A stretch of 64,000 bases of DNA, from positions 320,001 through 384,000 of the forward strand of contig CBDBOV010000005.1 in NCBI GenBank assembly GCA_965208575.1. The letters run 5' to 3'. Both the position numbers and the translations under genes were made by a program. This document shows, piece after piece, positions 1-64,000 of this stretch. Source of the stretch: Spirochaetia bacterium (lineage in GTDB: Bacteria; Spirochaetota; Spirochaetia; SZUA-6; Bin103). The first letter of the stretch is position 1. Every line of letters begins with the position of its first letter. Below the pieces are notes generated by a model. The model did no database searches. It was not told the origin of the DNA and was given only the letters and a program-made list of their open reading frames with translations.

Positions 1-288
1 TTGCGACGCAAGGCTGTCGGCCACGAATTGTGGCACGGTGTCTTTCGACATGCTGGCGAGACGGAACAGCACGATGCCATGCGACACCGGCATACGCGCT
101 CGGAACGCCAGGTCTCCGAAATCCTTGTCGAAGGTCACCAGGAGACGCGATTCTTCCGAGGCGCGGCTCAGTACTTCGGTGTCTGCGATACCCGGTTCCC
201 CTTCGGACACCCATGCGACGTCGTGTCCCGCGCTACGTAGTATCTTTACTGCGTCGCCTGGCACATTCTCGTCAGCGAGTATCCTCAT
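1..288 (-). CDS. DUF5615 PIN-like toxin (VapC45-like), 3' end outside the window
   Basis: Manual translation from ATG at 288: MRILADENVPGDAVKILRSAGHDVAWV...LLVTFDKDFGDL; the ADEN, GHDV and T-DKDF motifs are typical; directly follows a DUF433 gene. Confidence 0.88.
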   Translation of the reverse strand, partial: MRILADENVPGDAVKILRSAGHDVAWVSEGEPGIADTEVLSRASEESRLLVTFDKDFGDLAFRARMPVSHGIVLFRLASMSKDTVPQFVADSLASQ

Positions 289-299
289 GCCCTGAAGGG

Positions 300-533
300 C
301 TATGCAGCTCCGATCGGAAACACCCTCTCCGAACGGAGTACATCACCGGCATACTGGAGACAGGCCCTGATGTCATCGGTGCTCAGGCGCGGATAGTTCG
401 CAAGGATATCGGTTTCGCTCCATCCCTGAGCCAGCAGGTCGATGATGAACTCCACCGCCAGCCGGGTTCCTCGTACCACCGGCTTGCCCGTGAGCACGGC
501 CTCGTCAGCGACGATTCGTTCTTGCCAATCCAT
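300..533 (-). CDS. DUF433 family antitoxin
   Basis: MDWQERIVADEAVLTGKPVVRGTRLAVEFIIDLLAQGWS...YPRL; GKPxxxGTR signature; GGAGG upstream. Confidence 0.92.
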   Translation of the reverse strand: MDWQERIVADEAVLTGKPVVRGTRLAVEFIIDLLAQGWSETDILANYPRLSTDDIRACLQYAGDVLRSERVFPIGAA

Positions 534-743
534 GTTCCGGTCCTCCCGTTTCTCCTCCGGCCCCAGCATCAGATTCTCCTCGTTGGATAAAATAGCGCGA
601 GTTCGATGGAACCACAATCGCTGACACCGTGGCGGGGTCCTGATGTCCGCCGGAGTTCGCGTCCGGTCGGGCTTTCTCAACCTATCCGCAACAAAGCGCG
701 GCACCGACCGGTACGGCCACAACGACTTCCGCCGGCGATCAGC

Positions 744-1061
744 TCAAGCCACCGACCCGAGGCCGTTCTTCGCGACCAGTGTCAGGAGTTTCAGCGACGC
801 GCCGCGAGGACGCTTCTCGCCGCGCTCCCACTGGCTCACCAGACCCGCGGTCACATTGAGATAGCGGGCGAACACCGCTTGGCTCGCGTTCTCCTGCAAT
901 CGGATTGCGCGGATTCTCTCAGGCGTCATGTCCTCGACCGGCGTCAGGCACATCTCGTCGAACGCCTTCATGGTCCGCTTGCCCATCACACCCGCATCTG
1001 TCAGACCCAGCGCCGTCTCATGAGCCGCCGCGAGTGGCTCGCTCTTGTACTGCTCAGTCAT
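744..1061 (-). CDS. HigA-like XRE HTH antitoxin / transcriptional regulator
   Basis: IRAIRLQENASQAVFARYLNVTAGLVSQWERGEKRPRGASLKLL is a classic HTH_3 antitoxin. Confidence 0.9.
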   Translation of the reverse strand: MTEQYKSEPLAAAHETALGLTDAGVMGKRTMKAFDEMCLTPVEDMTPERIRAIRLQENASQAVFARYLNVTAGLVSQWERGEKRPRGASLKLLTLVAKNGLGSVA

Positions 1062-1165
1062 CGCACTCGACCTCCGAAATCGTCCCGTTCGCGAGTGCCG
1101 ATCGCATGCCGGCCTCGTCCATTCCAAGCATCTCCTCCGCGAGCAACCGGAACGCAACGCATAAA
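1054..1165 (-). pseudogene. C-terminal remnant of a RelE/HigB-type toxin
   Basis: AFRLLAEEMLGMDEAGMRSALANGTISEV overlaps the HigA start and resembles the C-terminus of such toxins; no N-terminal part present. Confidence 0.6.
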
Positions 1166-1398
1166 CGGTTTGGTCTTGAACGTACGGAGCCCGAAACTCC
1201 GTCTTGCGGGATCCCAATCGGAGACCAATATAGCACTTAGTGCTACATCGAATCAGTTCGCCGCTGAACGGCGGGCCGGGAAAGCTCGGCACGGGCTCCC
1301 CGATGTGGCCTGACTATTCACCCAGCATGCCGCGTGGCGTCACGGGTCTCCACGATGGCACGATCACGAACCGGCGCGACGGCTCGCGTCATGCGACT

Positions 1399-2985
1399 TC
1401 ACGGTGCGCCCGGGTTCTCATTCGGCACACTCGCCGGGTGGGCATGGCGCGGAGCGTGGCGCAACCTGTGGTGCGCACGGCACCGAATTCTGAGGTTCCA
1501 CAGCTCGGTAGCGCCGCCGAGCGCGAACGGCACCACGTGGTCGATCTCCAGCCGATAGCGTGAACCGCAGCGCCGGCCGCTGTGCGGGTCGACATAGCTG
1601 CAACAACCGTTGTCGCGGCGCCACACATCCCGCCTCACGGCCACCGAAATGTACCGTGACCGGGAGCCCGGCAACGCGCCGAAGCCGTTCAACGCGGCGA
1701 GGTGCCGCTCCAGGGCCGGCGACCGTTCCACCGCGCCTTGCGCGGCTGCGTACGCCAGCCGCTTCGCCGCCGAAGTGGTGTGCCCTCCGCTGCTCCACAC
1801 CGCCGCGGACGTCACGCTGCCGGGGTGGGTCCCGGTATGCCGCTTTGACGCCGAAGCGGGCCGCCCGCCGCCTGCGCTTGGCGCCGCCCGCGAAGTGCGA
1901 CCGGGTTCGACTTCCCCGTGCCGCTTCGCCGCCGAAGTGGTGTGGTCGCCGCTGTTCGGTGCCGTCGCCGGTGACGCGCTGCTGTGCTCGGGTTTCGAGG
2001 GGCGCTTCGGCACCGAAGGACCGGGCACACCATCCCGCACCGCCGCGGACGGTGCGTCACCCTGCTCGACTTCGCTCTGCCGTTCGACATCGCTCCCCTG
2101 CGCGCGCACCACGCTTTGCTGCACCGTTTCCGTATCGCGCCGCGCCGGCTTGTTCGCGGTTCGCGCGCCGTTGACCGAGCCGCGACCGCCGGTGGCCCGC
2201 GGCCGCGCCGGGTCGTAGCGGTCCAGACCGTCCCGCACCAGCCGCGCGATGAGCGCGCCTGGCGTCAGGTGCGGATTCGTGTGCGACAGCAACATCTGCA
2301 GCTTCTCCAGCCCATGCCGGCACTCCGCGTCGATCGTCGTCTTCAACTCCCAGCGCCCGCAGCCGAGCGCGCGCATGCGGTCGCTCGGCTGCGCCAGCTC
2401 CGGGTCCACCTCGGCCAGCATCTGCTGCACTTCGCGGGTGCTCTTGCCCGCCGCCTGCTTGACCAGTTCCTCCCGCGCCGCCGCGTCCAGCACCGGCCCG
2501 ACTACCGGTGCCGGGCCCGACTCGCCGGTGTGCACCGGTGGCGCCGGCGCCGGTTCCCCCGGTGCGCCGGCATTGCGCGGCGTCCGGCCCGGGCCGGCAC
2601 CGGTTCCGTCACTGCCCGGCGGACGGCCCCTGCTGCGTTCGCTGCGCTCGAACAGGTTCTGCAGTTGCGCCGCGTTGCTCAGGTTCAGGGAGCCGTCCTG
2701 CAGCAGCTCGCGCGCCCCGTTGGTTTGATCGCACAGCCGCATCGCCTTGATCCTCCGCCAGGCGGCGGCCGCGGTGTAGCCCAGTTCGTGTACCACGTAG
2801 TCAAACAAACTCCCGTAGCCGCGGGTCAGGTGGAGGCGGCGTGCCTCGATCTCGCGCAGGTGGTCGAGGACCAGGATCTGCAGCGCCTGCTCGTGGCGGG
2901 CGAGCTGCGCGGTCTGCGCCAACAGGAGGTGATCGGGCAGCGCGGCGACGGTGGACCAAGTGGCGGGAGAAGGTGATTCACTCAT
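1399..2985 (-). CDS. HNH endonuclease with helical N-terminal domain and low-complexity linker
   Basis: C-terminal VWRRDNGCCSYV...RCGSRYRLEIDHVVPFALGG...NLRIRCRAHH; N-terminal HLREIEARRLHL.GYGSLFDY; ATG at 2985 preferred. Confidence 0.88.
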   Translation of the reverse strand: MSESPSPATWSTVAALPDHLLLAQTAQLARHEQALQILVLDHLREIEARRLHLTRGYGSLFDYVVHELGYTAAAAWRRIKAMRLCDQTNGARELLQDGSLNLSNAAQLQNLFERSERSRGRPPGSDGTGAGPGRTPRNAGAPGEPAPAPPVHTGESGPAPVVGPVLDAAAREELVKQAAGKSTREVQQMLAEVDPELAQPSDRMRALGCGRWELKTTIDAECRHGLEKLQMLLSHTNPHLTPGALIARLVRDGLDRYDPARPRATGGRGSVNGARTANKPARRDTETVQQSVVRAQGSDVERQSEVEQGDAPSAAVRDGVPGPSVPKRPSKPEHSSASPATAPNSGDHTTSAAKRHGEVEPGRTSRAAPSAGGGRPASASKRHTGTHPGSVTSAAVWSSGGHTTSAAKRLAYAAAQGAVERSPALERHLAALNGFGALPGSRSRYISVAVRRDVWRRDNGCCSYVDPHSGRRCGSRYRLEIDHVVPFALGGATELWNLRIRCRAHHRLRHAPRHAHPASVPNENPGAP

Positions 2986-3328
2986 ACTCGTAAGTATACC
3001 ATGGGATTGAAGATAGCCGATTCTTTCGAGTCCTTGATGGCGGTGAAACGGCACCCGGAAGGCCGCTCAGCGGGGCGCTGCCGGGTCCACGGAGCCCGAG
3101 TGGCATTCGGACAGTCGGAGGGGCCGCCACGGGCCGTGGCGAGCGCTCAGGAGCGCGGAAAATCGTGTCAAGTGGTGCGCGCAGCTTTTTTCGCGATTTC
3201 TCTCCGTGTTTGGCGTTCGCACCCATTCGGGTTGATCAGATGCGGATGAAGCGCCAAGATGCCAGTCAGCGCAGTCACGGGTTGCCGGTGACCTTCGCTC
3301 ACCCGGTGACCGTGCCCCCCACGAATCG

Positions 3329-3357
3329 TTGACGGCGCGCCGCGCCTATGCTAGCGT
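3329..3357 (+). promoter_or_regulatory. sigma70-type promoter of SBP1 leader
   Basis: TTGACG-N17-TAGCGT with TGn extended -10. Confidence 0.7.
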
Positions 3358-3377
3358 GTCTCACTGGGGTTTGACGG

Positions 3378-3515
3378 ATGCCGATGAAGCGTCATGATAA
3401 CAGTCAGCGCAGTAGCCGGTTGGCGGTAACGCAGCCGATGTCCCCCCCCTCCCCGGGACTACCGACTACCGACTACCTAACCGCGCGGCAGCCAGTCGCT
3501 CGGCGCCAGTGCTGA
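3378..3515 (+). CDS. Putative leader peptide (uORF) of SBP1
   Basis: MPMKRHDNSQRSSRLAVTQPMSPPSPGLPTTDYLTARQPVARRQC*; contains a C8 tract and (GACTACC)x3; similar to the 37519 uORF. Confidence 0.45.
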   Translation: MPMKRHDNSQRSSRLAVTQPMSPPSPGLPTTDYLTARQPVARRQC

Positions 3516-3650
3516 CCGCGGCACCATCGATCCGCGCGGCACACAGCCGTGCGTGTGGCGGCGGACCGCGTCGGCCGCAACCTCCACCAGTCTACATCAA
3601 CCGGCGTTGCCGGCACTTCAGTAGAGAGGGGCACATCTGCGCCCGACCGA

Positions 3651-3820
3651 GGGGGTGCAAAATGATACTCAAAGAGCCGCACGCGCGCGGCGTGAGCCGG
3701 GGTGAACCCGGTGAGTCACACGCCGCGCGCTTCACAAATCTGACTCTGTCTGGCCGGCCGTCTGCGTTGCGGGCGCGAGAGTAGCCAGGGAGCGGCAATC
3801 CGCTCCGCAATACTCTCAAG
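3651..3820 (+). promoter_or_regulatory. Conserved structured leader motif A (copy 1)
   Basis: Closely similar to 16883-17045(-) and 37702-37870; stems GCGCGCGGCGTG/CACGCCGCGCGC and GAGAGTA/TACTCTC. Confidence 0.7.
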
Positions 3821-3842
3821 AACACATTTTATGGAGAAAACC

Positions 3843-5669
3843 ATGAAATATATCGTAAGCATGAGAATGACCTTCGCGGTTGCGCTGGTCATGATGCTGA
3901 CCGCGACCGGCCTCTGGGCCACCGGCGCAGACGAGGAGGAGCCGGCAGTCGCTGCCGACAGAGAGACGGTGTTCGACCCCGCCACCGGCATAACGTGGAC
4001 CGCGCCAGAGTATGGCGGAACACTCACGTGGGGCGCTAACGGTCTGCCCAAGAATACTGACCTGTGGGCGCCTGGTGGCTGGACGCCGCACCTCATCAGT
4101 GGCGTCAATGAGAAGCTAGTGCACGGCAACTGGGCAATATCCAGGGACAAGGTGGCTGAACTAGCTTGGATCTATTCGGGCCCAGAGATGTACCGAGGGG
4201 CTCTGGCTGAAAGCTGGGAAATGCCCGATGACACAACGTGGATCTGGAACATCCGCCAGGGCGTTCACTACCACGATAAGGCGCCGATGAACGGTCGGGA
4301 GTTCGATGCTTATGACGTCGAATGGAACTATCACCGCTTTTGGGGTCTGGGTGATTTCACCGAAGACGGACCTACCCCCAACCTGGCGGTAAGAGCTTTC
4401 GGTATAGAGCTCGAATCGGCAACGGCCACCGACCAATGGACGGTTGAGCTTAAGCTGACGAAGCCTTACCCCAATACGGTGTACTTGATGTCCCACAACC
4501 TGACTTGGATGTTGGCCCGCGAGGTAGTCGAGCAATACGGCGACTATGGGGATTGGAGGAACGTGGTCGGCACGGGGCCCTATCAACTGACTGACCTTGT
4601 CGAGGACACCTCGGCAACCTGGGAAAAGAATCCCAACTACTGGGGCTACGACGAAAAATTCCCGGACAACCGCCTACCCTATATTGACACGTTGAAAAAC
4701 CTCGTTATACCAGACAAGGCAGCACGTCTGGCGGCAATGCGCACCGGTAAGATTGATATGCTTAGTATGACCGGCGACGCTCGGATATTCAGCGTCGACA
4801 ATATAGAGAGCCTGCAGAAGACCAACCCTGAAATTGAGGTGTGGCCCGTTTATGCCTTTTCCAGTGGCTCTCATATTTTTAACCAGTCTCTGCCACTCAT
4901 GCAGGACGTCAATGTGCGCAAGGCACTGCAGATGGCAGTGGACCGCGAGACGATTTCCGCTACCTTCCTTAAGGGTTGGGGAGATCCAGCACCTAATGGG
5001 ATAGTAAGTCAGAGGCAGGTAGGGTGGAACTGGCCGTATGAAGAATGGCCCGAAGAGGTCAAGGCAGGCTATCGGCATGACCCGGCAGAGGCAGAAGCGT
5101 TGCTTGATGAGGCCGGATATCCACGAGGCGCCGACGGCGTTCGATTCACGCTCAAGTTTGGCCATGCCGGTTGGTCGGATCCGGCCTATCCAGAAGTCGT
5201 CATAGCGTACTTTGACGCCATTGGCGTGAAGAGCGAGCTGGTTGTGGTTCCTGGCGCTGAGATGGGACATTACATGTCTACGGAAGCGCACGATCTCCAC
5301 CTGGTTAATTGGGTGGGATATCCGATTTTCCCCCCCTCGCCCGATGTATATAGGCTCACAAGTAACCCCTGGAGTCGTACACTCGGTCGTCACTGGAGCA
5401 AAGCGAAGGACCCGGAAATGGACGCCCTGATTGCCGAAATGCAAGCTACTACCACCGCGGAGGAGTGGCAGAGCTTACATGTACGGGTCGATGAGAAAAC
5501 GGTAAGGGAGCACTGGGGCTTGGTGAAACCCATCTCCCCTCAGTTTAGCGTGACCCAGCCGTGGGTCGAGGGTTATTTCGGTGAAGCAGGTCTGGGATAC
5601 GCTGAACGTAATACCTTCAAGGCCCGCCTCTGGATTGATAGTGCGCTGAAGGCAGCAAGCGGTCGTTAG
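3843..5669 (+). CDS. ABC transporter substrate-binding protein, family 5 (SBP1)
   Basis: Signal peptide ending TGLWA; PEYGGTL, LAESWE, VGTGPY, NPNYW, VRKALQMAVD motifs. Confidence 0.95.
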   Translation: MKYIVSMRMTFAVALVMMLTATGLWATGADEEEPAVAADRETVFDPATGITWTAPEYGGTLTWGANGLPKNTDLWAPGGWTPHLISGVNEKLVHGNWAISRDKVAELAWIYSGPEMYRGALAESWEMPDDTTWIWNIRQGVHYHDKAPMNGREFDAYDVEWNYHRFWGLGDFTEDGPTPNLAVRAFGIELESATATDQWTVELKLTKPYPNTVYLMSHNLTWMLAREVVEQYGDYGDWRNVVGTGPYQLTDLVEDTSATWEKNPNYWGYDEKFPDNRLPYIDTLKNLVIPDKAARLAAMRTGKIDMLSMTGDARIFSVDNIESLQKTNPEIEVWPVYAFSSGSHIFNQSLPLMQDVNVRKALQMAVDRETISATFLKGWGDPAPNGIVSQRQVGWNWPYEEWPEEVKAGYRHDPAEAEALLDEAGYPRGADGVRFTLKFGHAGWSDPAYPEVVIAYFDAIGVKSELVVVPGAEMGHYMSTEAHDLHLVNWVGYPIFPPSPDVYRLTSNPWSRTLGRHWSKAKDPEMDALIAEMQATTTAEEWQSLHVRVDEKTVREHWGLVKPISPQFSVTQPWVEGYFGEAGLGYAERNTFKARLWIDSALKAASGR

Positions 5670-5705
5670 GGGTTTCATCTCCCTGTGGCTGACCTCGGGG
5701 AAAAA

Positions 5706-5739
5706 GGGAACTGGGGGGCTCAAGCCCCCCAGTTTTCCC
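5706..5739 (+). terminator. Intergenic stem-loop between SBP and permease
   Basis: CTGGGGGGC-TCAA-GCCCCCCAG followed by TTTT; same element at 11645-11677. Confidence 0.65.
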
Positions 5740-5752
5740 ATACTCGTGTGAC

Positions 5753-6754
5753 ATGAGAGCCTATATCATAAGGCGGTTATTGCTCATAATCCCCACCCTC
5801 TTCATTCTGAGCATCCTGATCTTTCTCTCGGTCCGCTTCATTCCCGGCGATGTAATAGACGCAATGGCGGGAACTATAGATTCGACGCAAATGGACCTGG
5901 ACCGTGAAGCTGTTGAGCGTATTCTGGGATTGGACGTGCCTGTCTACGTACAGTACGGACGCTGGATCGGAGTGTTGCCTAGCCCTGACTGGATTACCAA
6001 GGAGTCCCACTTCAACGGTATCCTCCAGGGCACCCTTGGCCAATCACTGATTGGCGGCCAACGCCCGATAGAGGAGCAGATACTAGCTAAATTGCCAGTA
6101 ACCATTGAGCTTGGCGTCCTGGCCATCGTAATCGGGCTGGTGATAGCCCTGCCCGTCGGCATCTACTCGGCGATTCGCCAGGATACGGCCACCGACTACG
6201 TGGGGCGCACCGCGGCCGTCATCGGCCTGGCAACGCCTAACTTCTGGCTGGCAATTATGGTAACGCTCTACCCGGCAATCTGGTGGGGCTGGTCGCCATC
6301 GGTAGAGTATATCCGTCTTGTCGAAGACCCGCTGCGGAACCTGGGGATGTTACTCATTCCCGCCGTGATTCTGGGCACGGCCATGTCGGCAGCCACCATG
6401 CGGCTGACACGCACCATGATGCTGGAGGTGCTCAGGCAGGACTATATCAGGACAGCCTGGTCCAAGGGTCTCAAGGAGAGGGTAGTTATTGTGAGACACG
6501 CCGTCAAGAATGCCCTTATCCCGGTGGTTACGTTGATAGGCCTGCAGTTGCCTCTGCTGGTAGGTGGCTCCGTTATCATGGAGAACATATTTAACCTGCC
6601 GGGAATAGGTCGTATGTTTCTGGATTCACTCGAAGCCAGAGACTACCCAGTGATCCAAGGAGTAAACCTTTTTTTCGCCACCGTAGTCATGCTTAGCATT
6701 CTACTCATCGACGTGATTTATCCTTATTTGGACCCCAGGGTCCGCTACAGCTAA
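5753..6754 (+). CDS. ABC peptide-type permease (DppB/OppB-like)
   Basis: MRAYIIRRLL...; EAA loop QDYIRTAWSKGL; ENIFNLPG.GR; DPRVRY. Confidence 0.95.
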   Translation: MRAYIIRRLLLIIPTLFILSILIFLSVRFIPGDVIDAMAGTIDSTQMDLDREAVERILGLDVPVYVQYGRWIGVLPSPDWITKESHFNGILQGTLGQSLIGGQRPIEEQILAKLPVTIELGVLAIVIGLVIALPVGIYSAIRQDTATDYVGRTAAVIGLATPNFWLAIMVTLYPAIWWGWSPSVEYIRLVEDPLRNLGMLLIPAVILGTAMSAATMRLTRTMMLEVLRQDYIRTAWSKGLKERVVIVRHAVKNALIPVVTLIGLQLPLLVGGSVIMENIFNLPGIGRMFLDSLEARDYPVIQGVNLFFATVVMLSILLIDVIYPYLDPRVRYS

Positions 6755-6763
6755 AGGAAGCAT

Positions 6764-7660
6764 ATGAGCGACGCCACAGGAATACCATCAGCAGAAATTG
6801 GGCCAAAGAGACGTTCCCGGCAGGCTGCGTTCGTTATCAGGCTGGTCAAGGAGAAGCCGCTCGGTACTGCCAGCGGGATTGTCATATTGATATGGATTTT
6901 GATCGCTATCTTTGCCGATGCTCTGACCCCTTATCCACCTTTCGAAATGCACTTGGCAGACCGGCTGCAGGGCGCATCCGTCCAGTATCTCCTGGGGACC
7001 GACCACATAGGGCGAGACTTCTTGAGCCGCCTGATCCTAGGGGCGCGTACTTCGATACTGATCGGTCTGGCAGCGACCGCTCTGAGTACTGTGATCGGTA
7101 CCCTGATAGGCGGCACTTCAGGATTCCTTGGTGGTAAGTTTGACATTATAGTGCAGAGGGTTGTCGATGCCTGGACGGTCTTCCCGGGACTGCTCCTGTT
7201 GCTCACCATAATGTCGATAGTGGGGCGCGGTATACCACAGATAATACTGGTCCTGGGGATATCAGGAGGCATTGGCGGCAGCAGACTGATCCGAAGCGCC
7301 GTTATCGCCATCAAGGGGAGTGACAACTTTCTGGCAGCAGAGGCGGTTGGCAACACAAAATGGCGTTCATTCATCCGCCATGTCCTGCCCAATGTTATGC
7401 CTGTCGTCATCATCATGTTCTCGATAACCGTAGGAGGCGTAATCCTGAGTATTGCTTCTCTGAGCTTCCTCGGATATGGTCTGCCCCCCACGACTCCTGA
7501 CTGGGGAGGTCTGCTCAGCCGGGAAGGGCGTCAATACATGGAGCAGGCGCCCTGGCTGGCGGTCTGGCCCGGTCTTTGCCTGACGATTGCCGTTTACTGT
7601 CTAAACATGCTCGGGGACGCCATGCGGGACCTCCTCGACCCCAGGCTCAGGGGCGGCTAG
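6764..7660 (+). CDS. ABC peptide-type permease (DppC/OppC-like)
   Basis: LGTDHIGRD, RHVLPN, SLSFLGYG, GDAMRDLLDPR. Confidence 0.95.
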   Translation: MSDATGIPSAEIGPKRRSRQAAFVIRLVKEKPLGTASGIVILIWILIAIFADALTPYPPFEMHLADRLQGASVQYLLGTDHIGRDFLSRLILGARTSILIGLAATALSTVIGTLIGGTSGFLGGKFDIIVQRVVDAWTVFPGLLLLLTIMSIVGRGIPQIILVLGISGGIGGSRLIRSAVIAIKGSDNFLAAEAVGNTKWRSFIRHVLPNVMPVVIIMFSITVGGVILSIASLSFLGYGLPPTTPDWGGLLSREGRQYMEQAPWLAVWPGLCLTIAVYCLNMLGDAMRDLLDPRLRGG

Positions 7661-7953
7661 TTCGCTGGCCACGTCTATATCCTGGTGAACAACGCGGGCA
7701 TAATCGCGCGCCTGGCTGGGAAAATCGGCCCGAGAGCAACGACAAAGATTGGGACATGATATAGAACGCGCAGGGTCCGTGCACCAAGGGCGCTCGCCCG
7801 CTGGACCAGACGAGCCCGGCTAGCCCCGCTCCCCCGACCGCGCCCGGCGGCCGCGCGCGAGGTGCTAAGCTGCGGTGGCGCTGCCGGCTTCGTCCTGGCG
7901 TTTCGCGGCTCGCCTGTGGTATCGTGGCGCAACGAGGATCCACACGCACCCAT

Positions 7954-8784
7954 ATGAGCAAGCACATGATAACCGTCGCGGTGACCGGCTCGGTGCCGAC
8001 GCGCGACCAGCATCCCGGCCTCCCCCACACCCCCGCGGAGATCGCCGACGCCACCTACGACTGCTACCGAGCCGGCGCCGCCATCGTCCATATCCATGTG
8101 CGCGATCCCGAGACCGGGGTCCCCACCTACCGCCTCGAGCTATTTCGCGAGTGCGTCGAGAGGATCCGCGACAAGTGCGACATCCTCATCAACCTGACGA
8201 CCAGCGGCAACAACATCCCCCGTAAGAACGTCATCGAGGAACGGCTGGAGCCGGTCGAGCTCGGCACCGAGCTGTGCTCCCTCGACATCGGGTCGTTCAA
8301 CCTCGGGTACCGCCCGGCGGTCTTTCAGAACCCATCCGACTGGAGTCTGGCCGCGGCGCAACGAATGCGGGAGCGAGGCGTAAAGCCGGAGATCGAGGTG
8401 TTCGACATGGGCCACGCCTGGCAGGCGCGTGCCATGATCGAGCAGGGGCTGTTCGACGATCCGCCCTATGTGCAGATCTGCATGGGAGTGAGGTGGGGCA
8501 TCGAGGGGACGCCGGAGAACCTGCTGCTGATGCGCAAGCAGCTGCCCGCCGACATCCCCTGGTCGGTGCTGGGTGTGGGGCGCGCGCAGCTGCCACTCAT
8601 CACCATGGCGGTGATCCTCGGCGGACACGTGCGCGTGGGTTTCGAAGACAACCTCTACCTGCGCAAGGGGGTGCTGCTCGAGAGCAACGCGCAGATGGTG
8701 GAGGCTGCCGCCAACATCATTCAGCAGCAGCAGCGTGAGGTGGCCACCACCACCGACGCTCGCCAGATCCTTGGCATCAACTGA
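7954..8784 (+). CDS. 3-keto-5-aminohexanoate cleavage enzyme family (BKACE/DUF849)
   Basis: ITVAVTG, AGAAIVHIHVRD, KPEIEVFD, GHVRVGFEDN. Confidence 0.93.
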   Translation: MSKHMITVAVTGSVPTRDQHPGLPHTPAEIADATYDCYRAGAAIVHIHVRDPETGVPTYRLELFRECVERIRDKCDILINLTTSGNNIPRKNVIEERLEPVELGTELCSLDIGSFNLGYRPAVFQNPSDWSLAAAQRMRERGVKPEIEVFDMGHAWQARAMIEQGLFDDPPYVQICMGVRWGIEGTPENLLLMRKQLPADIPWSVLGVGRAQLPLITMAVILGGHVRVGFEDNLYLRKGVLLESNAQMVEAAANIIQQQQREVATTTDARQILGIN

Positions 8785-9026
8785 GCGGGCGCCATCGAGG
8801 TTCAGACGAGGCTCTTCCTACACCACCTCTAACCCTGACGTTCAGGTCTTCACCCCGTGACCCCTGTGACCCCCGTGACCCGACACCGCGCGACGATGGC
8901 ACGTGCGGCCGCCTGTGCTTCGAGCGCGTCGAGGGACTCCAGAGTAGAAGGTCGCCACCGCCGCCAAGGTCGCCACCGAGGAGGAGGCGGTGCGCAACGG
9001 AGCTGGCCGGCCTTGACCGCGAGCGG

Positions 9027-9150
9027 GTGCGTGAGTGGCATAACGGCTATAGCTGGCTGGGCACGGAGAAGGTGTACAACGCGTACGACGTGCTGCTGCT
9101 GTTTCGCCGCCGTGAATTCGCCGCCCACTGGTTCGAGACCGCCACGCCGG
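9027..9150 (+). pseudogene. Internal fragment of AAA-ATPase-like/PD-(D/E)XK gene
   Basis: REWHNGYSW...VYNAYDVL...HWFETATP matches the WYNGY/VYNPxDVL/YWFETGTP blocks of this family. Confidence 0.7.
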
Positions 9151-9170
9151 AGCGGTGGTGGGTCGCGCTC

Positions 9171-9200
9171 TTGACATGGATTGGGGACGGCCTCTACACT
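9171..9200 (+). promoter_or_regulatory. sigma70-type promoter of SBP2 leader
   Basis: TTGACA-N18-TACACT. Confidence 0.65.
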
Positions 9201-9256
9201 CGTCGCGAATGGGTACCGACACCATCCGCCCCAACCGCTGCCTAGCGCTGAGCCAG

Positions 9257-9296
9257 CCGACTACCCGACTACCCGACTACCCGACTACCCGACTAC
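9257..9296 (+). repeat. Tandem 8-mer repeat (CCGACTAC)x5 in SBP2 leader
   Basis: Five perfect units seen directly, inside an ORF starting at ATG 9209. Confidence 0.95.
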
Positions 9297-9657
9297 CGCG
9301 CGCCGCTAGCCGCTCAGCCGACCGAGCCGCGGGCGACCGCCCGGTGCCGGTGCTGAGCGCGGCAGCATCGATCCGTGTGGCGCACAGCCGCCACGCATCC
9401 GTGCGTCCTAGCGGCCGACCCCGTCGGCCGCCACTTCCACCAGTCCAGACCAGCATGCGTAGCGCCGCTTGCCGGCCGCCACGCGTGGCGTGCGCAGGCA
9501 TGCCCTTTCGGCGCGGCGCACGGGCGTCAAGGAGGTACGGCCTAGAGGATTAACGTAGAGACCGGGCGGCCGCGGACGCGAAGGGTGTCGCCCTCGCTCG
9601 ACTGAGGGAGCAGGCGAGGGGCCGGCAGTGGCAACAGCGCTCTCGAAGGAGATCTCA

Positions 9658-11451
9658 ATGAGGTTTTTCAAAACAGGCCTCGCGATAGTGTGCGGTCTCA
9701 TGCTGACCGCGACCGGCCTCTGGGCCGCTGGCGCAGACGAGGAGGAGCCGGCAGTCTCTGCCGACAGAGAGACGGTGTTCGACCCCGCCACCGGCAAGAC
9801 GTGGACCGCGCCAGAGTATGGCGGGACAATCACGTGGGCACATAAGCGCTTTCCTAAGAGCGCTGACGTGTGGGAGGTTGGTGGCTGGGGGCCTCACTTC
9901 GTCAGTGGCGTTAATGAGAAGCTATCCTTCGCCGACTGGGGACTATCCAGGGAAGAGCACTTTGACCTATACATCATTGTGACCCCAGAGATGACGAGAG
10001 GGAATCTGGCTGAAAGCTGGTCGCAACCCGACGCCACAACGTTCATTTGGAACATCCGCCAGGGCGTTAACTGGGACAATAAGGCGCCGGTGAACGGTCG
10101 GGAGTTCGATGCTCATGACGTCGTATGGAACTATCACCGCTATTTTGGTCTGGGCGATTTCACCGAAGTCGGACCTAGCCCCCAGAGTCGTGGTATTGGT
10201 CAGGGTGTAGAGATCGAATCGGCAAGGGCCACCGACAAATGGACGGTTGAGATTAAACACAAGCCTGCCCCCGGTGTGCTGGGGAAGATGCTCCACAACG
10301 TGTTTTTTGTGTACGCGCCCGAGGTAGTCGAGAAAGACGGCGGCGCTGCGGATTGGCGGAACGTGGTCGGCACCGGGCCCTATCGACTGACTGAGCACGT
10401 CGAGGGCAGCTCGGCAACCTGGGAGAAGAATCCTAACTACTGGGCCTACGACGAAAAATTCCCGCAGAACCGCCTGCCCTATATTGACACGTTAAGGTCC
10501 CTGGTGATACCGGAGAGCTCAGCACGTCTGGCGGCAATGCGCACGGGAAAGATTGATATGCTGAGTAACACCGGCGACGCTTTTATAACGAGTATCGACG
10601 ATGTAGAGAGCCTCCAGAAGACCAACCCTGAAATCGAGGTGTGGCCCCGTTATAGCTGGATAACGGGCCCTTCCATTTTTAACCAGTCTCTGCCGCTCAT
10701 GCAGGACGTCAATGTGCGCAAGGCACTGCAGATGTCAGTGGACCGCGAGACAATTTCTGCTACCTTCTTTAAGGGTTGGGCAGATCCAGCACCTTATGGT
10801 TTGGTACATCAAGGTTCTAAAGGGTGGGCCTGGCCATATGAAGACTGGCCCGAAGAGGTCAGGGCAGGCTATAGGTATGACCCGGCAGGGGCAGAAGCGT
10901 TGCTTGATGCGGCTGGACATCCGCGCGGCTCCGACGGATATAGATTCACGGTCAAGCTAGGCCATTTCGACAGGTACGACCCGGCCTATGCAGAAATCGT
11001 CATCGGGTACTTCGACGCCATTGGCGTTAAAGGCGAGCTTGCTATTCTGACTGACGCTGAGGTGAGACCTCTCAACGCGGCGGACACGCACGAGTTTCAC
11101 TTAATGAATAATGCATATGGGACTTTGTCCCCCTCCTTATATGTACAGAGAATAACACGATTTGGTGATGATGACTACGCCAAAGCGAATGACCCGCGAA
11201 TGGATGCCCTGGTTGCCGCCATGCAAAATCCTACCACCCTGGAGGAGTGGCAGGGCTATTATCGACAGGCCGATGAGATCGCTATAAGGGAGCACTGGGG
11301 CCTAATTAAGTCCAACGCCCCTAAGTTTAGCTTGAGCCAGCCGTGGGTCGAGGGTTATTCCGGTGAATTTGGTATGGGATGGGGTGAACGTAATACCTTC
11401 ATGGCCCGCCTCTGGATTGATAGTGAGCTAAAGGAATCAATGGGTCATTAG
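9658..11451 (+). CDS. ABC substrate-binding protein family 5 (SBP2)
   Basis: Close paralogue of SBP1; AAGGAG RBS before ATG 9658. Confidence 0.95.
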   Translation: MRFFKTGLAIVCGLMLTATGLWAAGADEEEPAVSADRETVFDPATGKTWTAPEYGGTITWAHKRFPKSADVWEVGGWGPHFVSGVNEKLSFADWGLSREEHFDLYIIVTPEMTRGNLAESWSQPDATTFIWNIRQGVNWDNKAPVNGREFDAHDVVWNYHRYFGLGDFTEVGPSPQSRGIGQGVEIESARATDKWTVEIKHKPAPGVLGKMLHNVFFVYAPEVVEKDGGAADWRNVVGTGPYRLTEHVEGSSATWEKNPNYWAYDEKFPQNRLPYIDTLRSLVIPESSARLAAMRTGKIDMLSNTGDAFITSIDDVESLQKTNPEIEVWPRYSWITGPSIFNQSLPLMQDVNVRKALQMSVDRETISATFFKGWADPAPYGLVHQGSKGWAWPYEDWPEEVRAGYRYDPAGAEALLDAAGHPRGSDGYRFTVKLGHFDRYDPAYAEIVIGYFDAIGVKGELAILTDAEVRPLNAADTHEFHLMNNAYGTLSPSLYVQRITRFGDDDYAKANDPRMDALVAAMQNPTTLEEWQGYYRQADEIAIREHWGLIKSNAPKFSLSQPWVEGYSGEFGMGWGERNTFMARLWIDSELKESMGH

Positions 11452-11713
11452 GGGCTTTGAGCAGCCGACAAGACCGCATCCCAGCCGGGGAAGGACCGAC
11501 CTGCAGGGACGTGTCGTGTAGGGCATAAAGCTGAAGTCGTCAGGAGGGATTTGGTCTGGCGCCTGAGCCAGTGAATCTCTGCCTATGGCTTGCGCGCGCC
11601 GCGATTCTACCCGGCCACCCGTTGTGGCTGAGCTTAGGGAAAAAGGGAGCTGGGGGGCCAAGCCCCCCAGTTTTCCCATACTCCTTGAATAATGAGAGGG
11701 GCGCTTTCTCGCT

Positions 11714-11787
11714 GTCATCCCGGACTTGATCCGGGATTCAGGAGTTCTTGGGTAGGTCCCTAGATTCAGGGTGAAGCCCGGAATGAC
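11714..11787. repeat. REP-like palindromic element (GTCAT...ATGAC type)
   Basis: GTCATCCCGGACTTGATCCGGGA...AAGCCCGGAATGAC, inverted ends with internal hairpin. Confidence 0.7.
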
Positions 11788-11900
11788 AAATCAAACTGAT
11801 CACTACTCTTCGCATTAGAACCAGAAATGAAGCTGCCTTGTGTCTACATTCTTGCGAGTCCCGAAAAGTCGGGGCTCGCAATGACAAGGAGGAGTGTGCC

Positions 11901-12911
11901 ATGAGAGCCTATATAATCAGGCGGTTATTGCTGATAATCCCGACCCTGTTTCTATTGAGTATCCTAGTGTTTCTCTCGGTCCGCTTCATCCCCGGCGATG
12001 TAATAGACGTAATGGTGGCTGAGATGGACGGATGGCATGCCGCGGGTGCCGATATAGACCGCGAATCTCTTGAGCGTATGCTGGGATTAGACGTGCCTGT
12101 CTACGTACAGTACGGACGCTGGATAGGAGTGTTGCCTACCCCTGACTGGATTACCAAGGAGTCCCACTTCAACGGTATCCTCCAGGGCACCCTTGGCCAA
12201 TCACTGATTGGCGGCCAACGCCCGATAGAGGAGCAGATACTAGCTAAATTGCCAATAACCATTGAACTTGGCGTCCTGGCAATCGTAATCGGGTTGGTGA
12301 TAGCACTGCCCGTCGGCATCTACTCGGCGATTCGCCAGGATACGGCCACCGACTACGTGGGGCGCACCGCGGCGGTCATCGGCCTGGCAGCGCCTAACTT
12401 CTGGCTGGCAATTATGGTAACGCTCTACCCGGCAATCTGGTGGGGCTGGTCGCCATCGGTAGAGTATATCCCTCTTGTCGAAGACCCGCTGGGGAACCTG
12501 GGGATGTTCATCATTCCTGCTGTGATTCTGGGGACGGCCATGTCTGCCGCCACCATGAGGCTGACACGCACCATGATGCTGGAGGTGCTCAGGCAGGACT
12601 ATATCAGGACAGCCTGGTCCAAGGGTCTCAAGGAGAGGGTAGTTATTGTGAGACACGCCGTCAAGAATGCCCTTATCCCGGTGGTTACCCTGATAGGCCT
12701 GCAGCTGCCTCTGCTGGTAGGTGGCTCCGTTATCATGGAGAACATATTTAACCTGCCGGGGCTAGGTCGACTGTTTCTGGATTCACTCGAAGCCAGAGAC
12801 TACCCGGTGATCCAAGGAGTAAACCTGTTTTTCGCCACCGTAGTTATGCTTATCATTCTACTCATCGACGTGATTTATCCTCATTTAGACCCCAGGGTCC
12901 GCTACAGCTAA
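11901..12911 (+). CDS. DppB/OppB-like permease
   Basis: Near-identical to 5753-6754. Confidence 0.95.
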   Translation: MRAYIIRRLLLIIPTLFLLSILVFLSVRFIPGDVIDVMVAEMDGWHAAGADIDRESLERMLGLDVPVYVQYGRWIGVLPTPDWITKESHFNGILQGTLGQSLIGGQRPIEEQILAKLPITIELGVLAIVIGLVIALPVGIYSAIRQDTATDYVGRTAAVIGLAAPNFWLAIMVTLYPAIWWGWSPSVEYIPLVEDPLGNLGMFIIPAVILGTAMSAATMRLTRTMMLEVLRQDYIRTAWSKGLKERVVIVRHAVKNALIPVVTLIGLQLPLLVGGSVIMENIFNLPGLGRLFLDSLEARDYPVIQGVNLFFATVVMLIILLIDVIYPHLDPRVRYS

Positions 12912-12919
12912 AGGGGCAT

Positions 12920-12971
12920 ATGAGCGACGCCACAGGAATACCATCAGCACAAACTGCGCCAAAGAGACGTT
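12920..12971 (+). pseudogene. 5' stub of DppC-like permease
   Basis: ATGAGCGACGCCACAGGAATACCATCAGCA matches the start of the 6764 gene; similarity is lost after ~17 codons. Confidence 0.85.
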
Positions 12972-13125
12972 GTCCAGCCAGTGCCCGATGATGCCCATCG
13001 CGGTCTCGCCCTCCTGATTGAACACGCCCAGGTCGCGGTAGATCTCGACCAGTCGCCGCACCTCCGCCCGGTGAAGCCGGCCGGCGCGGCGTCCGGCGTG
13101 GGAGCGTCAGGTTGCCTCGACCGAC

Positions 13126-13992
13126 TCAGGCGCCGCCGGCGCCGAAACCACCTCCGCCACCCCGCAGCCGCGGGTCGAGCAGGTCGCGCACGGCATCGCC
13201 AAACATGTTCAGGCTGTAGACCACGATGGTCAGGCACAGGCCCGGCCAGAGCGCCAGCCACGGTCCCTGCTGCATGTACTGGCGGCCTTCCCGGCTCAGC
13301 ATGGCACCCCAGCTCGGAACGTCGGGCGGCAGGCCGAAGCCGAGAAAGCTCAGCGATGCCTCGCTGATGATCACCCCGCCGACGTTGATGCTGAAGACGA
13401 TGATCACCACCGGCATGATGTTGGGTAGGACATGGTGGGTGAACGTCCGCCACTTCGAGGCGCCAATGACCCTGGTCGCCTGGAAATAGGTGTTCTCCTT
13501 GATGTCGATCACGGCGCTTCTGACCAGGCGCGAGCCGCCGATGCCACCCGATATCCCCAGGACCAGTATGAGCTGCGGCACCCCCTTCCCCACGATCGAC
13601 ATGATCGTCAACAACAGCAGCAGTCCCGGGATCGCCATCCAGCCGTCGACGAATCGCTGCACGACCAGATCGAGTTTGCCGCCGAAGAATCCTGACGTGC
13701 CGCCGATCAGCACGGCGACCACGACGTTCACTGCAGTCGCCGACAGACCGACGATCAACGACAGCCGCGCCCCGAAGATGATGCGGCTGAGCACGTCTCG
13801 TCCCAGGTGGTCGGTACCGAGCGGATACGCGGCTGATGAACCGGTCAGGCGGTCTGCCAAGTGTATTTCCAGATACTCATACGGGGCCAGAACGTCGGCA
13901 AAGGCCGCCACCAGAATGAATAGCAGGATCACGATGCCGCCGGCAGCACCGAGTGACTTCTCCCGCCACAGCCTGACGAAGAAAGCAGCCAT
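13126..13992 (-). CDS. DppC/OppC-like permease
   Basis: MAAFFVRLWREK...LGTDHLGRD...GDAVRDLLDPR. Confidence 0.93.
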   Translation of the reverse strand: MAAFFVRLWREKSLGAAGGIVILLFILVAAFADVLAPYEYLEIHLADRLTGSSAAYPLGTDHLGRDVLSRIIFGARLSLIVGLSATAVNVVVAVLIGGTSGFFGGKLDLVVQRFVDGWMAIPGLLLLLTIMSIVGKGVPQLILVLGISGGIGGSRLVRSAVIDIKENTYFQATRVIGASKWRTFTHHVLPNIMPVVIIVFSINVGGVIISEASLSFLGFGLPPDVPSWGAMLSREGRQYMQQGPWLALWPGLCLTIVVYSLNMFGDAVRDLLDPRLRGGGGGFGAGGA

Positions 13993-14003
13993 TCCCGCCC
14001 GTG

Positions 14004-14960
14004 CTATTGGTAACGGACCCGCGGATCCAGGTAGCCGTACACCAGATCGATCATGAGATTGAACCCCACGACCGCCGTGCCAAAGAACAGGTTTACTCCG
14101 GAGACCACCGGGTAGTCTCTGTCGGTAAGCGCGGTCAGCATGAGACGACCCAACCCCGGCAGGTTGAAGATGTTCTCCATGATAACGGAGCCCCCTACCA
14201 GGATCGGTAGCTGCAGGCCTACCAGGGTCACGATCGGAATGAGGGCATTCTTGACGGCGTGGCGCACGACGACCACCCTCTCCTTGAGGCCCTTGGCCCA
14301 GGCCGTCCGGATGTAGTCCTGCCGCAGCACCTCGAGCATCATGGTGCGCGTTATCCGCATGGTCGCCGCGGACAGGTAGGTACCCAGAATCAGGCTGGGA
14401 ATGATGAACACTCCCAGACTCCTCAGAGGATCTTCCGTGAACCGAATCACTTCTATCGCTGGCGACCAGCCCCACCAGATCGCCGGGAAGATCATGACCA
14501 TGGTTCCCAGCCAGAAGTTCGGCGTTGCCAGGCCGATGATGGCGACCGAGCGCCCCACGTAGTCGGCGGCGGTATCCTGCCGAATCGCCGAGTAGATGCC
14601 GATCGGCAAGGCTATCAACAGCCCGATGACGATCGACATGATGCCAAGCTCAATGGTCACCGGCAATCTGCCGAGTATCTTCTCCTCTACCGCCGCCCGG
14701 CCGCCAATCAGTGAGCGGCCAAGGCTGCCGTGCAGGAAGATGTCCCCTACCCAGCGTCCATACTGTACGTAGCCGGGCACGTCCAGCCCCAGCATACGCT
14801 CGAGAGCCTCACGGTCTACGTCGACCAGGAAATCTGCCCTGCCCAACATTGCGTCTATGGCATCGCCCGGGATGAAGCGGACGGAGAAGAAGACAATGAG
14901 GCTCATTACGAACAGGGTGGGGATGACGAGCAGTAACCGCCTGATGACATAGGCCCTCAT
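14004..14960 (-). CDS. DppB/OppB-like permease
   Basis: MRAYVIRRLL...QDYIRTAWAKGL. Confidence 0.95.
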   Translation of the reverse strand: MRAYVIRRLLLVIPTLFVMSLIVFFSVRFIPGDAIDAMLGRADFLVDVDREALERMLGLDVPGYVQYGRWVGDIFLHGSLGRSLIGGRAAVEEKILGRLPVTIELGIMSIVIGLLIALPIGIYSAIRQDTAADYVGRSVAIIGLATPNFWLGTMVMIFPAIWWGWSPAIEVIRFTEDPLRSLGVFIIPSLILGTYLSAATMRITRTMMLEVLRQDYIRTAWAKGLKERVVVVRHAVKNALIPIVTLVGLQLPILVGGSVIMENIFNLPGLGRLMLTALTDRDYPVVSGVNLFFGTAVVGFNLMIDLVYGYLDPRVRYQ

Positions 14961-14991
14961 AGCACAGATGTCCGGCCTTTATTCAATGCAT

Positions 14992-15036
14992 GGAGAGCTG
15001 GGAAGCGGCGCTGTGAAGCGGGCCTCCCAGCTCTCC
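14992..15036 (-). terminator. Intergenic stem-loop
   Basis: GGAGAGCTGGG...CCCAGCTCTCC between SBP3 and permease. Confidence 0.6.
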
Positions 15037-15064
15037 TGAGGTCGGCCACAAGGGGATGAAATCC

Positions 15065-16861
15065 CTAACGACCCATTTCTTCCTTTAGCTGACTGTCAAT
15101 CCAGAGGCGGGAGAACATGGTATAAGTCTCGCCCTTCGCCAGCTCTACCTCACCGTTATAGCCTATGACCCACGGCTGGTAGGCAACAAAAAATGGAAGT
15201 TTCGGACTCCATATCAGCCAGTGATTCGCCATCGCATACATGTCCGCCTCGCTCACCAGCCTCTGCTGCTCCTCAGTGGTCGTAGCTGCCAGTGCAGCGT
15301 CAACGAGAGCGTCCAACTTAGGCCACTGGGTGCCGCCGCGGTTCCACTGGTTGTCCGAGTGATACCAGCTTACCGTCATCTCAGGATCATAGATGGTGCC
15401 GGAAATGGCACTGACCATGCCTTCATAGGTACGCGAGAATAGCCTTTCGTGATACTCGCCGTAGTCGAGTACATCGATCTCGACATCGACGCCGATCTCG
15501 GCCCAGTAGGCAACAGCTATTTCTACGTAGCCCAAATCTGCCCAAGGTCCGTAGTTCAAGACGGTCTTGAATCTGGTGCCGTCGGCGCCGCGCGGATACC
15601 CAGCGTCATCGAGGAGCTTCTCGGCACCTTCCGAGTCGTACCGATAGCCTTCCTTGACCTCTTCCGGCCACTGGTCAAATGGGATGAAATACCCCTTCAC
15701 CCCTACCAGTCCCTGAGGTGTCGGATCTGCCTGACCCTTATGGTACGTGTTGGCAACGGTCTCGAGGTCCAGCGCCATCTGCATCGCCTTGCGCACTCGG
15801 ATGTCGTCAAAGGGCGGCACGCGCACGTTAGCGGCAAAGGCGTCATTCGACCGAAACGGAACCGGGTGCTGCACGATCTCCGGGTTGGTTTGCCGTAGGC
15901 TATCCGACTGGTCGATGCTATTCATTTCACCACCCCCAAGGGGTCTCGCATCGATCTTGCCAGTGATTAATGCCGCCTGAATTGTTGCGTGATCTGCAAA
16001 ATTCAGTACCCTTATCTCGTCCACGTAGGGCAAACGGTTCTCCGGGTACTTTTCGTCATAGCCCCAGTAGTCAGGATTCTTGGTCAAAGTGAACGAGCTG
16101 TCCTCGTCAAGTGCAGTCAGCTCGAACGGTCCGGTGCCAACCAGGTTCTTCCAGTCCTTGACGTCACCGTGTTCTCTGATTACCTCAGGCGGCATGATGA
16201 ACGTGAAGTACTCTTCGAGGATAAGCCGCAGCGCAGGGAGGTGTATCTCGTTCAGCTTCATCACCACCGTCGAATCGTCGGTGGCTGTTATCGACTCGAA
16301 TGGGATGGAGGTGAGTGGGCCAGCGGCATTGAAGGCGCTCGGTCCGGCCTCGGTGAACTCGCCCATGCCCAATATGCGGTGAAAGTTGAATTCGATGTCG
16401 TGTGCAGTGAGCTCGCGACCGTTCATCGGCGCCTTATCATGCCAGCGAACGCCCTTGCGGATGTGGAAGGTATGGGTGAGGCCGTCCGGGGAAATATCCC
16501 ATCTTTCAGCCAGCCTCCCGGTAAAGACAGAAAGAGGGATCGGGCCAGATCTAAAATCCCATTCGTCTCTGTCTATTCCCCAGTCGCCGATACCTAGCTT
16601 CTCTGCGACGAGCTGAACATGGAGTCCGCCCCAGCCAAAGTAGGGGTCAGTATCCGAACCGATTCCAAGTCGTTTACCGATGGTAAGTGTCCCGCCGTAC
16701 TCCGGCGCTACTACGACCTTGCCGGTGGTGGGGTCGGTCACATATTTCTTGTCGGCAGCGGCTGCCGGCTCCTCTTCTGCGCCGGCGGCCCACAGGCCGG
16801 TTGTGGTCAGAACCAGGACCAACACAACCGCGAAGGTCCTTGTGATTCTTGCGATATTCAT
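15065..16861 (-). CDS. ABC substrate-binding protein family 5 (SBP3)
   Basis: TGLWAAGAEEE, PEYGGTL, VGTGPF, NPDYWGYDEKYP. Confidence 0.95.
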   Translation of the reverse strand: MNIARITRTFAVVLVLVLTTTGLWAAGAEEEPAAAADKKYVTDPTTGKVVVAPEYGGTLTIGKRLGIGSDTDPYFGWGGLHVQLVAEKLGIGDWGIDRDEWDFRSGPIPLSVFTGRLAERWDISPDGLTHTFHIRKGVRWHDKAPMNGRELTAHDIEFNFHRILGMGEFTEAGPSAFNAAGPLTSIPFESITATDDSTVVMKLNEIHLPALRLILEEYFTFIMPPEVIREHGDVKDWKNLVGTGPFELTALDEDSSFTLTKNPDYWGYDEKYPENRLPYVDEIRVLNFADHATIQAALITGKIDARPLGGGEMNSIDQSDSLRQTNPEIVQHPVPFRSNDAFAANVRVPPFDDIRVRKAMQMALDLETVANTYHKGQADPTPQGLVGVKGYFIPFDQWPEEVKEGYRYDSEGAEKLLDDAGYPRGADGTRFKTVLNYGPWADLGYVEIAVAYWAEIGVDVEIDVLDYGEYHERLFSRTYEGMVSAISGTIYDPEMTVSWYHSDNQWNRGGTQWPKLDALVDAALAATTTEEQQRLVSEADMYAMANHWLIWSPKLPFFVAYQPWVIGYNGEVELAKGETYTMFSRLWIDSQLKEEMGR

Positions 16862-16882
16862 ACGTAACTCCGTACGTGGATT

Positions 16883-17045
16883 ATTTGAGAGTATTGCGTA
16901 GCGGGCTTGCCGCTTCCTGGCTACTCTCGCGCCCGCAACGCGGGCGGCCAGACAGAGTCGAATTCACCAAAGCGCGCGGCGTGTGACTCAACGGGGGTCA
17001 CGCCGCGCGCGCGTGCGGCTCTTTGAGTATCATTTTGCACCTCCA
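16883..17045 (-). promoter_or_regulatory. Conserved structured leader motif A (copy 2)
   Basis: Reverse complement matches 3651-3820; shorter loop in the long hairpin. Confidence 0.7.
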
Positions 17046-17306
17046 TTTTCTGTAGACCGCTCGGCGGACGTCGGGACCTGCGTCACAACGCCACGCGGGG
17101 TCGTGGTCGGCGAAGCACCGCGTCTGAATAGCCGGCAACGCCGGCGGAGGGTCTTGCCGGGAGTCAGTCGCGGGCGGGGTTCCGGCACGGCTGCGGTCGC
17201 CGCGAAGGGCGCGAAGGGCGCGGGCGGTCCGCATGCCGGTTCGGCGGTGGTGAAGGCGACGGCGTGCGCGGGGTCGCGTACGGGGCGATCAGCCGGAGCG
17301 GTTAGT

Positions 17307-19284
17307 CCCAAGTTTGGGGGCCCGTTCTTGTAAGTACTTTATATCACAAGAATTAGCGTGTTTGTGGGTGTAAATCGTGTCCATGTAAATCGTCCTTGTT
17401 TTCAGCGGTCTTTTTCTCTCATCTAATTGACAGTCAATCATTAAATGATTTACTCTTCCTTCCCGAAGGGTGCCCATGTACATCGACACCGTCCCCAACC
17501 GCAACTCTCCCCCAGCCGTCCTCCTCCGCGAATCCTTCCGCCAGCACGGCAAGGTCCGAAAACGCACCATCGCCAACCTCTCCAAGTGGCCCGATCACCT
17601 CGTCGATGGTTTGCGCGTCCTCCTCAACGGCGGTATCGCTCTCCGCTCTCCCAACGAACTGCTCTCCATCTTGCGCAGCTATCCCCACGGCCACGTCGCC
17701 GCCGTCCTCGGTTCCCTCCGCAAGCTCTCCCTCCATTCCCTCGTCGCTCGTCCCGCCTCCCGGGAGCGCGACCTGGTCGTCGCCATGATCGTCGCTCGCG
17801 TCGTCGACGCACGCTCCAAGCTCGCCACCGCTCGCGGCCTGAACCCCGAAAGCGCCGTCTCCTCCCTCGGCCACCTGCTGCAGTTGGGAGCCGTCGACGA
17901 GAATGAGCTGTACAACGCCATGGACTGGCTACTCGCTCGCCAGCACGGCATCGAAAAGCGCTTGGCCAAGCGCCATCTGCAGGACAACACGCTCATGTTG
18001 TACGACCTGACTTCCAGTTACTTCGAGGGACACACCTGCCCGTTGGCGCGCCGCGGTCACAGCCGCGACGGCAAGCGCGGCACCTTGCAGATCGTGTTCG
18101 GCCTGCTGTGTACCGCCGCCGGCTGCCCCATCGCCGTCGAGGTCTTCGAAGGCTCCACCGGCGATCCCAAGACGGTCGCCGCTCAGGTCGACAAGATTCG
18201 CAACCGTTTCGGCTTGCAGCGCGTCGTGCTGGTCGGCGACCGCGGCATGCTCACCGGCGCGCGCATCCGCGAGGACCTGCAGGGGATCGACGGTCTGCGC
18301 TGGATCACGACCCTGCGGGCGCCCACCATCCGCAAGCTGATCAAGGCCGGTGAAGTGGCGCAGACCATGTTCGACGAGCGTGACCTGGCGGAGATCAGCT
18401 CACCCGAGTTCCCGGGCGAGCGGCTGATCGTGTGCCGCAACCCGATCCTGGCCGAGCAACGGCAGCGCAAGAGGCAGGCGTTGCTGGCCTCCACGGAGGA
18501 GGAACTGACGCCGATCGTGACGGCCACGCAGCGCGCCAAGGAGCCGCTGCGCGGCGCCGGCGCGATCGGCCTGCGGGTGGGCAAGGTGATCAACCACTAC
18601 AAGGTGGGCAAGCATTTCACCACCACCATCACCGACGACTCGTTCTCGTTCGCGCGTGATCTGGACAAGATCGCGGCCGAGGAAGAACTGGACGGGCTCT
18701 ACATCGTGCGCTCCAACGTGGAGCCGGAGCTGTTCGACGCCGAGCAGACGGTGACGGCGTACAAGGACCTGGCCAAGGTGGAACGTGCGTTCCGCAGCAT
18801 GAAGACGGTGGATCTGAAGGTGCGACCGATCTATCACCGCAGCGCAGACCGGGTGCGGGCGCACGTGTTCCTGTGCATGCTGGCCTACTACGTGGAGTGG
18901 CACATGCGCAGGAAGCTGGCGCCGGTGCTGTTCGACGACCACGATCCCGCAGCTGGCGAGCAGTTGCGCGAGTCGGTGGTGCAACCGGCGCAACGGTCAC
19001 CGGCGGCACACCGGAAGGCGGCGAGCAAGCGCACCGACGACGGTCTGCCGGTGCACAGCTTTCGCGGCCTGATGAGCGAGTTGGGGACGCTGACGGCCAA
19101 CCGCGTGCGGATGGTGGACAGCGGCGCCACGTTCACCATGCACAGCGAACCGACCGCGCTGCAGCAGCGCTGTTTCGATCTCCTGGAGGTCAGCGCCCAA
19201 GTGTAGCCAGTAACGGACATCGGCTGTTGAGCGCAATTCTCAGATCAATAACGAATTAACAAAATCCCCGCTCTGGAACTTCGG
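17307..19284 (+). mobile_element. IS1634-family insertion sequence
   Basis: Ends CCCAAGTT...AACTTCGG (7/8 inverted match); 6-bp direct repeat GTTAGT at 17301-17306 and 19285-19290. Confidence 0.9.
17476..19206 (+). CDS. IS1634-family DDE transposase
   Basis: MYIDTVPNRNSPPAVLLRES, YDLTSSYFEG, VGDRGM, YKDLAKVERAFRSMK, RPIYH. Confidence 0.95.
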   Translation: MYIDTVPNRNSPPAVLLRESFRQHGKVRKRTIANLSKWPDHLVDGLRVLLNGGIALRSPNELLSILRSYPHGHVAAVLGSLRKLSLHSLVARPASRERDLVVAMIVARVVDARSKLATARGLNPESAVSSLGHLLQLGAVDENELYNAMDWLLARQHGIEKRLAKRHLQDNTLMLYDLTSSYFEGHTCPLARRGHSRDGKRGTLQIVFGLLCTAAGCPIAVEVFEGSTGDPKTVAAQVDKIRNRFGLQRVVLVGDRGMLTGARIREDLQGIDGLRWITTLRAPTIRKLIKAGEVAQTMFDERDLAEISSPEFPGERLIVCRNPILAEQRQRKRQALLASTEEELTPIVTATQRAKEPLRGAGAIGLRVGKVINHYKVGKHFTTTITDDSFSFARDLDKIAAEEELDGLYIVRSNVEPELFDAEQTVTAYKDLAKVERAFRSMKTVDLKVRPIYHRSADRVRAHVFLCMLAYYVEWHMRRKLAPVLFDDHDPAAGEQLRESVVQPAQRSPAAHRKAASKRTDDGLPVHSFRGLMSELGTLTANRVRMVDSGATFTMHSEPTALQQRCFDLLEVSAQV

Positions 19285-19419
19285 GTTAGTTGTTTCTCGG
19301 TTCGAAAAGCTGGGGGGGGGGTAGACAGACGTATCGCCGGCCGCTTCAAGGCTAACCAGTAGCTGCGCGGGTACGTATCGTCATGCATCGTGCGCATCGG
19401 TCGCGATCCCAAGGTGGTG

Positions 19420-19448
19420 ACGTTAGCCGAATCGGCAACAGCCGTCAA
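19420..19448 (-). promoter_or_regulatory. sigma70-type promoter of SBP3 leader (separated from the gene by the IS)
   Basis: TTGACG-N17-TAACGT on the minus strand, followed by uORF MRTMH... from 19397. Confidence 0.7.
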
Positions 19449-19581
19449 GCGCGCGAGTCGCCATGGTCGCCATGCACCATTCCTATCGGTTCCTCCCCTC
19501 GGGCGCCACCCACCCGCTCGACTGATTGTGGACCGTCGCCGCAATGGGTTCCTTGTACCACCGGCCTGCCCGGCGCAGCAT

Positions 19582-19627
19582 TTGGCGCAAGATTGGCGCA
19601 AGCCGTGGCGCAAGATTGGCGCAAGCC
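19582..19627. repeat. Short tandem repeat, TGGCGCAAG core x4
   Basis: ttggcgcaagattggcgcaagccgtggcgcaagattggcgcaagcc just past the Fic stop. Confidence 0.85.
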
Positions 19628-20673
19628 TACACACCGGCAACGGATGGGCGGTACTCCAGGCGGCTTGTGTGCCCAGAGCGCAGGAGCAGGCCCTTGTCGA
19701 CCAGCGCCTTGAGGTCACGCTGCAGCGTCCTGCGCGGAGTTCCCACACACAGCCCCTCGATCTCGACGATGGTGGTCCGGCCGCCCTCGAGCACGTGCCC
19801 CAGGATGAGTGCCTGGCGAGTCGTCAGGCCGTGCCGGCTGGTGAGCAGGTCGTGCCGGATGGCCAGTTCTCCTCGTCGCTTTACCTCCGAGAGCTGGGTA
19901 GCGAGCCCCTCGGTGAAGAATTCGATCCAACCGGTCATGTCCATGTTCGCTTGACGTACGCCCTGAAGCGCCCCGTAGAAAGCCAACCGGTCTCGGTCGT
20001 AGTACTCGCTGATGGTAAAGAGTCGCTTGAAGTCGTACCCGGCGCGGTAGAGGCACAGCGTCGACAAGAGCCGGGACGTGCGTCCGTTGCCATCGAGAAA
20101 CGGATGGATGTGCACTAACTGGAACTGAGCAATAGCACTAACGATGACGGGATGGATGTCCCGATGACCGTTCAACCATGCCACCAGGGCGCGCATGAGG
20201 TCCGGCACCTCGCCGGCCGGTGGAGGCGTGTAGATCGTTTCACCGGTGGCCGAATTCACTACGTAGTTCTGCAATCGCCGGTACTCCCCCGGCGCAGCCG
20301 CCCCGCCGCGAACGCCGTCTACCAGTTGCCGGTGGATCTCGCGTATGAGTCGCTCCGTGATCGGTGTTCCTTCATTGAAATAAGTGCTCACAAACTCGAA
20401 TGCACGGCGATAGTTCAACAACTCGCGTGCGTCGTCCGGATCGGCACCGGGAACTTCTTCTCCTCCCAGTACCCGTGCAGCTTCGTCGAGCGTGAGTCGA
20501 GTGCCCTCGATGTGTGTCGTGTGGTGCGCTTCGAGCAGGAAGGCTCGCGAGCGCATCGCGGCGACCCAATCCTCCGAGAGCGTGGCCGCTTCCAGGAATC
20601 CGCGAGCCCGCTCGACCTGCGTGAGAGCTGAGGCAACGGCGTTGGTTATGGAGAATCGCGGAGTGAATGTCAC
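19627..20673 (-). CDS. Fic family protein with C-terminal HTH
   Basis: [12 protein letters not shown] Fic motif; [12 protein letters not shown] DeoR-like HTH. Confidence 0.95.
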
Positions 20674-20693
20674 GTCATCCTACTTCGACAGGG

Positions 20694-21605
20694 TCAGTCG
20701 AAGCGCCCGGCGCCGCCGCGCAGGCGGGGGTCGAGCAGGTCGCGCAGGGCGTCGCCGAAGATGTTGATCGCGAACACCACGAACGCCAGGCACAGTCCCG
20801 GCCACAGCGCCAGCGCCGGCGCGATCTCCATGTACTTGCGGCCCTCCGCGCTCAGCATGCCGCCCCAGGTCGGCTGCGGCGGCGGAATCCCGAACCCCAG
20901 GAAGCTCACCGTCGCCTCGCCGATGATCGCCGAGCCGAGCGTGACGGTGAACAGGATGATGTTGGGGGCGATGGTCTGCGGCAGCACGTGCTGCGCGAGG
21001 ATGCGTAGCGGCCGGGCGCCGGTGGCGCGCGCCGCCTCCACGTAGGCGTGTTCCCGGACGCTCAGCACCACGCTGCGGATGGTGCGCACGTTGGCGATGC
21101 CCCACGGCACGCCGATCACCACCGCGATCGACAGGATGCTCGGACCCAGCAGCAGCATCGCGGTCAGCACCAGGAACAGCCACGGGAAGCTCATCACCGC
21201 GTCCACGAAACGCTGCAGCACGAGGTCGAACGTGCCGCCCCAGTAGCCGGAGACCACGCCGAGCAGGGTGGCGGTGAGGACCGTGAACGCGCTCGCCAGC
21301 AGGCCGACGACCATCGAAATGCGGGCGCCGTGGATGATGCGGCTCAGCGAGTCGCGCCCGAACTGGTCGGTGCCGAGCCAGAACTCGGCGGACGGCCCCT
21401 CCAGGCGGCGCGGGACGTCCTGGTCGGCGTAGTCGTACGGGGCCAACTGGTCGGCGAACACCCCGACGAGGAAGAACACCAGCACCACGATCATGCCGGC
21501 GGCGCCGTGCGGTTTCTCCTTGAACAATCTCCGGAACAGGACGGCTATTCCCCGTCGCGCCGCGGCCGCCGTGACCGCCTGTTCGGGCTCGTAGGTTGAA
21601 GCCAT
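20694..21605 (-). CDS. DppC/OppC-like permease
   Basis: MASTYEPEQ...LGTDQFGRD...GDALRDLLDPR; start overlaps the DppB stop. Confidence 0.93.
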   Translation of the reverse strand: MASTYEPEQAVTAAAARRGIAVLFRRLFKEKPHGAAGMIVVLVFFLVGVFADQLAPYDYADQDVPRRLEGPSAEFWLGTDQFGRDSLSRIIHGARISMVVGLLASAFTVLTATLLGVVSGYWGGTFDLVLQRFVDAVMSFPWLFLVLTAMLLLGPSILSIAVVIGVPWGIANVRTIRSVVLSVREHAYVEAARATGARPLRILAQHVLPQTIAPNIILFTVTLGSAIIGEATVSFLGFGIPPPQPTWGGMLSAEGRKYMEIAPALALWPGLCLAFVVFAINIFGDALRDLLDPRLRGGAGRFD

Positions 21606-22561
21606 TACTGGTAGCGGATGCGCGGGTCGAGCCACGCGTAGCTGATGTCGATGACGAGGTTCACGAACAGTACGAAGGTGGCGGCGATCAGGTTCAGGCC
21701 CGACACGATCGCGTAGTCGCGCTTCTCCATGGCCTGCACCATGATGCCGCCGACGCCCGGCAGGTTGAAGATCGACTCCACCACCACCGCGCCGCCCACC
21801 AGCACGGGAAGCTGCAGGCCGACCATGGTGAGCACCGGAATGAGCGCGTTCTTGAGCGCGTGGCGCACGATCACCAGCCGCTCGCGCAGCCCCTTCGCCC
21901 AGGCGGTCCTGATGTAGTCCTGGCGCAGCACCTCCAGCATCATGTTGCGGGTCAGCCGCATGGTGATTCCGGACAGCCACATGCCCAGGATGAACGCCGG
22001 GATCACCACCATGATGGTGTGCGCGACCGGATTGGCGTAGAACGGGATCCAACTCAGGCGCGGCGCCCATCCCCACCAGATCGGCGGATAGATCAGCACC
22101 ATGGTGCCGATCCAGAAGCTCGGCACGCAGATGAAGGCTATGGCGATGGCGCGCAGCACGTGGTCGGCGGCGCTTTCCGGCCGGATGCCGGAATAGATCG
22201 CCACCGGCAGCGCGATCAGCAGCGAAAACACCAGGGCCAGCGAGCCCACCTCCAGGGACACCGGCAGCCCGATCACGATCTGCTCCGTGACCGGCAGCTT
22301 GGACCAGAACGACGTGCCCAGGTCGCCGCGCAGCACGCCGGACATCCAGCGCGCGTACTGGACGTGGATCGGCAGATCCAGCCCGAGTTCGCGGCGCAGC
22401 ACGATGCGCGGATCCTCGTCGCCGGTCTTGTATGGGGTGAGCGTCACCATGATGTCCACCGCGTCGCCGGGAACGAAGCGCAGCCCGGCGAACACGATCA
22501 GGGTGATGATCAGCAGGGTGGGGATGATCAGCAGCAACCGCCGCAGGATGTACGCGTGCAT
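21605..22561 (-). CDS. DppB/OppB-like permease
   Basis: MHAYILRRLL...QDYIRTAWAKGL. Confidence 0.95.
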   Translation of the reverse strand: MHAYILRRLLLIIPTLLIITLIVFAGLRFVPGDAVDIMVTLTPYKTGDEDPRIVLRRELGLDLPIHVQYARWMSGVLRGDLGTSFWSKLPVTEQIVIGLPVSLEVGSLALVFSLLIALPVAIYSGIRPESAADHVLRAIAIAFICVPSFWIGTMVLIYPPIWWGWAPRLSWIPFYANPVAHTIMVVIPAFILGMWLSGITMRLTRNMMLEVLRQDYIRTAWAKGLRERLVIVRHALKNALIPVLTMVGLQLPVLVGGAVVVESIFNLPGVGGIMVQAMEKRDYAIVSGLNLIAATFVLFVNLVIDISYAWLDPRIRYQ

Positions 22562-22625
22562 GACTACCAGACACAAGAGGCCGGGCCGAATCGGCCCAGC
22601 CTCTTGTTATTCGCACAAACGGGTG

Positions 22626-24452
22626 TCAGTCGTTGCAGGCGCGTCCGGTGCTCGACAGCTTGGCGCCGCAGTCCACCCACCACCACTTGCTGATGTTGGC
22701 CTGCGAGATCAGGTCGCCGACGGCGCCGCCGAAGCCCTTCACCCACGGCTGCCAGTAGATGTGCTGTTCCACCGTGACGCCCGCGATGTGCCACGCTTCC
22801 TCCAGGGTATGCAGGTACAGCTCGGTCCACAACTCGCGGTAGGTCGCGGGGTCTGCCGCTGTCTTGGCGGCATCGATCAGCTCCATCTGCCGCTCCGCCG
22901 CCGCCCGGTTCTCCGGCGTGACGTTGTCACCGAGCGGGTTGCCGTACCACACCAGCGACGCGCGCGGGTCGTGGTGGAAGTTCATCGTGCCCATCAGGCC
23001 GATCTGCGGCGCTCCGGCGTCGATGAAGGTGAGCCCGGTGAAGCGCGGGTCGGGGTCGGGCCCGAGCGAGGCGGAGTAGTAGGCCGCCGACTCCATCAGG
23101 TCGAGCTCCGCGTTGATGCCCACTTCGCGCAGGTAGCCGGCGAACAGCTCCACGTCCTCCGACACCGAGTGCATCGCCAGGATGGTGGTGTCGAAGCCGT
23201 CCGGGTAGCCGGCCTCGGCCAGCAGTGCGCGCGCCTTGTCCGGGTGGTACTCGTACAGCTCCGCCAGGTCGTCGCGGCCCATCGCCTTCAGTTCGTCGGG
23301 GCCGATGTAGTTGTCGCCGTGCAGCGACTGCGCGGGGTAACCGCCGGGATAGGCGAGCCCGTAGTAGAACGAGTCCACCATCTCCTGGTGGTTGACCGCC
23401 AGCATCGCCGCGTGGCGCACGCGCTTGTCGGCCCACGGCGAATCGGCGATGTTGAGATTCACGTTGAAGCCGCGCAGCAGCGCCCCCTGCGGGACGTGTC
23501 CCAACTCGGGGTTGGTGCGCTCCAACGACGACACGTCCTCCGGCTGCAGGCCGTGAAACCCGAACACGTCGAGCTGGCCGCTGCGCAGCGCCGCAATGGT
23601 GATCGCCGGGTCGTCAGCGGTCGGAGTCATCGTCTTGGTGTCCAGGTAGGGCACGCTGTTTTCCGGAACGAATGGGTCGACGTCCCAATAGGTGGGGTTC
23701 TTCTTCAGCTTGGTGGTCACGCCGGGCACGTGGTCGGTCGGGATCCACGGACCGGTGCCGAGCGCATCCTGCCAGTCGCTGGGATTGACGCCCTCGGTGT
23801 TGTGCATCGCCGGATGCGACCAGCTTATGCGGCTCAGGGTGACGACGAACCAACTGGTGGCGTCCGGCTCCGGGAACTTGACGTCGATCACCCAGGGATC
23901 GTCCGCACGCACGCTCCACTGCCAATCCCGGTCGGCCGCGGCGGCGCCCACGACCGCCGCGTCGGCGTTCCAGCGGTCCACCAGGTCCTGAGCGGTCACC
24001 TCCTTGCCGTAGTATTCGGCCAGCGCCGGGTTGGGGCGTGCCACGTCCTCGGCCCGCCACCAGTGCACACCCTGGCGGACGCGGAACACGGCGCTCTCGA
24101 TATCCGGGAACTCCCACGATGCGAGCAACTGCGGCATCTGCTTCTTGATGTCGATGAACCAGAAGTTGGGGTAGGCTTCCTCGCCGGTGCCGCGCGGGCC
24201 CTTCAGATAGTCGACCACGTAGGCAAGGTCGTAGAACGAGCCGAATGCCACGCTGTCGCGGGCGCCGTCGATCGGATCGAGCGGCGAGGCGCCCTGGCGC
24301 TGCGCCATGTTCAGGTTGCCGCCGTACACCGGTACGGTGTCGATGTCCGACGCGGCGGCGGCCTCCGCTTCGCCCGTTGCCCACAGCGTGCCCGCTGCCA
24401 ACGGAATGACGAGCAGCGCAAGGAACGCCGCTCTGATCGAGCAGTGACTCAT
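22626..24452 (-). CDS. ABC substrate-binding protein family 5 (SBP4, divergent, high GC)
   Basis: TLWATGEAE signal, PVYGG, LGTGPW, NPTYW, DKRVRHA; AAGGAGGT RBS. Confidence 0.93.
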   Translation of the reverse strand: MSHCSIRAAFLALLVIPLAAGTLWATGEAEAAAASDIDTVPVYGGNLNMAQRQGASPLDPIDGARDSVAFGSFYDLAYVVDYLKGPRGTGEEAYPNFWFIDIKKQMPQLLASWEFPDIESAVFRVRQGVHWWRAEDVARPNPALAEYYGKEVTAQDLVDRWNADAAVVGAAAADRDWQWSVRADDPWVIDVKFPEPDATSWFVVTLSRISWSHPAMHNTEGVNPSDWQDALGTGPWIPTDHVPGVTTKLKKNPTYWDVDPFVPENSVPYLDTKTMTPTADDPAITIAALRSGQLDVFGFHGLQPEDVSSLERTNPELGHVPQGALLRGFNVNLNIADSPWADKRVRHAAMLAVNHQEMVDSFYYGLAYPGGYPAQSLHGDNYIGPDELKAMGRDDLAELYEYHPDKARALLAEAGYPDGFDTTILAMHSVSEDVELFAGYLREVGINAELDLMESAAYYSASLGPDPDPRFTGLTFIDAGAPQIGLMGTMNFHHDPRASLVWYGNPLGDNVTPENRAAAERQMELIDAAKTAADPATYRELWTELYLHTLEEAWHIAGVTVEQHIYWQPWVKGFGGAVGDLISQANISKWWWVDCGAKLSSTGRACND

Positions 24453-24592
24453 GTTCACTACCTCCTTGAGTCGATGAATGGACCGCGCGAACTCGCGCGG
24501 CATGAGCCCATCTTACTGCTCCGGCGCCTCCTGTCAACGAACGAGCCCGCAATCGCCGCCTACACCAGAAGCCTGTCGAACCCGGCAGACTC

Positions 24593-25615
24593 CTAGTGCG
24601 GGGTGACGGCGACGCTGCGGATCTGGCCGAACTCCTTGTCCAGCTTGCGCCAGGAGTCGCCGTTGTCGTCGCTCGCGTATACCTGGCCGAGGAGGCTGAA
24701 GCCCACCACCACGCCGGGCAGGTCGCGGTGCATCGCCAGCCAGTACATCACCGAGTTGGGCTGCTCAGGCATCGACAGCGTCTCCCAGCTAGCGCCGCCG
24801 TCGCGGGTGCGGCGCACCGCGCCGGTGGTGCCGGGGATGCTGTTGCCGGTGCCCACGAACATCATGTCCGGATCGTTCGGGTTGATGATCATGCAGCGGC
24901 AGTAGGAGTGCCCGGACTGGTCGTCGAGCGGCGCGAACTGGTGCACGCGCCAACTGCCGCCGTCGTCGGTGCTGGTGGCGAATCCCATCGGGCTGGTGGT
25001 GTGGACGATGGCGCGGGCGCCGTTGCGGATGCCCATGCCGTGCACGTCGTTGTAGAACAGTTCCGGTCCCACCGCCGCGCGGCGCCCCCAGGTGTCGCCG
25101 CCGTCCTGGCTGCGGTGCACGCCGTCCACCTCCACGCCCGCCCACACGGTACGGTGGTCGCGCGGGTCCACCACGATGACGGTGGTGCGCGGCGGCCACA
25201 GCGGCGCATCGCGGTCGGTAAAGGTCAGCCTGTCCCACGTGGCGCCGCCGTCGCGGGTGCGGAACCCGTCCGGCCGCGTGCCGACGTAGATGGTTTCGGT
25301 ATCCTCCGGGTCGATCGCCAGCGACCAGATCTCCACTGGGGCGCGCGCGCTCTCGAACCCCTCGGCCGCCGACGGTACCGGCTGCCAGATCTGGCCGTTG
25401 TCGTCGCTGCGGTACAGACCCCAGACGTCGGTGCCGGCCAGCAGCCGGTGCGGATTGTCCGGGTAAACGGCGAGCGCGCGCACGTTGCCCTCCAGGCCGC
25501 CCACCGCGCTCGGCGGCGGCTCGCTGCTCGCCGCCCCCGCCCAACTGCCGCCGCCGTCGCGGCTGATGTGCAGCCCGAAGCCCACCGTGCCGATGAAGAT
25601 CGAATAGTCTCCCAC
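24593..25615 (-). CDS. BNR/Asp-box beta-propeller protein
   Basis: Repeated S-x-D-x-G-x-(S/T)-W boxes. Confidence 0.85.
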   Translation of the reverse strand: MGDYSIFIGTVGFGLHISRDGGGSWAGAASSEPPPSAVGGLEGNVRALAVYPDNPHRLLAGTDVWGLYRSDDNGQIWQPVPSAAEGFESARAPVEIWSLAIDPEDTETIYVGTRPDGFRTRDGGATWDRLTFTDRDAPLWPPRTTVIVVDPRDHRTVWAGVEVDGVHRSQDGGDTWGRRAAVGPELFYNDVHGMGIRNGARAIVHTTSPMGFATSTDDGGSWRVHQFAPLDDQSGHSYCRCMIINPNDPDMMFVGTGNSIPGTTGAVRRTRDGGASWETLSMPEQPNSVMYWLAMHRDLPGVVVGFSLLGQVYASDDNGDSWRKLDKEFGQIRSVAVTPH

Positions 25616-25757
25616 CTGTTCCTCCTGGCGCGCAGTATCGCACCGTGCGACCGCGCGTCACAAGCCGCCCGCCCGCGCACCGCTCGCTGCCGCCCGCCCG
25701 TCACAAGCTGCCCACCGCCCGTTCATGCTCGCCCGGCCCGGCTCGGGCCCGCTCGGC

Positions 25758-26687
25758 TCAGCCGGATGCAGAGACTTCCGTGATCAGGTGCTTGATCCGC
25801 TTCAGGCTGCGCGCGTCGTCGGTGAGCTGGTCGCCGGCGATCATGCCCTCCACCCCGAAGCAGCCGTCGTAGCCGGCGGCGAGCATGGCGGCGACCGCGA
25901 ACCGGTAGTTGATCTCGCCGTCCGGAATCGGGCGGCGCAGGTAGAAGGCGCGCTGCATGCCGGCCAGGGGCACCCGCACCAGGTTCTTCATGTGCCAGTA
26001 ATTGGCGTGCGGCGCCAGGGCCAGGATGGCGTCCTCGCAGCTCTCCTCCGGGGTCTCGTAGGTCCAGTAGACGTTGCCCAGGTCGGGGTTGGCGCCGACG
26101 TTAGGCCGGTCGATCAGCTCCAGCAGGTGAATCATCGACCAACTGTTGTCGCACAGCGTGTTCTGGTGCAGCTCGATGCTGATCGACACGCCCAGTCCGG
26201 CGGCGCGGTCCGCGGCCGCGGCGATCCCCTCCGCGTTGATGCGGTAGTCCGATTCGCTCGCGTCGCGGCTGGAGTTCTGCGACACCAGTTCGCCAACGCC
26301 GCTGACTGCCCCGGGCAACTCGGGCACCATCGGCGCGTTGATCAGCGTGTTGAGGACCCCGGCGCCGATGCGCGCCGCCAGGTCGACGCCGCGCTCCAGG
26401 CGGGCACGGTTGTGCGCGCCGACCCGCGGATTGTGCAGGCCGCCGCCGCCGCGGATGCCGAGGCACGGCAGGCCGGCGTCGCGCAGCTCCCGGCCCAGGT
26501 CGTCCACCTCGGCGTCGCCGCGGTCGGCCAGGTCTTCGAGGCCCAGTTCCAGCCCCTCGAAGCCGATCTCCCGGACCTTGCGCAGCCACCCGGCGCGCAC
26601 CTCCGGCGGCGGCAAATGGACCGGAAACGCCTTCTCCTGGTGGAACGGATAGAACGTGCGCCCGCGAAACGCATAGATCAGTTTCAT
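25758..26687 (-). CDS. Sugar phosphate isomerase/epimerase family (xylose isomerase-like TIM barrel)
   Basis: GFEGLEL, IELH, NPDLGN, HMKN, GYDG motifs. Confidence 0.88.
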   Translation of the reverse strand: MKLIYAFRGRTFYPFHQEKAFPVHLPPPEVRAGWLRKVREIGFEGLELGLEDLADRGDAEVDDLGRELRDAGLPCLGIRGGGGLHNPRVGAHNRARLERGVDLAARIGAGVLNTLINAPMVPELPGAVSGVGELVSQNSSRDASESDYRINAEGIAAAADRAAGLGVSISIELHQNTLCDNSWSMIHLLELIDRPNVGANPDLGNVYWTYETPEESCEDAILALAPHANYWHMKNLVRVPLAGMQRAFYLRRPIPDGEINYRFAVAAMLAAGYDGCFGVEGMIAGDQLTDDARSLKRIKHLITEVSASG

Positions 26688-27100
26688 GGCCCCATCATGG
26701 CAGATATGGCGGCTCGTGTGCGCAACCCCGGCTGCACTTGAGGTGCGACGCGGGTTCCGGCGCGGGCTGCTGGCGCCAACCACGGAACGGGTTGCCCGGT
26801 TCGGTTACCGGGAACGGGACGCGCGCGCCGCGGATACGCGCCAGCCGGGCGCGATCGCCATCTCCACCGGCACGCGGACCGCCTTGCCCATGCATGGCTC
26901 TCACTCCGGTTCCCTGCCGGCGGGCAGGTCGAGCGGCGAGCGCGCCATGCGGTGCCGGGCGTTCGCAGCGAGCAGCAGCGAGCAAGTCCCCGGTTGCCAA
27001 GTTCCGCCGTTTCGGAACAGGATGCGTGCACCTCCAGGCCCGACCGCGAAATGATTCAGCAGCCAACCAGGAAACAGACCGGCGCACCGCGAGGTACGCG

Positions 27101-27958
27101 ATGAAGGGTCGCCGTGTGCTGATCGCCGCGCTGGCCGCCGTCGTGGTGTCGGCGGTGGCGGCGGCGGTGTACGTGGCGGGCAACCCGGCGGATACCACCT
27201 ACGAGTTCGTGGTGCGCGACGCGGTGAGCGGGAACTGGGTGTGGGACGCCACCTTCCGGCTGCAGGGGCGGGTAATCCGGTCGCACTTCCAGAGCGACCG
27301 CGGCCCGCGGCCGCAGGTATTCACCCGGCTGCAGCCGGGTGAGGCGACGCTGAGGATTTCCGCCCCCTCCTACCAGGAGCAGACCATTCCGGTGACTCTG
27401 AAGCGCGGGGAGAACCGGCGCGCGGAGCCGGTGGAGCTGGTCGGCCGCGAGATCCCCGACCTGGCGAGCTGGATCATCTTCGAAGGATGGGAGGGCGGCG
27501 ACCTGGTCCAGGAGTTGCGCCCGGTCAGCTCGGCCGGTCCGGCGGTGATCAATCACCCGGTTCTGGACCTGTGGATCGGCGCGCGCGTCACGGTGCAGGT
27601 GAAAGACGGCGTGCCGGTGCGCGAGGAGACCGACACCGGCGCGGCCCGCGGCGAGGAGCTGTACCGCGGCAAGCTGCAGTGGACGTGGGACGCGGCTCCG
27701 GAGACCACCTTCCGCTACGGCGCCGCCATCCCCGGTGCCGAGATCAAGGCCAGTTCCGCCCCCTACTGGGTGATCGACTACCTGGTCGTGGTCCCCGACC
27801 CCGCGGCGGCCGATGCCGGCGACATCGACCGCCTCATGGAACAGGCGTGGCAGTTGCCGCCGGAGGAGATCGCCGCCCGGCTGGAGCAGCACCAGCAGGC
27901 GGGCACGCTGGCCGCCTACCAGTTCACCTCCTGGAACGTCGCGGGAGGGCGGCGATGA
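27101..27958 (+). CDS. Hypothetical membrane-anchored/exported protein
   Basis: N-terminal hydrophobic helix; VRDAVSG...ISAPSYQ prealbumin-like fold hint; overlaps the ATPase start. Confidence 0.7.
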   Translation: MKGRRVLIAALAAVVVSAVAAAVYVAGNPADTTYEFVVRDAVSGNWVWDATFRLQGRVIRSHFQSDRGPRPQVFTRLQPGEATLRISAPSYQEQTIPVTLKRGENRRAEPVELVGREIPDLASWIIFEGWEGGDLVQELRPVSSAGPAVINHPVLDLWIGARVTVQVKDGVPVREETDTGAARGEELYRGKLQWTWDAAPETTFRYGAAIPGAEIKASSAPYWVIDYLVVVPDPAAADAGDIDRLMEQAWQLPPEEIAARLEQHQQAGTLAAYQFTSWNVAGGRR

Positions 27959-28929
27959 TCCGCACCGAGCGTCTCGCCAAGCGCTACGGCTCGTTCACGG
28001 CGGTGGCGGGCATCGACCTGAACATCCCGGCCGGCGAGATCTACGGCTTCCTGGGGCCCAACGGCGCCGGCAAGACCTCCACCATCCTGATGCTGCTCGG
28101 CGTGGTGAAACCGACCGGCGGCGAGATCCGGCTGTTCGGCGAGCCCTACAGCGCGGCCCGGCTCGACCTCAGGCGGCGCATCGGCGTGGTGCCGGAGAAG
28201 CACCCGGCCGGCATGTGGAGCTGGATGACCGCCGGCGAGTACCTGCAGATGTTCGCCGAGTTGTTTCGCGTGCCGGCGGCCGGCCGCCGCATCGACCATC
28301 TCCTGGAGCGGGTCGGACTGGCGCAGGTGAAGCACAAGAAATTCGCCCAGTTCTCGCGCGGCATGCTGCAGAAGCTGTCGATCGTGCGCGCGCTGCTGCA
28401 CGACCCCGACATCCTGTTCCTGGACGAGCCGATCTCCGGGCTCGACCCATTCGGCGTCAAGCAGATCCGCGACCTGATCCTGGAGGAGCGCCGCGAGGGG
28501 CGCACCATATTCGTGTCGTCCCACCTGCTGTCGGAGATGGAGAAGGTGTGCGAGCGGGTGGCGATCATCTACCGCGGCCGGCTGCTGGCCGAGGACCGCA
28601 TGGAGCACCTGCTGTCGGCGCTGGCCAAGGACCGCGAGATCCACGTCGACCTGGAGCAGGTGCCGGCCGATCTGCCGGACCGGGTGGCGGCGCTCGACTT
28701 CGCGCGCGGGGCGCAGCGGCGCGGCAACACCCTGGTGGTCAAGGTCGCCAAGACCGGCGACAGCCGGCGCGCGCTCAGCCAGTACCTGATCGACCAGGGC
28801 CTGGTGCCGCTGGGCATCCGGGAGCAGAGCCTGAGCCTGGAGGAGGCGTTCGTGACCATCACCAGCGAGAACGTCGACCTGTTCGCCGGCATGGGCGGCG
28901 TGGCGCGGCCTCCCGAAGGCGAATCGTGA
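27955..28929 (+). CDS. ABC exporter ATP-binding protein
   Basis: GPNGAGKT, FSRGM, LFLDEP, SSH. Confidence 0.95.
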   Translation: MIRTERLAKRYGSFTAVAGIDLNIPAGEIYGFLGPNGAGKTSTILMLLGVVKPTGGEIRLFGEPYSAARLDLRRRIGVVPEKHPAGMWSWMTAGEYLQMFAELFRVPAAGRRIDHLLERVGLAQVKHKKFAQFSRGMLQKLSIVRALLHDPDILFLDEPISGLDPFGVKQIRDLILEERREGRTIFVSSHLLSEMEKVCERVAIIYRGRLLAEDRMEHLLSALAKDREIHVDLEQVPADLPDRVAALDFARGAQRRGNTLVVKVAKTGDSRRALSQYLIDQGLVPLGIREQSLSLEEAFVTITSENVDLFAGMGGVARPPEGES

Positions 28930-29795
28930 ACCAGCGCCCGCACGCCACCGCCGTGATCGCGCGGCGGCGCATCCTGGAGACCGTCATCTCGCCCGGCTAC
29001 TACGTCGCCCTGACCATCGGCCTGGTGCTGGCCCACCTGCTGGTCGCCGGCTTCGTGCGCACGGTCGATTCGAGCGGCGTCAACCTGACGCTGGTGCCCG
29101 CCTACGACCTGGTCGGCAGGGGCCTCGGCGGGGCGTTTGGAACCACCTTCACGGCCAAGCTGTTTGCCGAGGGGCCGTTCCTGTTCACGCTCTATGCCGC
29201 CTTCCTGCCGGTCCTGCTCTACCTGGCCGTGAGCTCGGTATTCCGCTTCGGCCTGGAGAAGAAGGTCGGCGCCCTGGAACTGCTCACCTACGGGCCGGCG
29301 GACGCCACCGCCTACTTCCTGGCGGCGCTGATCAAGGATCTGCTGATGACCGCCGTGTCGCTGGCGGTGCTGACCGGCTTCCTGCTGGCCGCCGCGGGAC
29401 TCAACAACCTGGTGCTCGGGGCCTCGTTCCTCCAACACCTGGCGATCCTGCTGTTCGTGGCCGGCGCATTCTACGGCTACGGCATCCTGGCCGCCTGCCT
29501 TACCGACAATTCCGCCTCCGCCGTCGCCCTGTTCCTGGGCGTGATCCTGGTGTTCGGGGCGGTGACGATCGGCTCGTTCGCCGTCATCGAGGGCTACGTG
29601 CGCAACCTGGCGAGCGTGTTCGCCTGGGCCGTCAAGTGGATCTCGCCGCTGTTCTACTGGGACCTGGCGCTGCGCTTCGCGGAGGTGGACAACTGGGGCA
29701 TGTACCTGGCCTGCGCCCTGCTGCTGGCGGTACTGGCGGCGGCGGTGCTGGTGGTCAGCCACCTGACCATGAAGGTGCGCGGGGTGCGTCCGTGA
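28926..29795 (+). CDS. ABC-2-type permease
   Basis: About six hydrophobic segments; EKKVGALELL motif; GTG overlapping the ATPase stop. Confidence 0.8.
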   Translation: MNQRPHATAVIARRRILETVISPGYYVALTIGLVLAHLLVAGFVRTVDSSGVNLTLVPAYDLVGRGLGGAFGTTFTAKLFAEGPFLFTLYAAFLPVLLYLAVSSVFRFGLEKKVGALELLTYGPADATAYFLAALIKDLLMTAVSLAVLTGFLLAAAGLNNLVLGASFLQHLAILLFVAGAFYGYGILAACLTDNSASAVALFLGVILVFGAVTIGSFAVIEGYVRNLASVFAWAVKWISPLFYWDLALRFAEVDNWGMYLACALLLAVLAAAVLVVSHLTMKVRGVRP

Positions 29796-29821
29796 CGCGC
29801 CGGCGGGAGGGAGCAAGCCGG

Positions 29822-31168
29822 ATGCCGTGCCGCGCCGCGGCCGCCCTGGCGTTGCTGCTGGCGGCGACCGGGCTGGCTGCGCAGGCGCCGCTGCGCGAGG
29901 AACAGTTCGTGTACTCGGTGGTGGCGTTCAGCGGCCGCGACTACGCCGGCACCTTCGCGCGCCGCGGCGCGGGCACCATCTACCTGATGGCGGACGTGGA
30001 CAACTTCATCACCGTGCGCAACGCGCTGGTCTACTTCTGGCCGATCACCGGCGAGTGGAAGCTCGACCTGAAGGGGCTCGACGTGCCGTTCGAGGGCACG
30101 CTGGAGCTGAATGGGCGCGGGCGGCAGCCGGAGCGCATCGGCATGACCCCCTACACCTACTACAACGTGCGCGGCGAGTACGAGCTGAACTGGGAAGTGG
30201 CCGTCGAGGCGGAGGCGGAGGCGGTGGTGCAGCACTCGCGCGAGCTGATCGCGGCCTATTACGCCGCGGTGCAGACCCACCAGCAGGAGCGCGCCCTGTA
30301 CGAAGAACTGCTCAATGAGCTGGCGAGCGTCATCACCGCGCTGCGCCGGGAGGGCAAGGACGTGACCGAGCTGGTCGCCGAGTTGGAGAAGCTGGAGGCC
30401 CCCGCGCCGCCGGAGCCCCCCGACCACTACGTGGTGCCTCCTTCCACGGTTCAGCAGGCGTTCATTCTCAACCTGCCGGTAGGGGAGTACGACATTCGCT
30501 TCCTGACCGCCGGCGGGGAAGTGATGGAGGGATCGGAGCGGCGCATCGTGACGTTCGCGCGCCGCCGCGCCGAGGCGGTGGGCATGGAGGTGATCCCCGG
30601 CGACAAGTGGACGCGGCCGGTGGAGTCCACCAGCCCGTCGTCGGTGCTGTACGTGGACGGCTCCACCGACCTGTACCTGCGCCCGTTCTACCAGCAGGAG
30701 TACAACGACCTGTTCTACGAGAAGCTGCGCCGCAACGACGCCAGGGGCAATCCGGGGCTGATGAAGTGGGTGCGTATTCAGCAGGTGCCGGGCGCCGCGC
30801 TGTCGGTAAGCGCCGGCGCCGCGCCGTCACGGGCGGCGGAGCCGCGGACGGTGCCGGAGGAGCCGTTCTTCGTCGAGCAGATCCCCGGCGGGGCGCTCGG
30901 CTACCGCATCGTGCCGTACGATCCCGACGGCGCGCACCTGGGCCGCGAACCGTCGCTGCGCGCGTTCCACCTCCCGGTGTCGGCCTGGCAGCCGATCCTG
31001 CACCTGCGCGTCCTCGATCGCGCCGGCGAAGTGCTGCCCTCCAGCGGCCGCCAGGTACGCATCGTCGCCCCGTCCGCCAACGGCTGGCTCACCCTCCTGC
31101 TGGCCGCCATCCCGCTGCTGACCCTGGCAGTCGCCCTCGCCCTCCGCTCCCGCCGCGTGAGCCGGTAG
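29822..31168 (+). CDS. Hypothetical protein with signal peptide and C-terminal TM anchor
   Basis: ALALLLAATGLAA signal; central coiled-coil-like segment; C-terminal LLLAAIPLLTLAVAL-RSRR; start could be GTG 29792. Confidence 0.72.
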   Translation: MPCRAAAALALLLAATGLAAQAPLREEQFVYSVVAFSGRDYAGTFARRGAGTIYLMADVDNFITVRNALVYFWPITGEWKLDLKGLDVPFEGTLELNGRGRQPERIGMTPYTYYNVRGEYELNWEVAVEAEAEAVVQHSRELIAAYYAAVQTHQQERALYEELLNELASVITALRREGKDVTELVAELEKLEAPAPPEPPDHYVVPPSTVQQAFILNLPVGEYDIRFLTAGGEVMEGSERRIVTFARRRAEAVGMEVIPGDKWTRPVESTSPSSVLYVDGSTDLYLRPFYQQEYNDLFYEKLRRNDARGNPGLMKWVRIQQVPGAALSVSAGAAPSRAAEPRTVPEEPFFVEQIPGGALGYRIVPYDPDGAHLGREPSLRAFHLPVSAWQPILHLRVLDRAGEVLPSSGRQVRIVAPSANGWLTLLLAAIPLLTLAVALALRSRRVSR

Positions 31169-31179
31169 CTCTCCTCACC

Positions 31180-33345
31180 GTGATCGAACCTCAGGACAAC
31201 AGCGCGATTCGCTGTGCTGATGCCGGTGACGGCACTGTCGAACTGGTATTCGATCCGCCGGGCGCCCGGCTGGTGGTGTTCAACGGCGCGCTACTGGCGG
31301 AGTTGGAGCGGGTGGTGAGCGCGCTGGAGGCCGACATTGCCGGCGGACGGGAGGTGCGGCTGGTGCTGGTGCGCAGCGCGACGCCGGACTGCTTCATTGC
31401 CGGCGCCGACATCGGTGAGCTGCTGGCGCTGCCGGACGCGGACGCTGCCACGCGCCTGAACGTGTCCGTGCATGCGCTGTTCGGCCGCATCGAGGCGCTG
31501 CCGGTGCCCACCGTGGCGGTGATCGACGGCGCCTGCCTCGGCGGCGGTACCGAGTGTGCGCTTGCCTGCGGCTACCGGATCGCGACCGACCACCCCAAGA
31601 CCCGTATCGGGTTGCCGGAGGCGACGCTGGGCATCATTCCGGGCTGGGGCGGCACCCAGCGGCTGCCGCGCCTGGTCGGGCCGCGGGCCGCCTTGCCGCT
31701 GTTGGTCAGCGGGCGGCCGCTGAGCGGACCCGAGGCCGCGGAGGCGGGGCTGGTGGACCGCTGCGTGGCGAGGGACGGCCTGGAGGCGGCCATTGCCGAG
31801 TTGCGCGCCGATCCGCCCGCACCCGCGGCGGCGCCCGACGTGATGCCGCCGGTCAGCGATGCGCTGGCCACCGAGGTGGCGGCGGCCATCCGCCGCGGCC
31901 GGCTGCACCCGGCCGCCCCGCTGGCGGCCCTGCGGGTGGTCCGCGCCGCCGCCGGCAAGCCGCTGGCCGACGGCCTGGCGCTGGAGCGGGGGGCGTTCGC
32001 CGAGTGCCTGGCGAGCGACGCGGGGCGCAACCTGATGACCCTGTTCTTCAGCCGCAACGTGCTGCGGCGCGAGCGGTTCGGGCTGGACGACGCGCAGCCG
32101 AGGCCGCTGGCGCGGGCGGCGGTGCTGGGCGCCGGCGTGATGGGCGGCGGCATCGCCTGGGCGCTGAGCAACGCCGGCCTGCCGGTGGCGATGAAGGACG
32201 TGGCCGCGGAACCGCTGCAGCACGGCACCGAGGCGGCGGCCCGCGTCTACCGCCGCCTGGTGGCGCGCGGCCGGCTGGCCGAGGCCGAGGCCGCGGACCG
32301 GCAGCGTCTGATCACGCCCACCACCGCGTTCGGTGCGGAGTTCGCTTCGGTGGACCTCGTGGTGGAGGCGGTCAGCGAGGACGCGGAACTCAAGAAGCGC
32401 GTGCTGGCGGAACTGGAGGAGCGGGTCGGGCCGGACACGGTGATCGCCACCAACACCTCGTCGCTGCCGCTGGAGCGGTTGGCGGCGGCGCTGCGGCGGC
32501 CGGAGCGGTTTCTGGCCATGCACTTCTTCAACCCGGTCGACCGCATGCCGCTGGTCGAGATCGCCGCCGTCCCCGCGACCAGCGGCGTTGCGCTGGCCGG
32601 CGCGGTGGAGCTGGCGCGGCGCCTGCGCAAGACCCCGGTCGTGGTGCGCAACCGGCCCGGATTCCTGGTCAACCGCATCCTCTTTCCCTACCTCATGGAG
32701 GCGGCGCGTGTCTTGGAGGTTGGCGGCGACTGGCAGGCGCTGGATCGTGATCTGGTGGCGTGGGGGATGCCGATGGGGCCGTTCCGGCTGATGGATGAGA
32801 TCGGCCTCGACGTGACGGTGAACATCGCCCGCTCGCTGGCCGCCTCCTTCGACGAGCGCATGGCTCCGCCGCCGTTCCTGCACCGGCTCGTGAAGCGGGG
32901 AGCCGTGGGCCGCAAGGGGGGTGCGGGAACCGGTTTCTACCGCTACGCCGGCCGCGAAGCGGTACCCGACCAGGACTCCGTCACGGCCGCCGTGGCGCAG
33001 GCTGTCCCGCCGGCGGGGATGGCCGGCGCCGGTCAACCCGCCGAACGGCCCGACGGCGCAGACCGAGTAGCGCGCTGCCTCGTCATGCTGGTCAACGAGG
33101 CGGCACGCTGCCTGGAGGAACGGATCGTGGACCGTCCTCTGTACCTCGACTTGGCGCTGCTGCTCGGCATCGGCTTTCCCGATCACCGCGGCGGCGTGTT
33201 GCGCTACGCCGACCAGTACGGCTTGCCGCGGATGGTGGAACGGATGGAGGAGTTGCGCGAGCGGTACGGCGAGCGGTTCCGGCCCTGCACCGGGCTGAGC
33301 GAACGCGCCGCCGCGGGAACCACGTTCTACGGACCCGGCCGGTGA
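31180..33345 (+). CDS. Multifunctional enoyl-CoA hydratase / 3-hydroxyacyl-CoA dehydrogenase (FadJ/FadB-like)
   Basis: FIAGAD, LGGGTE, PGWGGTQRL, GAGVMG, ATNTSSL, HFFNP, PGFLVNR. Confidence 0.93.
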   Translation: MIEPQDNSAIRCADAGDGTVELVFDPPGARLVVFNGALLAELERVVSALEADIAGGREVRLVLVRSATPDCFIAGADIGELLALPDADAATRLNVSVHALFGRIEALPVPTVAVIDGACLGGGTECALACGYRIATDHPKTRIGLPEATLGIIPGWGGTQRLPRLVGPRAALPLLVSGRPLSGPEAAEAGLVDRCVARDGLEAAIAELRADPPAPAAAPDVMPPVSDALATEVAAAIRRGRLHPAAPLAALRVVRAAAGKPLADGLALERGAFAECLASDAGRNLMTLFFSRNVLRRERFGLDDAQPRPLARAAVLGAGVMGGGIAWALSNAGLPVAMKDVAAEPLQHGTEAAARVYRRLVARGRLAEAEAADRQRLITPTTAFGAEFASVDLVVEAVSEDAELKKRVLAELEERVGPDTVIATNTSSLPLERLAAALRRPERFLAMHFFNPVDRMPLVEIAAVPATSGVALAGAVELARRLRKTPVVVRNRPGFLVNRILFPYLMEAARVLEVGGDWQALDRDLVAWGMPMGPFRLMDEIGLDVTVNIARSLAASFDERMAPPPFLHRLVKRGAVGRKGGAGTGFYRYAGREAVPDQDSVTAAVAQAVPPAGMAGAGQPAERPDGADRVARCLVMLVNEAARCLEERIVDRPLYLDLALLLGIGFPDHRGGVLRYADQYGLPRMVERMEELRERYGERFRPCTGLSERAAAGTTFYGPGR

Positions 33346-33682
33346 CCGCACCCGGCAACGTGCACCGCAACGCGAAAGAAGGCGCCCCGAGCATGATCGA
33401 GGTCCGCGGCATGGAGCATTCGCCTGCGTGCCGCGAACCGGGGCGTGGCCAAGGCCCTCACGTCGGTCCTCCCGGCCACTACCCAGCGGCTCGACGGCCC
33501 CTGAACGGACCCGCGTGTGCCTTCAGCCATGCAGCCTCGCCATGGCGCCTGCCGGATCGCTACCGGCGCCTGTCAATCCAACGCAATGCCCGCTGGAATC
33601 CGCAACCGCCCGTGCTGCTCTTGGAACAAATTGCAAGTAGTGGTTTCAATATGTACGCCACGGCAGGGGAGGCGCAGCGAGC

Positions 33683-34129
33683 ATGATCGAGATCCGCGGC
33701 ACGGAGCAATTCGCCTGTGACCGCGATCGGGTGCGCGCCGCTCTGGGCGACCTGGAACAGGTGGCGGCGGCGCTGCCCGGACTGTCCCGCATCGAACGCA
33801 GCGGCGGCGATTCCCTGGTGTGCCGGGTGCGGCCCGGTCTGACATTTCTCAGCGGCTCCCTGCGCACCACGATCACGCGCCGGGAGGAGGCGCACAAGGA
33901 GGCGCTGGGCTACCGGATCGACAGCAGGGGCATTGGCGCCGGCGCGGTCGCGAATGCGCACATCCGCTGCCTGCCTGACGGCGAGCGCCGCAGCCGGGTG
34001 GAATGGCAGGTGCAGGTGGAGGAGCTGAGCGGCCTGCTGAAGCCGGTCGGCGCAAGCCTGGTCGAGGCGGCGATGGGGAGGGTGGCCGCGGCTACCTGGG
34101 AGGGGCTGCACGCCCGGCTCGGCGCCTGA
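33683..34129 (+). CDS. SRPBCC/CoxG-like protein
   Basis: 148 aa; V..AL.D...VAAALPG pattern; GGAGG RBS. Confidence 0.75.
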   Translation: MIEIRGTEQFACDRDRVRAALGDLEQVAAALPGLSRIERSGGDSLVCRVRPGLTFLSGSLRTTITRREEAHKEALGYRIDSRGIGAGAVANAHIRCLPDGERRSRVEWQVQVEELSGLLKPVGASLVEAAMGRVAAATWEGLHARLGA

Positions 34130-34182
34130 CGCTGGCGCTTGCGAGCCACCACAGCCGAGGAACAGCAATCAGGAGTGAACCA

Positions 34183-34587
34183 ATGCCATCGAAAGAAGAA
34201 ATCCGATTGGCCAGGGAGCGGGCGATCCCCGTGCTCGACGCATGGATGGTCGCGTTCAACGCGCTCGACCTGGAGGCCTGGAAGGCCACCATGCAATATC
34301 CGCACTACCGTCTTGCGTCCGGTGCGATGCACACATGGGAAGATGCGGACATGGACGGCGCCTACCTGGCGCGCGTGCGGGCAGGACTGGGTGCAATCAA
34401 GTGGCATCACAGCGTTTGGACGCGGCGTGAGATCGTGCACTGCTCCGACCGGAAGATCCACCTCGACACCCAGTTCACCAGGTATCGGGAAGATGGATCG
34501 GTCATCGCGGTGCACGACTCGCTCTATGTCCTCACCTGGGAAAACGACAAGTGGGGCGTCAAGCTGCGCTCCAGCTTCGCCAGATAG
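34183..34587 (+). CDS. NTF2-like small protein
   Basis: AFNALD...WHHSVW...KIHLDTQFTRYREDGS...WGVKLRSS; AGGAG RBS. Confidence 0.75.
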   Translation: MPSKEEIRLARERAIPVLDAWMVAFNALDLEAWKATMQYPHYRLASGAMHTWEDADMDGAYLARVRAGLGAIKWHHSVWTRREIVHCSDRKIHLDTQFTRYREDGSVIAVHDSLYVLTWENDKWGVKLRSSFAR

Positions 34588-34715
34588 ATTCGCCGGGCGA
34601 GGCAACCGCGCGGCAACGACGTCGTCGAGCGCGGATCGCTCCCGGATCGCCGCGTCCGGTTGACCGGCGGCCGCGACGGCGGTCAGAATGGCACTCAGGG
34701 GGTGAGGCTGCTACC

Positions 34716-35723
34716 ATGCGCTACCGTCTTGAGGACCTAGGCAAGGGCGTGACCGTGCCTTGCATCGACCTGGACCTGACCGGCTCTCCGGATGCGCCGG
34801 CGCGGCGCGAATTGGCGGCCGACATCTACGAGGTGGTGGACCGGGAGGGCGGGCTGCTGATCCGCGAGACCGGCATCGGCAATACCGGCGGGTACGGTGC
34901 GTTCCTGGCCTCCATCGACTTCCACCACCACTCCTACGTCGGCGGCACCACTCCCAGGAGCGAGCGCGGCAACGGCGTGTATACCGCCACCGAGCTGCCG
35001 CCGGCGGTCACGCTGCACAGCCACCAGGAGATGTCCTACCTCGACTCGGTGCCCGACTACGTCTCCTTCTACTGCGAGCGCCCGCCGGACCGCGGGCAGA
35101 AGACCAACCTGTTCGTCGACATGCGCGCCTTTGACGCGCACCTGCCGGAGGAGTTCAAGGCGCGCTACCGCGGCCGCCGGGCACGCCTGCAGCGCACGCT
35201 GGCCAGCAACGATCCCGGTCCAACGGTACCCGGCAGGAAGTACTGGCAGGAATCACTCGGCACCACCGACCGCGGCGAGGCGCAGGCAATCGCGGACGAA
35301 CACGGCTGGCACCTCACCTGGAAGGCTGACGGGTCGCTGGTAATCCGGCAGGAGCCGGCCCGGTTCTTTCGTCCGCATCCCATTCACGGCGAGTTGTGGT
35401 GCACCCAGGCGATGCTCATCAATCCGGTCACCCGCTTGCGCGACGCGCAGCGGGATGGCCGCCACGAGGACGCGGCCGGGGTCGAACGGCAGCGCGCCGC
35501 CGACCCGGACAGCCTCGACCAGATGTTCCTGGAGGACGGCAGCCGCATCCCGGACGCCGACGTGCACCTGTGGTTCGACCTGATGATGGAACACGAGACC
35601 CGATTCGCGCTGCAGCGCGGCGACGTGCTGGTCCTGGACAACATGCTCATCGGCCACGGGCGCAGCTCCTTCGAGGGACCGCGCCGGATGTTCGCCGCGC
35701 TCGGCAGCCGCCGGGCCGCCTGA
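34716..35723 (+). CDS. TauD/TfdA-family Fe(II)/2-oxoglutarate dioxygenase
   Basis: HQEMSY, FYCERPP, GDVLVLDN...HGR..F.G.R. Confidence 0.9.
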   Translation: MRYRLEDLGKGVTVPCIDLDLTGSPDAPARRELAADIYEVVDREGGLLIRETGIGNTGGYGAFLASIDFHHHSYVGGTTPRSERGNGVYTATELPPAVTLHSHQEMSYLDSVPDYVSFYCERPPDRGQKTNLFVDMRAFDAHLPEEFKARYRGRRARLQRTLASNDPGPTVPGRKYWQESLGTTDRGEAQAIADEHGWHLTWKADGSLVIRQEPARFFRPHPIHGELWCTQAMLINPVTRLRDAQRDGRHEDAAGVERQRAADPDSLDQMFLEDGSRIPDADVHLWFDLMMEHETRFALQRGDVLVLDNMLIGHGRSSFEGPRRMFAALGSRRAA

Positions 35724-35753
35724 CCCCTGGGCGCTACGCTCGCGGCGACACGG

Positions 35754-37166
35754 TCAAGTTACGCCGGCTGGAGCGTTGTGCGGCTGGGCGAGCAGGTCTT
35801 CGAGGAAGCACATGGTCTTCAGGACGCCAACGTCGTCGCGCTGGTTGCCGATGATCTGCAGGCCGACCGGCAGGCCGAGTCCGGTCTTGCCGACGCACAC
35901 GGTACCCGCCGGGTTGCGCGTCATGTTGATGCCGTACGTGAAAGCAACCCAGCCGTCGGTCTGTGTGCCGTTGATCGTGCCGGAGGCGGAACCGGCCTTG
36001 GGAGTCTGGCCGCACGTGGTCGGCGTGAGGATGAAGTCTCCCGCCTGGAACGCGTCGACCAGCCCGGCGTTCAGATAGTGGCAGGCATCGACCGCGCGGG
36101 CGTAGTCGACTCCGCTGACGTTGTCCATGCCGTGCTCGATCTGCGGCCTGAGCCCCTCGTCGATCTGCTCCCATTGCGGTGTGCCGCGCAGGTCACCCTG
36201 AGCCCGCGCCCGCGATGCGGACCAGAACTGGTACCATGGTCCGCGCGGGTCCTCTTCCCAGATCGTCTCCCGCAAGACTACGTCGACACCTGCACCGCGG
36301 AGGGCCGCGATGGCCGCTTCGCAATGTTGCATGATCTCCGAGTCGACCGTGGCGAATCCCATCGTCGGCGACCAGACGACGCGCCGCGGCCTGTTGTGCC
36401 GGTTCAATGCGGCACGCCAGGACTCGGCCGGCCGGGGCATCGAAAAGATGTCGGTCGGTTCATGCTCCAGGACGGCATCCAGCGCATAGGCGACGTCGCG
36501 AACGCGAAGCGCCATCGGACCCTTCAAGCTCAGGATGCCCGATCCGGGTGGGGAGGTGCCACCGGCCGGCACCCGCCCCTGGCTTGCCTTGATGCCGCTG
36601 AATCCGCACACCGACGCAGGAATGCGAATGGAACCTCCGCCATCCGATCCGGTGCCGAGCGGAATCATGCCCGAAGCGAGCGCCGCCGCCGTGCCACCGG
36701 ATGACCCTCCCGGGCTGTAATCCAGGTTCCAGGGATTGCGCGTCGCCCCGAATGGCCGGTTGTCGGTCACTCCCTTGTAACCGAACTCGGGCGTGTTCGT
36801 CTTGCCCAGGATCACGCAACCAGCCTTGCGCAGCAACGCGACCAGCACCGAGTCGTGTTGTGCGGGTGCATCGCCGGCGTGCAGTTCGGAGCCGTAGGTC
36901 GTGACGAATCCACGCGCATCCTCGAGATCCTTGACGCCTATCGGAATGCCGGCCAGCGGCCCTACCGGATCGCCTTGCCTCAGGCGCGCATCGATGGCGT
37001 CGGCCTGCGCCAGGGCATCCTCGAAGTTCACCGCGCAAAACGCGTTCAGCCGCGGGTTCAACGACTCGATGTTGTCGATCGCCGCTTGCGTCAGGTCACG
37101 TGCTGACACCCGCCGCGCAAACACGGCCCCGACCAGCTCCTCAACCGTCGTTTCACGAAAGTCCAT
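35754..37166 (-). CDS. Amidase signature family protein
   Basis: GKTNTPEFG, PGGSSGG, GSDGGGSIRIP. Confidence 0.95.
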   Translation of the reverse strand: MDFRETTVEELVGAVFARRVSARDLTQAAIDNIESLNPRLNAFCAVNFEDALAQADAIDARLRQGDPVGPLAGIPIGVKDLEDARGFVTTYGSELHAGDAPAQHDSVLVALLRKAGCVILGKTNTPEFGYKGVTDNRPFGATRNPWNLDYSPGGSSGGTAAALASGMIPLGTGSDGGGSIRIPASVCGFSGIKASQGRVPAGGTSPPGSGILSLKGPMALRVRDVAYALDAVLEHEPTDIFSMPRPAESWRAALNRHNRPRRVVWSPTMGFATVDSEIMQHCEAAIAALRGAGVDVVLRETIWEEDPRGPWYQFWSASRARAQGDLRGTPQWEQIDEGLRPQIEHGMDNVSGVDYARAVDACHYLNAGLVDAFQAGDFILTPTTCGQTPKAGSASGTINGTQTDGWVAFTYGINMTRNPAGTVCVGKTGLGLPVGLQIIGNQRDDVGVLKTMCFLEDLLAQPHNAPAGVT

Positions 37167-37465
37167 GCCGAAGCAGCCTCCGGCTTCCGCGCGGACCTGT
37201 CAACACACGCGGCGGTTACTTCGAGACGGAGAATGCGCACGGCAATACCACCGTGGTGGTGCTCGCGGTTTCGTTCGCCTACATGAGGCAGCGGGCGAGG
37301 TCAGCCGCCGTGACCGTGCGATCGGCGCAGCGCGGCAAGGAAATCGGCCTCGTCCGCGCAGCCGAGCGCCGCCGCCAGCAGCGCTTGGCGTAGCCCATCT
37401 CGCGCGGACATGCAAACCGGACGTTCCAGATCCACAGAGCCGGGAACGATCGCATAAGCGTGAGA

Positions 37466-37494
37466 TTGACAGTGTGCGGCGGGCATTGCAAAGT
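37466..37494 (+). promoter_or_regulatory. Probable sigma70 promoter of SBP5 leader
   Basis: TTGACA-N17-CAAAGT (weaker -10), same position relative to the uORF as the other copies. Confidence 0.5.
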
Positions 37495-37518
37495 AATGTG
37501 ATCAGGGATTCTTGCCGC

Positions 37519-37611
37519 ATGCCGACCACCCTCGACCATAGCATTCAGCGCAGGCACCGGTTGACGCAGATGTCCCCCCCCCCGGCAACTCTTTATATGA
37601 CAAACCATTAA
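37519..37611 (+). CDS. Putative leader peptide (uORF) of SBP5
   Basis: MPTTLDHSIQRRHRLTQMSPPPATLYMTNH*; C10 tract. Confidence 0.5.
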   Translation: MPTTLDHSIQRRHRLTQMSPPPATLYMTNH

Positions 37612-37701
37612 CCGCTTCCGCTGATCGCCGCGTACGCGACCCCGAGCACGCCGTCGCCTTCACCACCGCCGTACCTGTCGGTGGCGCCGGCTACGGAATA
37701 C

Positions 37702-37870
37702 GGCGGTGCAAGGTGGTACTCAAAGAACCGCACGCGCGCGCGGCGTGAGCCCGGGTGAACCCGGTGAGTCACACGCCGCGCGCTTGCAGAGACTTGACTC
37801 AGACTGGCGGCCCGCGTTGCGGGTGCGAGAGTAGCCAGGGTAGCGGTAAGTCGCTCCGCAATACTCCAAG
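37702..37870 (+). promoter_or_regulatory. Conserved structured leader motif A (copy 3)
   Basis: Matches 3651-3820. Confidence 0.7.
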
Positions 37871-37892
37871 AGATCTACATACGGAGCAGCGT

Positions 37893-39689
37893 ATGAATAT
37901 TGCACAAATCACCAGGGCCTTCGCGGTTGCGCTGGTCGTGGTCCTGACCGCAACCGGCCTGTGGGCCACTGGCACGGAAGAGGCACCGGCAGCGGCCGCC
38001 GACAAGGAGTATGTGACCGATCCCACCACCGGCAAGGTGGTGGTGGCGCCACAGTACGGCGGGACAATTACCTTCGTCGACAACGGTTCCGCGGGTACGG
38101 TCACCGACTACTACGTGAGTGGGGCTGGCCCAAAGAACGTCCAGCTCTTCATGGAGAAGCTGGGTATTGCGAACTGGGCGATAGATCGGGACGTATGGCC
38201 CTATAACACACAGCACATCCCGGACTTTGCCTTGTCAGGGCGGCTGGCCGAAAGCTGGGAGCAACCCGACCTGGACACCATTATCTTCAAAATCCGGCAG
38301 GGCGTGCACTGGCATGACAAGCCACCGATGAACGGTCGGGAGTTGACCGCCGCGGACGTCGAATGGAGCTTTCATCGCCTGCTGGGACTGGGCAGCGGCT
38401 TCACCGAGCCCGCCCCAACGGTCTGGGCTCTGCCCCAATTCAGAACCAAGTCGGTAACCGCCACCGACCAGTATACGGTTGTCTTTGAGCTGGAGCCACC
38501 AGCCCCCTGGGCACTGAATCGGATCCTCCGTGGAGATAACACCGCCATACTGCCGCGCGAGGTAATCGAGCAATACGGCGACTATAATGATTGGCGGAAC
38601 GTGGTCGGCACCGGGCCCTTCATGTTGACTGACCACGTCGAGGGCACCTCCTGGACCTACGTCAAGAATCCCGACTACTGGGGATATGACGAAAAATACC
38701 CGGAGAACCGGCTGCCCTATGTTGACGAGATACAACGCCTGATATCGAAGGAACAAGCCACCATTCTGGCGATGATGAGAACGGGAAAGGCTGATTACAT
38801 CGGTTACGGCGGCGACACGCAGATTACTTCAATCGATGCGGCAACGAGCCTGCAGGAGACCAACCCGGACCTGAACCTGTGGCCATACTCATACCGTGCG
38901 GAGACGGCTATGGCCTTCAACACGCAGATATCGCCCTGGAACGACATCAGGGTACGCCGCGCAATACAGATGGCAATCGACCTTGAGACGATTAACCGGA
39001 CCTATCACCAGGGTTGGGCAAATCCGGCCGCTGCAGCGGCTCTAGGGGACGCCATGGTCGGGTATGTCACCCCATTTGAAGAGTGGCCCGACGATCTCAA
39101 GGGATACTATACCTATGACCCGGAACGGGCAGAAGCTTTGCTTGACGAGGCTGGATATCCGCGCGGCGCCGACGGCATTCGATTCGAAACAGTCTACGGT
39201 CACTTGGATCGCGGCGACTTCGATCTGGACTATTTCCAGATCGTCATGGAATACTTGCGTGCCATTGGTATTGATATAGAGGTGGAGAAACTTCCGGTAG
39301 CGCAGTGGGGGTCTTATATTAATAACCATCTGGGGGAAGGTCTGTTTCTTGCCGTACACAACGCCGACTACATAACCGCAATAGACGTTTTTTACTCGAC
39401 CAATGGATGGAACCCATCCAACGTCAACGACCCGGTTTTTGACGCCACAATGGACGCCTTCCGAGCCGCTACTGCAACCGAGGAGCAGCAGAGGCTGGTG
39501 CGGGAAGCAGTTATGCGCATAGCGGAGCAGCACTGGACCATAGCGGGACCGAGAGTTCCAAGTTTCATCGTCACCCAACCCTGGCTGGTGGGTTACAGCG
39601 GTGAAGTCGAGCTGGGGGAAATGGACCGTGCGATCATACTTTCCCGCCTCTGGATCGACCAGGACCTGAAGGCGGAAATGGGCTCGTGA
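37893..39689 (+). CDS. ABC substrate-binding protein family 5 (SBP5)
   Basis: MNIAQITR...TGLWATG; PQYGG, LAESWE, VGTGPF. Confidence 0.95.
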   Translation: MNIAQITRAFAVALVVVLTATGLWATGTEEAPAAAADKEYVTDPTTGKVVVAPQYGGTITFVDNGSAGTVTDYYVSGAGPKNVQLFMEKLGIANWAIDRDVWPYNTQHIPDFALSGRLAESWEQPDLDTIIFKIRQGVHWHDKPPMNGRELTAADVEWSFHRLLGLGSGFTEPAPTVWALPQFRTKSVTATDQYTVVFELEPPAPWALNRILRGDNTAILPREVIEQYGDYNDWRNVVGTGPFMLTDHVEGTSWTYVKNPDYWGYDEKYPENRLPYVDEIQRLISKEQATILAMMRTGKADYIGYGGDTQITSIDAATSLQETNPDLNLWPYSYRAETAMAFNTQISPWNDIRVRRAIQMAIDLETINRTYHQGWANPAAAAALGDAMVGYVTPFEEWPDDLKGYYTYDPERAEALLDEAGYPRGADGIRFETVYGHLDRGDFDLDYFQIVMEYLRAIGIDIEVEKLPVAQWGSYINNHLGEGLFLAVHNADYITAIDVFYSTNGWNPSNVNDPVFDATMDAFRAATATEEQQRLVREAVMRIAEQHWTIAGPRVPSFIVTQPWLVGYSGEVELGEMDRAIILSRLWIDQDLKAEMGS

Positions 39690-39810
39690 GGAACTCGTTG
39701 TAGACGATCCGCAGTGGACTCCGCCTTTTTGGGCGGGGTCCACGAATCCCACGAGACTCACGGAGGGGCCGGGAGCGTTGCGCTCTCCGGCTCCCATTTA
39801 GTACGAGGAT

Positions 39811-40767
39811 ATGAGAGCCTACATCATCCGACGGCTGCTGCTGGTCATCCCCACGCTACTCATATTGAGCATCCTGGTCTTTCTCTCGGTCCGCTTCATC
39901 CCCGGCGATGTAATAGATGCGATGTTTGGTGACCTGCAATACATGAGTGTGGGTATCGACCGTGCAGCGTTCGAGCGCCGGCTGGGACTGGACGTGCCGG
40001 TCTACGTGCAGTACGGACGCTGGATAGGGGGTGTTTTCCTGCACGGCACGCTTGGCGAATCGATGATGTACGGTTGGCCGGTAGAGGAGAAGTTGCTCGG
40101 CAGATTGCCGTTGACCATGCAGCTTGGCGTCATGGCAATCGTAGTGGGGCTGTTGATCGCCCTCCCCGTCGGCATCTACTCGGCGATTCGCCAGGATACC
40201 GCCGCCGACTACCTGGGGCGCTCCATCGCCATCGTTGGCCTGGCTACGCCGAACTTCTGGCTGGGACTCATGGTCATGCTGTTCCCGGCACTCTGGTGGG
40301 GCTGGTCGCCACCGGTACAGTGGGTTCCGTTCGCCGAAGACCCGCTGGGGAACCTGGGGGTGCTCCTCATTCCCAGCCTGATTCTGGGAACGGCATCGGC
40401 TGCAGCCACCATGCGGATGACGCGCACCATGATGCTGGAGGTGCTGCGGCAGGACTACATACGGACGGCCTGGTCCAAGGGTCTGAGGGAGCGGGTCGTC
40501 GTCATGCGGCACGCCATCAAGAATGCCCTCATCCCGGTTGTCACGCTGATCGGTCTGCAGTTGCCGATCCTGGTGGGGGGCGCGGTTATCATGGAGAACA
40601 TATTCAACCTGCCGGGGCTCGGTCGTCTCATGGTGCTTGCACTCGAGCAGAGAGACTACCCGGTGGTGTCCGGAGTAAACCTGTTATTCGGCACCGCGGT
40701 GGTGCTGTTCAATCTCCTGATCGACCTGTTCTACCCTTTCCTGGATCCAAGAGTCCGCTATCAATGA
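39811..40767 (+). CDS. DppB/OppB-like permease
   Basis: MRAYIIRRLL...QDYIRTAWSKGL. Confidence 0.95.
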   Translation: MRAYIIRRLLLVIPTLLILSILVFLSVRFIPGDVIDAMFGDLQYMSVGIDRAAFERRLGLDVPVYVQYGRWIGGVFLHGTLGESMMYGWPVEEKLLGRLPLTMQLGVMAIVVGLLIALPVGIYSAIRQDTAADYLGRSIAIVGLATPNFWLGLMVMLFPALWWGWSPPVQWVPFAEDPLGNLGVLLIPSLILGTASAAATMRMTRTMMLEVLRQDYIRTAWSKGLRERVVVMRHAIKNALIPVVTLIGLQLPILVGGAVIMENIFNLPGLGRLMVLALEQRDYPVVSGVNLLFGTAVVLFNLLIDLFYPFLDPRVRYQ

Positions 40768-40783
40768 GAGACAAGGAGCGATC

Positions 40784-41716
40784 ATGAGTAACGCTTCCGG
40801 TACGCGGACAACGGCACGCGCGCCGAGGAGACATACCGGTCTGGGCGATTTCTTCATCAGGCTGTGGACAGAGAAGCCGCTCGGCAGTGCGTGCGGGATT
40901 ATCGTATTGCTGTTGATTGTGGTGGCCGTCTTCGCCGATGTTCTGGCCCCCTATGGCTATACGGAAATACACCTGGCGGACAGGCTGCAGGGCGCATCGG
41001 CACGGTATCTGCTGGGTACCGACCAGTTGGGGCGAGACTACCTGAGCCGCCTCATCTACGGGGCTCGTCTTTCGATGCTCGTCGGGCTGTCCGCGACCAC
41101 GCTCAATGTCGTCGTCGCGGTCCTCGTCGGCGGCATTTCCGGATTCCTCGGTGGTAAGCTGGACCTGGGTGTGCAGAGATTCGTCGATGCCTGGATGGCT
41201 TTTCCGGGCCTGCTCCTGCTGCTGACCATCATGTCCATATTGGGGCAGGGTGTGCCCCAGATGATCCTGGTCCTGGGAATATCAGGAGGCATCGGTGGCT
41301 CGAGAGTAGTCAGAGGCGCCGTCATCACCGTAAAGGAGAATGACTATTTTCAGGCGGCGGCGTCGATTGGCTCGGCAAAATGGAGAGCATTTGCGCGCCA
41401 CGTTCTGCCCAATATCGGGGCGCCGCTGATCATCATCTTCAGCATCAACATCGGCGGGGCGATCATGAGTGAGGCTTCGCTGAGCTTCCTCGGATTCGGT
41501 CTGCCTCCCGAGTTTCCCAGTTGGGGTACTCTGCTCAGTTGGGAAGGCCGGCGCTACATGGAGCAGGCGCCATGGCTCGCCCTGTGGCCGGGTCTCTGCC
41601 TGACCCTCGTGGTGTACAGTCTGAACATGTTCGGCGATGCCATGCGCGACCTGCTCGACCCGCGGCTCAGGGGCGGCGGCGGGCGGCTGGGCGCCAACGC
41701 CGCCACGCCGGTTTAG
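40784..41716 (+). CDS. DppC/OppC-like permease
   Basis: LGTDQLGRD...GDAMRDLLDPR. Confidence 0.95.
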   Translation: MSNASGTRTTARAPRRHTGLGDFFIRLWTEKPLGSACGIIVLLLIVVAVFADVLAPYGYTEIHLADRLQGASARYLLGTDQLGRDYLSRLIYGARLSMLVGLSATTLNVVVAVLVGGISGFLGGKLDLGVQRFVDAWMAFPGLLLLLTIMSILGQGVPQMILVLGISGGIGGSRVVRGAVITVKENDYFQAAASIGSAKWRAFARHVLPNIGAPLIIIFSINIGGAIMSEASLSFLGFGLPPEFPSWGTLLSWEGRRYMEQAPWLALWPGLCLTLVVYSLNMFGDAMRDLLDPRLRGGGGRLGANAATPV

Positions 41717-41887
41717 ACCCGCCGGACCGCGGGCAGAAGACCAACCTGTTCGTCGACGGCCGAAGTGCAGGAACTTCTCGGCTTGGTGCGCGCCCAAGTC
41801 GCAGATGATCCCGCCTTACCGCTTCCTTGCGAAGGGCCCACCTACAGGTTTCCGTCTGCGCGCCGGCGTCGCGATCAATCAAGTGGG

Positions 41888-42568
41888 TCAGGCGGTTCGT
41901 CTCTCAAGCCGCGAGACCCAGCAATCGAAGTGGGGACACTCGGCGCGCATGGTCTCCAAGCCAATCGCGCGTGCGGCGAGAGCACCCAACCGCGGCTTCT
42001 CATAGCCAGGGACGAGCGCCTCGATTCGCTTGGACGGGGCGGTAACGGGTGAATCGTCGATCGCTTCAGGGGTTGGAAAAGCAGCCCGGATCTCCTGAAA
42101 GGAGCTCGCCAATTCGGGCCGATCAATCCCTATGGCGAACCGCTCGCAATCGCTGAACAGCAGGGCCTCGAACTCGTGCATCATCACGAACGGAATGAAC
42201 CGACGTTCGTCAAACCTGGATCCCATGGCAAGATGGATGTCAGCGGCGAGCGCGTCTTCGACAGCCTTCGCTCTCTGTGGATACGGGAGATTGGCTGCCG
42301 TAGCGCGCCCCGGCCACGCCTTGGAACCGCTTTGTGGCATACCATAGTAGTCCGCCATGGTGGTGGCGATGATCGTCTTGTCTTCCTTCAAGTGCCGCAC
42401 GATTTCACGACAGACCGCCGGCCAGGCCGTGCCTCTGCCGCGTCTCCGAGCCTTTCCGTACAGGCGGGCCCACACTTGCGAGAAGCCTTGTCCGTAGAGG
42501 TGAGAGGCGAGCAGTTCGTTGACAAATAGCTCTTCTGTTTGACCTTCCACATGAACACCCAGGCGCAT
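41888..42568 (-). CDS. DUF4276 family protein (TOPRIM-like)
   Basis: MRLGVHVEGQTEE, ADYYG, HEFEALLFSD, APSKRI, CPHF. Confidence 0.88.
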   Translation of the reverse strand: MRLGVHVEGQTEELFVNELLASHLYGQGFSQVWARLYGKARRRGRGTAWPAVCREIVRHLKEDKTIIATTMADYYGMPQSGSKAWPGRATAANLPYPQRAKAVEDALAADIHLAMGSRFDERRFIPFVMMHEFEALLFSDCERFAIGIDRPELASSFQEIRAAFPTPEAIDDSPVTAPSKRIEALVPGYEKPRLGALAARAIGLETMRAECPHFDCWVSRLERRTA

Positions 42569-43668
42569 CACTCCGAAAATCTCCGATCCGTGCGCTCCGG
42601 GACAGGCCGCCCGCCGAATTCGTTCTTTTCCCAAAGTTCCCCCAGGCTGTAGTCTTCAAGCCACGATCGGAGCTTGTCATCATCCAGCCGGTTGAGCTTC
42701 GTCGCTCCGTTCACGCGGTCAGCCACTATCACATCTTCCGGATCGAAATGATCCAGCAGCACCGGCGACTGCGTTGCGACGATGATCTGAGACTCCACAG
42801 CCGCGTGCTTGAGCATGGAGGCCAGCAGGGTGATAGCGAAGGGATGCAGACCAAGCTCCGGCTCGTCAAGGAGCACGACCGGCGGGCGGAGCGACGCCGG
42901 CTGGAGCAGAAGCGTGGCAAGGGTAATGAATCGGAGCGAACCATCGGACAGGGACGACGCGTCGAAGTAAGCGTCCGACCCGACGTGCCGCCACTCAAGC
43001 CGGATCTTGTCTTCGTTCAGCTCCAACGGCTCCATGGAGAAGTCTTCGAAGAAAGGGGCGGTCAGTCGGATCGTGTTGCGAATCTGCGTGTAAGCTCCCT
43101 CGTGTTTCTTGCGCAGCAAGTATAGGAATGCCGCAAGGTTGGACCCATCGGGTCGCAACCGGCGGTTGTCGTGTAAGTCGGCTGTTTTTTTTATTGGGGA
43201 GGAGGGGCTGGTGTCGTGAAAGTGGTAGAGATGCCAGTGCTCGATCCGGTAACGAAGAAACTCAAGAAGAGGAGCGACTCCAGGCCGTGGCACAAGATGC
43301 TCCATGAAGTCCGCAGGCAACTCGGTCTCGGCAACCCAAATCCTAGGAAACAATCGATCATCAGACCCATGGCGCATGTCGACACAGAAGTCAGTCAGTT
43401 CGTCCGTGAATTTCACTCTGAACCTCATCGTGGGCGTCGTCTTGGATCCAAAGTGGAGTAGACGGTCGGCACCGCCCGCGCGTAGAACGTGATCCGACAT
43501 CTGATTCATGCTCAAGACAGCAGTGCGCAGGAGCCCGAGCGCGCCGAGGAAGTTCGACTTGCCTGATCCGTTGGCGCCGATCAGGACGTTAAGAGAGCGC
43601 AGTTGTAGCCCCGGCAACTCGGCAATGCTCCTGAAGCCTTCAATCGTGATCGTGCGGATCAAGGACAT
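42568..43668 (-). CDS. AAA_21/AbiEii-like ABC ATPase
   Basis: GFRSI, GANGSGKS, LSDG, LDEPELGLHP, ATQSP; C-terminal YSLGELWEKN. Confidence 0.92.
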   Translation of the reverse strand: MSLIRTITIEGFRSIAELPGLQLRSLNVLIGANGSGKSNFLGALGLLRTAVLSMNQMSDHVLRAGGADRLLHFGSKTTPTMRFRVKFTDELTDFCVDMRHGSDDRLFPRIWVAETELPADFMEHLVPRPGVAPLLEFLRYRIEHWHLYHFHDTSPSSPIKKTADLHDNRRLRPDGSNLAAFLYLLRKKHEGAYTQIRNTIRLTAPFFEDFSMEPLELNEDKIRLEWRHVGSDAYFDASSLSDGSLRFITLATLLLQPASLRPPVVLLDEPELGLHPFAITLLASMLKHAAVESQIIVATQSPVLLDHFDPEDVIVADRVNGATKLNRLDDDKLRSWLEDYSLGELWEKNEFGGRPVPERTDRRFSE

Positions 43669-43711
43669 GTTCACCAATACCTCAATTGGCTCGGGCAGGA
43701 CGTAGTCTTCA

Positions 43712-44929
43712 CTACCGGAACGCGGCGTAGTCGCGGCCGAGGACGCCGGCGGCGATCTTGAGCTTCAGGACTTCGTCGGTGCCCTCGTAGATGCGGCACA
43801 CGCGCACGTCCTTGAGGTGGCGGCCGGGCCGGTACAGGTCGGACCAGCCGCGCCCGCCGTGCACCTGCAGCGCCCGGTCGGCCGCGTCGAAGGCGGCGTT
43901 GCTGGCCGCGAACTTGGCCCCCGCGATGAGCTGGTCCACGCGGGCGCCGAGGGCGGCGTCGCCGGGGCGGTCGTCGCTGGCCGCCTTCCAGCGCGCGGCG
44001 TCGGCGACAATGCTGGTGCTGGTCTGCCGGGCTACCTCGATCTGCGCGATGTGCTCCTGCACGAGCTGGTGGCGGGCGATCGCCTTGCCGTGCTGGCTGC
44101 GCTCCTTGGCGTACTCCACGGCGGCGTCGAGGCAGTCCTCGATCACGCCCACGCAGCCCGCCGCCACGCTGAGGCGGCCGCTGCGCAGCGTCTGCATCGC
44201 CACCGCGAAGCCGTCGCCCTCCGCGCCGAGCATGTTCTCGACCGGCACCCGGTACTCGGTAACTTCGAACATGCCGGTGTCGCTGGTGGGCATGCCGAGC
44301 TTGGCGGTCAGCGCCTCGCGCTCGATGCCGTCGCCGTCGGTGTCCATGATGAACGCGCTGATGCGCCGCTTGCCGCCGCCGGGATCCTCAGGGTAGGCGA
44401 ACATGATGATGGCGCCGGCGATGGTGGCGTTGGAGATCAGGTACTTGACGCCGTTGAGCACGTAGAAATCGCCCTCGCGCCGGTAGGTGCTTTGCATCTC
44501 CAGCGGATTGGAACCCGCCTCCGGCTCGGTGAGGCCGAACGCCAGGATGCGCTCGCCGGTCGCCGTGCCCGGCAGGTAGCGCCGCTTCTGCTCCTCGGTG
44601 CCCCACTCCACGATCGGGGTCTGGCCGATCGAGCAATGCCCCGAGAACAGGGTGCGCACGCTGGTGCCCTCGCGTCCGATGCGCGCGATCGCCGCCGCGT
44701 AGGTGGCGGTATCGGCGCCGCGACCGCCGTACTGCTTCGGCACCGTCATGGCGAGGATGTCGTGCTTGTGCGCCAGCGACACCACCGCCTCGTTGTAGCG
44801 GTGCTCCAGGTAGCACAGGTCCTCGATCGGCCGCACTTCCCGGCAGTAGGCGTCGACGTCGGCCAGCAGCGCCTCCCGTTCCGCCTCCGGCATCGCGGTG
44901 TAGGTTGGGGTGTCCAGAATCGAATTCAT
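43712..44929 (-). CDS. Acyl-CoA dehydrogenase
   Basis: FGLTEPEAGS, LNGVKYLISN, QVHGGRG, IYEGT. Confidence 0.95.
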   Translation of the reverse strand: MNSILDTPTYTAMPEAEREALLADVDAYCREVRPIEDLCYLEHRYNEAVVSLAHKHDILAMTVPKQYGGRGADTATYAAAIARIGREGTSVRTLFSGHCSIGQTPIVEWGTEEQKRRYLPGTATGERILAFGLTEPEAGSNPLEMQSTYRREGDFYVLNGVKYLISNATIAGAIIMFAYPEDPGGGKRRISAFIMDTDGDGIEREALTAKLGMPTSDTGMFEVTEYRVPVENMLGAEGDGFAVAMQTLRSGRLSVAAGCVGVIEDCLDAAVEYAKERSQHGKAIARHQLVQEHIAQIEVARQTSTSIVADAARWKAASDDRPGDAALGARVDQLIAGAKFAASNAAFDAADRALQVHGGRGWSDLYRPGRHLKDVRVCRIYEGTDEVLKLKIAAGVLGRDYAAFR

Positions 44930-46155
44930 GCCGTTGCAATTGCCCCCTCTCGTTCCAGCTCGGCCAGGTGCGGCGCCGCCAGGCCTAGCAGTTCCGCCAG
45001 CACCTCGTGCGTGTGCTGCCCAAGCAGCGGCGCACCGCACGGGTCGCCGCGCAGCCCCGGCATCTCCACCACCGGCCCGACGGAAAGATAGCGCCTGTCG
45101 TCCGCCGCCGCCAGTTTCAGCAGGTTGACCCCGGGCGGCGCGGCCGGCGGCGCGCCGAATACCCCCGGCAGGTCGGCCACCGCACCGGCCGGTACCCCGG
45201 CCGCCGTCAGCTCGGCAACCAGCTCCGCCACGGCGCGCCGCGCGATCAGCGGGGTCAGGACGGCGTTCAGGGCGGCCCGGTTCGCCACCCGCGCCGAGTT
45301 GTCGCCGAAGCGCGCATCGCGCAGGAGTTCGGGGCAGCCGAGCACCGTGCACAGCCCGGTGAACAGCTTGTCGTTGCCGGCGCCGATGGTCAGGTAGCCG
45401 TCGCCGGCCGCGTACACCTCGTACGGCACGATCTGCGGATGGGCGTTGCCGAACCGGCGCGGCGGGCGCGCGTTGAGCAGGAACGCCTGCGCCACGTTGA
45501 CCAGCGCGGCCACCGTGGAGCCCATCAGGTTGACCTCCAGGTGCTGTCCCCGGCCGGTGCGCTGCCGGCTGACCACCGCGGCCAGGATGGCGCTGGCGGC
45601 GTGCAGGCCGGCGATCACGTCGGTAAGCGCCACGCCCACCTTCATGGGCGACCCCTCCGGCTCGCCGGTCAGCGACATCAGCCCGCTCAGCCCCTGGATC
45701 ACCAGGTCGTAACCCGGCCCCGGCTTGCGCCCGAACGCCGTGATCGAACAGTGCACGAGGTCGGGCCGGGCCGCGCACAGGGCCGCGTGATCCAGCCCCA
45801 GCCGCTGCGCCACGCCGGGCGCGAAGTTCTCGACCACCACGTCGCTCTTGCCCGCCAAGTCCAGGAACAGGCGCCGGCCGCGCTCGCTGCGCAGGTCGAT
45901 CGCCACGCTGCGCTTGCTGCGGTTCACCGCCAGGAAGTAGGCGCTGAGCCCGTCCGCCGGGTCGCCCAGGTAGGGCGGCCCCCAGGCGCGCGTGTCGTCG
46001 CCGCCGGCCGGGCGCTCCACCTTGACCACGTCGGCGCCCATGTCCGCCAGCACCATGGTGCAGTAGGGGCCGGCCAGCACGCGCGAGGCATCAAGCACCC
46101 GGACCCCCGCCAGCGCCGCACCGCCGCCGCAGCCGTCGTCCTGCTGTCCCGTCAT
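44926..46155 (-). CDS. CaiB/BaiF family III CoA-transferase
   Basis: SRVLAGP, GDDTR, NRSKRS, ENFAPG, APLLGQHT. Confidence 0.95.
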   Translation of the reverse strand: MTGQQDDGCGGGAALAGVRVLDASRVLAGPYCTMVLADMGADVVKVERPAGGDDTRAWGPPYLGDPADGLSAYFLAVNRSKRSVAIDLRSERGRRLFLDLAGKSDVVVENFAPGVAQRLGLDHAALCAARPDLVHCSITAFGRKPGPGYDLVIQGLSGLMSLTGEPEGSPMKVGVALTDVIAGLHAASAILAAVVSRQRTGRGQHLEVNLMGSTVAALVNVAQAFLLNARPPRRFGNAHPQIVPYEVYAAGDGYLTIGAGNDKLFTGLCTVLGCPELLRDARFGDNSARVANRAALNAVLTPLIARRAVAELVAELTAAGVPAGAVADLPGVFGAPPAAPPGVNLLKLAAADDRRYLSVGPVVEMPGLRGDPCGAPLLGQHTHEVLAELLGLAAPHLAELEREGAIATA

Positions 46156-46492
46156 GGCGGTACTATGCCCGACTCAGCGCCGCTCGCCGGCTGCGTCCCG
46201 CGGCGCAAGAAAGTTGAGCCGCGGCCCCACGGTGGTTCTGGAGTGACAGCAGCCCGTGACGAACCCCGGGCTGCATCGAATTGGGCGATGCAGCCCGGCG
46301 GCTGCGTTGCTGCTCGCCCAAATGTGCCGGCCAAGCTCGTCCGTCGTGCCCTGCCAGCCGGGCGCCTCGCCGCCCTCGGTGCGTCGCCGTGCGCCGCCAC
46401 GGGCTGCCGGCGTGCGCCGGAGTGGCCGCTTACGGCTTCGCTTGCGGCCCAACCGGCATACGTCTTTGAGCCCCCGGCAATCCCGCGGGCCG

Positions 46493-48271
46493 TCAGGAAG
46501 ACCGGTGCGGTCGGCGCACCAGGCGGCCCGGAAGCGCGCCGGTCAGCTCGTCGTTCTCCAGCACCACCTCGCCGTTGCAGACGGTGAGGTCGTAGCCCAC
46601 GGTGCGCTGCATGAACCGCTTGGCCTTCTCCGGCAGGTCGTAGACGATGTGCGGCGGCGGCCATGACAGGCGCTCGAAGTCGATCACGTTGACGTCGGCG
46701 CGCATGCCGGGCTGCAGCAGGCCGCGGTCGAGCAGCCCATACACCTCCGCCGGGCCGCGCGTCTGCTTGTTTACGATCGTCTCCAGCGGCACCTTGCCGC
46801 CGCGGGTGCGGTCGCGGCCCCAGAACGCCAAGTTCCAGCTCGGCATGTGGGCGTCGCAGATGGCGCCGACGTGGGCGCCGGCATCGCTGAGCCCGTTGCG
46901 GGTAATCGGATGGCGCATCATGTCGGCCATGTACTCCAGGTTGCCCTGTGAGTAGCCCTCCAGGTAGTGGATCAGCATGGTCTGGCCGCGGTCGGCGGTG
47001 AGCAGGTCGTAGAACGCCTGGGCGTCCGAGATGCCGTGCTTCCTGGCGTAGGCGGCGACGCTCGCCGACTCGTCCGGCTCGTAGTTGGGCGGATCGCCGA
47101 GCACGTACACCTTCTCGGCGCTGCCGGTGATCCGCTCCAGCAGCCAGGGCAGCCGGCTGCCCGGCGTGGTGTCGTCCACGAACGTGTTGTCGTCGGGGCC
47201 CACCTTGCCATATTTGTTGCCGGGCTTCAGGCGCACGTCGTTGGTCAGATCCCAGTCGCTGGCCAGGATCTTCGCGCGCACCTCGGGGTCGCGCATCTTG
47301 CGAATCCGCTCCGCCATCGGCAACGAGCCCACCAGGTCACGGTAGGCGTAGTTGATCATGTACGGATGCAGCGACGCCTCCAGGTTCATGATGATCATGG
47401 TGCCGCGCCCGCGCACCTGCGGATACACCCGCCAGCCGTTGGCGTACGCCTTCTCCTCCAGCGGATCCAGCGTCTCCCGTCCACCTTCGCCCATCAGGTA
47501 GGTCACGCTGATGCCGTCCATCTGCGCCAGCGAGTACAGCCACTCGCGCTCGAACGGCCCGACAAACTGCAGCACGCCGCCGCCGGCCTCCTCCGCGCCC
47601 TTGGCGATCGCCTCAATCTCCGGGTAGCGGGCCAGGGTGCCGGGAATCAGCTCGCCCGCCTTGGTGCGGTGCGCCAGCAGCCGGTTGCTCGATACGCCGA
47701 ACGCGCCCGCTTCGATGCCCTGGCGCACGATGCGGGTCATCTCGGCCAGCTCGGCGTCGGTCGGCTGGATGTCCTCGGCGCCGCGCTCGCCCATCACGTA
47801 GCAGCGCAGCGCGCAGTGTGGGAGCTGGGTCAGGACGTCCATCACGCGCGGCTTGTGGTCGATGGCGTCCAGGTATTGCGGGAACGTCTCCCAGGCCCAT
47901 TCCATGCCGGCCGACATGGCGATCGCCGGAATGTCCTCGACCGCGTCCATCAGGTCCATCAACCAGTCGCGGTCCTTGACGTGCACCGGTGCGAAACCGA
48001 CCCCGCAGTTGCCCATCACGATGGTGGTCACGCCGTTCCAGCACGACGGGGTGAGGTAGGGGTCCCACGACACCTGCGCGTCGAAGTGGGTGTGCATGTC
48101 GATCCAGCCCGGCGTCACCAGCTTGCCGGCGGCGTCGATCTCGCGCCGCGCCGGTCCCACGTCCGTGCCGACGGCCGCGATGTTGCCGCCGTCGATACCG
48201 ACGTCGCCCTGAAACTCCGGTCCGCCGCTGCCGTCGATGACGCGGCCATTGCGAATCGCTATGTCGTGCAT
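46493..48271 (-). CDS. N-acyl-D-amino-acid deacylase family amidohydrolase
   Basis: PGWIDMHTHFD, GNCG, SDAGAH. Confidence 0.93.
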   Translation of the reverse strand: MHDIAIRNGRVIDGSGGPEFQGDVGIDGGNIAAVGTDVGPARREIDAAGKLVTPGWIDMHTHFDAQVSWDPYLTPSCWNGVTTIVMGNCGVGFAPVHVKDRDWLMDLMDAVEDIPAIAMSAGMEWAWETFPQYLDAIDHKPRVMDVLTQLPHCALRCYVMGERGAEDIQPTDAELAEMTRIVRQGIEAGAFGVSSNRLLAHRTKAGELIPGTLARYPEIEAIAKGAEEAGGGVLQFVGPFEREWLYSLAQMDGISVTYLMGEGGRETLDPLEEKAYANGWRVYPQVRGRGTMIIMNLEASLHPYMINYAYRDLVGSLPMAERIRKMRDPEVRAKILASDWDLTNDVRLKPGNKYGKVGPDDNTFVDDTTPGSRLPWLLERITGSAEKVYVLGDPPNYEPDESASVAAYARKHGISDAQAFYDLLTADRGQTMLIHYLEGYSQGNLEYMADMMRHPITRNGLSDAGAHVGAICDAHMPSWNLAFWGRDRTRGGKVPLETIVNKQTRGPAEVYGLLDRGLLQPGMRADVNVIDFERLSWPPPHIVYDLPEKAKRFMQRTVGYDLTVCNGEVVLENDELTGALPGRLVRRPHRSS

Positions 48272-48368
48272 GATTGCTCCCTCGCGCGCGCCGAGTTAAG
48301 TGCCTTGAGGCCAGTGCCGGCGCCGCGCAGCCAAGTTGGGGCGACGTTAGCCAAGTGAGCCGCGCGCG

Positions 48369-49694
48369 TCAAGGATCGTCGGCGAACCGCAGCGCGTCGG
48401 GCAGCGCGTACAAGGGTATGTTGAGCACCCGAGCGTCGTGCTTCAGGTTCAACAGGGTGCTGCGCACCAGCAGCGGCGGGGCGAACTGGGAGTCGAACGA
48501 CCGCAGGCTCTTGCTGCGCGGGTTGACGCCGGACTTCACCTCCAGCGGCACAACCTCGCCGCTTCGCTCCAGCAGGAAGTCGACTTCCGCCTTGCCCCCG
48601 GAACTGCGCCAATAGTGCAAGTCGCCGGCCGCCGCCGCGGCCAGTTGCTGCGCAACGTAGTTCTCGACCAGCGCTCCCCGGTACTCGGCGAACAGGCGGT
48701 CGCCGTGCACCAGCAGCTCGGGCGCGGCCCCGGCGAGCGCGCCGAGCAGGCCGACGTCCAGCGCGTACACCTTGAACGATCTCCGGTCCGCGTAGCCGCG
48801 CAACGGCAGCCGGGCCGTCTCGACGCCGAACGCCCGCAGGATCAGCCCGGCGCCCTCCAGCCACACGACGGCATCTTCGTAATCGCGCGCCCGCGCGCTC
48901 GGACGGATAGCCGAAAACATGAACTTCTTGTTCTCGCGCGCCAGGTGTCCCGGCAGCGAATCCCAGACCGCGATGATGCGCGCCACCTCGCGCGCGGGGG
49001 CATGCTTGGCGAAGTCGAGCACGTAGGCATCGAGGATCGCCTGCTGCACGGTTCGCACCTCCGCAGGGTTCTGGTTGTCCCGGTTGGCGGCGTAGCGGGC
49101 GACCGCCTCGGGCATGCCGCCGACGAAATAGTAGGCGCGCAACAGGTCGACCAGGACGGTGTGGAACGCTTCGGGGAACGGCTCGGGCAGCGCGTGTTCC
49201 TCGATCAGTTTCCGGTAGCGCCCCGCGCCGACCGCATCGAGGAACTCGAGGAAGGTCATCGGATGCAGGTCCACGAAGTCCACCTTGCCCACCGGGAACG
49301 AACGCGGTGTCGAGAGGGCGACACCGAGCAGCGAGCCGGCGGCGGCGACATGGTACTGGGGCGCGTCCTCGGCGAAGTACTTCAGCGAGTTCAGCGCCGC
49401 GTTGCACGCCTGGATTTCGTCGAGGATGAGCAGCGAGCCGCCGGGCACAATCCGTTCTCCCGCGAACACCGAAAGGTCGCGGACGATGCGCATGGGATCG
49501 AGGTCGCGCTCGAACAGGCTGGCGAGAGCGGGCGTCTGCTCGAAGTTGAAGTAGTGACTGGCCGCGTACCGCTCCCGGCCGAAGGCGCGCAGCAGATAGG
49601 TCTTGCCGGTCTGGCGCGCACCGCGCATCAGCAGCGGCTTGCGCCCCGGCGCGTCGCTCCAGGTCAGCAACTCCTCGTACGCATCACGCTTCAT
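48369..49694 (-). CDS. AAA_14 ATPase with DUF4143 domain
   Basis: GARQTGKT, LDEIQ, VGGMP, DVGLL, EVDFL, PLEVKSG. Confidence 0.93.
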   Translation of the reverse strand: MKRDAYEELLTWSDAPGRKPLLMRGARQTGKTYLLRAFGRERYAASHYFNFEQTPALASLFERDLDPMRIVRDLSVFAGERIVPGGSLLILDEIQACNAALNSLKYFAEDAPQYHVAAAGSLLGVALSTPRSFPVGKVDFVDLHPMTFLEFLDAVGAGRYRKLIEEHALPEPFPEAFHTVLVDLLRAYYFVGGMPEAVARYAANRDNQNPAEVRTVQQAILDAYVLDFAKHAPAREVARIIAVWDSLPGHLARENKKFMFSAIRPSARARDYEDAVVWLEGAGLILRAFGVETARLPLRGYADRRSFKVYALDVGLLGALAGAAPELLVHGDRLFAEYRGALVENYVAQQLAAAAAGDLHYWRSSGGKAEVDFLLERSGEVVPLEVKSGVNPRSKSLRSFDSQFAPPLLVRSTLLNLKHDARVLNIPLYALPDALRFADDP

Positions 49695-49866
49695 GGACGC
49701 CCACAATAGAACGAAAACGGCGATTATGTCACATAATACAGACGTATTTCTGGCAATTGAGGCCGTTATACGTCCTAATAACGTGTAAACACATAGTAAC
49801 GCCGACCGTCCGTTCCGGTAAAGCCGCCGGAACAATCAACAGCAATCAAATCGAGAGCTGATGCCG

Positions 49867-50811
49867 CTACTTCCGGGCGGCGCCGTAGCGGCCGAGGCGG
49901 CCGCGCAGCCGCGGGTCCAGCAGATCGCGCACCGCGTCGCCGAACATGTTGAGGCTGTACACGACCACGGTCAGGCACAGTCCCGGCCACAGCGCCAGGT
50001 GCGGCGCCATCTCCATGTACTGCCGCCCCTCGCGGCTCAGCATGCCGCCCCAGCTCGGAATGTCCGGCGGCAGTCCGAAGCCCAGGAAGCTCAGCGCCGC
50101 CTCCGACATGATCACCCCGCCCACGTTGATGCTGAAGATGATGATGATGGGCGCGGCGATGTTGGGCAGCACGTGGCGCAGCAGCGAGCGCCGGCGCGAG
50201 CTGCCGATCGCCTGCGCCGCCTGGAAGTAGACGTTCTCCTTCACCCCCAGCACCGCTCCGCGCACCACCCGCGAGGCCGGGATGCCGCCCGACACCCCCA
50301 GCACGATGATGATCTGCGGCATGCCGCGGCCGGCAATCGACATGATGGTGAGCAGCAACAGCAGCCCCGGGAACGCCATCCAGGCGTCGACGAAGCGCTG
50401 CGTCACCAGGTCCAGCCGCCCGCCGATGAAGCCGGTGGTGCCGCCGATCAGCACCGCCACCACGACGTTGAGGGCCGTGGCGGCCAGCCCCACCGTCAAC
50501 GACAGCCGCGCCCCGTGGATGAGGCGGCTCAGCAGGTCACGCCCCACGTGGTCGGTGCCCAGCAGGTACTGGGCCGAGGGGGCCTGCAGACGGTCGCGCA
50601 GGTGGATCTCCTCGTAGCGATAGGGCGCCAGCCCATCGGCGAAGATGCTGACCAGCACCAGGAGCAGGATGACGATGCCGCCGGCGGTGCCCAACGGCTG
50701 CTCACGGACCAGCCGGCCGAAAAACCGCCGCGCTCCAGCCTGCCCAGCCGCAGCCGCGCCGCCCGCGGCCGGCTCGGCGCCGGCCGGCGTCAGCTGTGAT
50801 ACATCACCCAC
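49867..50811 (-). CDS. DppC/OppC-like permease
   Basis: LGTDHVGRD...GDAVRDLLDPR. Confidence 0.95.
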   Translation of the reverse strand: MGDVSQLTPAGAEPAAGGAAAAGQAGARRFFGRLVREQPLGTAGGIVILLLVLVSIFADGLAPYRYEEIHLRDRLQAPSAQYLLGTDHVGRDLLSRLIHGARLSLTVGLAATALNVVVAVLIGGTTGFIGGRLDLVTQRFVDAWMAFPGLLLLLTIMSIAGRGMPQIIIVLGVSGGIPASRVVRGAVLGVKENVYFQAAQAIGSSRRRSLLRHVLPNIAAPIIIIFSINVGGVIMSEAALSFLGFGLPPDIPSWGGMLSREGRQYMEMAPHLALWPGLCLTVVVYSLNMFGDAVRDLLDPRLRGRLGRYGAARK

Positions 50812-50820
50812 GCGCGTGCC

Positions 50821-51777
50821 TCATTCGTAGCGAATCCGCGGGTCCAGCGACGCGTACAGCAGGTCGGTCAGCAGGTTGACAAGCACCACCACCGTGGCGA
50901 AGAACAGATTCACCGCCGACACTACCGGGTAGTCGCGGTCGTTGAGGGCGTCCAGCATCAGCCTCCCCAGCCCCGGCAGGTTGAAGATGTTCTCGATGAT
51001 CACCGAGCCGCCCACCAGGATCGGCAACTGCATGCCCACCAGCGTCACCACCGGGATGATCGCGTTCTTGACGGCGTGGCGCAGGATCACCGACCGCTCC
51101 AGCAGACCCTTGGCCCAGGCGGTCCTGACGTAGTCCTGCCGCAGCACCTCCAGCATCATGGTGCGCGTCATGCGCATGGTGCTGGCCGCCAGGTAGGTGC
51201 CGAGGATCAGGCTCGGGATCAGGAACATGCCGAGGTTGCCCAATGGGTCTTCGGAGAACGGAATCAATTCCATCGGCGGCGACCACGTCCACCAGATGGC
51301 CGGGTAGATCATCACCATCGTGCCCAGCCAGAAGTTGGGCGTCGCCAGCCCCATGATGGCGGCCGACCGCCCCAGGTAGTCGGCGGCGGTGTACTGGCGC
51401 ACCGCCGAGTAGATGCCCACCGGCAGGGCGATGACCAGGCCGATGAGGATGGCCATAACACCGAGTTCGAACGTGACCGGCAGTCGTCCCAGCATGCGCT
51501 CCTCGATGCGCCAACCGCCCAGAAGCGACTCGCCGAGCGTGCCGCGCAGGACGATGCCGCCGATCCAGCGGCCGTACTGCACGTGGATCGGGAGGTTCAG
51601 GCCGAGCCGCTGTTCGATGGTCGCGCGGTCGACCTGGCCGCCGACGAATGCCGTGCGACCGGCCATGATGTCGATGACGTCGCCGGGGATGAAGCGGACG
51701 GACAGGAACACCAGCACGCTCAGGATGAACAGGGTGGGGACGACCAGTAGCAGCCGGCGAATGATGTACGCTCTCAT
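50821..51777 (-). CDS. DppB/OppB-like permease
   Basis: MRAYIIRRLL... Confidence 0.95.
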   Translation of the reverse strand: MRAYIIRRLLLVVPTLFILSVLVFLSVRFIPGDVIDIMAGRTAFVGGQVDRATIEQRLGLNLPIHVQYGRWIGGIVLRGTLGESLLGGWRIEERMLGRLPVTFELGVMAILIGLVIALPVGIYSAVRQYTAADYLGRSAAIMGLATPNFWLGTMVMIYPAIWWTWSPPMELIPFSEDPLGNLGMFLIPSLILGTYLAASTMRMTRTMMLEVLRQDYVRTAWAKGLLERSVILRHAVKNAIIPVVTLVGMQLPILVGGSVIIENIFNLPGLGRLMLDALNDRDYPVVSAVNLFFATVVVLVNLLTDLLYASLDPRIRYE

Positions 51778-51941
51778 ATCTTCGTGGCACTAATCAGCCC
51801 GTGGCGAACTCCAGGCTGCATTCGAGCGCCGCGCTCGGTGCGACGCCGGGTTCCACCACGGGCTGCTCTGGCGCCGGGAAGCTCGGGCCTCCCGGCGCCC
51901 TGCTGTGCAAGCAGAACGAGCGCGCCCCAGGGGCGATCGAT

Positions 51942-53771
51942 TCAGAATCCCATTTCTCGCTTCAGATCCTGGTCGATCCAGAGGCGGGCGAGGATGGGAT
52001 GATACGTCAGGTCTCCTAGCGAGTATTCACCGTTATAGCCCTTGACCCACGGATTGTTCGCCTGAAACTGTGGCGCCAGAGGACCCCAAATCTGCATGTG
52101 TTGCTCGAGCACGAACATATTGTACGCTTTCGCTGCCTCGAACTGCTCCTCTTTGGTCGTAGCAGCGTAATAGGCATCGGAGGCCGCGTCCAGCACGGAG
52201 GTGTCGATTGCGCATGGGTCGCTACAGGCCAAGTATTCGCGGGGGAACAGATTGCTATCGCGATGAGTCTGCATGGCCCAGACAGCAGCCGGATGGCCCA
52301 TGTCGCCAGTGGCCATTTCATACGCGGTTTCTGCCTTGGCAGCCACCCAAGTCCCCGTGTCGGCAATACGGGTCGTTATATCAACGCCAATATCAGCCCA
52401 GTACCCGGCGGCGACTTCCGTATAGCCCAAGTCTATGACGTCTCGGTGCAAATACTCTGCCGTGAATCGAATTCCGTCCGCGCCGCGCGGATAGCCTGCC
52501 TCATCCAGGAGCTTCTCGGCACCCTCCGGGTCATACCTGTAGTATTGCTGGAGCTCTTCTGGCCACTCTTCAAATGGGGTGTAGTGCCCCTTGGCGCTAA
52601 TCCACGCAGGGTCTTCCCAGTCTGAAAAACCGCCAAAGTAGGTATCGTCAATCGTCTCCAGATCGAGTGCCATCTGCAGTGCGTGGCGCACCCTGACGTC
52701 GTCAAATGGCGCGTTGCGAATGTTCAGAGTAAAGACCTGAAACGCCCGCTGGTAGTAACTGTACACCTCGATTTCCGGGTTGGTCCTCTGGATGCTCCTT
52801 ATCACGTCCATGTTTCCTATGTCAGCGACCCCTGCGTGTTGTATGATATCAATCTTACCCGTACGCAGTGCCGAGATACGGGTTGCTTCTTCTGCCATGA
52901 GGGGGGCCCTTATCTCGTCAACATAGGGCAAGCGGTTCTCCGGGTATTTCTCGTCGTAGTCCCAGAAGTCAGGATTCCTGGTAAAGGTCTTGGAGACGCC
53001 CTCGACATACTCGGTCAGGATAAGAGGCCCGGTGCCGACCACGTTCTTCCAGTCCTCATAGTTGCCGTAATGCTCGATTACGTCGCGGGGTAGTATCCAA
53101 CTCTGGCTTTCACCGAGGATCGGTTGTAGCGCATCGAGGTATGGCTCAGTGAGCTTCATAACAACCGTATATCTGTCGGTGGCCTCTATCGATTCCCATG
53201 GCAGGTTGAACGTGGGGCCGGCCTGAGCGGGAGGTTCGGTGAAGTCCCCCTGAGCGGTCTGGCGCTGATAGGAATAGACGACATCATCGGCGGTCAGCTC
53301 CCGACCGTTTACCAACCGACTGGCCTCACTGTCCGGATCAAGAGCGTAGTGAACGCCCTGGCGGATGTGAAAGACGTAGGTCACCGGGTCGGGCGTCTCC
53401 CAGCTTTCCGCCAGATTCCCGGTCAGGACGTGGGTAGGAACGAAATTGTCCGTCCAGTCGAATACTTCCCTATCCAGTGCCCAGTCCCCGATGGCGAGCT
53501 TCTCATTGACACCGTCTATGAGCCAGCCCGCTTCGAAGCCAACAGCAAAGGGGTCTACATTGTCGCTTACCCTACCACCCCAGCCGTAGGTCAGTGTCCC
53601 GCCGTACTCCGGCGCGGTCACCATCTTTCCGGTGGCGGGGTCCATCACCATTTCCTTCTCCATGGCGGCTGCCGGCTCCTGTTCGGCGGCCGGGCTTGCC
53701 CACAGGCCGGTCGCGGCCACACCGAAACCGATCAGTACCGCCAGGGTCTTTCGCAAGACTGCGTATTGCAT
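51942..53771 (-). CDS. ABC substrate-binding protein family 5 (SBP6)
   Basis: MQYAVLRK...TGLWASP; AGGAGG RBS; family motifs. Confidence 0.95.
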   Translation of the reverse strand: MQYAVLRKTLAVLIGFGVAATGLWASPAAEQEPAAAMEKEMVMDPATGKMVTAPEYGGTLTYGWGGRVSDNVDPFAVGFEAGWLIDGVNEKLAIGDWALDREVFDWTDNFVPTHVLTGNLAESWETPDPVTYVFHIRQGVHYALDPDSEASRLVNGRELTADDVVYSYQRQTAQGDFTEPPAQAGPTFNLPWESIEATDRYTVVMKLTEPYLDALQPILGESQSWILPRDVIEHYGNYEDWKNVVGTGPLILTEYVEGVSKTFTRNPDFWDYDEKYPENRLPYVDEIRAPLMAEEATRISALRTGKIDIIQHAGVADIGNMDVIRSIQRTNPEIEVYSYYQRAFQVFTLNIRNAPFDDVRVRHALQMALDLETIDDTYFGGFSDWEDPAWISAKGHYTPFEEWPEELQQYYRYDPEGAEKLLDEAGYPRGADGIRFTAEYLHRDVIDLGYTEVAAGYWADIGVDITTRIADTGTWVAAKAETAYEMATGDMGHPAAVWAMQTHRDSNLFPREYLACSDPCAIDTSVLDAASDAYYAATTKEEQFEAAKAYNMFVLEQHMQIWGPLAPQFQANNPWVKGYNGEYSLGDLTYHPILARLWIDQDLKREMGF

Positions 53772-54263
53772 CTTTGCCTCCTGCAATTCGAGAGTGCCGG
53801 TCTCACTGTGCATCCGTCGCCCACTCTCGACGCGCACCGGCAATCTCCGGTGCCCGGAAAGCGACGGCGACAGCCCCGAGCTACATCGACATCCGGCACC
53901 TCCTTGAACGCGCGCGCGGACCTGAGCCCGGAGCACCGCGTGAGGCGGTGTGCTGCGGCGTAGCGAAAGTCAGGGACCGGCAACGTCGGCGGTGCGGTGT
54001 GCAGGCGGTCGGAGGAGCGGCGGTGCGGCCGAAGCGGCGCGCGGGGCGATCAGCCGGAGCGACTATTGCTTGTGATTCAGGTATTTGCCGGGGGGGGGTA
54101 GGACACACCGGGTCCCGTTAACCGGTGGCGTCCTCAAGTGCCTGTGGTATTGCATCGTCCACATAAGCCTGTTCTCCGACAGAGGGGCATCATAAGCCAC
54201 GCGCAACGGGCTGTCAAATCGCGCGGAGCACGACCCTGCGGCACTGCTCAATCCGCGAAGATC
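53772..54263 (-). promoter_or_regulatory. Conserved leader type B (copy 1): promoter, uORF, structured RNA
   Basis: TTGACA(54217-54212)-N17-TATGAT(54194-54189); highly similar to 58843-59343 and 62764-63222. Confidence 0.8.
54063..54164 (-). CDS. Putative leader peptide of SBP6
   Basis: MWTMQYHRHLRTPPVNGTRCVLPPPGKYLNHKQ*; frame conserved in three copies. Confidence 0.55.
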   Translation of the reverse strand: MWTMQYHRHLRTPPVNGTRCVLPPPGKYLNHKQ

Positions 54264-54510
54264 TCGTGAAACGGAGTTTGGTACGGGAGGAGTATTCCGG
54301 TGGTAACGCTCGTCGTGCAAGGACACTACTCGGTCGTCCGATCCGTTCGCGTCCGTCTGCCCGTTGCCAACTCGCGACCCGTTCGAGTCCCAACCTCGAT
54401 GCCCGTGCACACGCGCGGCGGGCGGTCAAGCGCCTTCAGCACGCGTTCTCTCTTGACCTCTTGACCGCGCCATCTGCCCTCTGTTCGATGCAACATGCTA
54501 CACTGCAGCC

Positions 54511-54765
54511 ATGATCAGCCGTGGCATTCGCGCCTATATGGCTCGCGAGTGGCGAACGGCGCGTGCTGCCAAGGACGCGTATTGGGCCGAGCGCATCGCC
54601 CGTTGCGGACCGCTGGAAGGACTGCGCATCGCCGACGAGTTGCGCAGGCAAGCACTGCTGCACAACCCGGAATGGCCGGATGCCGCCGCCCGGAAGCAGG
54701 ACCTCCTCGCTCACATACGCTTGGCCGAGTTGTTCACCCGTGCCGATTCCACCCGCCGCAGTTGA
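54511..54765 (+). CDS. Small hypothetical protein, probable antitoxin-like partner
   Basis: 84 aa, overlaps the downstream nucleotidyltransferase. Confidence 0.65.
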   Translation: MISRGIRAYMAREWRTARAAKDAYWAERIARCGPLEGLRIADELRRQALLHNPEWPDAAARKQDLLAHIRLAELFTRADSTRRS

Positions 54766-55330
54766 ACTGCTGACCGCACTGGCAAAGGTGCTCGCTGGCC
54801 GCGGGAGCTGGTACGTGTTCGGCGCCCAGGCAGTGATCGCGTACGGCGTGCCCCGTTTGAGCGCCGACGTCGACGTCACCGTCAGGCTGGAACCTGACGA
54901 TCCACAGCGGTTCGCATCCGCGATGCAGGCGGCGGGGTTCGTCTTGCGTGTCGAGGATCCGGAGTTCATCCGCCGGACTCGGGTGATGCCGTTCGTGCAC
55001 GCCGCCACCGGCATGCCGCTGGACATCGTGCTGGCAGGATCCGGACTGGAGGACGAATTCCTCCAGCGCACCCGGACGGTGGACCTCGGCGGCACGGCTG
55101 TCCCGTTGATCGCTCTCCAGGACCTCATCATTGCCAAGCTTCTCGCCAGCCGCCCCCAGGATCTCGCCGACGCGCAGAGCCTGTGGCGCATCCACGGGCA
55201 CAGCCTCGACGTACACTCGATTCGTCGGACACTGCGCTTGCTCGAAGAGGCGCTGGATCAAAGCGACCTGCTGCCGAGCTTCGACTCGATTCGCAGGACG
55301 GCCCGTGACGGGGAGCAATCGCCCCTGTAG
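54740..55330 (+). CDS. Nucleotidyltransferase (DUF6036-like)
   Basis: WYVFGAQAV..YG.PR.SADVD, DLIIAK...RPQDLAD. Confidence 0.82.
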   Translation: MPIPPAAVELLTALAKVLAGRGSWYVFGAQAVIAYGVPRLSADVDVTVRLEPDDPQRFASAMQAAGFVLRVEDPEFIRRTRVMPFVHAATGMPLDIVLAGSGLEDEFLQRTRTVDLGGTAVPLIALQDLIIAKLLASRPQDLADAQSLWRIHGHSLDVHSIRRTLRLLEEALDQSDLLPSFDSIRRTARDGEQSPL

Positions 55331-55384
55331 TGAGCAGCAACAGCAGCCCCGGGAACGCCATCAAGGCGTCCACGAAGCGCTGCG

Positions 55385-55669
55385 TCACCGGATCCAGCCG
55401 GCGAGGTCGCCTTCCACCAGCGACTCGATCAGCTTGCCCCACTGCCCGTTGAACAGCTCGTCCAGCTTGTACATGCGCCGGTCGGCTGCGCGTGTCTGCC
55501 GCGTGATCAGTTCATCGGTCGCCTGCAACCGCCGGTCGGTCTCCTGCATTTGGCGGTCGGTCGCCTGCATGCGCCGCTCAGCCTCCTGCTGCGCTGCGGA
55601 GATCTCCCGGAGAATCTCCCAGATCTCCTGCGGGGTCGCGGGTTCGCTGTGTCCGTTGCGGTCGGTCAT
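55385..55669 (-). pseudogene. Truncated coiled-coil protein (DUF3782/PD-(D/E)XK-associated N-terminus)
   Basis: ETDRR-type heptads then GQWGKLIESLVEGDL, after which it runs into permease-derived sequence. Confidence 0.65.
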
Positions 55670-55759
55670 CGGTACGCTCGCTCATCCCATTGTGGAGCAG
55701 ACCGACCGTTCCGGTAAAGCCGCCGGAGCAATCAAGCAATCAATCGAGAGTCGACTCCT

Positions 55760-55865
55760 CTACTTCTCGGCCGGCGCCTGCGCGGCCGAGGCGGCCGCGC
55801 AGGCGGGCGTCCAGCAGGTCGCGCACCGCGTCGCCGACCGGCGTCCGCGGTGATACGTCACCCAC
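55760..55865 (-). pseudogene. Internally deleted DppC-like permease
   Basis: 5' start (GTGGGTGACGTATCA) fused at ~55837 to the 3' end GDAVRDLLDARLRGRLGR; compare 49867-50811. Confidence 0.85.
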
Positions 55866-55874
55866 GAGCGCACC

Positions 55875-56831
55875 TCATTCGTAGCGGATGCGCGGGTCCA
55901 GCGACGCGTACAGCAGGTCGGTCAGCAGGTTGACCAACACCACCACCATGGCGAAGAACAGATTCACCGCCGATACCACCGGGTAGTCGCGGTCGCCCAG
56001 CGCGTCCAGCATCAGCCGCCCCAGCCCCGGCAGGTTGAAGATGTTCTCGATGATCACCGAGCCGCCCACCAGGATCGGCAGCTGCATGCCCACCAGCGTC
56101 ACCACCGGGATGATGGCGTTCTTCACCGCGTGGCGCAGGATCACCGACCGCTCCAGCAGACCCTTGGCCCAGGCCGTGCGAATGTAGTCCTGGCGCAGCA
56201 CCTCCAGCATCATGGTGCGCGTCATGCGCATGGTGCTGGCCGACAGGTAGGTCCCGAGGATCAGGCTGGGGATGAGGAACATGCGGAGATTGCCCAGTGG
56301 GTCCTGGGCGAACGGCACCAGTTCCATCGGTGGCGACCAGGTCCACCAGATGGCGGGGTAGATCATCACCATGGTTCCCAGCCAGAAGTTGGGCGTCGCC
56401 AGCCCCATGATGGCCACCGACCGTCCCACGTAGTCGGCGACGGTGTACTGGCGCACCGCCGAGTAGATGCCTACCGGCAGGGCGATGACCAGGCCGATGA
56501 GAATGGCCAGCAGCCCGAGCTCGGCGGTGACCGGCAGTCGTACCAGCATGCGCTCCTCGATGCGCCAACCGCCAAGCAGCGACTCGCCGAGGGTGCCGCG
56601 CAGCAAAATATCTCCGATCCAGCGTCCATACTGCACGTAGACAGGCACGTCTAATCCCAGCATGCGCTCAAGAGCTTCACGGTCAACTTCGCCGCCGACA
56701 GATAACATACGACCGGCCATGATGCCGATGACGTCGCCTGGGAGGAAGCGGACCGACAGGAACACCAACACGCTCAGAATGAACAACGTGGGGATGACCA
56801 GCAGCAGCCGCCGGATGATGTAGGCTCTCAT
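55875..56831 (-). CDS. DppB/OppB-like permease
   Basis: Close paralogue of 50821-51777. Confidence 0.95.
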   Translation of the reverse strand: MRAYIIRRLLLVIPTLFILSVLVFLSVRFLPGDVIGIMAGRMLSVGGEVDREALERMLGLDVPVYVQYGRWIGDILLRGTLGESLLGGWRIEERMLVRLPVTAELGLLAILIGLVIALPVGIYSAVRQYTVADYVGRSVAIMGLATPNFWLGTMVMIYPAIWWTWSPPMELVPFAQDPLGNLRMFLIPSLILGTYLSASTMRMTRTMMLEVLRQDYIRTAWAKGLLERSVILRHAVKNAIIPVVTLVGMQLPILVGGSVIIENIFNLPGLGRLMLDALGDRDYPVVSAVNLFFAMVVVLVNLLTDLLYASLDPRIRYE

Positions 56832-57003
56832 ATCCTCGTGGCAAACAAAATGGGCGCCGGGAAGCTCAAGGCTCCCGGCGCCATTCTCTGCAGGTAGAAC
56901 AAGTGCGAAACGCTCGCGGACCCCGCTGACAGCTAGGCGTGGTCCCGGCTCGTGGAATCGCGCAGCGACTCCCGTTTCACTCGCCCAAGGGCGATTGACT
57001 TGC

Positions 57004-58842
57004 TCAGAATCCCATTTCTTCCTTTAGATCTTGGTCAATCCAAAGGTGGATGAGGACGCTCTTTGTTCCCGCATCCAGCACGTCCATTTCGCCGTTCCAG
57101 CCTTTCACCCACGGCTGGGCCAGCTGATAAAACGGAGCCATGGGAGGCCAAATCTGATTGTGCTGCTTTATCCCGAGCATATCAAACTCTTTGAATGCCC
57201 TCTGCTGCTCCTCAAGGGTGGTAGCGGCGAAAAAGGCTTCATAGGCGGCGGTCATCTCAGCGGTCTCGACATACCCGCCGATGTAATCGCGGCTAAATGG
57301 GCTCTCATCGCGATACCAGGCCATCAACTTTGAAGGGGCGAGATTAAAGCCCATGTCGCCAGTGGACATCTCATAGACAAGCTCTCCTGTATCACTGAAC
57401 GCCGAATGGCCCCTCCGACCGGCCCACGTAGCCGTGTCAACTATATTGATCGTTACATCAACGCCAATCGCAGCCCAGTAGCTTATGGCCACCTCTGGCC
57501 AGCCAATATCCCAGACATCGCGGTGGTCATAGGTGACCTTGAATCGAACGCCTTCCGCGCCGCGCGGATATCCAGCCTCATCGAGGAGCTTCTCGGCACC
57601 TTCCGGGTCATAGCGCCAGTATTGCTTGACCTCCTCGGGCCACTCTTCAAATGGGCTTCTATACTCCGGGAAGGCAAACCCTATCATCCCCATGGGTTCA
57701 GGCCTTGCGAAACCGCCAAAGAAGGTATCGTTAATCGTCTCGAGGTCCAGTGCCATCTGCATAGCGTGGCGTACCCTGACGTCGTCAAAAGGCGGCTTGT
57801 ACATGTTCAGTATGAAAGCACCACTCCCCCGCAGAAAATAGGGGCCCACCTGGATGTCGGGGTTGGTATTCTGGAGGCTCCTCAAAACGTCGCGGGATGT
57901 TATGGCAGCGCCGCCGCCGCCGGCGAAATGTATCATATCAACCTTACCCGTGCGTAGCGCCGCGATACGTGTTGCTTCTTCTTCCATATGCAGGCCCCGC
58001 AGCTTGTCAATATAGGGCAAGCGGTTCTCCGGGTATTTTGGGTCGTGGCCCCAGTAGTCAGGATTCTTGTCCCAGGTAGTCGAGACGCCTTCGACATAGT
58101 CAGTCAGCATAATGGGTCCGGTGCCGACCACGTTTCTCCAGTCCTTATAGTGGCCGTATTGCTCAATTACCTCGGGGGGCAGTATCCAACCCTGTTGGTC
58201 GGCGTGGATCGCCGTCAGCGCAGTGAGGTATGGTTCGGTCAGCTTGAATACAACCGTATATTTGTCGCTGGCCTCTATCGATTGCCATGGCAGGTTGATC
58301 AACTCGTAAGTCTGGAGGGGACGTTCGGTGAAGTCGCCTAGAACTACATTACGCTGAAAGGTATACACGACATCATCGGCAGTTAGCTCTCGACCATTCA
58401 TCGGTGGCTTATCATGCCAGTGAACGCCCTGGCGGATTTTGAAGATAATAGTTAGTGGGTCGGGCTGCTCCCAGCTTTCCGCCAGCCACCCTCTAGTTGC
58501 AGCTTCAATAAAGGTGAATGAGGTGGAAAAGTCCCATACGTCCCTATCTATTGCCCAGTCCCCCCAGGCGAGCTTCTCATTAACGGTACCGATCAGGTAT
58601 TCAACAGGGTGGCCAGTAATAAAGGGGTCACTAGTGTCGCTCACTGCTTTGTAGGGATAGGTTAGTGTTCCGCCATACTCCGGCGCGGTCACCACCTTGC
58701 CGGTGGCAGGGTCCATCACCATTTCCTTGTCCATGGCGGCGGCGGGCTCCTCTTCCCCGGCCGGGCTTGCCCACAGGCCGGTCGCGGCCAGACCGAGACC
58801 GATCAGTACCGCCAGTATCCTTCGCAAGATTGCATATTGCAT
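57004..58842 (-). CDS. ABC substrate-binding protein family 5 (SBP7)
   Basis: MQYAILRR...TGLWASP; family motifs. Confidence 0.95.
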   Translation of the reverse strand: MQYAILRRILAVLIGLGLAATGLWASPAGEEEPAAAMDKEMVMDPATGKVVTAPEYGGTLTYPYKAVSDTSDPFITGHPVEYLIGTVNEKLAWGDWAIDRDVWDFSTSFTFIEAATRGWLAESWEQPDPLTIIFKIRQGVHWHDKPPMNGRELTADDVVYTFQRNVVLGDFTERPLQTYELINLPWQSIEASDKYTVVFKLTEPYLTALTAIHADQQGWILPPEVIEQYGHYKDWRNVVGTGPIMLTDYVEGVSTTWDKNPDYWGHDPKYPENRLPYIDKLRGLHMEEEATRIAALRTGKVDMIHFAGGGGAAITSRDVLRSLQNTNPDIQVGPYFLRGSGAFILNMYKPPFDDVRVRHAMQMALDLETINDTFFGGFARPEPMGMIGFAFPEYRSPFEEWPEEVKQYWRYDPEGAEKLLDEAGYPRGAEGVRFKVTYDHRDVWDIGWPEVAISYWAAIGVDVTINIVDTATWAGRRGHSAFSDTGELVYEMSTGDMGFNLAPSKLMAWYRDESPFSRDYIGGYVETAEMTAAYEAFFAATTLEEQQRAFKEFDMLGIKQHNQIWPPMAPFYQLAQPWVKGWNGEMDVLDAGTKSVLIHLWIDQDLKEEMGF

Positions 58843-59343
58843 CTTTGCCTCCTGCAATCCGAGAGTGCTGGTCTCACTGTGCATCCGTCGCCCACTCTCG
58901 AGGCGCACCGGCAATCTCCGGTGCCCGGAAAGCGACGGCGACAGCCCCGAGCTACATCGAAATCCGGCACCTCCTTGATCGCGCGCGCGGACCTGAGCCC
59001 GGAGCACCGCATGAGGCGGTGTGCTGCGGCGTAGCGAAAGTCAGGGACCGGCAACGCCGGCGGTGCGGTGTGCAGGTGGTAAGAGGAACGGTGCAGGCGA
59101 AGCGGCGCGCGGGGCTATCGGCCGGAGCGATTATTGCTTGTGATTCAAGTATTTGCCGGAGGGGGGGTAGGACACACCAATCCCGTCAACCGGTGGCGTC
59201 CTCAAGTGCTTCTGGTAGTGCATCGTCCACATAAGCCTTTTCGCCGACAGGAGGGCCAAGTCTATTCCACGCGCAACGAGCTGTCAAATCGCGCGGAGCA
59301 CGACGAGCACGACCCTGCCGCGCTGCTCAATCCGCGAAGATCT
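58843..59343 (-). promoter_or_regulatory. Conserved leader type B (copy 2)
   Basis: TTGACA(59287-59282)-N17-TAGACT(59264-59259). Confidence 0.8.
59131..59232 (-). CDS. Putative leader peptide of SBP7
   Basis: MWTMHYQKHLRTPPVDGIGVSYPPSGKYLNHKQ*. Confidence 0.55.
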   Translation of the reverse strand: MWTMHYQKHLRTPPVDGIGVSYPPSGKYLNHKQ

Positions 59344-59495
59344 TGTTGGTGTCGAGGTTCAGTCCCGCCAACAGCGGCGATGTCGGGCGCTGCCCTTCCG
59401 GGTAGCGCTGCACCGGCTCGAAGTCATGCTGGGCGAGCGCCAGCACCTCGATGGTGCGAGCTTCGGCTACCACCCAGTACTCGGCCACGCCGTCT
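59327..59495 (-). pseudogene. C-terminal fragment of Uma2 (DUF820) endonuclease
   Basis: GVAEYWVV...RTIEVLAL...SPLLAGLNLD..KIF. Confidence 0.8.
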
Positions 59496-59514
59496 TGCTT
59501 TCCCGGTGCAATCA

Positions 59515-59557
59515 GACATATTGTTACCACTTATAAATCAAGTGGAGACAATTTGTC
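59515..59557. promoter_or_regulatory. Inverted-repeat operator upstream of AbiEi
   Basis: GACATATTGTTACCACTT-N7-AAGTGGAGACAATTTGTC (15/18 match). Confidence 0.7.
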
Positions 59558-59568
59558 TGAGCCGGACC

Positions 59569-60162
59569 ATGCAAGAACGACCTGAAGAGATCTTCCGCCG
59601 GCACGGCGGCCAGCTCCGCATGAGCGAAGCCCTGGCGCACGGGATGACGCGCTACACCCTCTATGCGCTGAGGGACCGGGGCGTTGTCGAGCTGGTGAGC
59701 CGGGGCATCTACCGGCTGGTGGAACTGCCTCCCATTGGCAACCCGGACCTGGTCACGGTGAGCCTACGCTTCCCGAACGCCGTGATCTGTCTCGTCTCCG
59801 CGCTGGCCTTTCACGACATCACGACCCAGATCCCCCATGAGGTCTCCGTGGCGGTGCCACGGGCATCGCGTGTGCCGTCGCTGGACTATCCGCCCGTCCG
59901 GGCGTACCGATTCTCCGCGGAAACCTACCGACCCGGCATCGAAGCCCATCGCATCGATGGCGCGACGGTAAAGGTCTACAACAGCGGGAAGACCCTGGTC
60001 GACTGCTTCAAGTTCCGCAACAAGATCGGCATGGACGTGGTGCTGGAGGCGCTCAAACTCCACAAGGAACGAAACGGCTTCGATGTTCGGGTACTGCTTG
60101 GCTACGCCAAGGTCTGCCGGATGGAGAAGGTGATGCGGCCCTATCTGGAGGCCACCGTATGA
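59569..60162 (+). CDS. Type IV TA antitoxin AbiEi family
   Basis: RGIYRL, ICLVSALAFHDITTQIP, KTLVDCFKFRNKIG. Confidence 0.92.
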   Translation: MQERPEEIFRRHGGQLRMSEALAHGMTRYTLYALRDRGVVELVSRGIYRLVELPPIGNPDLVTVSLRFPNAVICLVSALAFHDITTQIPHEVSVAVPRASRVPSLDYPPVRAYRFSAETYRPGIEAHRIDGATVKVYNSGKTLVDCFKFRNKIGMDVVLEALKLHKERNGFDVRVLLGYAKVCRMEKVMRPYLEATV

Positions 60163-60678
60163 CGGCACTCCGCAACGTACCCGCGTCGGTGCGGCAACGA
60201 CGTCGGGTACGGCGACGTGGTATATCCCGCACCCGAGGCGGCGGACCTTCCGACCATGCTGGACTTCCCGGCGCCGCGGCTGCTCTGCTACAGCCGCGAA
60301 TCCTGCATTGCGGAAAAGCTCGAAGCCGCGGTCAAGCTCGGCATGCTGAACAGCCGGATGAAGGACTTCTACGACATCTGGCTGCTGTCCCGTCAGTTCG
60401 ACTTCGATGGGTCCGAGTTGGCCGCGGGCATTCGGCGCACTTTCGAGCGTCGGGGAACGGCGCTTCCCGTGGCAATCGAGGCATTCACCCAGCCCTTCAT
60501 CGATTCCAAGCAGATTCGATGGATGGCGTTCCGGAACAGGCTCCAGTAGGATCATGTCCCCGCCTCGTTCACCGACATTGTGGCCGCGATGGCCGGCTTC
60601 CTGTCGCCCATCGTCGCGGCCGTTTCCTCCCGCCAACCCGTTCCGAACCACTGGACCGCACCCGGCCCGTGGACCTGA
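60159..60678 (+). pseudogene. AbiEii nucleotidyltransferase toxin, deleted and interrupted
   Basis: Start NVPASVRQR jumps out of frame to DVGYGDVV..AEKLEA..NSRMKDFYD; premature TAG at 60547; residual frame ends at 60678. Confidence 0.85.
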
Positions 60679-60974
60679 GTGTCCGGTGTCTGCGCGCCCT
60701 CCTGGCGGGCGGTGAGGCGTACCCGGATGCGACCCGCTGGCTCGTCACGCTTGACTTCCGCGCCGCGGCGCCTGCCGGACACCGTGAAACTGGGCGGCCG
60801 CGCCCAGTTGGCTGCTCGAAGACTGGTGATCCTGACCCGGGCGGCGCCGTAGCGGCCGAGGCGGCCGCGCAGGCGCCGCAGGCGGGGGTCCACCAAGCCG
60901 AGCGCCGCTGCAATGCAAGTCGGCGCAGGCGCGCCAGGCGCGCCTGCAATGGAACCCGCCCCTGGGCGGTTTCC

Positions 60975-62763
60975 TCAGAATCCCATTTCTCGCTTCAGAT
61001 CCTGGTCAATCCAGAGGCGGGCGAGGATGGTATGAAACAGAAAGTTTCCCATCCTGGTTTCACCGTTAAAACCTTTCACCCACGGTTGGCTGGCCTGATA
61101 ACTTGGAGCCAGAGGAAGCCCTATGTTATTGTGCTGCGTCATTAACGCCATACCAAACTGTTTTGCCGCCATTATCTGATCATCGATGCTGGTGGCGGCG
61201 AAAAAGGCAGCTTGGGCGGCGGCCAGATCAGGGTTCTCGACTCCGCCCATCCATTCACTTTGGTAAGGGACCTCGGAGCCATACGCCGACATGCTCGGGG
61301 TCGGGATCTCCCTGGCCATGGCGCCATAAATCGACTCATAGTTTTGTTCTGACCAATAACCGGTCAAAGTCCCCCAGTCGGCCGTACCAATCGTTACATC
61401 AACGCCAATATCATCCCAGTAGCCGGCGGCTATTTCTATAATGCCCAGATCTGCGATGTCGCGGTGCAGATGTTCGAACTTGAAGCGGACGCCGTCGGCG
61501 CCGCGCGGATATCCTGCCTCATCAAGGAGCCTCTCCGCACCTTCCGGGTCGTAGGTGTAGTATTGCTTGAGTTCTTCGGGCCACTCTTCCCATTCGGTGT
61601 AATACCCCTTGGCGCCAAGGTAGCGAGGTGGGTGCCACTGGGCGAAACCGCCATAGTAGGTATCGTTGATCGTCTCCAGGTCCAATGCCATCTGCAGTGC
61701 GTGGCGTACTCTGATGTCGTCAAAGGGGGCGTTGCGTATGTTCAGACTGAAAGCATCCGCCCGTTGGAAAAATGGCCATATCGCGATCTCGGGGTCGGTC
61801 CGCTGCAGGCTCCTTACCACGTCGATGGACTTTATCTCATTACCAGCGAGGCGTATCATATCAATCTTACCCGAGCGCAGTGCCGATAAGCGGGTCGCTT
61901 CTTCCGCTATATGCAGGGCCATCAGCTCGTCGACATAGGGCAGGCGGTTGTCCGGGTATTTTGGGTCGTAGCCCCAGTAGTCAGGATTCTTGGCATAGGT
62001 CTTGGAGACGCCTTCGACATAGTCAGTCAGAATGAGGGGCCCGGTGCCGACCACGTTCTGCCAATCCTTGTAGTCGCCGTATTGCTCGATTACCTCGGGG
62101 GGGTAATATCCAGAACAAGTGTTCGGCGATGATAGCCTCTAGCGCACCGAGGGAGGGCTCCATCAACTTCATGACAACCGTGTATTCGTCGGTGTCCTCG
62201 ATCGATTCCCATGGCAGATCGACAGCGGCAGTGGTACGTACAGGACGTTCGGTAAAGTCACCCTGAGCGGTAATGCGCTGATAGGTATAGACGACATCAT
62301 CGGCAGTGAGCTCGCGCCCGTTCACCGGTGCCTTGTTATGCCAGTGAACGCCCTGACGGATGTGAAAGACGTACGTTAGTGGGTCGGGCGTTTCCCAGCT
62401 TTCCGCCAGCTCCCCGGTGTAAGTAAACAGAGGAACGTAAGGCCCATCAAAGCCGAATTCTTTCCTATCCAGACCCCAGTCCCCGACGGCGAGTCTCTCA
62501 TTGACACCGTCTATGAGAAAGCCCGCATAGGCGCCGGCACTAAAGGGGTCGGCAGTTTCGCCAATCAAGACATACGAAACGATCAACGTCCCGCCGTACT
62601 CTGGCGCGGTCACCATCTTGCCGGTGGCGGGGTCCCTCACCATCTCCTTCTCCGTGGCGGCGGCCGGCTCCTCTTCGCTGGCCGGGCTTGCCCACAGGCC
62701 GGTGGCGGCCAGACCGAAACCGATCAGTACCGCCAGGATGTTTCGCAAGACTGCGTATTGCAT
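60975..62763 (-). pseudogene. ABC substrate-binding protein family 5 (SBP8), frameshifted in a homopolymer
   Basis: Two ORFs joined at G7 62097-62103; the paralogue SBP7 has G6 at the same WILPPEV position. Confidence 0.88.
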
Positions 62764-63222
62764 CTTTGTCTCCAAAAAATTCGAGAGTGCTGGTCTCGCT
62801 GTGCATCCGTCGCCCACTCTCGATGCGCACCGGACATCTCCGGTGCCCGGAAAGCGACGGCGCCAGCCCCGAGCTACATCGACATCCGGCACCTCCTTGA
62901 ACGCGCGCGCGGACCTGAGCCCGGAGCACCGCATGAGGCGGTGTGGCGAAAGTGAGGGACCGGCAACGCCGACGGTGCGGTGTGCAGGTGGTAAGAGGAG
63001 CGGTGCAGGCGAAGCGGCGCGCGGGGCGATCAGCCGGAGCGATTATTGCTTGTGATTCAAGTATATACCGGGGGGGGGGGGGTAGGACACACCTATCCCG
63101 TCAACCGGTGGCGTCCTCAAGTGCTTCTGGTATTGCACCGTGAACATAAGCCTTTTCGCCGACAGAGAACGAGTCTATTCCACGCGCAACGAGCTGTCAA
63201 GTCGCGCGGAGCACGACGAGCA
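62764..63222 (-). promoter_or_regulatory. Conserved leader type B (copy 3)
   Basis: TTGACA(63200-63195)-N17-TAGACT(63177-63172). Confidence 0.8.
63043..63147 (-). CDS. Putative leader peptide of SBP8
   Basis: MFTVQYQKHLRTPPVDGIGVSYPPPPGIYLNHKQ*; C13 tract. Confidence 0.55.
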   Translation of the reverse strand: MFTVQYQKHLRTPPVDGIGVSYPPPPGIYLNHKQ

Positions 63223-63306
63223 CGACGCGTCGCCGCCGGGTATTGGGCTGATATTGGCGTTGTGTGCCCGGTAAACCTCGGCGGTAGAGGCGTTGATCCA
63301 CCTGGG

Positions 63307-63708
63307 ATGACAACCAGAATCGCGGTAGAATATGTCAAGAAGTATGAGGTGCCAGAAATGAGGTTTCAGGAATTCGTCCGGGACCAAGTGTTCTCTCCGT
63401 CGCTCATCGCCGACGAGCTGCGTACCACCAAGTCCGAGATCGCCGGCACGCTGGGCCTCGGCAAGGATGCGTTCACCCGCGCGTCGCGGGTCCGGGCGCG
63501 CAAGACGCAGGTCCGGTTGCGCCAGATGCTGGAGATTCTCAATCGCGTGGAAACGGCAACCGGATCGCCGCTCGCGGCTTACGCCTGGTTCCGGGCCGAG
63601 CCGCTGCCGGGGTTCGGCGGCGCTACCCCCGATCTTCTGGTGCGCGAAGGCAGGGCCGACCAGGTGCATGCCTATCTGGACCGCATCATGGCCGGCGGCT
63701 ATGCCTGA
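63307..63708 (+). CDS. Xre/MbcA-like antitoxin (DUF2384)
   Basis: AYAWFRAEPLPGFGGATPDLLV..GR...V..YL; start may be ATG 63358. Confidence 0.85.
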   Translation: MTTRIAVEYVKKYEVPEMRFQEFVRDQVFSPSLIADELRTTKSEIAGTLGLGKDAFTRASRVRARKTQVRLRQMLEILNRVETATGSPLAAYAWFRAEPLPGFGGATPDLLVREGRADQVHAYLDRIMAGGYA

Positions 63709-63723
63709 GTCTGCATTGTCCTG

Positions 63724-64000
63724 ATGCGGTTCCGGGCGCTGGTGTACCGGGCTCACAATCCACAGTGGTCCTGGACGCCGATATCCGGCGAGGGTGCCCG
63801 CCGTCACGGCGGACGATTCAACCGCCGCGGGGTGCCGGCGCTCTACACCTCGCTCGCCCCGCTCGTCGCCATCCGCGAAGCGCAGCCGTTTGGCCGGCCG
63901 ATGCAGCCGCTCACCCTGTGCGCGTACGAGGTCGATGCACAGCCGGTGTTCGATGCACTGGACCAGGAGCGGCGCCGGGCGTTGGGGGTGACGGAGTCCG
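63724..64000 (+). CDS. RES domain toxin, partial
   Basis: MRFRALVYRAHNPQW...SGEGARRHGGRFNRRGVPALYTSL. Confidence 0.9.
   Translation, partial: MRFRALVYRAHNPQWSWTPISGEGARRHGGRFNRRGVPALYTSLAPLVAIREAQPFGRPMQPLTLCAYEVDAQPVFDALDQERRRALGVTES

Follow-up and report, generated by a model that had tools for sequence, protein, structure and literature searches.

Dozens of nutrient-transporter operons across the genome of this sponge-associated bacterium are preceded by a long repeat-bearing leader, and the seven leaders in the window (the whole 64,000-nt stretch analysed) are members of a family that extends across the genome and the genus and is much larger than first noted. The leaders show a constant order of elements: a TTGACA-type promoter comes first, then a short basic uORF, next a C-rich simple repeat, and finally two stops in two different frames. 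To the reading that a repeat-phased leader ORF governs read-through by translation-dependent antitermination, which would place a translational switch before each ABC-transporter binding-protein operon, we give an even chance.

The leader family and its members in the window

A tblastn search revealed 171 loci in the genome, 114 of them close SBP_bac_5 paralogues. The 3' leader module, recognised by its mini-ORF motif, lies upstream of 51 of these 114, and a C run of at least 6 occurs within 800 nt upstream of 42 (rows counted by hand). Leader DNA matches were found in 10 of 21 related genomes; among same-genus genomes, 7 of 10 carried them, with 1–49 matches each. Leader length is 430–520 nt in the six intact window copies and reaches ~770 nt in other copies. 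The leader ORF starts ~20–30 nt past the -10 element, and a small hairpin precedes the C-rich repeat. Some paralogues lack the repeat module and have a promoter directly before the mini-ORF or directly before helices P2-P3.

What the first-pass annotation had observed at the seven leaders was partly confirmed, and its interpretation was partly supported. The TTGAC(A/G) hexamer is exact at 3329, 9171, 19448(-), 37466, 54217(-), 59287(-), and 63200(-), each promoter is followed by an ATG (3378, 9209, 19397, 37519, 54164, 59232, and 63147), and reading the sequence at each site recovered the repeats at all seven. A strict two-hexamer promoter scan was passed by four of the seven (9171, 54217, 59287, and 63200) and failed by 3329, 19448, and 37466; promoter-like sites showed no excess over shuffles in 3000-20000 (3 vs. 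5.5) and were weakly commoner than in shuffles in 53000-64000 (6 vs. 3.3). The uORFs of SBP5, 6, 7, and 8 (30, 33, 33, and 34 codons, respectively) finish precisely at the shared stop, as described, and the frame arithmetic given for SBP1, 2, and 3 was right. The stop context TA(A/G)(C/T)CGC is present in six of the seven leaders; in SBP3 an insertion sequence (IS) breaks up the motif. The same DDE_Tnp_1 IS, by splitting the motif, extends the SBP3 leader to 2.6 kb, so the proposed 400–580 nt range fails there. SBP4 was correctly said to lack such a leader: its 5' region is only ~90 nt and contains no repeat. The window features are as follows.

3329..3843 (+), SBP1 leader; -35 TTGACG 3329-3334
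3378-3515 (+), SBP1 uORF1; 45 codons, ends at second catch stop TGA
3442-3449 and 3457-3477 (+), SBP1 repeats C8 and (GACTACC)3
3478-3480 (+), SBP1 first catch stop TAA
3416..3784 (+), SBP1 long open frame, stop to stop, 366 nt; crosses repeat and both catch stops
3662 (+), SBP1 mini-ORF start; 40 codons, lengthened by a 2-nt shorter GC run
3683-3694, 3719-3730 (+), SBP1 P1 arms; P3 at 3777-3817
3844..5669 (+), SBP1 gene; SBP_bac_5, E 4e-61
9171..9658 (+), SBP2 leader; -35 TTGACA 9171-9176, spacer 18, TACACT
9257-9296 (+), SBP2 repeat (CCGACTAC)5
9307-9309 (+), SBP2 catch stop TAG
9209..9553 (+), SBP2 leader ORF in the long state; 114 codons, first ATG through repeat to TAA 9551-9553
9659..11451 (+), SBP2 gene; SBP_bac_5
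19285..19448 (-), SBP3 leader 5' half; -35 TTGACG 19448-19443, uORF1 ATG 19397, C10 19321-19312
17305..19284 (+), insertion sequence in SBP3 leader (approximate ends); transposase ORF 17470-19206, DDE_Tnp_1
16862..17304 (-), SBP3 leader 3' half; stop motif TAA 17304-17302
17032-17030 (-), SBP3 long-frame end TGA, overlapping mini-ORF ATG (ATGA)
17033-16998 (-), SBP3 mini-ORF; MILKEPHARAA
17010-16999, 16983-16972 (-), SBP3 P1 arms; P3 at 16928-16887
15065..16861 (-), SBP3 gene; SBP_bac_5
37466..37893 (+), SBP5 leader; -35 TTGACA 37466-37471
37519-37611 (+), SBP5 uORF1; 30 codons, ends at catch stop TAA 37609-37611
37574-37583 (+), SBP5 repeat C10
37542..37748 (+), SBP5 long open frame, 204 nt; ends at TGA 37746-37748, the mini-ORF stop
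37713 (GTG) to 37746-37748 (TGA) (+), SBP5 mini-ORF; VVLKEPHARAA, stop inside P1 5' arm
37736-37747, 37772-37783 (+), SBP5 P1 arms; P3 at 37827-37867
37894..39689 (+), SBP5 gene; SBP_bac_5
53772..54217 (-), SBP6 leader; -35 TTGACA 54217-54212, spacer 17, TATGAT
54164-54063 (-), SBP6 uORF1; 33 codons, TAG
54098-54090 (-), SBP6 repeat C9
54117-53881 (-), SBP6 long open frame; ends at mini-ORF stop
53892-53881 (-), SBP6 mini-ORF; 3 codons, MSM, preceded by AAGGAGG
53829-53789 (-), SBP6 stem CGAGAGTG/CACTCTCG
51942..53771 (-), SBP6 gene; SBP_bac_5
58843..59287 (-), SBP7 leader; -35 59287-59282
59232-59131 (-), SBP7 uORF1; 33 codons, TAA
59167-59161 (-), SBP7 repeat C7, then TCC
59185-58952 (-), SBP7 long open frame
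58899-58861 (-), SBP7 stem
57004..58842 (-), SBP7 gene; SBP_bac_5
62764..63200 (-), SBP8 leader; -35 63200-63195
63147-63043 (-), SBP8 uORF1; 34 codons, TAA
63082-63070 (-), SBP8 repeat C13
62885-62874 (-), SBP8 mini-ORF
60975..62763 (-), SBP8 gene, split; frames 62934..62023 and 62054..60975, split near C7 62097-62103

Repeats and the open third frame

All five C runs of at least 8 in the window lie inside these leaders, while C7 matches in the window overall were not enriched (23 vs. 21 expected). Genome-wide, 37 of 55 C/G runs of at least 8 lie in such leaders, and in all 37 the C is on the sense strand (flanks read by eye). At least three repeat classes occupy the equivalent leader position: poly-C (C6 to C55), a 7/8-nt CCGACTAC family (1 to ~15 units), and a 10-nt unit (1–7 copies); one relative has an additional 8-nt unit. 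Unit length is 1, 7, 8, or 10 nt, in no case divisible by 3. The repeat is interrupted or lost in some leaders, as in the C7TCC of SBP7 and in repeat-less copies.

Repeat-length differences between paralogues and between samples were directly visible. All four near-identical leader pairs (flanks at least 90% identical upstream and at least 85% downstream) differ in repeat length (C9 vs. C12; 10-mer ×2, ×3, and ×7). In contigs from other samples, the SBP7 tract has an extra GG (X6) and the SBP8 tract is +1 (X5). Run X1, the probable source, represented by contigs only, showed a single length at the listed tracts 59160 and 63072; for the SBP6 tract itself no change is listed, the sole nearby entry being a 1-nt omission at 54112.

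After the repeat, every class has a stop in each of two frames, reached within ~40 nt (TAA/TAG, then TGA), and the third frame remains open to the hairpin, for 80–750 nt, through a C-rich, G-poor stretch. This anatomy fits the core of the earlier interpretation, that repeat length sets where the leader ribosome stops, and does so more closely than was visible at that stage. The shared TAA/TAG had been taken for the proper end, missed by SBP1–3, and turns out to belong to a pair of catch stops: SBP1 halts at the second of the pair, and the long frame is the current state of SBP2 and SBP3. The third frame had been overlooked. A general principle of poly-proline/EF-P stalling does not hold either, as the 7-, 8-, and 10-nt classes encode no proline run.

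From the stop motif to the mini-ORF, stops in the three frames numbered 39/31/3 in this genome (27 copies, 2207 codons), 22/13/3 in relative G001 (11 copies), 19/24/3 in G005 (12 copies), and 26/14/1 in G003 (10 copies), statistics whose significance is overstated because the paralogues are not independent. Stop-free copies numbered 8, 12, and 26 of 28 by frame. In the 11 copies whose ATG frame is currently short, the counts were 21/16/0, so that the third frame is still open. When frames were counted more crudely, with the mini-ORF as anchor, no signal emerged in G001 (26/21/23), and the result for G003 (11/17/7) was mixed. In 19 of 27 copies the long frame finishes in frame at the mini-ORF stop, in 6 on an ATGA overlap, and in 2 elsewhere. 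In SBP2, its TAA (9551-9553) lies just 3' of AAGGAGG, where stops of all three frames cluster; in SBP3, it enters the stop motif, where the IS cuts the leader at ACTAACC; in the SBP8 copy, the frame leaving the stop motif no longer terminates at the mini-ORF stop.

The 24 class-I leaders comprise 6 TAA, 7 TGA, 7 long, and 4 other, with the three outcomes at similar frequencies. The "on" frame is not enriched, and the excess of in-frame lengths that had been proposed as a check was not borne out (6, 7, and 7 of 24 across the three frames). In the 10-nt class, 2 units lead to TAA, 3 to the long frame, and 7 to TGA.

The long frame might itself encode a small protein (~60–250 aa) that is phase-variable, with the transporter gene merely co-transcribed. 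This is very unlikely in our estimation, even though 124 unnamed predicted metagenome-assembly proteins match the frame (E up to 0.001) and keep N-terminal and C-terminal motifs across indels, and the N-terminal codons of uORF1 show slightly more third-position change (0.68/0.73/0.84). Such database proteins represent an ascertainment of long ORFs only. After the repeat, the frame shows no synonymous-site signature (entropy 0.59/0.49/0.435), its G+C by codon position (0.70/0.67/0.72) is unlike that of the SBP genes (0.59/0.45/0.65), and its product, rich in Ala, Arg, Pro, and Thr and varying several-fold in length, matches no Pfam family, as is also true of the SBP2 leader ORF (9209..9553). 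For these reasons the long-frame peptide is probably not the selected thing.

The repeats may instead act through length or composition, as a Rho loading (rut) site, a spacer, or a C-binding-protein site, with length tuning strength. On the sense strand every class is rich in C and poor in G, the orientation is uniform in the 37 leader tracts noted above, the leader middle (7424 nt) contains 0.406 C and 0.288 G, and rho is present. We nonetheless consider this quite unlikely: it leaves the paired out-of-frame stops, the open third frame, and the missing 3n units unexplained, and tracts ranging from 6 to 55 with near-identical flanks speak against a tuned length.

Alternatively, RNA polymerase slipping or ribosomes shifting frame on long C runs may determine the frame at the level of RNA or ribosome, in which case each cell would make a mixture of frames, giving graded control and not heritable switching. 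Transcriptional slippage is known at tracts of at least 9 nt (dnaX, endosymbiont poly-A tracts), many tracts here are 9 nt or longer (up to 55 nt), and the open third frame in "off" copies would also be accounted for. However, such slippage cannot cover the 7-, 8-, and 10-nt classes, which share the three-frame layout, and the chances of both its mechanism and its graded outcome appear very slim.

The mini-ORF and the conserved helices

Near the transporter start lies a Shine-Dalgarno-led (SD) mini-ORF of 11 codons, usually MILKEPHARAA, whose stop falls inside the 5' arm of a conserved 12-bp G+C stem (P1), ~110–150 nt upstream of the transporter start codon. The mini-ORF looks translated, because 90 of 98 distinct copies have an ATG, GTG, or TTG start, 86 of 98 have an SD-like motif, and third codon positions vary most (entropy 0.31/0.26/0.455). 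Pairing in P1, P2, and P3 holds in ~90–100% of copies (54 distinct copies for P1), with helices so nearly invariant that covariation support is weak. Folding of single leader sequences gave no advantage over shuffles (z -0.3 to -1.5). A U-tract is missing from P1, and on the leader sense strand no terminator-like site was found except the SBP8 P3 stem. The genome encodes rho.

This module could be the true control, as an attenuator or a sensor of an unknown ligand or protein, with the repeats as neutral mutational noise whose phase has no effect on the operon. The uniform distribution of frames, the mini-ORF's own SD and start codon, the paralogues in which a promoter directly precedes the mini-ORF or P2-P3, and the several interrupted or lost repeats are all in its favour. 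We consider it unlikely, in both its neutral-repeat and its sensor component, while allowing it some weight: unrelated units occupy the equivalent position in different leader classes with no length divisible by 3, every class has its pair of catch stops after the repeat, and the third frame is stop-free even in out-of-frame copies (21/16/0) and in three other genomes. Several points weigh against repeat-phased antitermination: neutral repeat drift would also give equal outcome frequencies; the mini-ORF, with its own strong ribosome site, could open P1 whatever the repeat phase; and the missing U-tract, the weak covariation support, the fold scores, the interrupted repeats, and the cruder frame count tell against it as well.

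Known systems and the proposed switch

Contingency loci of Neisseria, Haemophilus, and Campylobacter and the C-tract of the Bordetella fim promoter use hypermutable repeats for stochastic, reversible on/off switching, with many loci giving combinatorial diversity; there the repeat lies in a structural gene or promoter spacer of surface and virulence genes of pathogens. In our leaders, by contrast, it lies in a leader ORF before nutrient-uptake paralogues of a sponge-associated bacterium. MgtL/mgtA is a further uORF-dependent Rho attenuator. In tnaC, speFL, and cruR, the position of the leader ribosome decides Rho loading nearby (PMC12360218). The rho gene and the C-rich, G-poor leader are in keeping with such a scheme, and Rho dependence here is predicted; the input differs, being a metabolite or ion that stalls the ribosome in those attenuators (PMC12360218) and, in our proposal, a heritable repeat-length change. 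The same review describes E. coli fim and C. difficile flgB, in which invertible DNA phase variation acts through Rho. There, as proposed here, a heritable DNA switch in the leader decides premature termination, but a recombinase inverts the DNA, with neither repeat slippage nor a reading frame involved (PMC12360218).

One precedent for repeat-phased leader logic exists. In Streptococcus gallolyticus pil1, a GCAGA repeat in a leader peptide toggles antitermination (Danne et al. 2014, PMC3894217); the combination, which the first-pass annotation did not recognise as described, is thus known already. In both systems a leader ORF past the promoter contains a simple repeat with a non-3n unit, the number of units fixes the frame and hence the stop position, and the longer peptide ends within or near a hairpin upstream of the operon; translation of the longer peptide promotes read-through in pil1 and may do so here (PMC3894217). 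Whereas pil1 is described as one locus (pili) with a 5-nt unit and a proven intrinsic terminator in an A+T-rich Gram-positive host (PMC3894217), our leaders, known from sequence alone, precede transporter genes at ~50 loci per genome. They have several unrelated repeat units, two dedicated catch stops, a long frame of 80–750 nt, a separate SD-led mini-ORF that shares its stop, and a hairpin without a U-tract.

Anatomy, conservation, and frame statistics are direct observations; from them we infer a transcription start, translation of the frame, termination, reversibility, and an effect on expression. Under repeat-phased antitermination, the TTGACA-type promoter would start a leader whose ORF traverses the small hairpin and then the C-rich repeat. 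As no unit length is divisible by 3, repeat number would set the frame in which ribosomes leave the repeat: two frames would lead to the early catch stops, and the third to the mini-ORF stop or an ATGA overlap with its start. In the long frame, ribosomes would cover the C-rich leader and open P1, allowing transcription and/or translation into the operon. In the short frames, the bare leader RNA would be terminated by Rho on C-rich RNA and/or at P1, or would stay folded. Slipped-strand changes in repeat number would then switch each of the ~50 operons independently, and the leaders look like a bank of random on/off switches.

Repeat-containing leaders in the window

Computed coordinates for the seven leaders placed the TTGAC(A/G) hexamers exactly where the first-pass annotation had put them (7/7 sites), each followed by an ATG, upstream of genes encoding SBP_bac_5 binding proteins. 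The repeats were likewise as described: C8 + (GACTACC)3 in SBP1, (CCGACTAC)5 in SBP2, C10 in SBP3 and SBP5, C9 in SBP6, C7TCC in SBP7, and C13 in SBP8. SBP4 has a short, plain 5' region and no such leader, also as described. The promoter calls are pattern calls only: the hexamers are present, but a strict two-hexamer scan was passed by just four of the seven leaders. The stop context TA(A/G)(C/T)CGC, said to be common to all of the leaders, was found in six, the exception being SBP3, in which an insertion sequence lies exactly at the stop motif. The SBP3 leader has its promoter, uORF, and repeat, although it is cut by this element, which divides them from the gene and the remaining leader, whose second half runs from 17304 on the reverse strand. 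ACTAACC on either side of the insertion looks like a target duplication. Three features in or beside these loci are listed below.

17305–19284: insertion sequence in the SBP3 leader, with a transposase ORF (DDE_Tnp_1) at 17470–19206, + strand
62097–62103, − strand: C7 run near which the SBP8 coding region is frameshifted into two frames
1399–3054, − strand: 551-aa ORF with a C-terminal HNH endonuclease domain, adjoining the SBP1 locus

The split SBP8 coding region has two possible readings: a pseudogene specific to the strain, or a second repeat switch, this one within the coding region. In the SBP8 leader, a T run stands in place of the ribosome site. Directly 5' of the SBP1 promoter, positions 3231–3334 hold a second, partial copy of uORF1 (the leader ORF that follows the promoter), with an ATG, a basic N-terminus, and a C6 run; its frame stops on a TGA overlapping the SBP1 −35 hexamer.

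Downstream of the repeat, one frame meets a TAA/TAG and a second meets a TGA 4 to 35 nt further on (the two "catch stops"), while the third, or long, frame stays open for 80–750 nt. As had been claimed, the uORFs of SBP5, 6, 7, and 8 (30, 33, 33, and 34 codons) terminate on the shared stop context; this is the first catch stop. This TAA/TAG had also been taken as the proper uORF end, which was wrong: the SBP1 leader ORF ends at the second catch stop, and the SBP2 leader ORF follows the long frame (114 codons, 9209–9553), as did the SBP3 leader until the insertion sequence cut it. The SBP6 and SBP7 leaders keep the three-frame layout with a different 3' module, their long frame ending at the stop of a 3-codon mini-ORF after AAGGAGG. 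In the SBP8 leader, the frame out of the stop motif no longer terminates at the mini-ORF stop.

Size, spread, and repeat classes of the leader family

The leaders are a genuine feature that goes far beyond chance, and the family is much larger than first claimed. Searching the 6.5-Mb genome by tblastn with six window SBPs as queries identified 171 loci, including 114 close paralogues with an aligned N-terminus. A C run of at least 6 within 800 nt upstream was present in 42 of the 114 (counted by reading rows), and the conserved 3' leader module, an SD-led mini-ORF followed by stems P1, P2, and P3, in 51 of the 114; paralogous copies are not independent of each other. Genome-wide, there were 55 C/G runs of at least 8, of which 37 were assigned to such leaders by reading their flanks, with C always on the sense strand. 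A promoter-regex census of the 114 upstream regions left many without a promoter or ATG call and mis-called several. G+C content was approximately 56% in three measured window SBP genes, compared with 67% for the genome.

Leader DNA matches occurred in 10 of 21 related genomes; they were found in 7 of 10 genomes of the same genus (1–49 matches each) and, weakly, in both genomes of a sister genus, with none in the eight genomes from other families of the order. An exact scan of public genomes for a 22-nt motif found it in a 7-Mb Spirochaetia bacterium MAG chromosome and a sponge MAG contig, and sequencing runs containing the window sequence were mostly labelled sponge metagenome. Rfam 15 gave no match at the gathering score over the whole window, and at E values up to 1 the sole match to two leaders was a chance miRNA on the opposite strand.

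Leader sub-families differ in their repeat, while its position in the leader is constant. The poly-C class ranges from C6 to C55, the 7/8-nt class (CCGACTAC family) from 1 to about 15 units, and the 10-nt class from 1 to 7 copies of its unit; a relative has an additional 8-nt unit in 10 copies. The units (1, 7, 8, and 10 nt) lie inside ATG-started leader ORFs, 280–570 nt upstream of the SBP start codon. Every class is C-rich and G-poor on the sense strand, as might be expected of an element acting by length or composition, and no unit length is divisible by 3, which bears on reading frame; we consider action by length or composition unlikely.

Consecutive proline codons are the sensing element of MgtL/MgtP-type leader peptides, in an EF-P-dependent manner, and EF-P is encoded in this genome. 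Proline stalling had been proposed as the principle here too; consecutive Pro codons, however, come from the poly-C class alone, with none from the 7/8-nt and 10-nt classes. Poly-proline/EF-P stalling was rejected as a general principle, since Pro runs are confined to a single repeat class, and the leaders differ from the MgtL/MgtP type in that the three-frame layout also occurs in classes without such runs.

In this genome, a 55-nt poly-C tract at C4:509488–509542, now in the long frame, would encode at least 18 prolines, and further leaders have tracts of C16, C20, and C21. At C4:525098 and C4:537670, the spacer that separates the C tract from the stop motif holds a further small repeat (AAACCGAG, 2 or 3 copies); therefore, some leaders contain two frame-shifting repeats in series. 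The partial uORF1 copy before the SBP1 promoter has nested or mosaic counterparts elsewhere, such as a class-I uORF start joined to a class-II promoter at C4:552798, which suggests that the 5' leader modules move as cassettes, by exchange or insertion. Repeat-free short leaders at C4:396228, C6:44008, C6:923098, and C6:586829, in which the promoter abuts the mini-ORF and P1, or P2–P3 alone, are natural "locked" variants. At C5:139073, the ORF from the ATG of a short 10-mer-class leader continues in frame into the SBP signal peptide, where repeat phase would alter the N-terminus of the binding protein itself.

Three-frame layout and the 3' module

From the stop motif to the 3' module, the three frames contained 39/31/3 stops in this genome (27 copies, 2207 codons), and the relatives G001, G005, and G003 gave 22/13/3 (11 copies), 19/24/3 (12 copies), and 26/14/1 (10 copies), respectively. 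Stop-free copies by frame were 8, 12, and 26 of 28. The third frame ended in frame at the mini-ORF stop, within the 5' arm of P1, in 19 of 27 copies, at an ATGA overlap with the mini-ORF start in 6, and elsewhere in 2. When the first-ATG ORF was now in a short frame, the third frame was still stop-free (21/16/0, 11 copies). A cruder count anchored on the mini-ORF, for which many starts were mis-called by the promoter regex, gave no signal in G001 (26/21/23) and a mixed one in G003 (11/17/7), whereas the stop-motif anchor gave a clear result; the choice of anchor matters.

In the 10-nt class, the leader with 2 units ends at TAA, that with 3 in the long frame, and that with 7 at TGA. Of 24 class-I leaders counted programmatically, 6 ended at TAA and 7 at TGA, 7 were in the long frame, and the other 4 ended elsewhere; in this test for enrichment of in-frame repeat lengths, which the first-pass annotation had proposed, no frame was enriched. 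A larger set, tallied by reading and not rigorously, was divided roughly equally between long and short leaders. The even distribution would fit fast switching that has reached equilibrium, and neutral drift just as well.

Selection on an encoded protein is not apparent in the long frame. Its entropy by codon position (0.59/0.49/0.435) makes third positions the least variable, G+C differs little among its codon positions (0.70/0.67/0.72, versus 0.59/0.45/0.65 in SBP genes), and a Pfam search of its product matched no family. An ordinary small protein gene was rejected as the lead explanation because neither G+C by codon position nor entropy had a protein-like signature. Long-frame matches comprised 124 unnamed metagenomic proteins with both ends kept across indels, a set biased toward long forms because it includes only ORFs picked by gene callers. 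Weighing this conservation of ends with the composition data, we regard a real phase-variable small protein as very unlikely. In the N-terminal part of uORF1, third-position change was slightly higher (0.68/0.73/0.84, 68 copies).

Of 98 copies of the mini-ORF, whose usual product is MILKEPHARAA, 90 begin with a canonical start codon and 86 have an SD-like motif; third codon positions were clearly the most variable (0.31/0.26/0.455, 98 copies). The five final codons of the mini-ORF make up the 5' arm of P1, a 12-bp G+C stem; P2 and P3 come next, ahead of the SBP ribosome site. After P1 there are only 2–3 T, short of the U-tract of an intrinsic terminator, and a terminator scan of the sense strand of the leaders returned nothing except the P3 stem of SBP8. 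Single-sequence folds of three 3' modules were no better than shuffles (z −0.88, −1.47, and −0.34), and RNAalifold recovered only parts of P1 and P2. Pair counts found hardly any variation in the helices and very few double changes; covariation is weak because the helices are nearly invariant, and the structure therefore rests on strong complementarity rather than on covariation. The genome encodes rho (Rho_RNA_bind, 115.6 bits, in a 680-aa open frame), and the RNA after the uORF stop is C-rich and G-poor (C 0.406, G 0.288; 7424 nt, 28 leaders). Given a P1 without a U-tract, exposed C-rich RNA, and an encoded rho, Rho-dependent polarity would be at least as likely as hairpin termination.

Repeat instability and the proposed switch

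Repeat length differed in 4 of 4 leader pairs with flank identity of at least 90% upstream and 85% downstream, and was identical in 54 of 54 pairs of control repeated elements (a C7 run or a single 10-mer), which are shorter and less mutable. Eight sites in this genome (e.g., C3:543416, C4:883383, and C6:497006) share a C7 run of equal length with 100% identical flanks; this eight-copy element is probably an active IS family. Among sequencing runs, the SBP7 tract showed +GG in X6 contigs (depth 10 of 26.4) and the SBP8 tract +1 in X5 contigs (38.5 of 38.5). Between-sample differences were thus found at two of three tracts, with none visible within X1, the probable source run; all 21 runs are represented by assembled contigs, which would mask any heterogeneity within a sample. 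The SBP8 coding C7 run was −1 in X5, X6, and X15 contigs and unchanged in X1. RNA contigs of X15 cover SBP coding parts and have zero depth in several leader bins, which is uninformative on leader transcription, and the G006 orthologue of the SBP5 leader, at a contig start with degraded sequence at the C tract, is unusable for tract length. MutS and MutL domains are present in the genome; therefore, the long tracts cannot be put down to a lack of mismatch repair. RNA- or ribosome-level slippage giving graded control would not apply to the 7-, 8-, and 10-nt repeat classes, and we rate it the least probable of the readings considered.

The layout combines a frame-setting repeat, two catch stops, and a long frame that is open even in "off" copies and stops within a strong hairpin, and failure to translate this frame would bare 80–750 nt of C-rich, G-poor leader RNA. 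From this arrangement, we give about an even chance that repeat phase controls downstream expression via translation-dependent antitermination. It counts most strongly against this model that the frames are evenly represented, that the mini-ORF has a ribosome site of its own, and that P1 has no U-tract. Neutral repeats before a self-sufficient mini-ORF/hairpin attenuator would accommodate the even distribution and the independent ribosome site, with the long frame kept stop-free in copies now short on the other side of the balance; we consider this alternative doubtful, though it deserves some weight.

Simple-repeat phase variation is seen chiefly as a pathogen device for varying surface antigens. 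Unlike classical contingency genes, in which the repeat lies in the regulated structural gene, the repeats here lie upstream of the SBP coding frame; the SBP8 C7 frameshift is separate.

A literature search for a repeat inside a leader peptide as a control element yielded one case, a streptococcal pilus locus. In the pil1 leader of S. gallolyticus, the number of GCAGA repeats was shown experimentally to decide whether the leader peptide ends before or within a terminator (PMC3894217). The present leaders resemble it in a non-3n repeat unit inside an ORF of the 5' leader and in alternative frames with a short end well before the hairpin and a long end in or beside it, and differ in that P1, having no U-tract, is not an intrinsic terminator. 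The combination had been thought undescribed, which this precedent contradicts; the earlier interpretation was right in spirit and wrong on the proper stop, on proline stalling, and on the absence of precedent. uORF-dependent Rho attenuation is well known (PMC12360218), and the leaders share with such attenuators an encoded rho and C-rich, G-poor RNA after the uORF stop, Rho-dependent termination being here only predicted. Its combination with a repeat was not found in the literature searched, including passages of PMC12360218.

This kind of switch is thus known but very rare; the leaders here would be a new, massively multiplied form of it in an unexpected biological setting, with expression control itself standing at an even chance as judged from sequence. 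It is possible, and we suggest it tentatively, that each genome of this sponge-associated genus carries about 50 independent repeat-phased leader-ORF switches, each gating one of more than 100 SBP operons and giving every cell a random, heritable, and reversible uptake subset. The three-frame device, in which two frames meet catch stops and the third runs long and antiterminates, would then provide combinatorial bet-hedging over nutrients. Even if the repeats are neutral, the conserved mini-ORF and hairpin module before at least 51 operons is an undescribed leader family, and the selectively open, non-protein-like frame is also new. If the proposal is true, a non-pathogenic lineage that lives with a host has expanded the leader-repeat logic some fifty-fold, so as to randomise which nutrient transporters it expresses; substrate bet-hedging would become directly testable, and the varied repeat units, leader lengths, and locked variants would offer a large natural series of one device for dissecting how leader translation protects a transcript.

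What the first reader, a model, noticed from the sequence alone, without database searches (positions are those of the whole stretch)
3651..37870. Structured RNA motif A (three copies) abutting SBP ribosome-binding sites: riboswitch-like candidate
Seen at 3651-3820, 17045-16883(-) and 37702-37870. A 12-bp stem GCGCGCGGCGTG/CACGCCGCGCGC has a length-variable loop that always keeps TGAGTCA, and a downstream GACTC can pair with that loop (pseudoknot or alternative fold). CTGGC/GCCAG can pair, and a GAGAGTA/TACTC(TC) helix encloses an AGCGG...CGCT hairpin with variable loop, ending ~15 nt before the SD. An upstream TACTC competes for GAGTA. The motif is conserved although the downstream SBPs are divergent. 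I do not recognise an Rfam family. Inference: cis-regulatory switch.
Basis: partly seen in the sequence, partly recalled or inferred. Interest (0 to 1): 0.75.

Follow-up and report, generated by a model that had tools for sequence, protein, structure and literature searches.

The report
Pseudoknotted uORF leader of transporter genes
The three repeats belong to a family of about 60 near-identical, folded RNA leaders per genome, each carrying a tiny upstream reading frame and sitting in front of a nutrient-binding-protein gene of a sponge-associated spirochaete, so it is probably a shared translation-control cassette and not a classical riboswitch.

Summary
Motif A is a ~190-nt 5' leader with 62 copies in this genome. 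Of these, 61 lie directly upstream of an SBP_bac_5 paralogue on the same strand. At least 182 more copies occur in 7 of 10 other genomes of the same genus, and none in 30 genomes of other genera. There is no Rfam match.

Covariation supports two H-type pseudoknot domains: P1/P1a/PK1 and P2/P2a/PK2/P3. On 85 copies, 92.7% of cells pair, 29 of 49 pairs change on both sides, and 0 of 500 shuffles reach this.

Its stop codon lies inside stem P1, and its variation looks like codon variation.

Leader plus signal-peptide region behaves as an exchangeable 5' module. Two sister leader types share the 3' pseudoknot core.

My best reading is a uORF-coupled post-transcriptional control cassette. The mechanism is inferred. 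Modelling found no switch onto the gene's ribosome-binding site. A ligand-sensing riboswitch is not excluded but is disfavoured.

The parts
3651..3842 (+). Leader A copy 1, from the SD-like box to the base before the SBP ATG
   Evidence: (model R1 match at window 3650-3845, 206.9 bits).
3651..3657 (+). Copy 1: SD-like box GGGGGTG, 4 nt upstream of the uORF ATG
   Evidence: Across copies, GGAGG is present in 46 of 82 and GGAG/GAGG in 8 more.
3662..3784 (+). Copy 1: uORF. A missing CG unit in the (CG)n run shifts the frame, giving 41 codons ending at the TAG that spans the PK2 5' strand and P2 3' strand
   Evidence: Only 2 of 66 canonical-start copies have this 40-residue form.
3683..3730 (+). 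Copy 1: P1 hairpin (5' strand 3683-3694, 3' strand 3719-3730), with inner hairpin P1a and the PK1 5' strand GAGTCA (3713-3718) in its loop
   Evidence: P1 is 96.9% paired with 5 of 12 pairs changed on both sides.
3741..3746 (+). Copy 1: PK1 3' strand TGACTC
   Evidence: 89-93% paired, with 2 pairs showing compensatory changes.
3750..3817 (+). Copy 1: domain 2. P2 CTGGC (3750-3754) with GCCAG (3784-3788); P2a hairpin 3759-3775; PK2 GAGAGTA (3777-3783) with TACTCTC (3811-3817); P3 hairpin 3791-3804
3827..3848 (+). Copy 1: small hairpin with the SBP SD in or next to its loop and the ATG in its 3' strand
   Evidence: identical tail, -7.7 kcal/mol, AUG fully paired.
3843..5669 (+). SBP_bac_5 gene served by copy 1
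   Evidence: PF00496, E 4.2e-61.
16862..17044 (-). Leader A copy 2, the canonical form
   Evidence: (window 16859-17046).
16998..17033 (-). Copy 2: uORF MILKEPHARAA*. SD GGAGGTG at 17038-17044; stop TGA at 16998-17000, at the inner end of the P1 5' strand
16972..17010 (-). Copy 2: P1 hairpin (5' strand 16999-17010, 3' strand 16972-16983). No P1a hairpin. PK1 5' strand GAGTCA at 16984-16989
16955..16960 (-). Copy 2: PK1 3' strand CGACTC
16887..16951 (-). Copy 2: domain 2. P2 16947-16951 with 16917-16921; P2a 16930-16946; PK2 16922-16928 with 16887-16893; P3 16900-16914
16859..16876 (-). Copy 2: RBS hairpin CGTACG-GAGTTA-CGTATG, with the SD in the loop and the ATG in the stem
   Evidence: L026, -6.9 kcal/mol.
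15065..16861 (-). SBP_bac_5 gene served by copy 2
   Evidence: E 4.8e-66.
37702..37892 (+). Leader A copy 3
   Evidence: (window 37700-37895).
37713..37748 (+). Copy 3: uORF with a GTG start (peptide VLKEPHARAA after the initiator). The SD box is degenerate (GGCGGTG, 37702-37708). Stop TGA at 37746-37748, inside P1
37736..37783 (+). Copy 3: P1 hairpin with P1a, and the PK1 5' strand at 37766-37771
37795..37800 (+). Copy 3: PK1 3' strand TGACTC
37804..37868 (+). Copy 3: domain 2. P2 37804-37808 with 37834-37838; P2a about 37809-37825; PK2 37827-37833 with 37862-37868 (TACTCCA, so the helix is shortened); P3 37842-37855
37878..37895 (+). Copy 3: RBS hairpin CATACG-GAGCAG-CGTATG
   Evidence: L023, -7.0 kcal/mol.
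37893..39689 (+). SBP_bac_5 gene served by copy 3
   Evidence: E 3.1e-65.

Best explanation
Motif A is the transcribed 5' leader of a hugely expanded family of periplasmic solute-binding-protein (SBP_bac_5) genes. It is a modular, cis-acting, post-transcriptional expression cassette.

Layout, 5' to 3':
1. A near-perfect Shine-Dalgarno box (AAGGAGGTG) and an 11-codon uORF (MILKEPHARAA).
2. H-type pseudoknot 1. The 12-bp GC stem P1 holds the last four uORF codons and most of the UGA stop (the U and G) in its 5' strand. The loop sequence GAGUCA lies directly next to the P1 3' strand and pairs with UGACUC about 10 nt downstream.
3. H-type pseudoknot 2 with the same topology: P2 5' strand, hairpin P2a, the PK2 5' strand GAGAGUA directly abutting the P2 3' strand, hairpin P3, then the PK2 3' strand UACUCUC.
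4. An A-rich linker and the SBP gene's own SD and AUG, often in a weak hairpin.

Proposed working, which is inferred: a ribosome loads at the strong upstream SD and translates the uORF. To terminate it must melt P1. The occupancy of this ribosome, together with the folded pseudoknots, sets how much of the mRNA survives and is initiated at the SBP start. One shared post-transcriptional setting would thus be laid over genes that each carry their own upstream promoter region.

Shown here: the fold, the uORF signature, the tie to the genes, and the modularity.
Inferred: that the uORF is translated in vivo, and the sign and trigger of the control.
For: Tie to genes. There are 62 copies in the genome. 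Of these, 61 are followed within 5-139 nt, on the same strand, by an ORF that hits the window's SBPs by BLASTP; 57 of those 61 ORFs are at least 560 aa.

Structure. On the MAFFT alignment of 53 copies, which was not fitted to any structure, 90.0% of cells pair and 21 of 49 pairs change on both sides, against 9.2 +/- 2.1 in shuffles (0 of 500 reach it). Partners slid by 1-3 columns give at most 16 such pairs and at most 52% pairing. With 85 copies from 8 genomes: 92.7% paired, 29 of 49 pairs and 82 cells with double changes, covariation score 0.114 against at most 0.041 when slid. The two pseudoknot helices were not part of the covariance model, yet they are 89-93% paired, with 2 (PK1) and 4 (PK2) pairs showing compensatory changes.

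uORF. 66 of 82 distinct copies have ATG, GTG or TTG at the uORF start, and 55 of those 66 encode 11 codons ending at the same UGA inside P1. In codons 2-6, differences from the consensus are 51 synonymous to 43 non-synonymous in the uORF frame, against 13:79 and 13:74 in the other two frames; only 10 of 45 possible single changes are synonymous.

The sister D-type leaders keep AAGGAGGTGCC plus a start-stop or a 2-4-codon ORF 14-35 nt before their pseudoknot.

The region between the uORF and the gene is non-coding: the distance from the uORF start to the SBP start, taken mod 3, splits 26/24/27.

The core is shared. C- and D-type leaders have P2, +/-P2a and PK2 in the same order, with different P2 sequences (87% paired; 7 of 23 pairs with double changes). 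They occur in the same genomes.

The cassette is generic. The G005 orthologue of the window's 3843 gene (93% amino-acid identity) carries a C-type leader and N-terminus where the window has the A-type.

The leader goes with the gene-family expansion. Genomes with the leader hold at least 125-150 SBP paralogues. Leader-less genomes of the same genus hold 4 each, and one genome of the sister genus holds 1.

RNA. Contigs from metatranscriptome libraries of 4 studies hold the leader, and they join unique upstream sequence (from 3489-3520) to it.
Against: No structural link from the uORF or the pseudoknots to the SBP ribosome-binding site was found. Masking the uORF plus 13 nt in partition-function folding leaves SD..AUG accessibility at 0.44 against 0.44 (46 copies). 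Masking the PK2 5' strand gives 0.50 against 0.48 for A-type (54 copies) and 0.43 against 0.44 for C/D-type (13 copies). These models cannot represent pseudoknots.

16 of 82 copies lack a canonical uORF start (3 have CTG). 11 of the 66 canonical-start copies have other uORF lengths, and copy 1 of the window is one of them.

C-type leaders have the SD box but no start codon at the usual spacing, so the box itself may be what matters, not translation.

The peptide has no run of regulatory codons. Non-synonymous differences are still numerous (43), and copies are related, so these counts are not independent events.

Gene conversion homogenises the module. Pairs d10/d13 and d44/d45 are 99-100% identical in the leader but only 44-74% in the mature protein. 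Conservation alone therefore proves little.

Three copies lack domain 2 and three lack domain 1, yet all six keep intact genes, so neither domain is indispensable.

The RNA evidence is from contigs only. It cannot give transcript starts, strand or level, and DNA carry-over is not excluded.
Confidence: 0.5

Rival explanations
1. A binding platform for a trans-acting global regulator. A protein, or possibly a small RNA, recognises the conserved PK2/P2 coaxial helix or the G(A)UUG and CAA loops. It then represses or activates all SBP mRNAs together, much as phage T4 gene 32 protein nucleates at a 5' pseudoknot upstream of its own ribosome-binding site (recalled, not checked here).
For: The PK2 helix sequence GAGAGUR/YACUCUC is kept across the A, C and D types while the P2 sequence changes. 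This suggests sequence-specific recognition and not just a structural requirement. The fold ends 2-15 nt before the SD without pairing to it. More than 80 mRNAs per genome share it.
Against: No candidate factor was identified. CsrA (PF02599) was not found in this 95%-complete genome. This reading does not explain the uORF signature. Roughly 90-150 target sites per genome would need a very abundant factor.
Confidence: 0.15
2. A 5' stabiliser and anti-polarity element. The strong SD (with or without a mini-ORF) holds a ribosome, and the compact pseudoknots keep RNases or Rho off a 300-600-nt 5' UTR. On this reading the element is constitutive and not a switch. The comparators are Bacillus STAB-SD (recalled) and the hbs mRNA (PMC5737220; I saw only the search listing and the start of the abstract).
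For: The SD box is conserved even where no start codon follows, as in the C type. The D type has start-stop mini-ORFs. Modelling detected no alternative fold. The A and C types are interchangeable on the same gene. The leader lies inside a long 5' UTR.
Against: RNase J, the nuclease that STAB-SD blocks, was not found (TIGR00649). The box is not shown to be near an RNA 5' end. The amino-acid-level constraint on MILKEP is not needed for a mere parking site.
Confidence: 0.15
3. A small-molecule riboswitch. One or both pseudoknot domains would bind a common metabolite or second messenger and tune all the SBP genes.
For: The element is a ~150-nt conserved fold with covariation, two pseudoknots and some conserved unpaired nucleotides (the GUU loop, the GCAA linker, the GG). 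It matches no known family. It sits in the 5' UTRs of transporter genes.
Against: No expression platform was found: there is no terminator, and no alternative pairing to the SD is supported by covariation or by modelling. P2a and P3 are missing or different in the C and D types, so no common pocket of unpaired nucleotides is kept. The downstream SBPs are only 13-82% identical to each other and presumably bind different solutes. Either domain can be lost while the gene stays intact.
Confidence: 0.1
4. There is no RNA-level function. On this reading the element is a DNA repeat (a recombination substrate, promoter or operator) kept similar only by gene conversion between paralogues.
For: There are clear conversion tracts, from about -250/-20 to about +350 relative to the leader start. 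Leader identity barely follows mature-protein identity (Spearman 0.16). A whole module is swapped between orthologues.
Against: Compensatory double changes occur in all eight helix segments, well above the shuffled and slid controls. Period-3, synonymous-biased variation occurs in exactly one frame. 61 of 62 copies share one orientation and spacing. The leader is present in RNA libraries.
Confidence: 0.05

Closest known systems
uORF / upstream-RBS control of bacterial genes (Sinorhizobium meliloti uRBS survey, PMC13285730, abstract read; M. tuberculosis metE/ppe2 B12 riboswitch plus uORF, PMC11260477, abstract read)
   Same: A short translated ORF with its own SD sits in the 5' leader of the main gene, combined with a structured RNA. 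The papers' abstracts report translational coupling, ribosomal occlusion, termination-reinitiation and uORF-dependent changes in expression.
   Different: Here the uORF comes before the structure and its stop is buried in a pseudoknot stem. The stop is about 145 nt from the main start, too far for the occlusion or overlap coupling described in those abstracts. The cassette is repeated about 60-150 times per genome. No ligand-binding aptamer is known.
Classical H-type pseudoknots in mRNA leaders that act as protein operators (E. coli rpsO/S15, the alpha-operon/S4 double pseudoknot, T4 gene 32).
   Same: The topology is S1a-L1-S2a-S1b-L3-S2b, with S2a abutting S1b. The location is a 5' leader upstream of a ribosome-binding site. 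Two pseudoknots occur in one leader, as in the S4 site.
   Different: In those systems the SD and start codon lie inside or next to the pseudoknot, and the regulator is the gene's own product. Here the SD lies 2-15 nt outside, the products are periplasmic binding proteins, and no binder is known.
Bacillus 5' stabilisers (STAB-SD of cryIIIA, recalled; hbs mRNA, PMC5737220, seen only as search listing and start of abstract)
   Same: A very strong SD-like box lies far upstream of the real start codon in a long, structured 5' UTR. A bound ribosome could protect the mRNA.
   Different: Those elements act against the 5' exonuclease RNase J1, which was not found here. Most A-type copies also carry a start codon and a conserved peptide.
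Known riboswitch classes built on pseudoknots (preQ1-II/III, SAM-II/V, fluoride, guanidine-III, NAD+-II). Recalled; all are in Rfam
   Same: Compact H-type pseudoknots in the 5' UTRs of transporter or biosynthesis genes.
   Different: No Rfam model matches, even at E up to 10. In those classes the SD is normally part of the pseudoknot, whereas here it is not. No ligand is known.
The other SBP leader family of this same genome, with a uORF and a 10-bp tandem repeat
   Same: Same gene family and same genome. It also has an SD plus a short uORF in a long conserved leader, with a repeat that can change the uORF frame. Here the analogue is the (CG)n run, whose 2-nt difference lengthens the uORF in copy 1.
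   Different: The sequence is different and there is no PK2-type pseudoknot. I did not test strain-level repeat variation for the (CG)n run.

Membership tests
Riboswitch (ligand-sensing cis-regulatory RNA) | Conserved folded domain supported by covariation | tested here: met
   90-93% paired; 21-29 of 49 pairs with double changes; 0 of 500 shuffles reach this.
Riboswitch (ligand-sensing cis-regulatory RNA) | Match to a described riboswitch class | tested here: not met
   Rfam 15 at the gathering threshold on the whole window gave 0 hits. At E up to 10 on 3560-3900 the only hit was a chance snoRNA match (E 1.8).
Riboswitch (ligand-sensing cis-regulatory RNA) | Expression platform: a mutually exclusive fold that hides the SD or start codon, or forms a terminator | tested here: not met
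   No terminator in the leader. The proposed alternative pairings show no covariation. Masking experiments do not change SD accessibility. These are nested-structure models only.
Riboswitch (ligand-sensing cis-regulatory RNA) | A conserved set of unpaired pocket nucleotides shared by all variants | tested here: inconclusive
   Within type A, the GUU loop, the GG and the GCAA are conserved. Across types A, C and D only helices P2 and PK2 persist.
Riboswitch (ligand-sensing cis-regulatory RNA) | Specific ligand binding | not testable with these tools
   Needs in-line or SHAPE probing.
Leader-peptide / uORF translational control | SD and start codon at functional spacing | tested here: met
   66 of 82 copies have ATG, GTG or TTG. 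GGAGG lies within the upstream stretch examined (the 9-17 nt of sequence held before the start codon) in 46 of 82 copies, and GGAG or GAGG in 8 more.
Leader-peptide / uORF translational control | Evidence of selection at the codon level | tested here: met
   Synonymous to non-synonymous differences are 51:43 in frame, against 13:79 and 13:74 out of frame. Copies are related, so this is not a formal test.
Leader-peptide / uORF translational control | The uORF overlaps an RNA structure that a translating ribosome must disrupt | tested here: met
   The stop UGA and the four preceding codons lie in the P1 5' strand in 55 of 66 canonical-start copies.
Leader-peptide / uORF translational control | A demonstrated effect of uORF translation on the downstream gene (attenuator, coupling or occlusion) | tested here: inconclusive
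   No terminator. The stop is about 145 nt from the main start. Modelling shows no change at the RBS. An experiment is needed.
Leader-peptide / uORF translational control | Regulatory codon run, as in amino-acid attenuators | tested here: not met
   MILKEPHARAA has no run of one amino acid except the Ala/Arg residues forced by the (CG)n stem.
MITE / REP-type dispersed repeat | Insertion independent of gene ends and orientation | tested here: not met
   61 of 62 copies are on the same strand as an SBP gene and directly 5' of it. Similarity continues into the signal-peptide codons.
Programmed -1 frameshift signal (slippery site plus pseudoknot) | A shifted frame that is open and leads into a product | tested here: not met
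   The distance from the uORF start to the SBP start, mod 3, splits 26/24/27. The +1 frame has stops in 73 of 77 copies and the +2 frame in 54 of 77. By inspection there is no canonical X XXY YYZ heptamer.
STAB-SD-type 5' stabiliser | A 5' exonuclease (RNase J) to be blocked, and a box near the RNA 5' end | tested here: inconclusive
   RNase J (TIGR00649) was not found in a 95%-complete genome. RNA 5' ends cannot be read from contigs.

The most novel reading that the evidence does not exclude
The cassette is a new class of ribosome-gated riboregulator. A strong-SD mini-ORF whose terminating ribosome must open a pseudoknot would act as a sensor of translational or secretory capacity, or of a ligand bound by the pseudoknots. 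It would set the output of more than 100 secreted binding-protein mRNAs at once. Because leader and signal-peptide codons travel together as one exchangeable module, the RNA and the nascent signal peptide might be functionally coupled.
Probability: 0.15. Interest if true: 0.85.

Novelty: new variant of a known kind. Interest (0 to 1): 0.62.

Why it matters
This would be a previously undescribed structured RNA family. It matches no Rfam model, and two full-text searches listed no paper on it. By my recollection, its copy number of 62 A-type plus 25 C/D-type per genome is above that of the known cis-regulatory RNAs.

It is tied to an expansion of one transporter-protein family to more than 100 paralogues in an uncultured, apparently sponge-associated spirochaete lineage.

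It shows a modular 5' expression cassette (uORF, pseudoknots, signal peptide) being copied between paralogues, and even between leader types at one orthologous locus.

On the practical side, it corrects start-codon calls, because the longest-ORF calls for SBP genes run into the leaders. It also gives a rich natural mutant series of several hundred copies for working out how a uORF and pseudoknots cooperate.

Tried and rejected
1. Upstream TACTC pairing with GAGTA, and the 5' GGAG pairing with the CTCC next to P3. There is no covariation: only 1 of 9 pairs has a double change, and all 500 shuffles reach that.

2. An anti-SD switch, in which UACUCUC or the P1 strands are freed to pair with the SBP SD. 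Constrained partition-function folding shows no change in SD or AUG accessibility. Pseudoknots are not modelled.

3. Frameshift or N-terminal extension. The frames are random with respect to the SBP start.

4. The RBS hairpin as a general feature. The AUG is fully paired in only 34 of 81 distinct tails, and the mean z-score is -1.1. It is specific to sub-families, though it has compensatory variants (CATACG/CGTATG, CATAGG/CCTATG, ATGG/CCAT).

5. CsrA site or RNase J target. Neither gene was found in the genome, which is 95% complete.

6. Wider distribution. An exact 18-mer scan of genome contigs mostly returned chance hits in unrelated high-GC genomes, plus repeated hits in two 'Spirochaetia bacterium' MAG records. 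An exact 19-mer scan of metagenome contigs gave 6 loci, and none of the 6 matches model R1, so they are chance hits.

7. A mutual-information scan over all column pairs only picked out sub-family haplotypes in the RBS region, apart from one P1a pair (model positions 54/59) and one pair within the L3 linker (83/89).

8. Promoter inside the leader. GATACT resembles a -10 box, but no -35 box is conserved, and RNA contigs run in from upstream.

9. RNA depth along the leader is summed over paralogues and relatives, so it was not used. A low-depth bin at 3435-3481 next to the poly-C tract is not evidence of a transcript start.

10. Earlier findings looked up by sequence and by words returned nothing.

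Full report
WHAT IS THERE

Each ends at the ATG of a ~600-aa SBP_bac_5 gene (PF00496, E 4e-61 to 5e-66). Those genes are followed by two BPD_transp_1 permease genes.

The leaders are 0.75-0.76 identical to one another. The mature binding domains are only 0.42-0.47 identical at the amino-acid level.

Rfam 15 gives nothing at gathering thresholds on the whole window. At E up to 10 on 3560-3900 it gives only a chance snoRNA hit at E 1.8.

FAMILY SIZE AND CONTEXT

The window is G000:C5:320001-384000, in a 6.5-Mb genome of 67% G+C.

An iterated nhmmer search finds 62 copies. Of these, 54 are full length, 3 lack the 3' half, and 5 lack part or all of the 5' half.

In 61 of 62 copies, an ORF on the same strand that hits the window's SBPs by BLASTP starts 5-139 nt downstream (5-29 nt in 59 of them). 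57 of the 61 ORFs are at least 560 aa; 4 are truncated (228-419 aa). The one exception, d55, is itself a truncated copy.

The genome holds about 130 full-length paralogues of this SBP subfamily. Of these, 58 have leader A by my start-estimate method. The rest fall into other upstream-sequence groups of 14, 11, 9, 7, 5 and 4 members, plus singletons.

In the alignment of the 54 full-length copies with flanks, conservation begins abruptly at an AGGAGGTG box. It then continues through the leader, the signal peptide and up to a PEYGGT motif.

DISTRIBUTION

A covariance model of the leader (R1) finds it in 7 of 10 other genomes of the same genus. The match counts are 43, 33, 1, 62, 35, 6 and 2. At most 62 candidates were scored per genome, so the 62 is a lower bound. 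It finds none in 13 genomes of the sister genus or in 17 genomes of other families of the order.

Two of the positive genomes carry the record title 'MAG: Spirochaetia bacterium'.

Genomes with the leader have at least 125 and at least 150 hits to the SBP. Two leader-less genomes of the same genus have 4 each, and one genome of the sister genus has 1. The leader therefore goes with the gene-family expansion.

STRUCTURE

I wrote the helices from the sequences and counted them.

On a MAFFT alignment of 53 distinct full-length copies (54 minus one identical duplicate), which is not fitted to any structure:
- 90.0% of 2490 cells form standard pairs.
- 21 of 49 pairs change on both sides, against 9.2 +/- 2.1 in shuffles (0 of 500 reach it).
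- Sliding the 3' partners by 1-3 columns gives 32-52% pairing and at most 16 such pairs.

On 85 copies from 8 genomes aligned to R1 (I left out loci that duplicated others):
- 92.7% of cells pair.
- 29 of 49 pairs and 82 cells have double changes.
- The covariation score is 0.114, against at most 0.041 when slid.
That alignment is fitted to the nested helices. The two pseudoknot helices were not in the model, yet PK1 is 89-93% paired (UA to GC four times, AU to GC twice) and PK2 is 93% paired with 4 of 7 pairs changed on both sides.

The topology is the same in both domains: stem-1 5' strand, an inserted hairpin, the stem-2 5' strand directly abutting the stem-1 3' strand, a linker, then the stem-2 3' strand. 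This is a classical H-type pseudoknot.
- Domain 1: P1 is 12 bp (GCGCGCGGCGUG/CACGCCGCGCGC). Hairpin P1a is variable or absent. PK1 is GAGUCA with UGACUC.
- Domain 2: P2 is CUGGC/GCCAG. P2a is CGCCCGC-GUU-GCGGGCG. PK2 is GAGAGUA/UACUCUC. P3 is (GG)AGCGG-CAAN-CCGCU(CC).

THE UPSTREAM ORF

The conserved block opens with AAGGAGGUG. By my recollection of the E. coli 16S sequence, this is complementary to the usual 16S rRNA 3' end. I did not check the 16S rRNA of this genome.

Five to six nucleotides later comes a start codon. Among 82 distinct copies that have this region (of 86 distinct full-length rows): ATG 54, GTG 8, TTG 4, CTG 3, other 13.

Of the 66 canonical-start copies, 55 encode 11 codons. 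The commonest peptide is MILKEPHARAA (33 copies). They end at a UGA whose U and G are the last two bases of the P1 5' strand. The other lengths are 6 codons (3 copies), 9 (1), 14 (5) and 40 (2). Window copy 1 is one of the two 40-residue forms, because one CG unit of the (CG)n run is missing.

Variation in codons 2-6 is period-3 and biased towards synonymous changes: CTC/CTG, AAA/AAG, GAA/GAG and CCG/CCA/CCT/CCC. There are 51 synonymous against 43 non-synonymous differences from the consensus in this frame, and 13:79 and 13:74 in the other two frames. Only 10 of 45 possible single changes are synonymous. The copies are related, so these are counts and not independent events, but RNA pairing does not predict a period of three.

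The distance from the uORF start to the SBP start is spread evenly over the three frames (26/24/27 of 77). All frames usually contain stops. A frameshift or a fused product is therefore excluded.

SISTER LEADERS

Two other upstream groups also occur in the window: D-type in front of the genes whose leader cores lie at 53786-53871, 58857-58942 and 62779-62864 (all -), and C-type in front of the gene at about 9640 (+).

They share the 3' architecture: a P2 helix of different sequence (CCNUCGC/GCGANGG), with or without a P2a hairpin, then (UC)GAGAGUR abutting the P2 3' strand, a 16-20-nt linker, then YACUCUC(GA).

On 13 copies, 87% of cells pair and 7 of 23 pairs change on both sides. Examples are C-G to G-C four times in P2, and U-A to C-G and G-C to A-U three times each in PK2. 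Slid controls give at most 4 such pairs.

A model of this core (R2) finds 25 copies in this genome and 48, 13, 47, 17, 8 and 4 in six of the seven genomes that hold leader A (the seventh, G004, had only one A-type match). Elsewhere there is only one weak hit (E 0.005).

D-type leaders also begin with AAGGAGGTGCC, followed by a start-stop or a 2-4-codon ORF that ends 14-35 nt before P2. The three C-type leaders in which the box is seen (of four examined) have no start codon at that spacing.

I saw that repeat in my group B14.

MODULE EXCHANGE

Leader identity hardly follows mature-protein identity (Spearman 0.16). It follows N-terminal identity better (0.42).

Some pairs, such as d10/d13 (leader 0.99, mature protein 0.44) and d44/d45 (1.00 and 0.74), share near-identical tracts. 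These tracts run from between -250 and -20 to about +350 relative to the leader start.

The G005 orthologue of the window's 3843 gene (93% amino-acid identity over residues 11-607) has the same distal 5' UTR and the same coding sequence from about codon 18 onward. In between, it carries a C-type leader and N-terminus where the window has the A-type.

So leader plus signal-peptide start is a cassette that is copied between paralogues. A-type and C-type are functionally interchangeable on one gene. This also means that sequence conservation by itself is weak evidence for function. The compensatory changes and the codon pattern are the evidence that counts.

TRANSCRIPTION

Contigs from four metatranscriptome libraries of four studies (labelled 'sponge metagenome' or coded organisms) hold the leader. 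Single contigs run from unique upstream sequence (3489, 3520, 3520 and 3457) into the leader or up to it.

These are contigs. They show presence in RNA libraries, not transcript starts, strand or level, and DNA carry-over is not excluded.

Further upstream, many SBP genes share a promoter-like context with a homopolymeric C tract (see the items noticed in passing). This suggests 5' UTRs of 300-600 nt, with the leader as their 3' part.

HOW IT MAY WORK

Shown here: a folded double-pseudoknot RNA, a uORF with coding-type constraint whose stop lies in stem P1, a fixed position in front of SBP genes, and modularity.

Not found:
- Any pairing that connects the fold to the SBP ribosome-binding site. 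Masking the uORF plus 13 nt, or the PK2 5' strand, leaves the computed SD..AUG accessibility unchanged (0.44/0.44, 0.50/0.48 and 0.43/0.44).
- A terminator.
- CsrA or RNase J.

A small hairpin with the SD in its loop and the AUG in its stem exists in about 40% of copies (AUG fully paired in 34 of 81), with compensatory variants.

My best reading (0.5) is a uORF-coupled post-transcriptional cassette. A ribosome captured by the very strong upstream SD translates or parks on the mini-ORF and has to open pseudoknot 1. Together with the compact pseudoknot 2, this sets mRNA survival and access to the SBP start.

The rivals are a platform for a trans-acting global regulator (0.15), a constitutive stabiliser or anti-polarity element (0.15), a small-molecule riboswitch (0.10), and no RNA function (0.05).

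COMPARISON WITH WHAT IS KNOWN

The nearest described concepts are:
- bacterial uORF and upstream-RBS control (PMC13285730, abstract read);
- the uORF plus B12-riboswitch interplay in M. tuberculosis (PMC11260477, abstract read);
- ribosome-dependent 5' stabilisation (PMC5737220, listing and start of abstract only);
- pseudoknot operators of ribosomal-protein and T4 gene 32 mRNAs (recalled).

None has this order of parts, this copy number or this cassette behaviour. Two full-text searches listed no paper on this element. I read only the listings of those searches.

VERDICT

This is a real, new, lineage-restricted structured leader RNA with a uORF. I class it as a new variant of known cis-regulatory leaders. 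It is interesting for its architecture and copy number. Its mechanism is open.

Noticed in passing
window 3442-3449 (+), 37574-37583 (+), 54090-54098 (-), 63070-63082 (-); genome-wide: 26 of the genome's 55 homopolymeric C/G runs of 8 or more bases (lengths 8-55) lie 296-613 nt upstream of SBP starts, in sense orientation. Many share the context ACCGGT..TTGACGC..ACCGGT-C(n)-GGCAACTCTTTATAC. This looks like a promoter region with a slippage-prone tract, so it is a candidate for phase variation. It resembles the poly-C tracts of the Bordetella fim promoters (recalled).
   Followed up: partly
window 9587-9648 (+), 53786-53871 (-), 58857-58942 (-), 62779-62864 (-): One C-type and three D-type leader cores lie in front of the window's other SBP_bac_5 genes. 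They have the same pseudoknot architecture with different P2 sequences. The D-type has a 3-codon uORF, or a start-stop in the one copy where ATT replaces the first ATG, after AAGGAGGTGCC. The longest-ORF calls for these genes (51942-53936 and 57004-59007) run about 55-60 codons into the leader.
   Followed up: yes
window 3601-3613 (+), 17132-17144 (-): The hairpin CCGGC-GTT-GCCGG occurs 23 times in the genome. 18 of these lie within 600 nt upstream of an SBP start on the same strand (8 with leader A, 10 with other leaders). Its loop is the same as the GUU loop of P2a. Its function is unknown.
   Followed up: partly
window 3238-3290 and 3374-3430 (+): A direct repeat (GATGAAGCG..CAGTCAGCGCAGT..GGTTGSCGGT) lies upstream of copy 1. 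Similar sequence occurs upstream of other SBP genes. This stretch (3294-3434) has very high summed depth in the RNA-library contigs. A sigma-70-like match TTGACG-16-CATGAT lies at 3371-3398.
   Followed up: no
window 3675-3684 (+), copy 1: The (CG)n run in the uORF and P1 is one unit shorter in copy 1 and in its near-twin on contig C6. This shifts the uORF into a 40-residue frame that ends at the TAG in GAGAGTAG. Whether the run varies between strains was not tested.
   Followed up: partly
window 1399-3054 (-), 17470-19206 (+): An ORF with an HNH endonuclease domain lies upstream of copy 1. A DDE transposase (PF01609) lies directly upstream of copy 2.
   Followed up: no
window 7924-8784 (+), 35754-37166 (-), 43712-45778 (-): A BKACE (beta-keto acid cleavage enzyme) gene, an amidase gene and an acyl-CoA dehydrogenase gene lie beside the transporter operons.
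   Followed up: no
genome G000, contigs C3/C6 (copies d46, d47, d56 and d57, d58, d61): Three leader copies end after P2a and so lack pseudoknot 2. Three others lack domain 1. All six still precede intact 596-613-aa SBP genes, so the two domains are separable modules.
   Followed up: partly

What the first reader, a model, noticed from the sequence alone, without database searches (positions are those of the whole stretch)
54063..63147. Frame-preserved poly-proline leader peptide in the three type-B leaders
Seen: MWTMQYHRHLRTPPVNGTRCVLPPPGKYLNHKQ* (54164-54063), MWTMHYQKHLRTPPVDGIGVSYPPSGKYLNHKQ* (59232-59131) and MFTVQYQKHLRTPPVDGIGVSYPPPPGIYLNHKQ* (63147-63043). Tracts of 10 and 13 nt differ by one codon, and the 9-nt tract is compensated by a +1 nt insertion just upstream. 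Synonymous swaps occur (CTG/TTG, ATT/ATA, GGC/GGT, TAG/TAA). The SBP3 uORF starts similarly (MRTMH). Inference: translated leader peptide; PP/PPP motifs are known ribosome-pausing signals. Caveats: weak SD, several non-synonymous changes, only three related copies.
Basis: partly seen in the sequence, partly recalled or inferred. Interest (0 to 1): 0.8.

Follow-up and report, generated by a model that had tools for sequence, protein, structure and literature searches.

The report
Proline-run leader ORFs before transporter operons
The three short reading frames are real and belong to a large family of conserved leader sequences placed before nutrient-uptake operons, but only their first 22 codons and a length-unstable run of C bases are conserved, not the whole peptide.

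Summary
Three minus-strand ORFs of 33, 33 and 34 codons sit at the stated coordinates, each crossing a C tract of 9, 10 or 13 nt.

The claim of frame preservation does not hold outside the trio. In 13 type-B copies from four species of the genus, the window's stop is in frame in 4, and in the other two frames in 4 and 5. Orthologous copies differ by tract changes that are not multiples of 3.

What is conserved is a leader about 410 nt long:
- a near-consensus sigma-70 promoter;
- an ATG 53 nt after the -35 hexamer;
- about 22 open codons that contain a hairpin;
- a hypervariable poly-C tract;
- a C-rich, G-poor stretch;
- a start-stop mini-ORF;
- the strong SD of an SBP_bac_5 gene.

Type B is a divergent branch of a family with 68 cores in this genome, 56 of them upstream of SBP paralogues. 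A relative has 107 matches to the core motif.

Evidence for translation is suggestive but not decisive. Supporting it are start-codon conservation, stop avoidance (P 0.009-0.07), SD-like enrichment, and the fact that broken ORFs occur only beside truncated SBP genes. Against it, there is no synonymous or codon-position signal.

Best reading (about 0.45): a translated, proline-run leader ORF coupled to a Rho-type attenuator, a new variant of the mgtP kind.

The parts
54189..54217 (-). Leader 1 promoter: TTGACA, 17 nt, TATGAT
   Evidence: 11 of 12 consensus matches; one site found against 0.2 expected in shuffles. The -35 hexamer and spacer are invariant across copies.
54063..54164 (-). Leader 1 uORF, 33 codons (MWTMQYHRHLRTPPVNGTRCVLPPPGKYLNHKQ*)
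   Evidence: The first ~22 codons are conserved in type-B copies; the part after the tract is not.
54101..54133 (-). Hairpin inside uORF codons 11-21 (GGACGCCACCGG ... CCGGTGTGTCC)
   Evidence: 98.2% of 165 cells are paired in 15 copies, against 22-50% when the partner is slid. One pair carries a compensatory change; covariation is not significant (104 of 500 shuffles reach the observed value).
54090..54098 (-). Poly-C tract (C9), read as PPP
   Evidence: 28 of the genome's 55 C/G runs of 8 nt or more lie directly after a leader core.
53950..54098 (-). C-rich, G-poor stretch (rut-like) that begins at the tract
   Evidence: the best 100-nt window has C 49 and G 21. The genome's 99.9th percentile of |C-G| per 100 nt is 29.
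53881..53892 (-). Mini-ORF ATG TCG ATG TAG behind AAGGAGG
   Evidence: A start-stop or 4-codon ORF is present in all 10 aligned type-B leaders.
53789..53829 (-). Conserved stem CGAGAGTG ... CACTCTCG just before the SBP SD
51942..53771 (-). SBP_bac_5 gene 1. Likely start is ATG 53771 (MQYAVLRK..., signal-peptide-like) behind GGAGG
59257..59287 (-). Leader 2 promoter region (TTGACA ... TAGACT)
59131..59232 (-). Leader 2 uORF, 33 codons
59170..59201 (-). Leader 2 hairpin
59158..59167 (-). Leader 2 tract C7TCC
   Evidence: One contig of run X7 carries +GGG here, a change of +3.
58952..58963 (-). Leader 2 mini-ORF region (ATT TCG ATG TAG; only the ATG TAG remains)
57004..58842 (-). SBP_bac_5 gene 2, start ATG 58842
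63170..63200 (-). Leader 3 promoter region
63043..63147 (-). Leader 3 uORF, 34 codons
63085..63116 (-). Leader 3 hairpin
63070..63082 (-). Leader 3 tract C13
   Evidence: One contig of run X3 has one extra letter inside it, a change of +1.
62874..62885 (-). Leader 3 mini-ORF ATG TCG ATG TAG
60975..62763 (-). SBP_bac_5 gene 3, split into two frames in this assembly (62023-62934 and 60975-62054)
   Evidence: Contigs of X3, X7 and X16, but not X1, lack one base at 62097.

Best explanation
Each of the three ORFs is the first element of a cis-regulatory 5' leader of about 410 nt for an SBP_bac_5/ABC-importer operon.

Proposed sequence of events:
1. Transcription starts at a near-consensus sigma-70 promoter.
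2. About 18 nt later, a short ORF starts at a conserved ATG.
3. The ORF runs about 22 codons through a conserved hairpin and enters a poly-C tract. The tract is proline in any frame.
4. The tract opens a pyrimidine-rich, G-poor stretch of 100-150 nt with the composition of a Rho loading (rut) site.
5. The proposed working part is the ribosome's passage into and through the Pro run, which depends on Pro-tRNA and EF-P. That passage decides whether the C-rich RNA behind RNA polymerase is covered or naked.
6. This in turn decides whether Rho or downstream structures let transcription and translation reach the SBP gene.

The peptide sequence, the frame after the tract and the stop used are not important.

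Shown: the anatomy, the size of the family, its link to SBP genes, the tract's hypervariability, and the presence of rho and efp.

Inferred: that the ORF is translated, that the Pro run pauses ribosomes, that Rho acts here, and the sign of the regulation.
For: Anatomy and family:
- Promoter matches 11 of 12 consensus positions.
- The ATG lies 53 nt after the -35 hexamer in 11 of the 16 copies listed. The others lie at 52 (2 copies), 55 (2), 61 (1) and 104 (1; there the regex probably took an upstream motif).
- nhmmer finds 68 cores in this genome. 56 of 68 lie within 1.5 kb upstream of an SBP paralogue on the same strand.
- The core motif has 29, 107, 33, 25, 21 and 3 matches in six genomes of the genus. 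The reversed control gives 0.

Signs of translation:
- A start codon is at the anchor in 64 of 68 cores: 49 ATG, 4 GTG and 11 ATG at +4. In the +4 group the original ATG is lost and the new one restores the RHDDSQRS frame.
- An SD-like G-rich tetramer is present at -16 to -5 in 44 of 64 cores, against 77 of 189 control ATGs in the same leaders.
- 46 of the 48 ORFs that have a nearby C run of 5 or more reach that run.
- In 36 distinct main-type starts with 35% mean pairwise divergence, only 2 carry an in-frame stop, against 35 and 33 in the other two frames. A tree simulation expects 16.5-17.8 (P 0.006-0.009). Counted as independent stop gains, 2 are observed against 5.4 expected (P 0.07).
- All 12 type-B copies before full-length SBP N-termini are open into the tract. 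The two with frame-breaking insertions (L022, L029) precede SBP fragments.

Feasibility of the Rho step:
- 28 of the 55 C/G runs of 8 nt or more in the genome sit right after a core. That zone is about 0.07% of the sequence.
- The best 100-nt windows after the tract have C 45-49 against G 16-21.
- Rho_RNA_bind and EFP domains are present in the genome.

Precedent:
- mgtP is a 17-codon ORF with 3 Pro codons. [quoted passage not shown]
- A PPPPPP motif upstream of a pyrimidine rut makes Rho termination depend on EF-P (PMC5021804, passages read).
Against: - There is no coding signature in the substitutions.
  - Type B: 12 of 48 synonymous against a null of 13.0 (P 0.77); codon positions 13/17/18.
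  - Main type: codon positions 90/100/111 (P 0.22) and 36/43/45 (P 0.32).
  - Main type: the synonymous excess is significant only against a uniform null (P 0.001). It is not significant against an empirical null (P 0.28) or a ts/tv-matched null (P 0.19; BLOSUM P 0.06).
- Nucleotide motifs (ACCGGT twice, and the hairpin) are kept whichever frame reads them.
- Type B is shifted by +1 relative to the MPTMRDHST subtype from codon 8 on, although the DNA is homologous.
- The hairpin is 98% paired, so RNA-level constraint could explain much of the conservation.
- The SD of type B is weak.
- Some copies have almost no Pro run (L004, L016; P0010).
- A ribosome paused on the tract covers only the first ~15 nt of a 100-150-nt C-rich stretch.
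- There is no expression evidence. The metatranscriptome contigs laid (X16) gave about 0 depth on the leaders, which proves nothing.
Confidence: 0.45

Rival explanations
1. Untranslated RNA or DNA element. The conserved unit is a promoter-proximal hairpin plus a poly-C, C-rich Rho-loading or protein-binding stretch. The ORF is incidental in GC-rich sequence.
For: - No codon periodicity or synonymous excess.
- The hairpin is 98.2% paired. One-sided changes are mostly of the G-U type on the sense strand, and there is one compensatory pair.
- The ACCGGT motifs are conserved regardless of frame.
- The frame after the tract is random.
- Long open frames are ordinary here: the longest frame after the tract beats dinucleotide shuffles in only 2 of 41 leaders.
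Against: - Stop avoidance is specific to the ATG frame.
- The ATG sits at a fixed position, and in the GGATC variant a relocated ATG keeps the frame.
- SD-like motifs are enriched.
- Synonymous CCG/CCA/CCC changes at the Pro codon break a stem pair in main-type copies (read from the listing).
- Broken ORFs occur only beside truncated SBP genes.
- There is no Rfam match, even at E = 10.
- The whole-leader fold is no more stable than shuffles (z +0.74).
Confidence: 0.3
2. Contingency (phase-variable) switch. Slippage of the poly-C tract, in DNA or during transcription, changes the frame in which the uORF leaves the tract. Two frames stop within about 60 nt; the third runs on to the mini-ORF or uORF2 stop. 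Each operon would thus be switched stochastically.
For: - Tracts of 5 to 55 nt.
- Near-identical leaders differ by lengths that are not multiples of 3: 55/14/10, 9/12 and 9/20. Orthologous type-B pairs differ by +4 and +7 (read from the alignment).
- Contigs of other samples show +3 in tract 2 and +1 in tract 3.
- In 37 of 41 leaders, two frames close within 63 nt of the tract and the third stays open far longer.
- In type B, the long frame ends exactly at the mini-ORF stop.
Against: - The openness of the long frame is explained by composition (2 of 41 at P<0.05).
- Within-population length heterogeneity could not be seen, because only contigs were available.
- Homopolymer lengths in assemblies can be wrong.
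- The tract is degenerate (interrupted or short) in several apparently intact leaders.
- 15 of 46 ORFs in the long frame is simply one third.
Confidence: 0.15
3. One reading: a conserved peptide of 33-34 residues, with frame and stop maintained by selection.
For: - The three window copies share frame and stop.
- A +3 variant of tract 2 exists in another sample.
- Three further gene-called relatives end in the same frame (KHLHEIH or KYLHEIH type; P0010, P0012, P0013).
Against: - The frame split is 4/4/5 over 13 copies.
- Orthologues give 95 against 39 and 97 against 38 residues.
- A +1 variant of tract 3 exists in another sample.
- The C-terminal residues are not alignable across copies.
Confidence: 0.05
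4. A promoter-bearing dispersed or tandem repeat that spread with, or independently of, the SBP genes and has no regulatory logic beyond supplying a promoter.
For: - Copy number ranges from 3 to 107 among congeneric genomes.
- Tandem arrays of promoter plus ORF-start units occur at about 125-nt spacing.
- 12 of 68 cores have no SBP gene downstream by my criterion.
Against: - Orientation and distance to SBP starts are consistent (56 of 68).
- The ordered modules downstream (tract, early stops, uORF2 or mini-ORF, stem, SD) are conserved.
- No terminal repeats or transposase association was seen; this was not searched systematically.
Confidence: 0.05

Closest known systems
mgtP, the proline-codon-rich leader ORF of the Salmonella mgtCBR operon (and mgtL of mgtA)
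   Same: Both are short ORFs in a long 5' leader of a transporter operon, with consecutive Pro codons near the end and an SD-like sequence about 9 nt upstream. In mgtP the peptide sequence is dispensable apart from the Pro codons. This matches the lack of amino-acid constraint here (PMC3641672, abstract and passages read).
   Different: - Here the Pro codons are a homopolymeric C tract of unstable length (5-55 nt), not three fixed codons.
- The ORF's stop and frame after the tract vary.
- The family has 68 cores in one genome.
- No alternative stem-loops were established.
- There is no sequence relationship to mgtP.
- The response to proline is untested.
Polyproline-then-rut arrangement that makes Rho termination depend on EF-P (reporter of Elgamal and Ibba)
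   Same: In both, a poly-Pro motif is followed by a pyrimidine-rich, G-poor stretch ahead of the expressed gene. In that work, stalling uncoupled translation from transcription and let Rho terminate (PMC5021804, abstract and passages read).
   Different: That construct is artificial and the motif lies inside a translated reporter. Here it is a natural leader whose ORF mostly ends 10-60 nt after the tract. The direction of the effect is unknown.
tnaC / tna operon leader
   Same: A leader-peptide ribosome stalled next to a rut site controls Rho access. This is mentioned in PMC5021804; the details are recalled.
   Different: TnaC stalls at its stop codon in response to tryptophan, through a specific nascent peptide. 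No such peptide conservation is seen here.
Homopolymeric-tract contingency loci (Neisseria, Bordetella, Mycobacterium)
   Same: C/G runs of 8 nt or more whose length differs between close copies and samples (only the search listing was seen, no paper was read).
   Different: Known tracts lie in the regulated gene or in its promoter spacer. Here the tract lies inside an upstream ORF about 320 nt before the gene, and on/off behaviour is not shown.

Membership tests
Proline-codon leader-ORF attenuator (mgtP/mgtL kind) | Short ORF with start codon and SD in the 5' leader of the regulated operon | tested here: met
   Start codon at the anchor in 64 of 68 cores; SD-like motif in 44 of 64. The SD is weak in type B.
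Proline-codon leader-ORF attenuator (mgtP/mgtL kind) | Consecutive Pro codons conserved among homologues | tested here: inconclusive
   Most copies have PP to P18. L004 and L016 have single or interrupted Pro, and P0010 has none after the conserved 22 codons.
Proline-codon leader-ORF attenuator (mgtP/mgtL kind) | ORF is translated | not testable with these tools
   Only indirect evidence: stop avoidance P 0.009-0.07; no synonymous excess.
Proline-codon leader-ORF attenuator (mgtP/mgtL kind) | Mutually exclusive RNA structures or a terminator governed by ribosome position | tested here: inconclusive
   A hairpin inside the ORF is kept. No intrinsic terminator was found. The whole-leader fold is no better than shuffles. 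A C-rich rut-like stretch is present.
Proline-codon leader-ORF attenuator (mgtP/mgtL kind) | Expression responds to proline or EF-P limitation | not testable with these tools
   efp is present; no expression data.
Rho-dependent leader attenuator | Unstructured C-rich, G-poor RNA of about 80 nt or more upstream of the gene, and a rho gene | tested here: met
   C 45-49 against G 16-21 per 100 nt, at or above the genome's 99.9th percentile; a Rho_RNA_bind domain in a 680-aa frame.
Rho-dependent leader attenuator | Rho-dependent 3' ends in the leader | not testable with these tools
   Only contigs of runs were available.
Phase-variable homopolymeric tract (contingency locus) | Tract length varies between close relatives or samples | tested here: met
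Phase-variable homopolymeric tract (contingency locus) | Length heterogeneity within one population, and an expression change with length | not testable with these tools
   Contigs drop rare variants.
Any Rfam RNA family | Covariance-model match | tested here: not met
   No match at gathering score in the whole window. None at E up to 10 in 53850-54350.

The most novel reading that the evidence does not exclude
The poly-C tract is a mutable frame selector inside a translated leader ORF. By slippage in DNA or RNA, each of about 50-100 paralogous uptake operons is set individually. Either its leader ribosome stops just after the tract and leaves the C-rich RNA open to Rho, or it reads on for about 60-200 codons to the mini-ORF or uORF2 stop and shields it. 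A clonal symbiont population would then express a shifting, combinatorial repertoire of transporters.
Probability: 0.15. Interest if true: 0.85.

Novelty: new variant of a known kind. Interest (0 to 1): 0.6.

Why it matters
If the ORFs are translated, this would be the largest family of proline-run leader ORFs known to me in one genome. It has 68 cores here and over a hundred core-motif matches in a relative. It is attached to an extreme expansion of SBP_bac_5 peptide/solute-binding genes (about 124 paralogue starts) in a genus whose DNA is held mostly by runs labelled sponge metagenome.

It would link amino-acid or EF-P status, or stochastic tract slippage, to the choice of uptake systems. 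It offers a natural counterpart to the artificial polyproline-plus-rut reporter.

It is also a caution. A poly-C tract gives poly-proline in every frame, so seeing poly-Pro in an ORF that crosses such a tract says nothing by itself about selection on a peptide.

Tried and rejected
- **Rfam.** Nothing at gathering score in the window and nothing at E up to 10 on leader 1.
- **Plasmid megablast** of 50000-64000: only an irrelevant 58-nt hit.
- **Promoter-pattern scans.** In genome contigs there were 9 stretches, of which only L056 (the same record as G001) carries the leader. In metagenome contigs there were 7 stretches, none with the leader. No homologues were gained outside the genus.
- **Codon-position periodicity:** not significant.
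- **Synonymous excess:** P 0.001 under a uniform null. It vanishes under an empirical null or a ts/tv-matched null. I do not count it as support.
- **Selected long frame from the tract to the mini-ORF or uORF2 stop.** 16 of 20 leaders looked open. Dinucleotide shuffles give frames as long in 39 of 41 leaders. Rejected as evidence.
- **Whole-leader structure:** z +0.74.
- **Long-range pairing of the hairpin's 5' arm with a downstream CCGGTGCGCGTC segment.** Considered and dropped, because that segment is not conserved and forms its own local hairpin.
- **Read laying.** The RNA contigs of X16 cover SBP coding parts but show about 0 depth on the leaders. All runs were contigs, so nothing can be said about transcription, 3' ends or tract heterogeneity.
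- **Literature.** No listed paper combined polyproline leader peptides with solute-binding proteins (0 occurrences of that term in the 12 papers listed). The sponge-symbiont search gave nothing relevant. The phase-variation search gave only classical loci (listing only). Supplementary files were not consulted.

Full report
**1. The observation.**
The C tracts are as follows:
- C9 at 54098-54090, with one extra base a few nt upstream;
- C7TCC at 59167-59158;
- C13 at 63082-63070.

The named synonymous differences are present. The three leaders are about 85% identical over their whole length, promoter and downstream leader included. The ORF is therefore not better conserved than its flanks. A shared frame in three close paralogues has a chance probability of about 1/9.

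**2. Context.**
Each ORF lies in the leader of an operon that begins with a gene of about 610 codons for an SBP_bac_5 solute-binding protein, followed by BPD_transp_1 permeases. The third SBP gene is split into two frames in this assembly.

Leader 1 has these parts:
- Promoter TTGACA-17-TATGAT at 54217-54189, matching 11 of 12 consensus positions.
- The ORF's ATG, 53 nt after the -35 hexamer.
- A hairpin occupying codons 11-21.
- The C tract.
- A C-rich, G-poor stretch. Its best 100-nt window has C 49 and G 21, while the genome's 99.9th percentile of |C-G| is 29.
- A mini-ORF, ATG TCG ATG TAG, behind AAGGAGG at 53892-53881.
- A conserved 8-bp stem at 53829-53789.
- GGAGG plus ATG 53771, which opens a signal-peptide-like MQYAVLRK....

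No Rfam family matches. No intrinsic terminator was found. The leader as a whole folds no better than shuffles (z +0.74).

**3. Homologues of the type-B leader.**
The window is G000:C5:320001-384000.
- The promoter-plus-leader occurs in 16 places in 4 of the 11 genomes of the genus: G000 7, G006 4, G003 4, G001 1.
- Scans of genome contigs and metagenome contigs gave no further true copies.
- In 13 copies where the window's stop position can be aligned, the distance from the ATG to it is 0, 2 or 1 modulo 3 in 4, 4 and 5 copies. ORF lengths are 33-39 or 93-97 codons accordingly.
- Orthologous-looking pairs differ in tract length by amounts that are not multiples of 3. L005 against L031 gives 95 and 39 codons. 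L004 against L027 gives 97 and 38 codons.
- Contigs of other samples show +3 in tract 2 (X7) and +1 in tract 3 (X3).
- A profile search of 1.84 billion representative proteins found 8 gene-called relatives at E up to 0.001. Most share the first ~22 residues (P0011 matches only the downstream part). After the tract they diverge, and one (P0010) has no proline run.

The 33-codon peptide as a unit is therefore not conserved. The first ~22 codons are:
- All 12 copies before full-length SBP N-termini are open into the tract.
- The two copies with 1-nt insertions that bring a TGA into frame (L022, L029) sit before SBP fragments, residues 117-228 and 213-270.

**4. The wider family.**
This genome has about 124 paralogue starts of this SBP type (143 tblastn pieces). 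Of its 55 C/G homopolymers of 8 nt or more, 30 lie 280-950 nt upstream of such a start, reading as poly-C on the mRNA strand. 28 lie directly after a leader core, a zone covering about 0.07% of the sequence.

A profile built from 23 of these contexts finds 68 cores. 56 are upstream of an SBP paralogue on the same strand. Four further cores lie in this window, at about 3231, 3367, 19407 and 37509.

The deduced ORFs form recognisable subtypes:
- M[PV]MKRHDDSQRSDRLAVTQPVH-Pn;
- MMTRHDDSQRS..;
- M[PR]TMR[DN]HSTQRCYQLTQPV-Pn;
- MRMMHDDPYPRSHW..;
- MRIMRHHDRL..;
- type B.

Type B is homologous at the DNA level to the MPTMRDHST subtype, but it is shifted by +1 from codon 8 on.

The 23-nt core motif, allowing up to 3 mismatches, occurs 29, 107, 33, 25, 21 and 3 times in six genomes of the genus. 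It occurs once each in two genomes of the sister genus. The reversed control gives 0 in all 24 genomes. Some copies form tandem arrays of promoter plus ORF-start units about 125 nt apart.

**5. Is the ORF translated?**

Evidence for:
- A start codon at the anchor in 64 of 68 cores. In the 11 cores where GGATG has become GGATC and one base is inserted, an ATG four nt further on restores the same downstream frame.
- SD-like G-rich tetramers in 44 of 64 cores, against 77 of 189 control ATGs.
- 46 of 48 ORFs reach the nearby C run.
- Stop avoidance. 2 of 36 distinct main-type sequences carry an in-frame stop, against 35 and 33 in the other frames. The neutral expectation is 16.5-17.8 (P 0.006-0.009). 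Counted as independent gains, 2 are observed against 5.4 expected (P 0.07).

Evidence against:
- Codon positions 90/100/111 and 36/43/45, not significant.
- pN/pS is 0.67 in frame, against 0.92 and 1.11 out of frame.
- The synonymous excess disappears under realistic nulls.
- Type B alone shows nothing: 12 of 48 synonymous, P 0.77.
- The hairpin is 98.2% paired in 15 copies, with one compensatory pair. RNA-level selection is therefore real and confounds the question.

Lack of peptide constraint is what the mgtP precedent would predict, since scrambling that peptide is tolerated. It is equally what a non-coding element predicts.

**6. After the tract.**
- Tract lengths of 7 nt or more are spread evenly over the residues modulo 3: 10, 14 and 12.
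- 15 of 46 ORFs are in the long frame.
- In 37 of 41 leaders, two frames close within 63 nt of the tract and the third runs far.
- That long frame is no longer than shuffles give in 39 of 41 leaders. I do not claim selection for it.
- In main-type leaders, the long frame ends in a second conserved mini-ORF, MILKEPHARAA. There are 17 exact copies plus about 20 variants among 64 pattern matches. In type B this is reduced to a start-stop.

**7. Mechanism.**
I commit, at about 0.45, to a translated proline-run leader ORF. Its ribosome's progress into the tract sets the accessibility of the poly-C, C-rich RNA to Rho. rho and efp are both present.

The sign of the effect is open. A ribosome stalled on the tract could mask the best Rho entry site, as in tna. 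Alternatively it could uncouple from RNA polymerase and expose the downstream C-rich RNA, as in the EF-P reporter.

Rivals:
- an untranslated hairpin-plus-rut element (0.3);
- a phase-variable frame switch (0.15);
- the literal conserved-peptide reading (0.05);
- a promoter-bearing repeat without further logic (0.05).

**8. Comparison and novelty.**
It works like mgtP/mgtL-type proline-sensing leader ORFs, with elements of tna and of homopolymeric contingency loci. It is not a sequence relative of any of them.

The distinctive features are:
- a homopolymeric, length-unstable proline run;
- an indifferent frame and stop;
- two upstream ORFs per leader;
- the copy number;
- the exclusive link to one expanded SBP family.

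I found no description of this in three literature searches or in one search on sponge symbionts. I rate it a new variant of a known kind, with interest 0.6.

Noticed in passing
window 60975-62934 (-): The third SBP gene is split into two overlapping frames (62023-62934 and 60975-62054). Contigs of runs X3, X7 and X16 lack one base at 62097, while X1 matches the window. The break is therefore specific to this assembly or its source population.
   Followed up: partly
whole genome G000: There is an extreme expansion of one SBP_bac_5 type: 143 tblastn pieces and about 124 paralogue starts in a 6.5-Mb genome of 67.3% GC. Many lie in clusters of ABC operons.
   Followed up: partly
G000 genome-wide, e.g. 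G000:C4:380160 region (L008); A second conserved mini-ORF, MILKEPHARAA (11 codons), follows an SD-like site about 100 nt before the SBP start in main-type leaders. There are 17 exact copies plus about 20 variants. Its 3' half overlaps a GC-rich inverted repeat.
   Followed up: partly
window 53881-53892, 58952-58963, 62874-62885 (-): A start-stop or 4-codon mini-ORF (ATG TAG, or ATG TCG ATG TAG) follows AAGGAGG in all 10 aligned type-B leaders. In leader 2 the first ATG is ATT, so only ATG TAG remains.
   Followed up: partly
G000:C6:950833-951181; G000:C4:537834-538026; G005:C4:2048951-2049729: Tandem arrays of up to about 7 units of roughly 125 nt occur upstream of some leaders. Each unit has a TTGACA promoter and the start of the leader ORF. 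GTGAC-type micro-repeats lie between units.
   Followed up: no
G000:C4:509488-509542: A homopolymer of 55 G (poly-C on the mRNA strand) lies in a leader whose near-identical paralogues have 14 and 10. This is either an extreme expansion or an assembly artefact.
   Followed up: no
window about 54218-54240, 59288-59320, 63201-63230 (-): A 9-nt unit, GTCGTGCTC, just upstream of the -35 hexamer varies in copy number. Leader 1 has one unit fewer than leaders 2 and 3, a G006 copy has three, and a contig of X3 carries one extra unit behind 54225.
   Followed up: partly
window 53789-53829 and equivalents (-): The loop of the conserved stem before the SBP SD holds an ATG (..GACGGATGCAC..) in frame with the SBP gene, 14 codons upstream of the MQYAV start. 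Its context resembles the leader ORF's own start context.
   Followed up: no
window 54436-55191 and 59764-60651 (-): ORFs of 251 and 295 codons lie between the operons and have no Pfam match at E 0.001. They may be the ends of the upstream operons or spurious frames in GC-rich DNA.
   Followed up: no
The only titled record that carries the leader calls its organism a Spirochaetia bacterium (a 7.0-Mb MAG chromosome). The runs that hold the window are labelled sponge metagenome or carry coded organism names.
   Followed up: no
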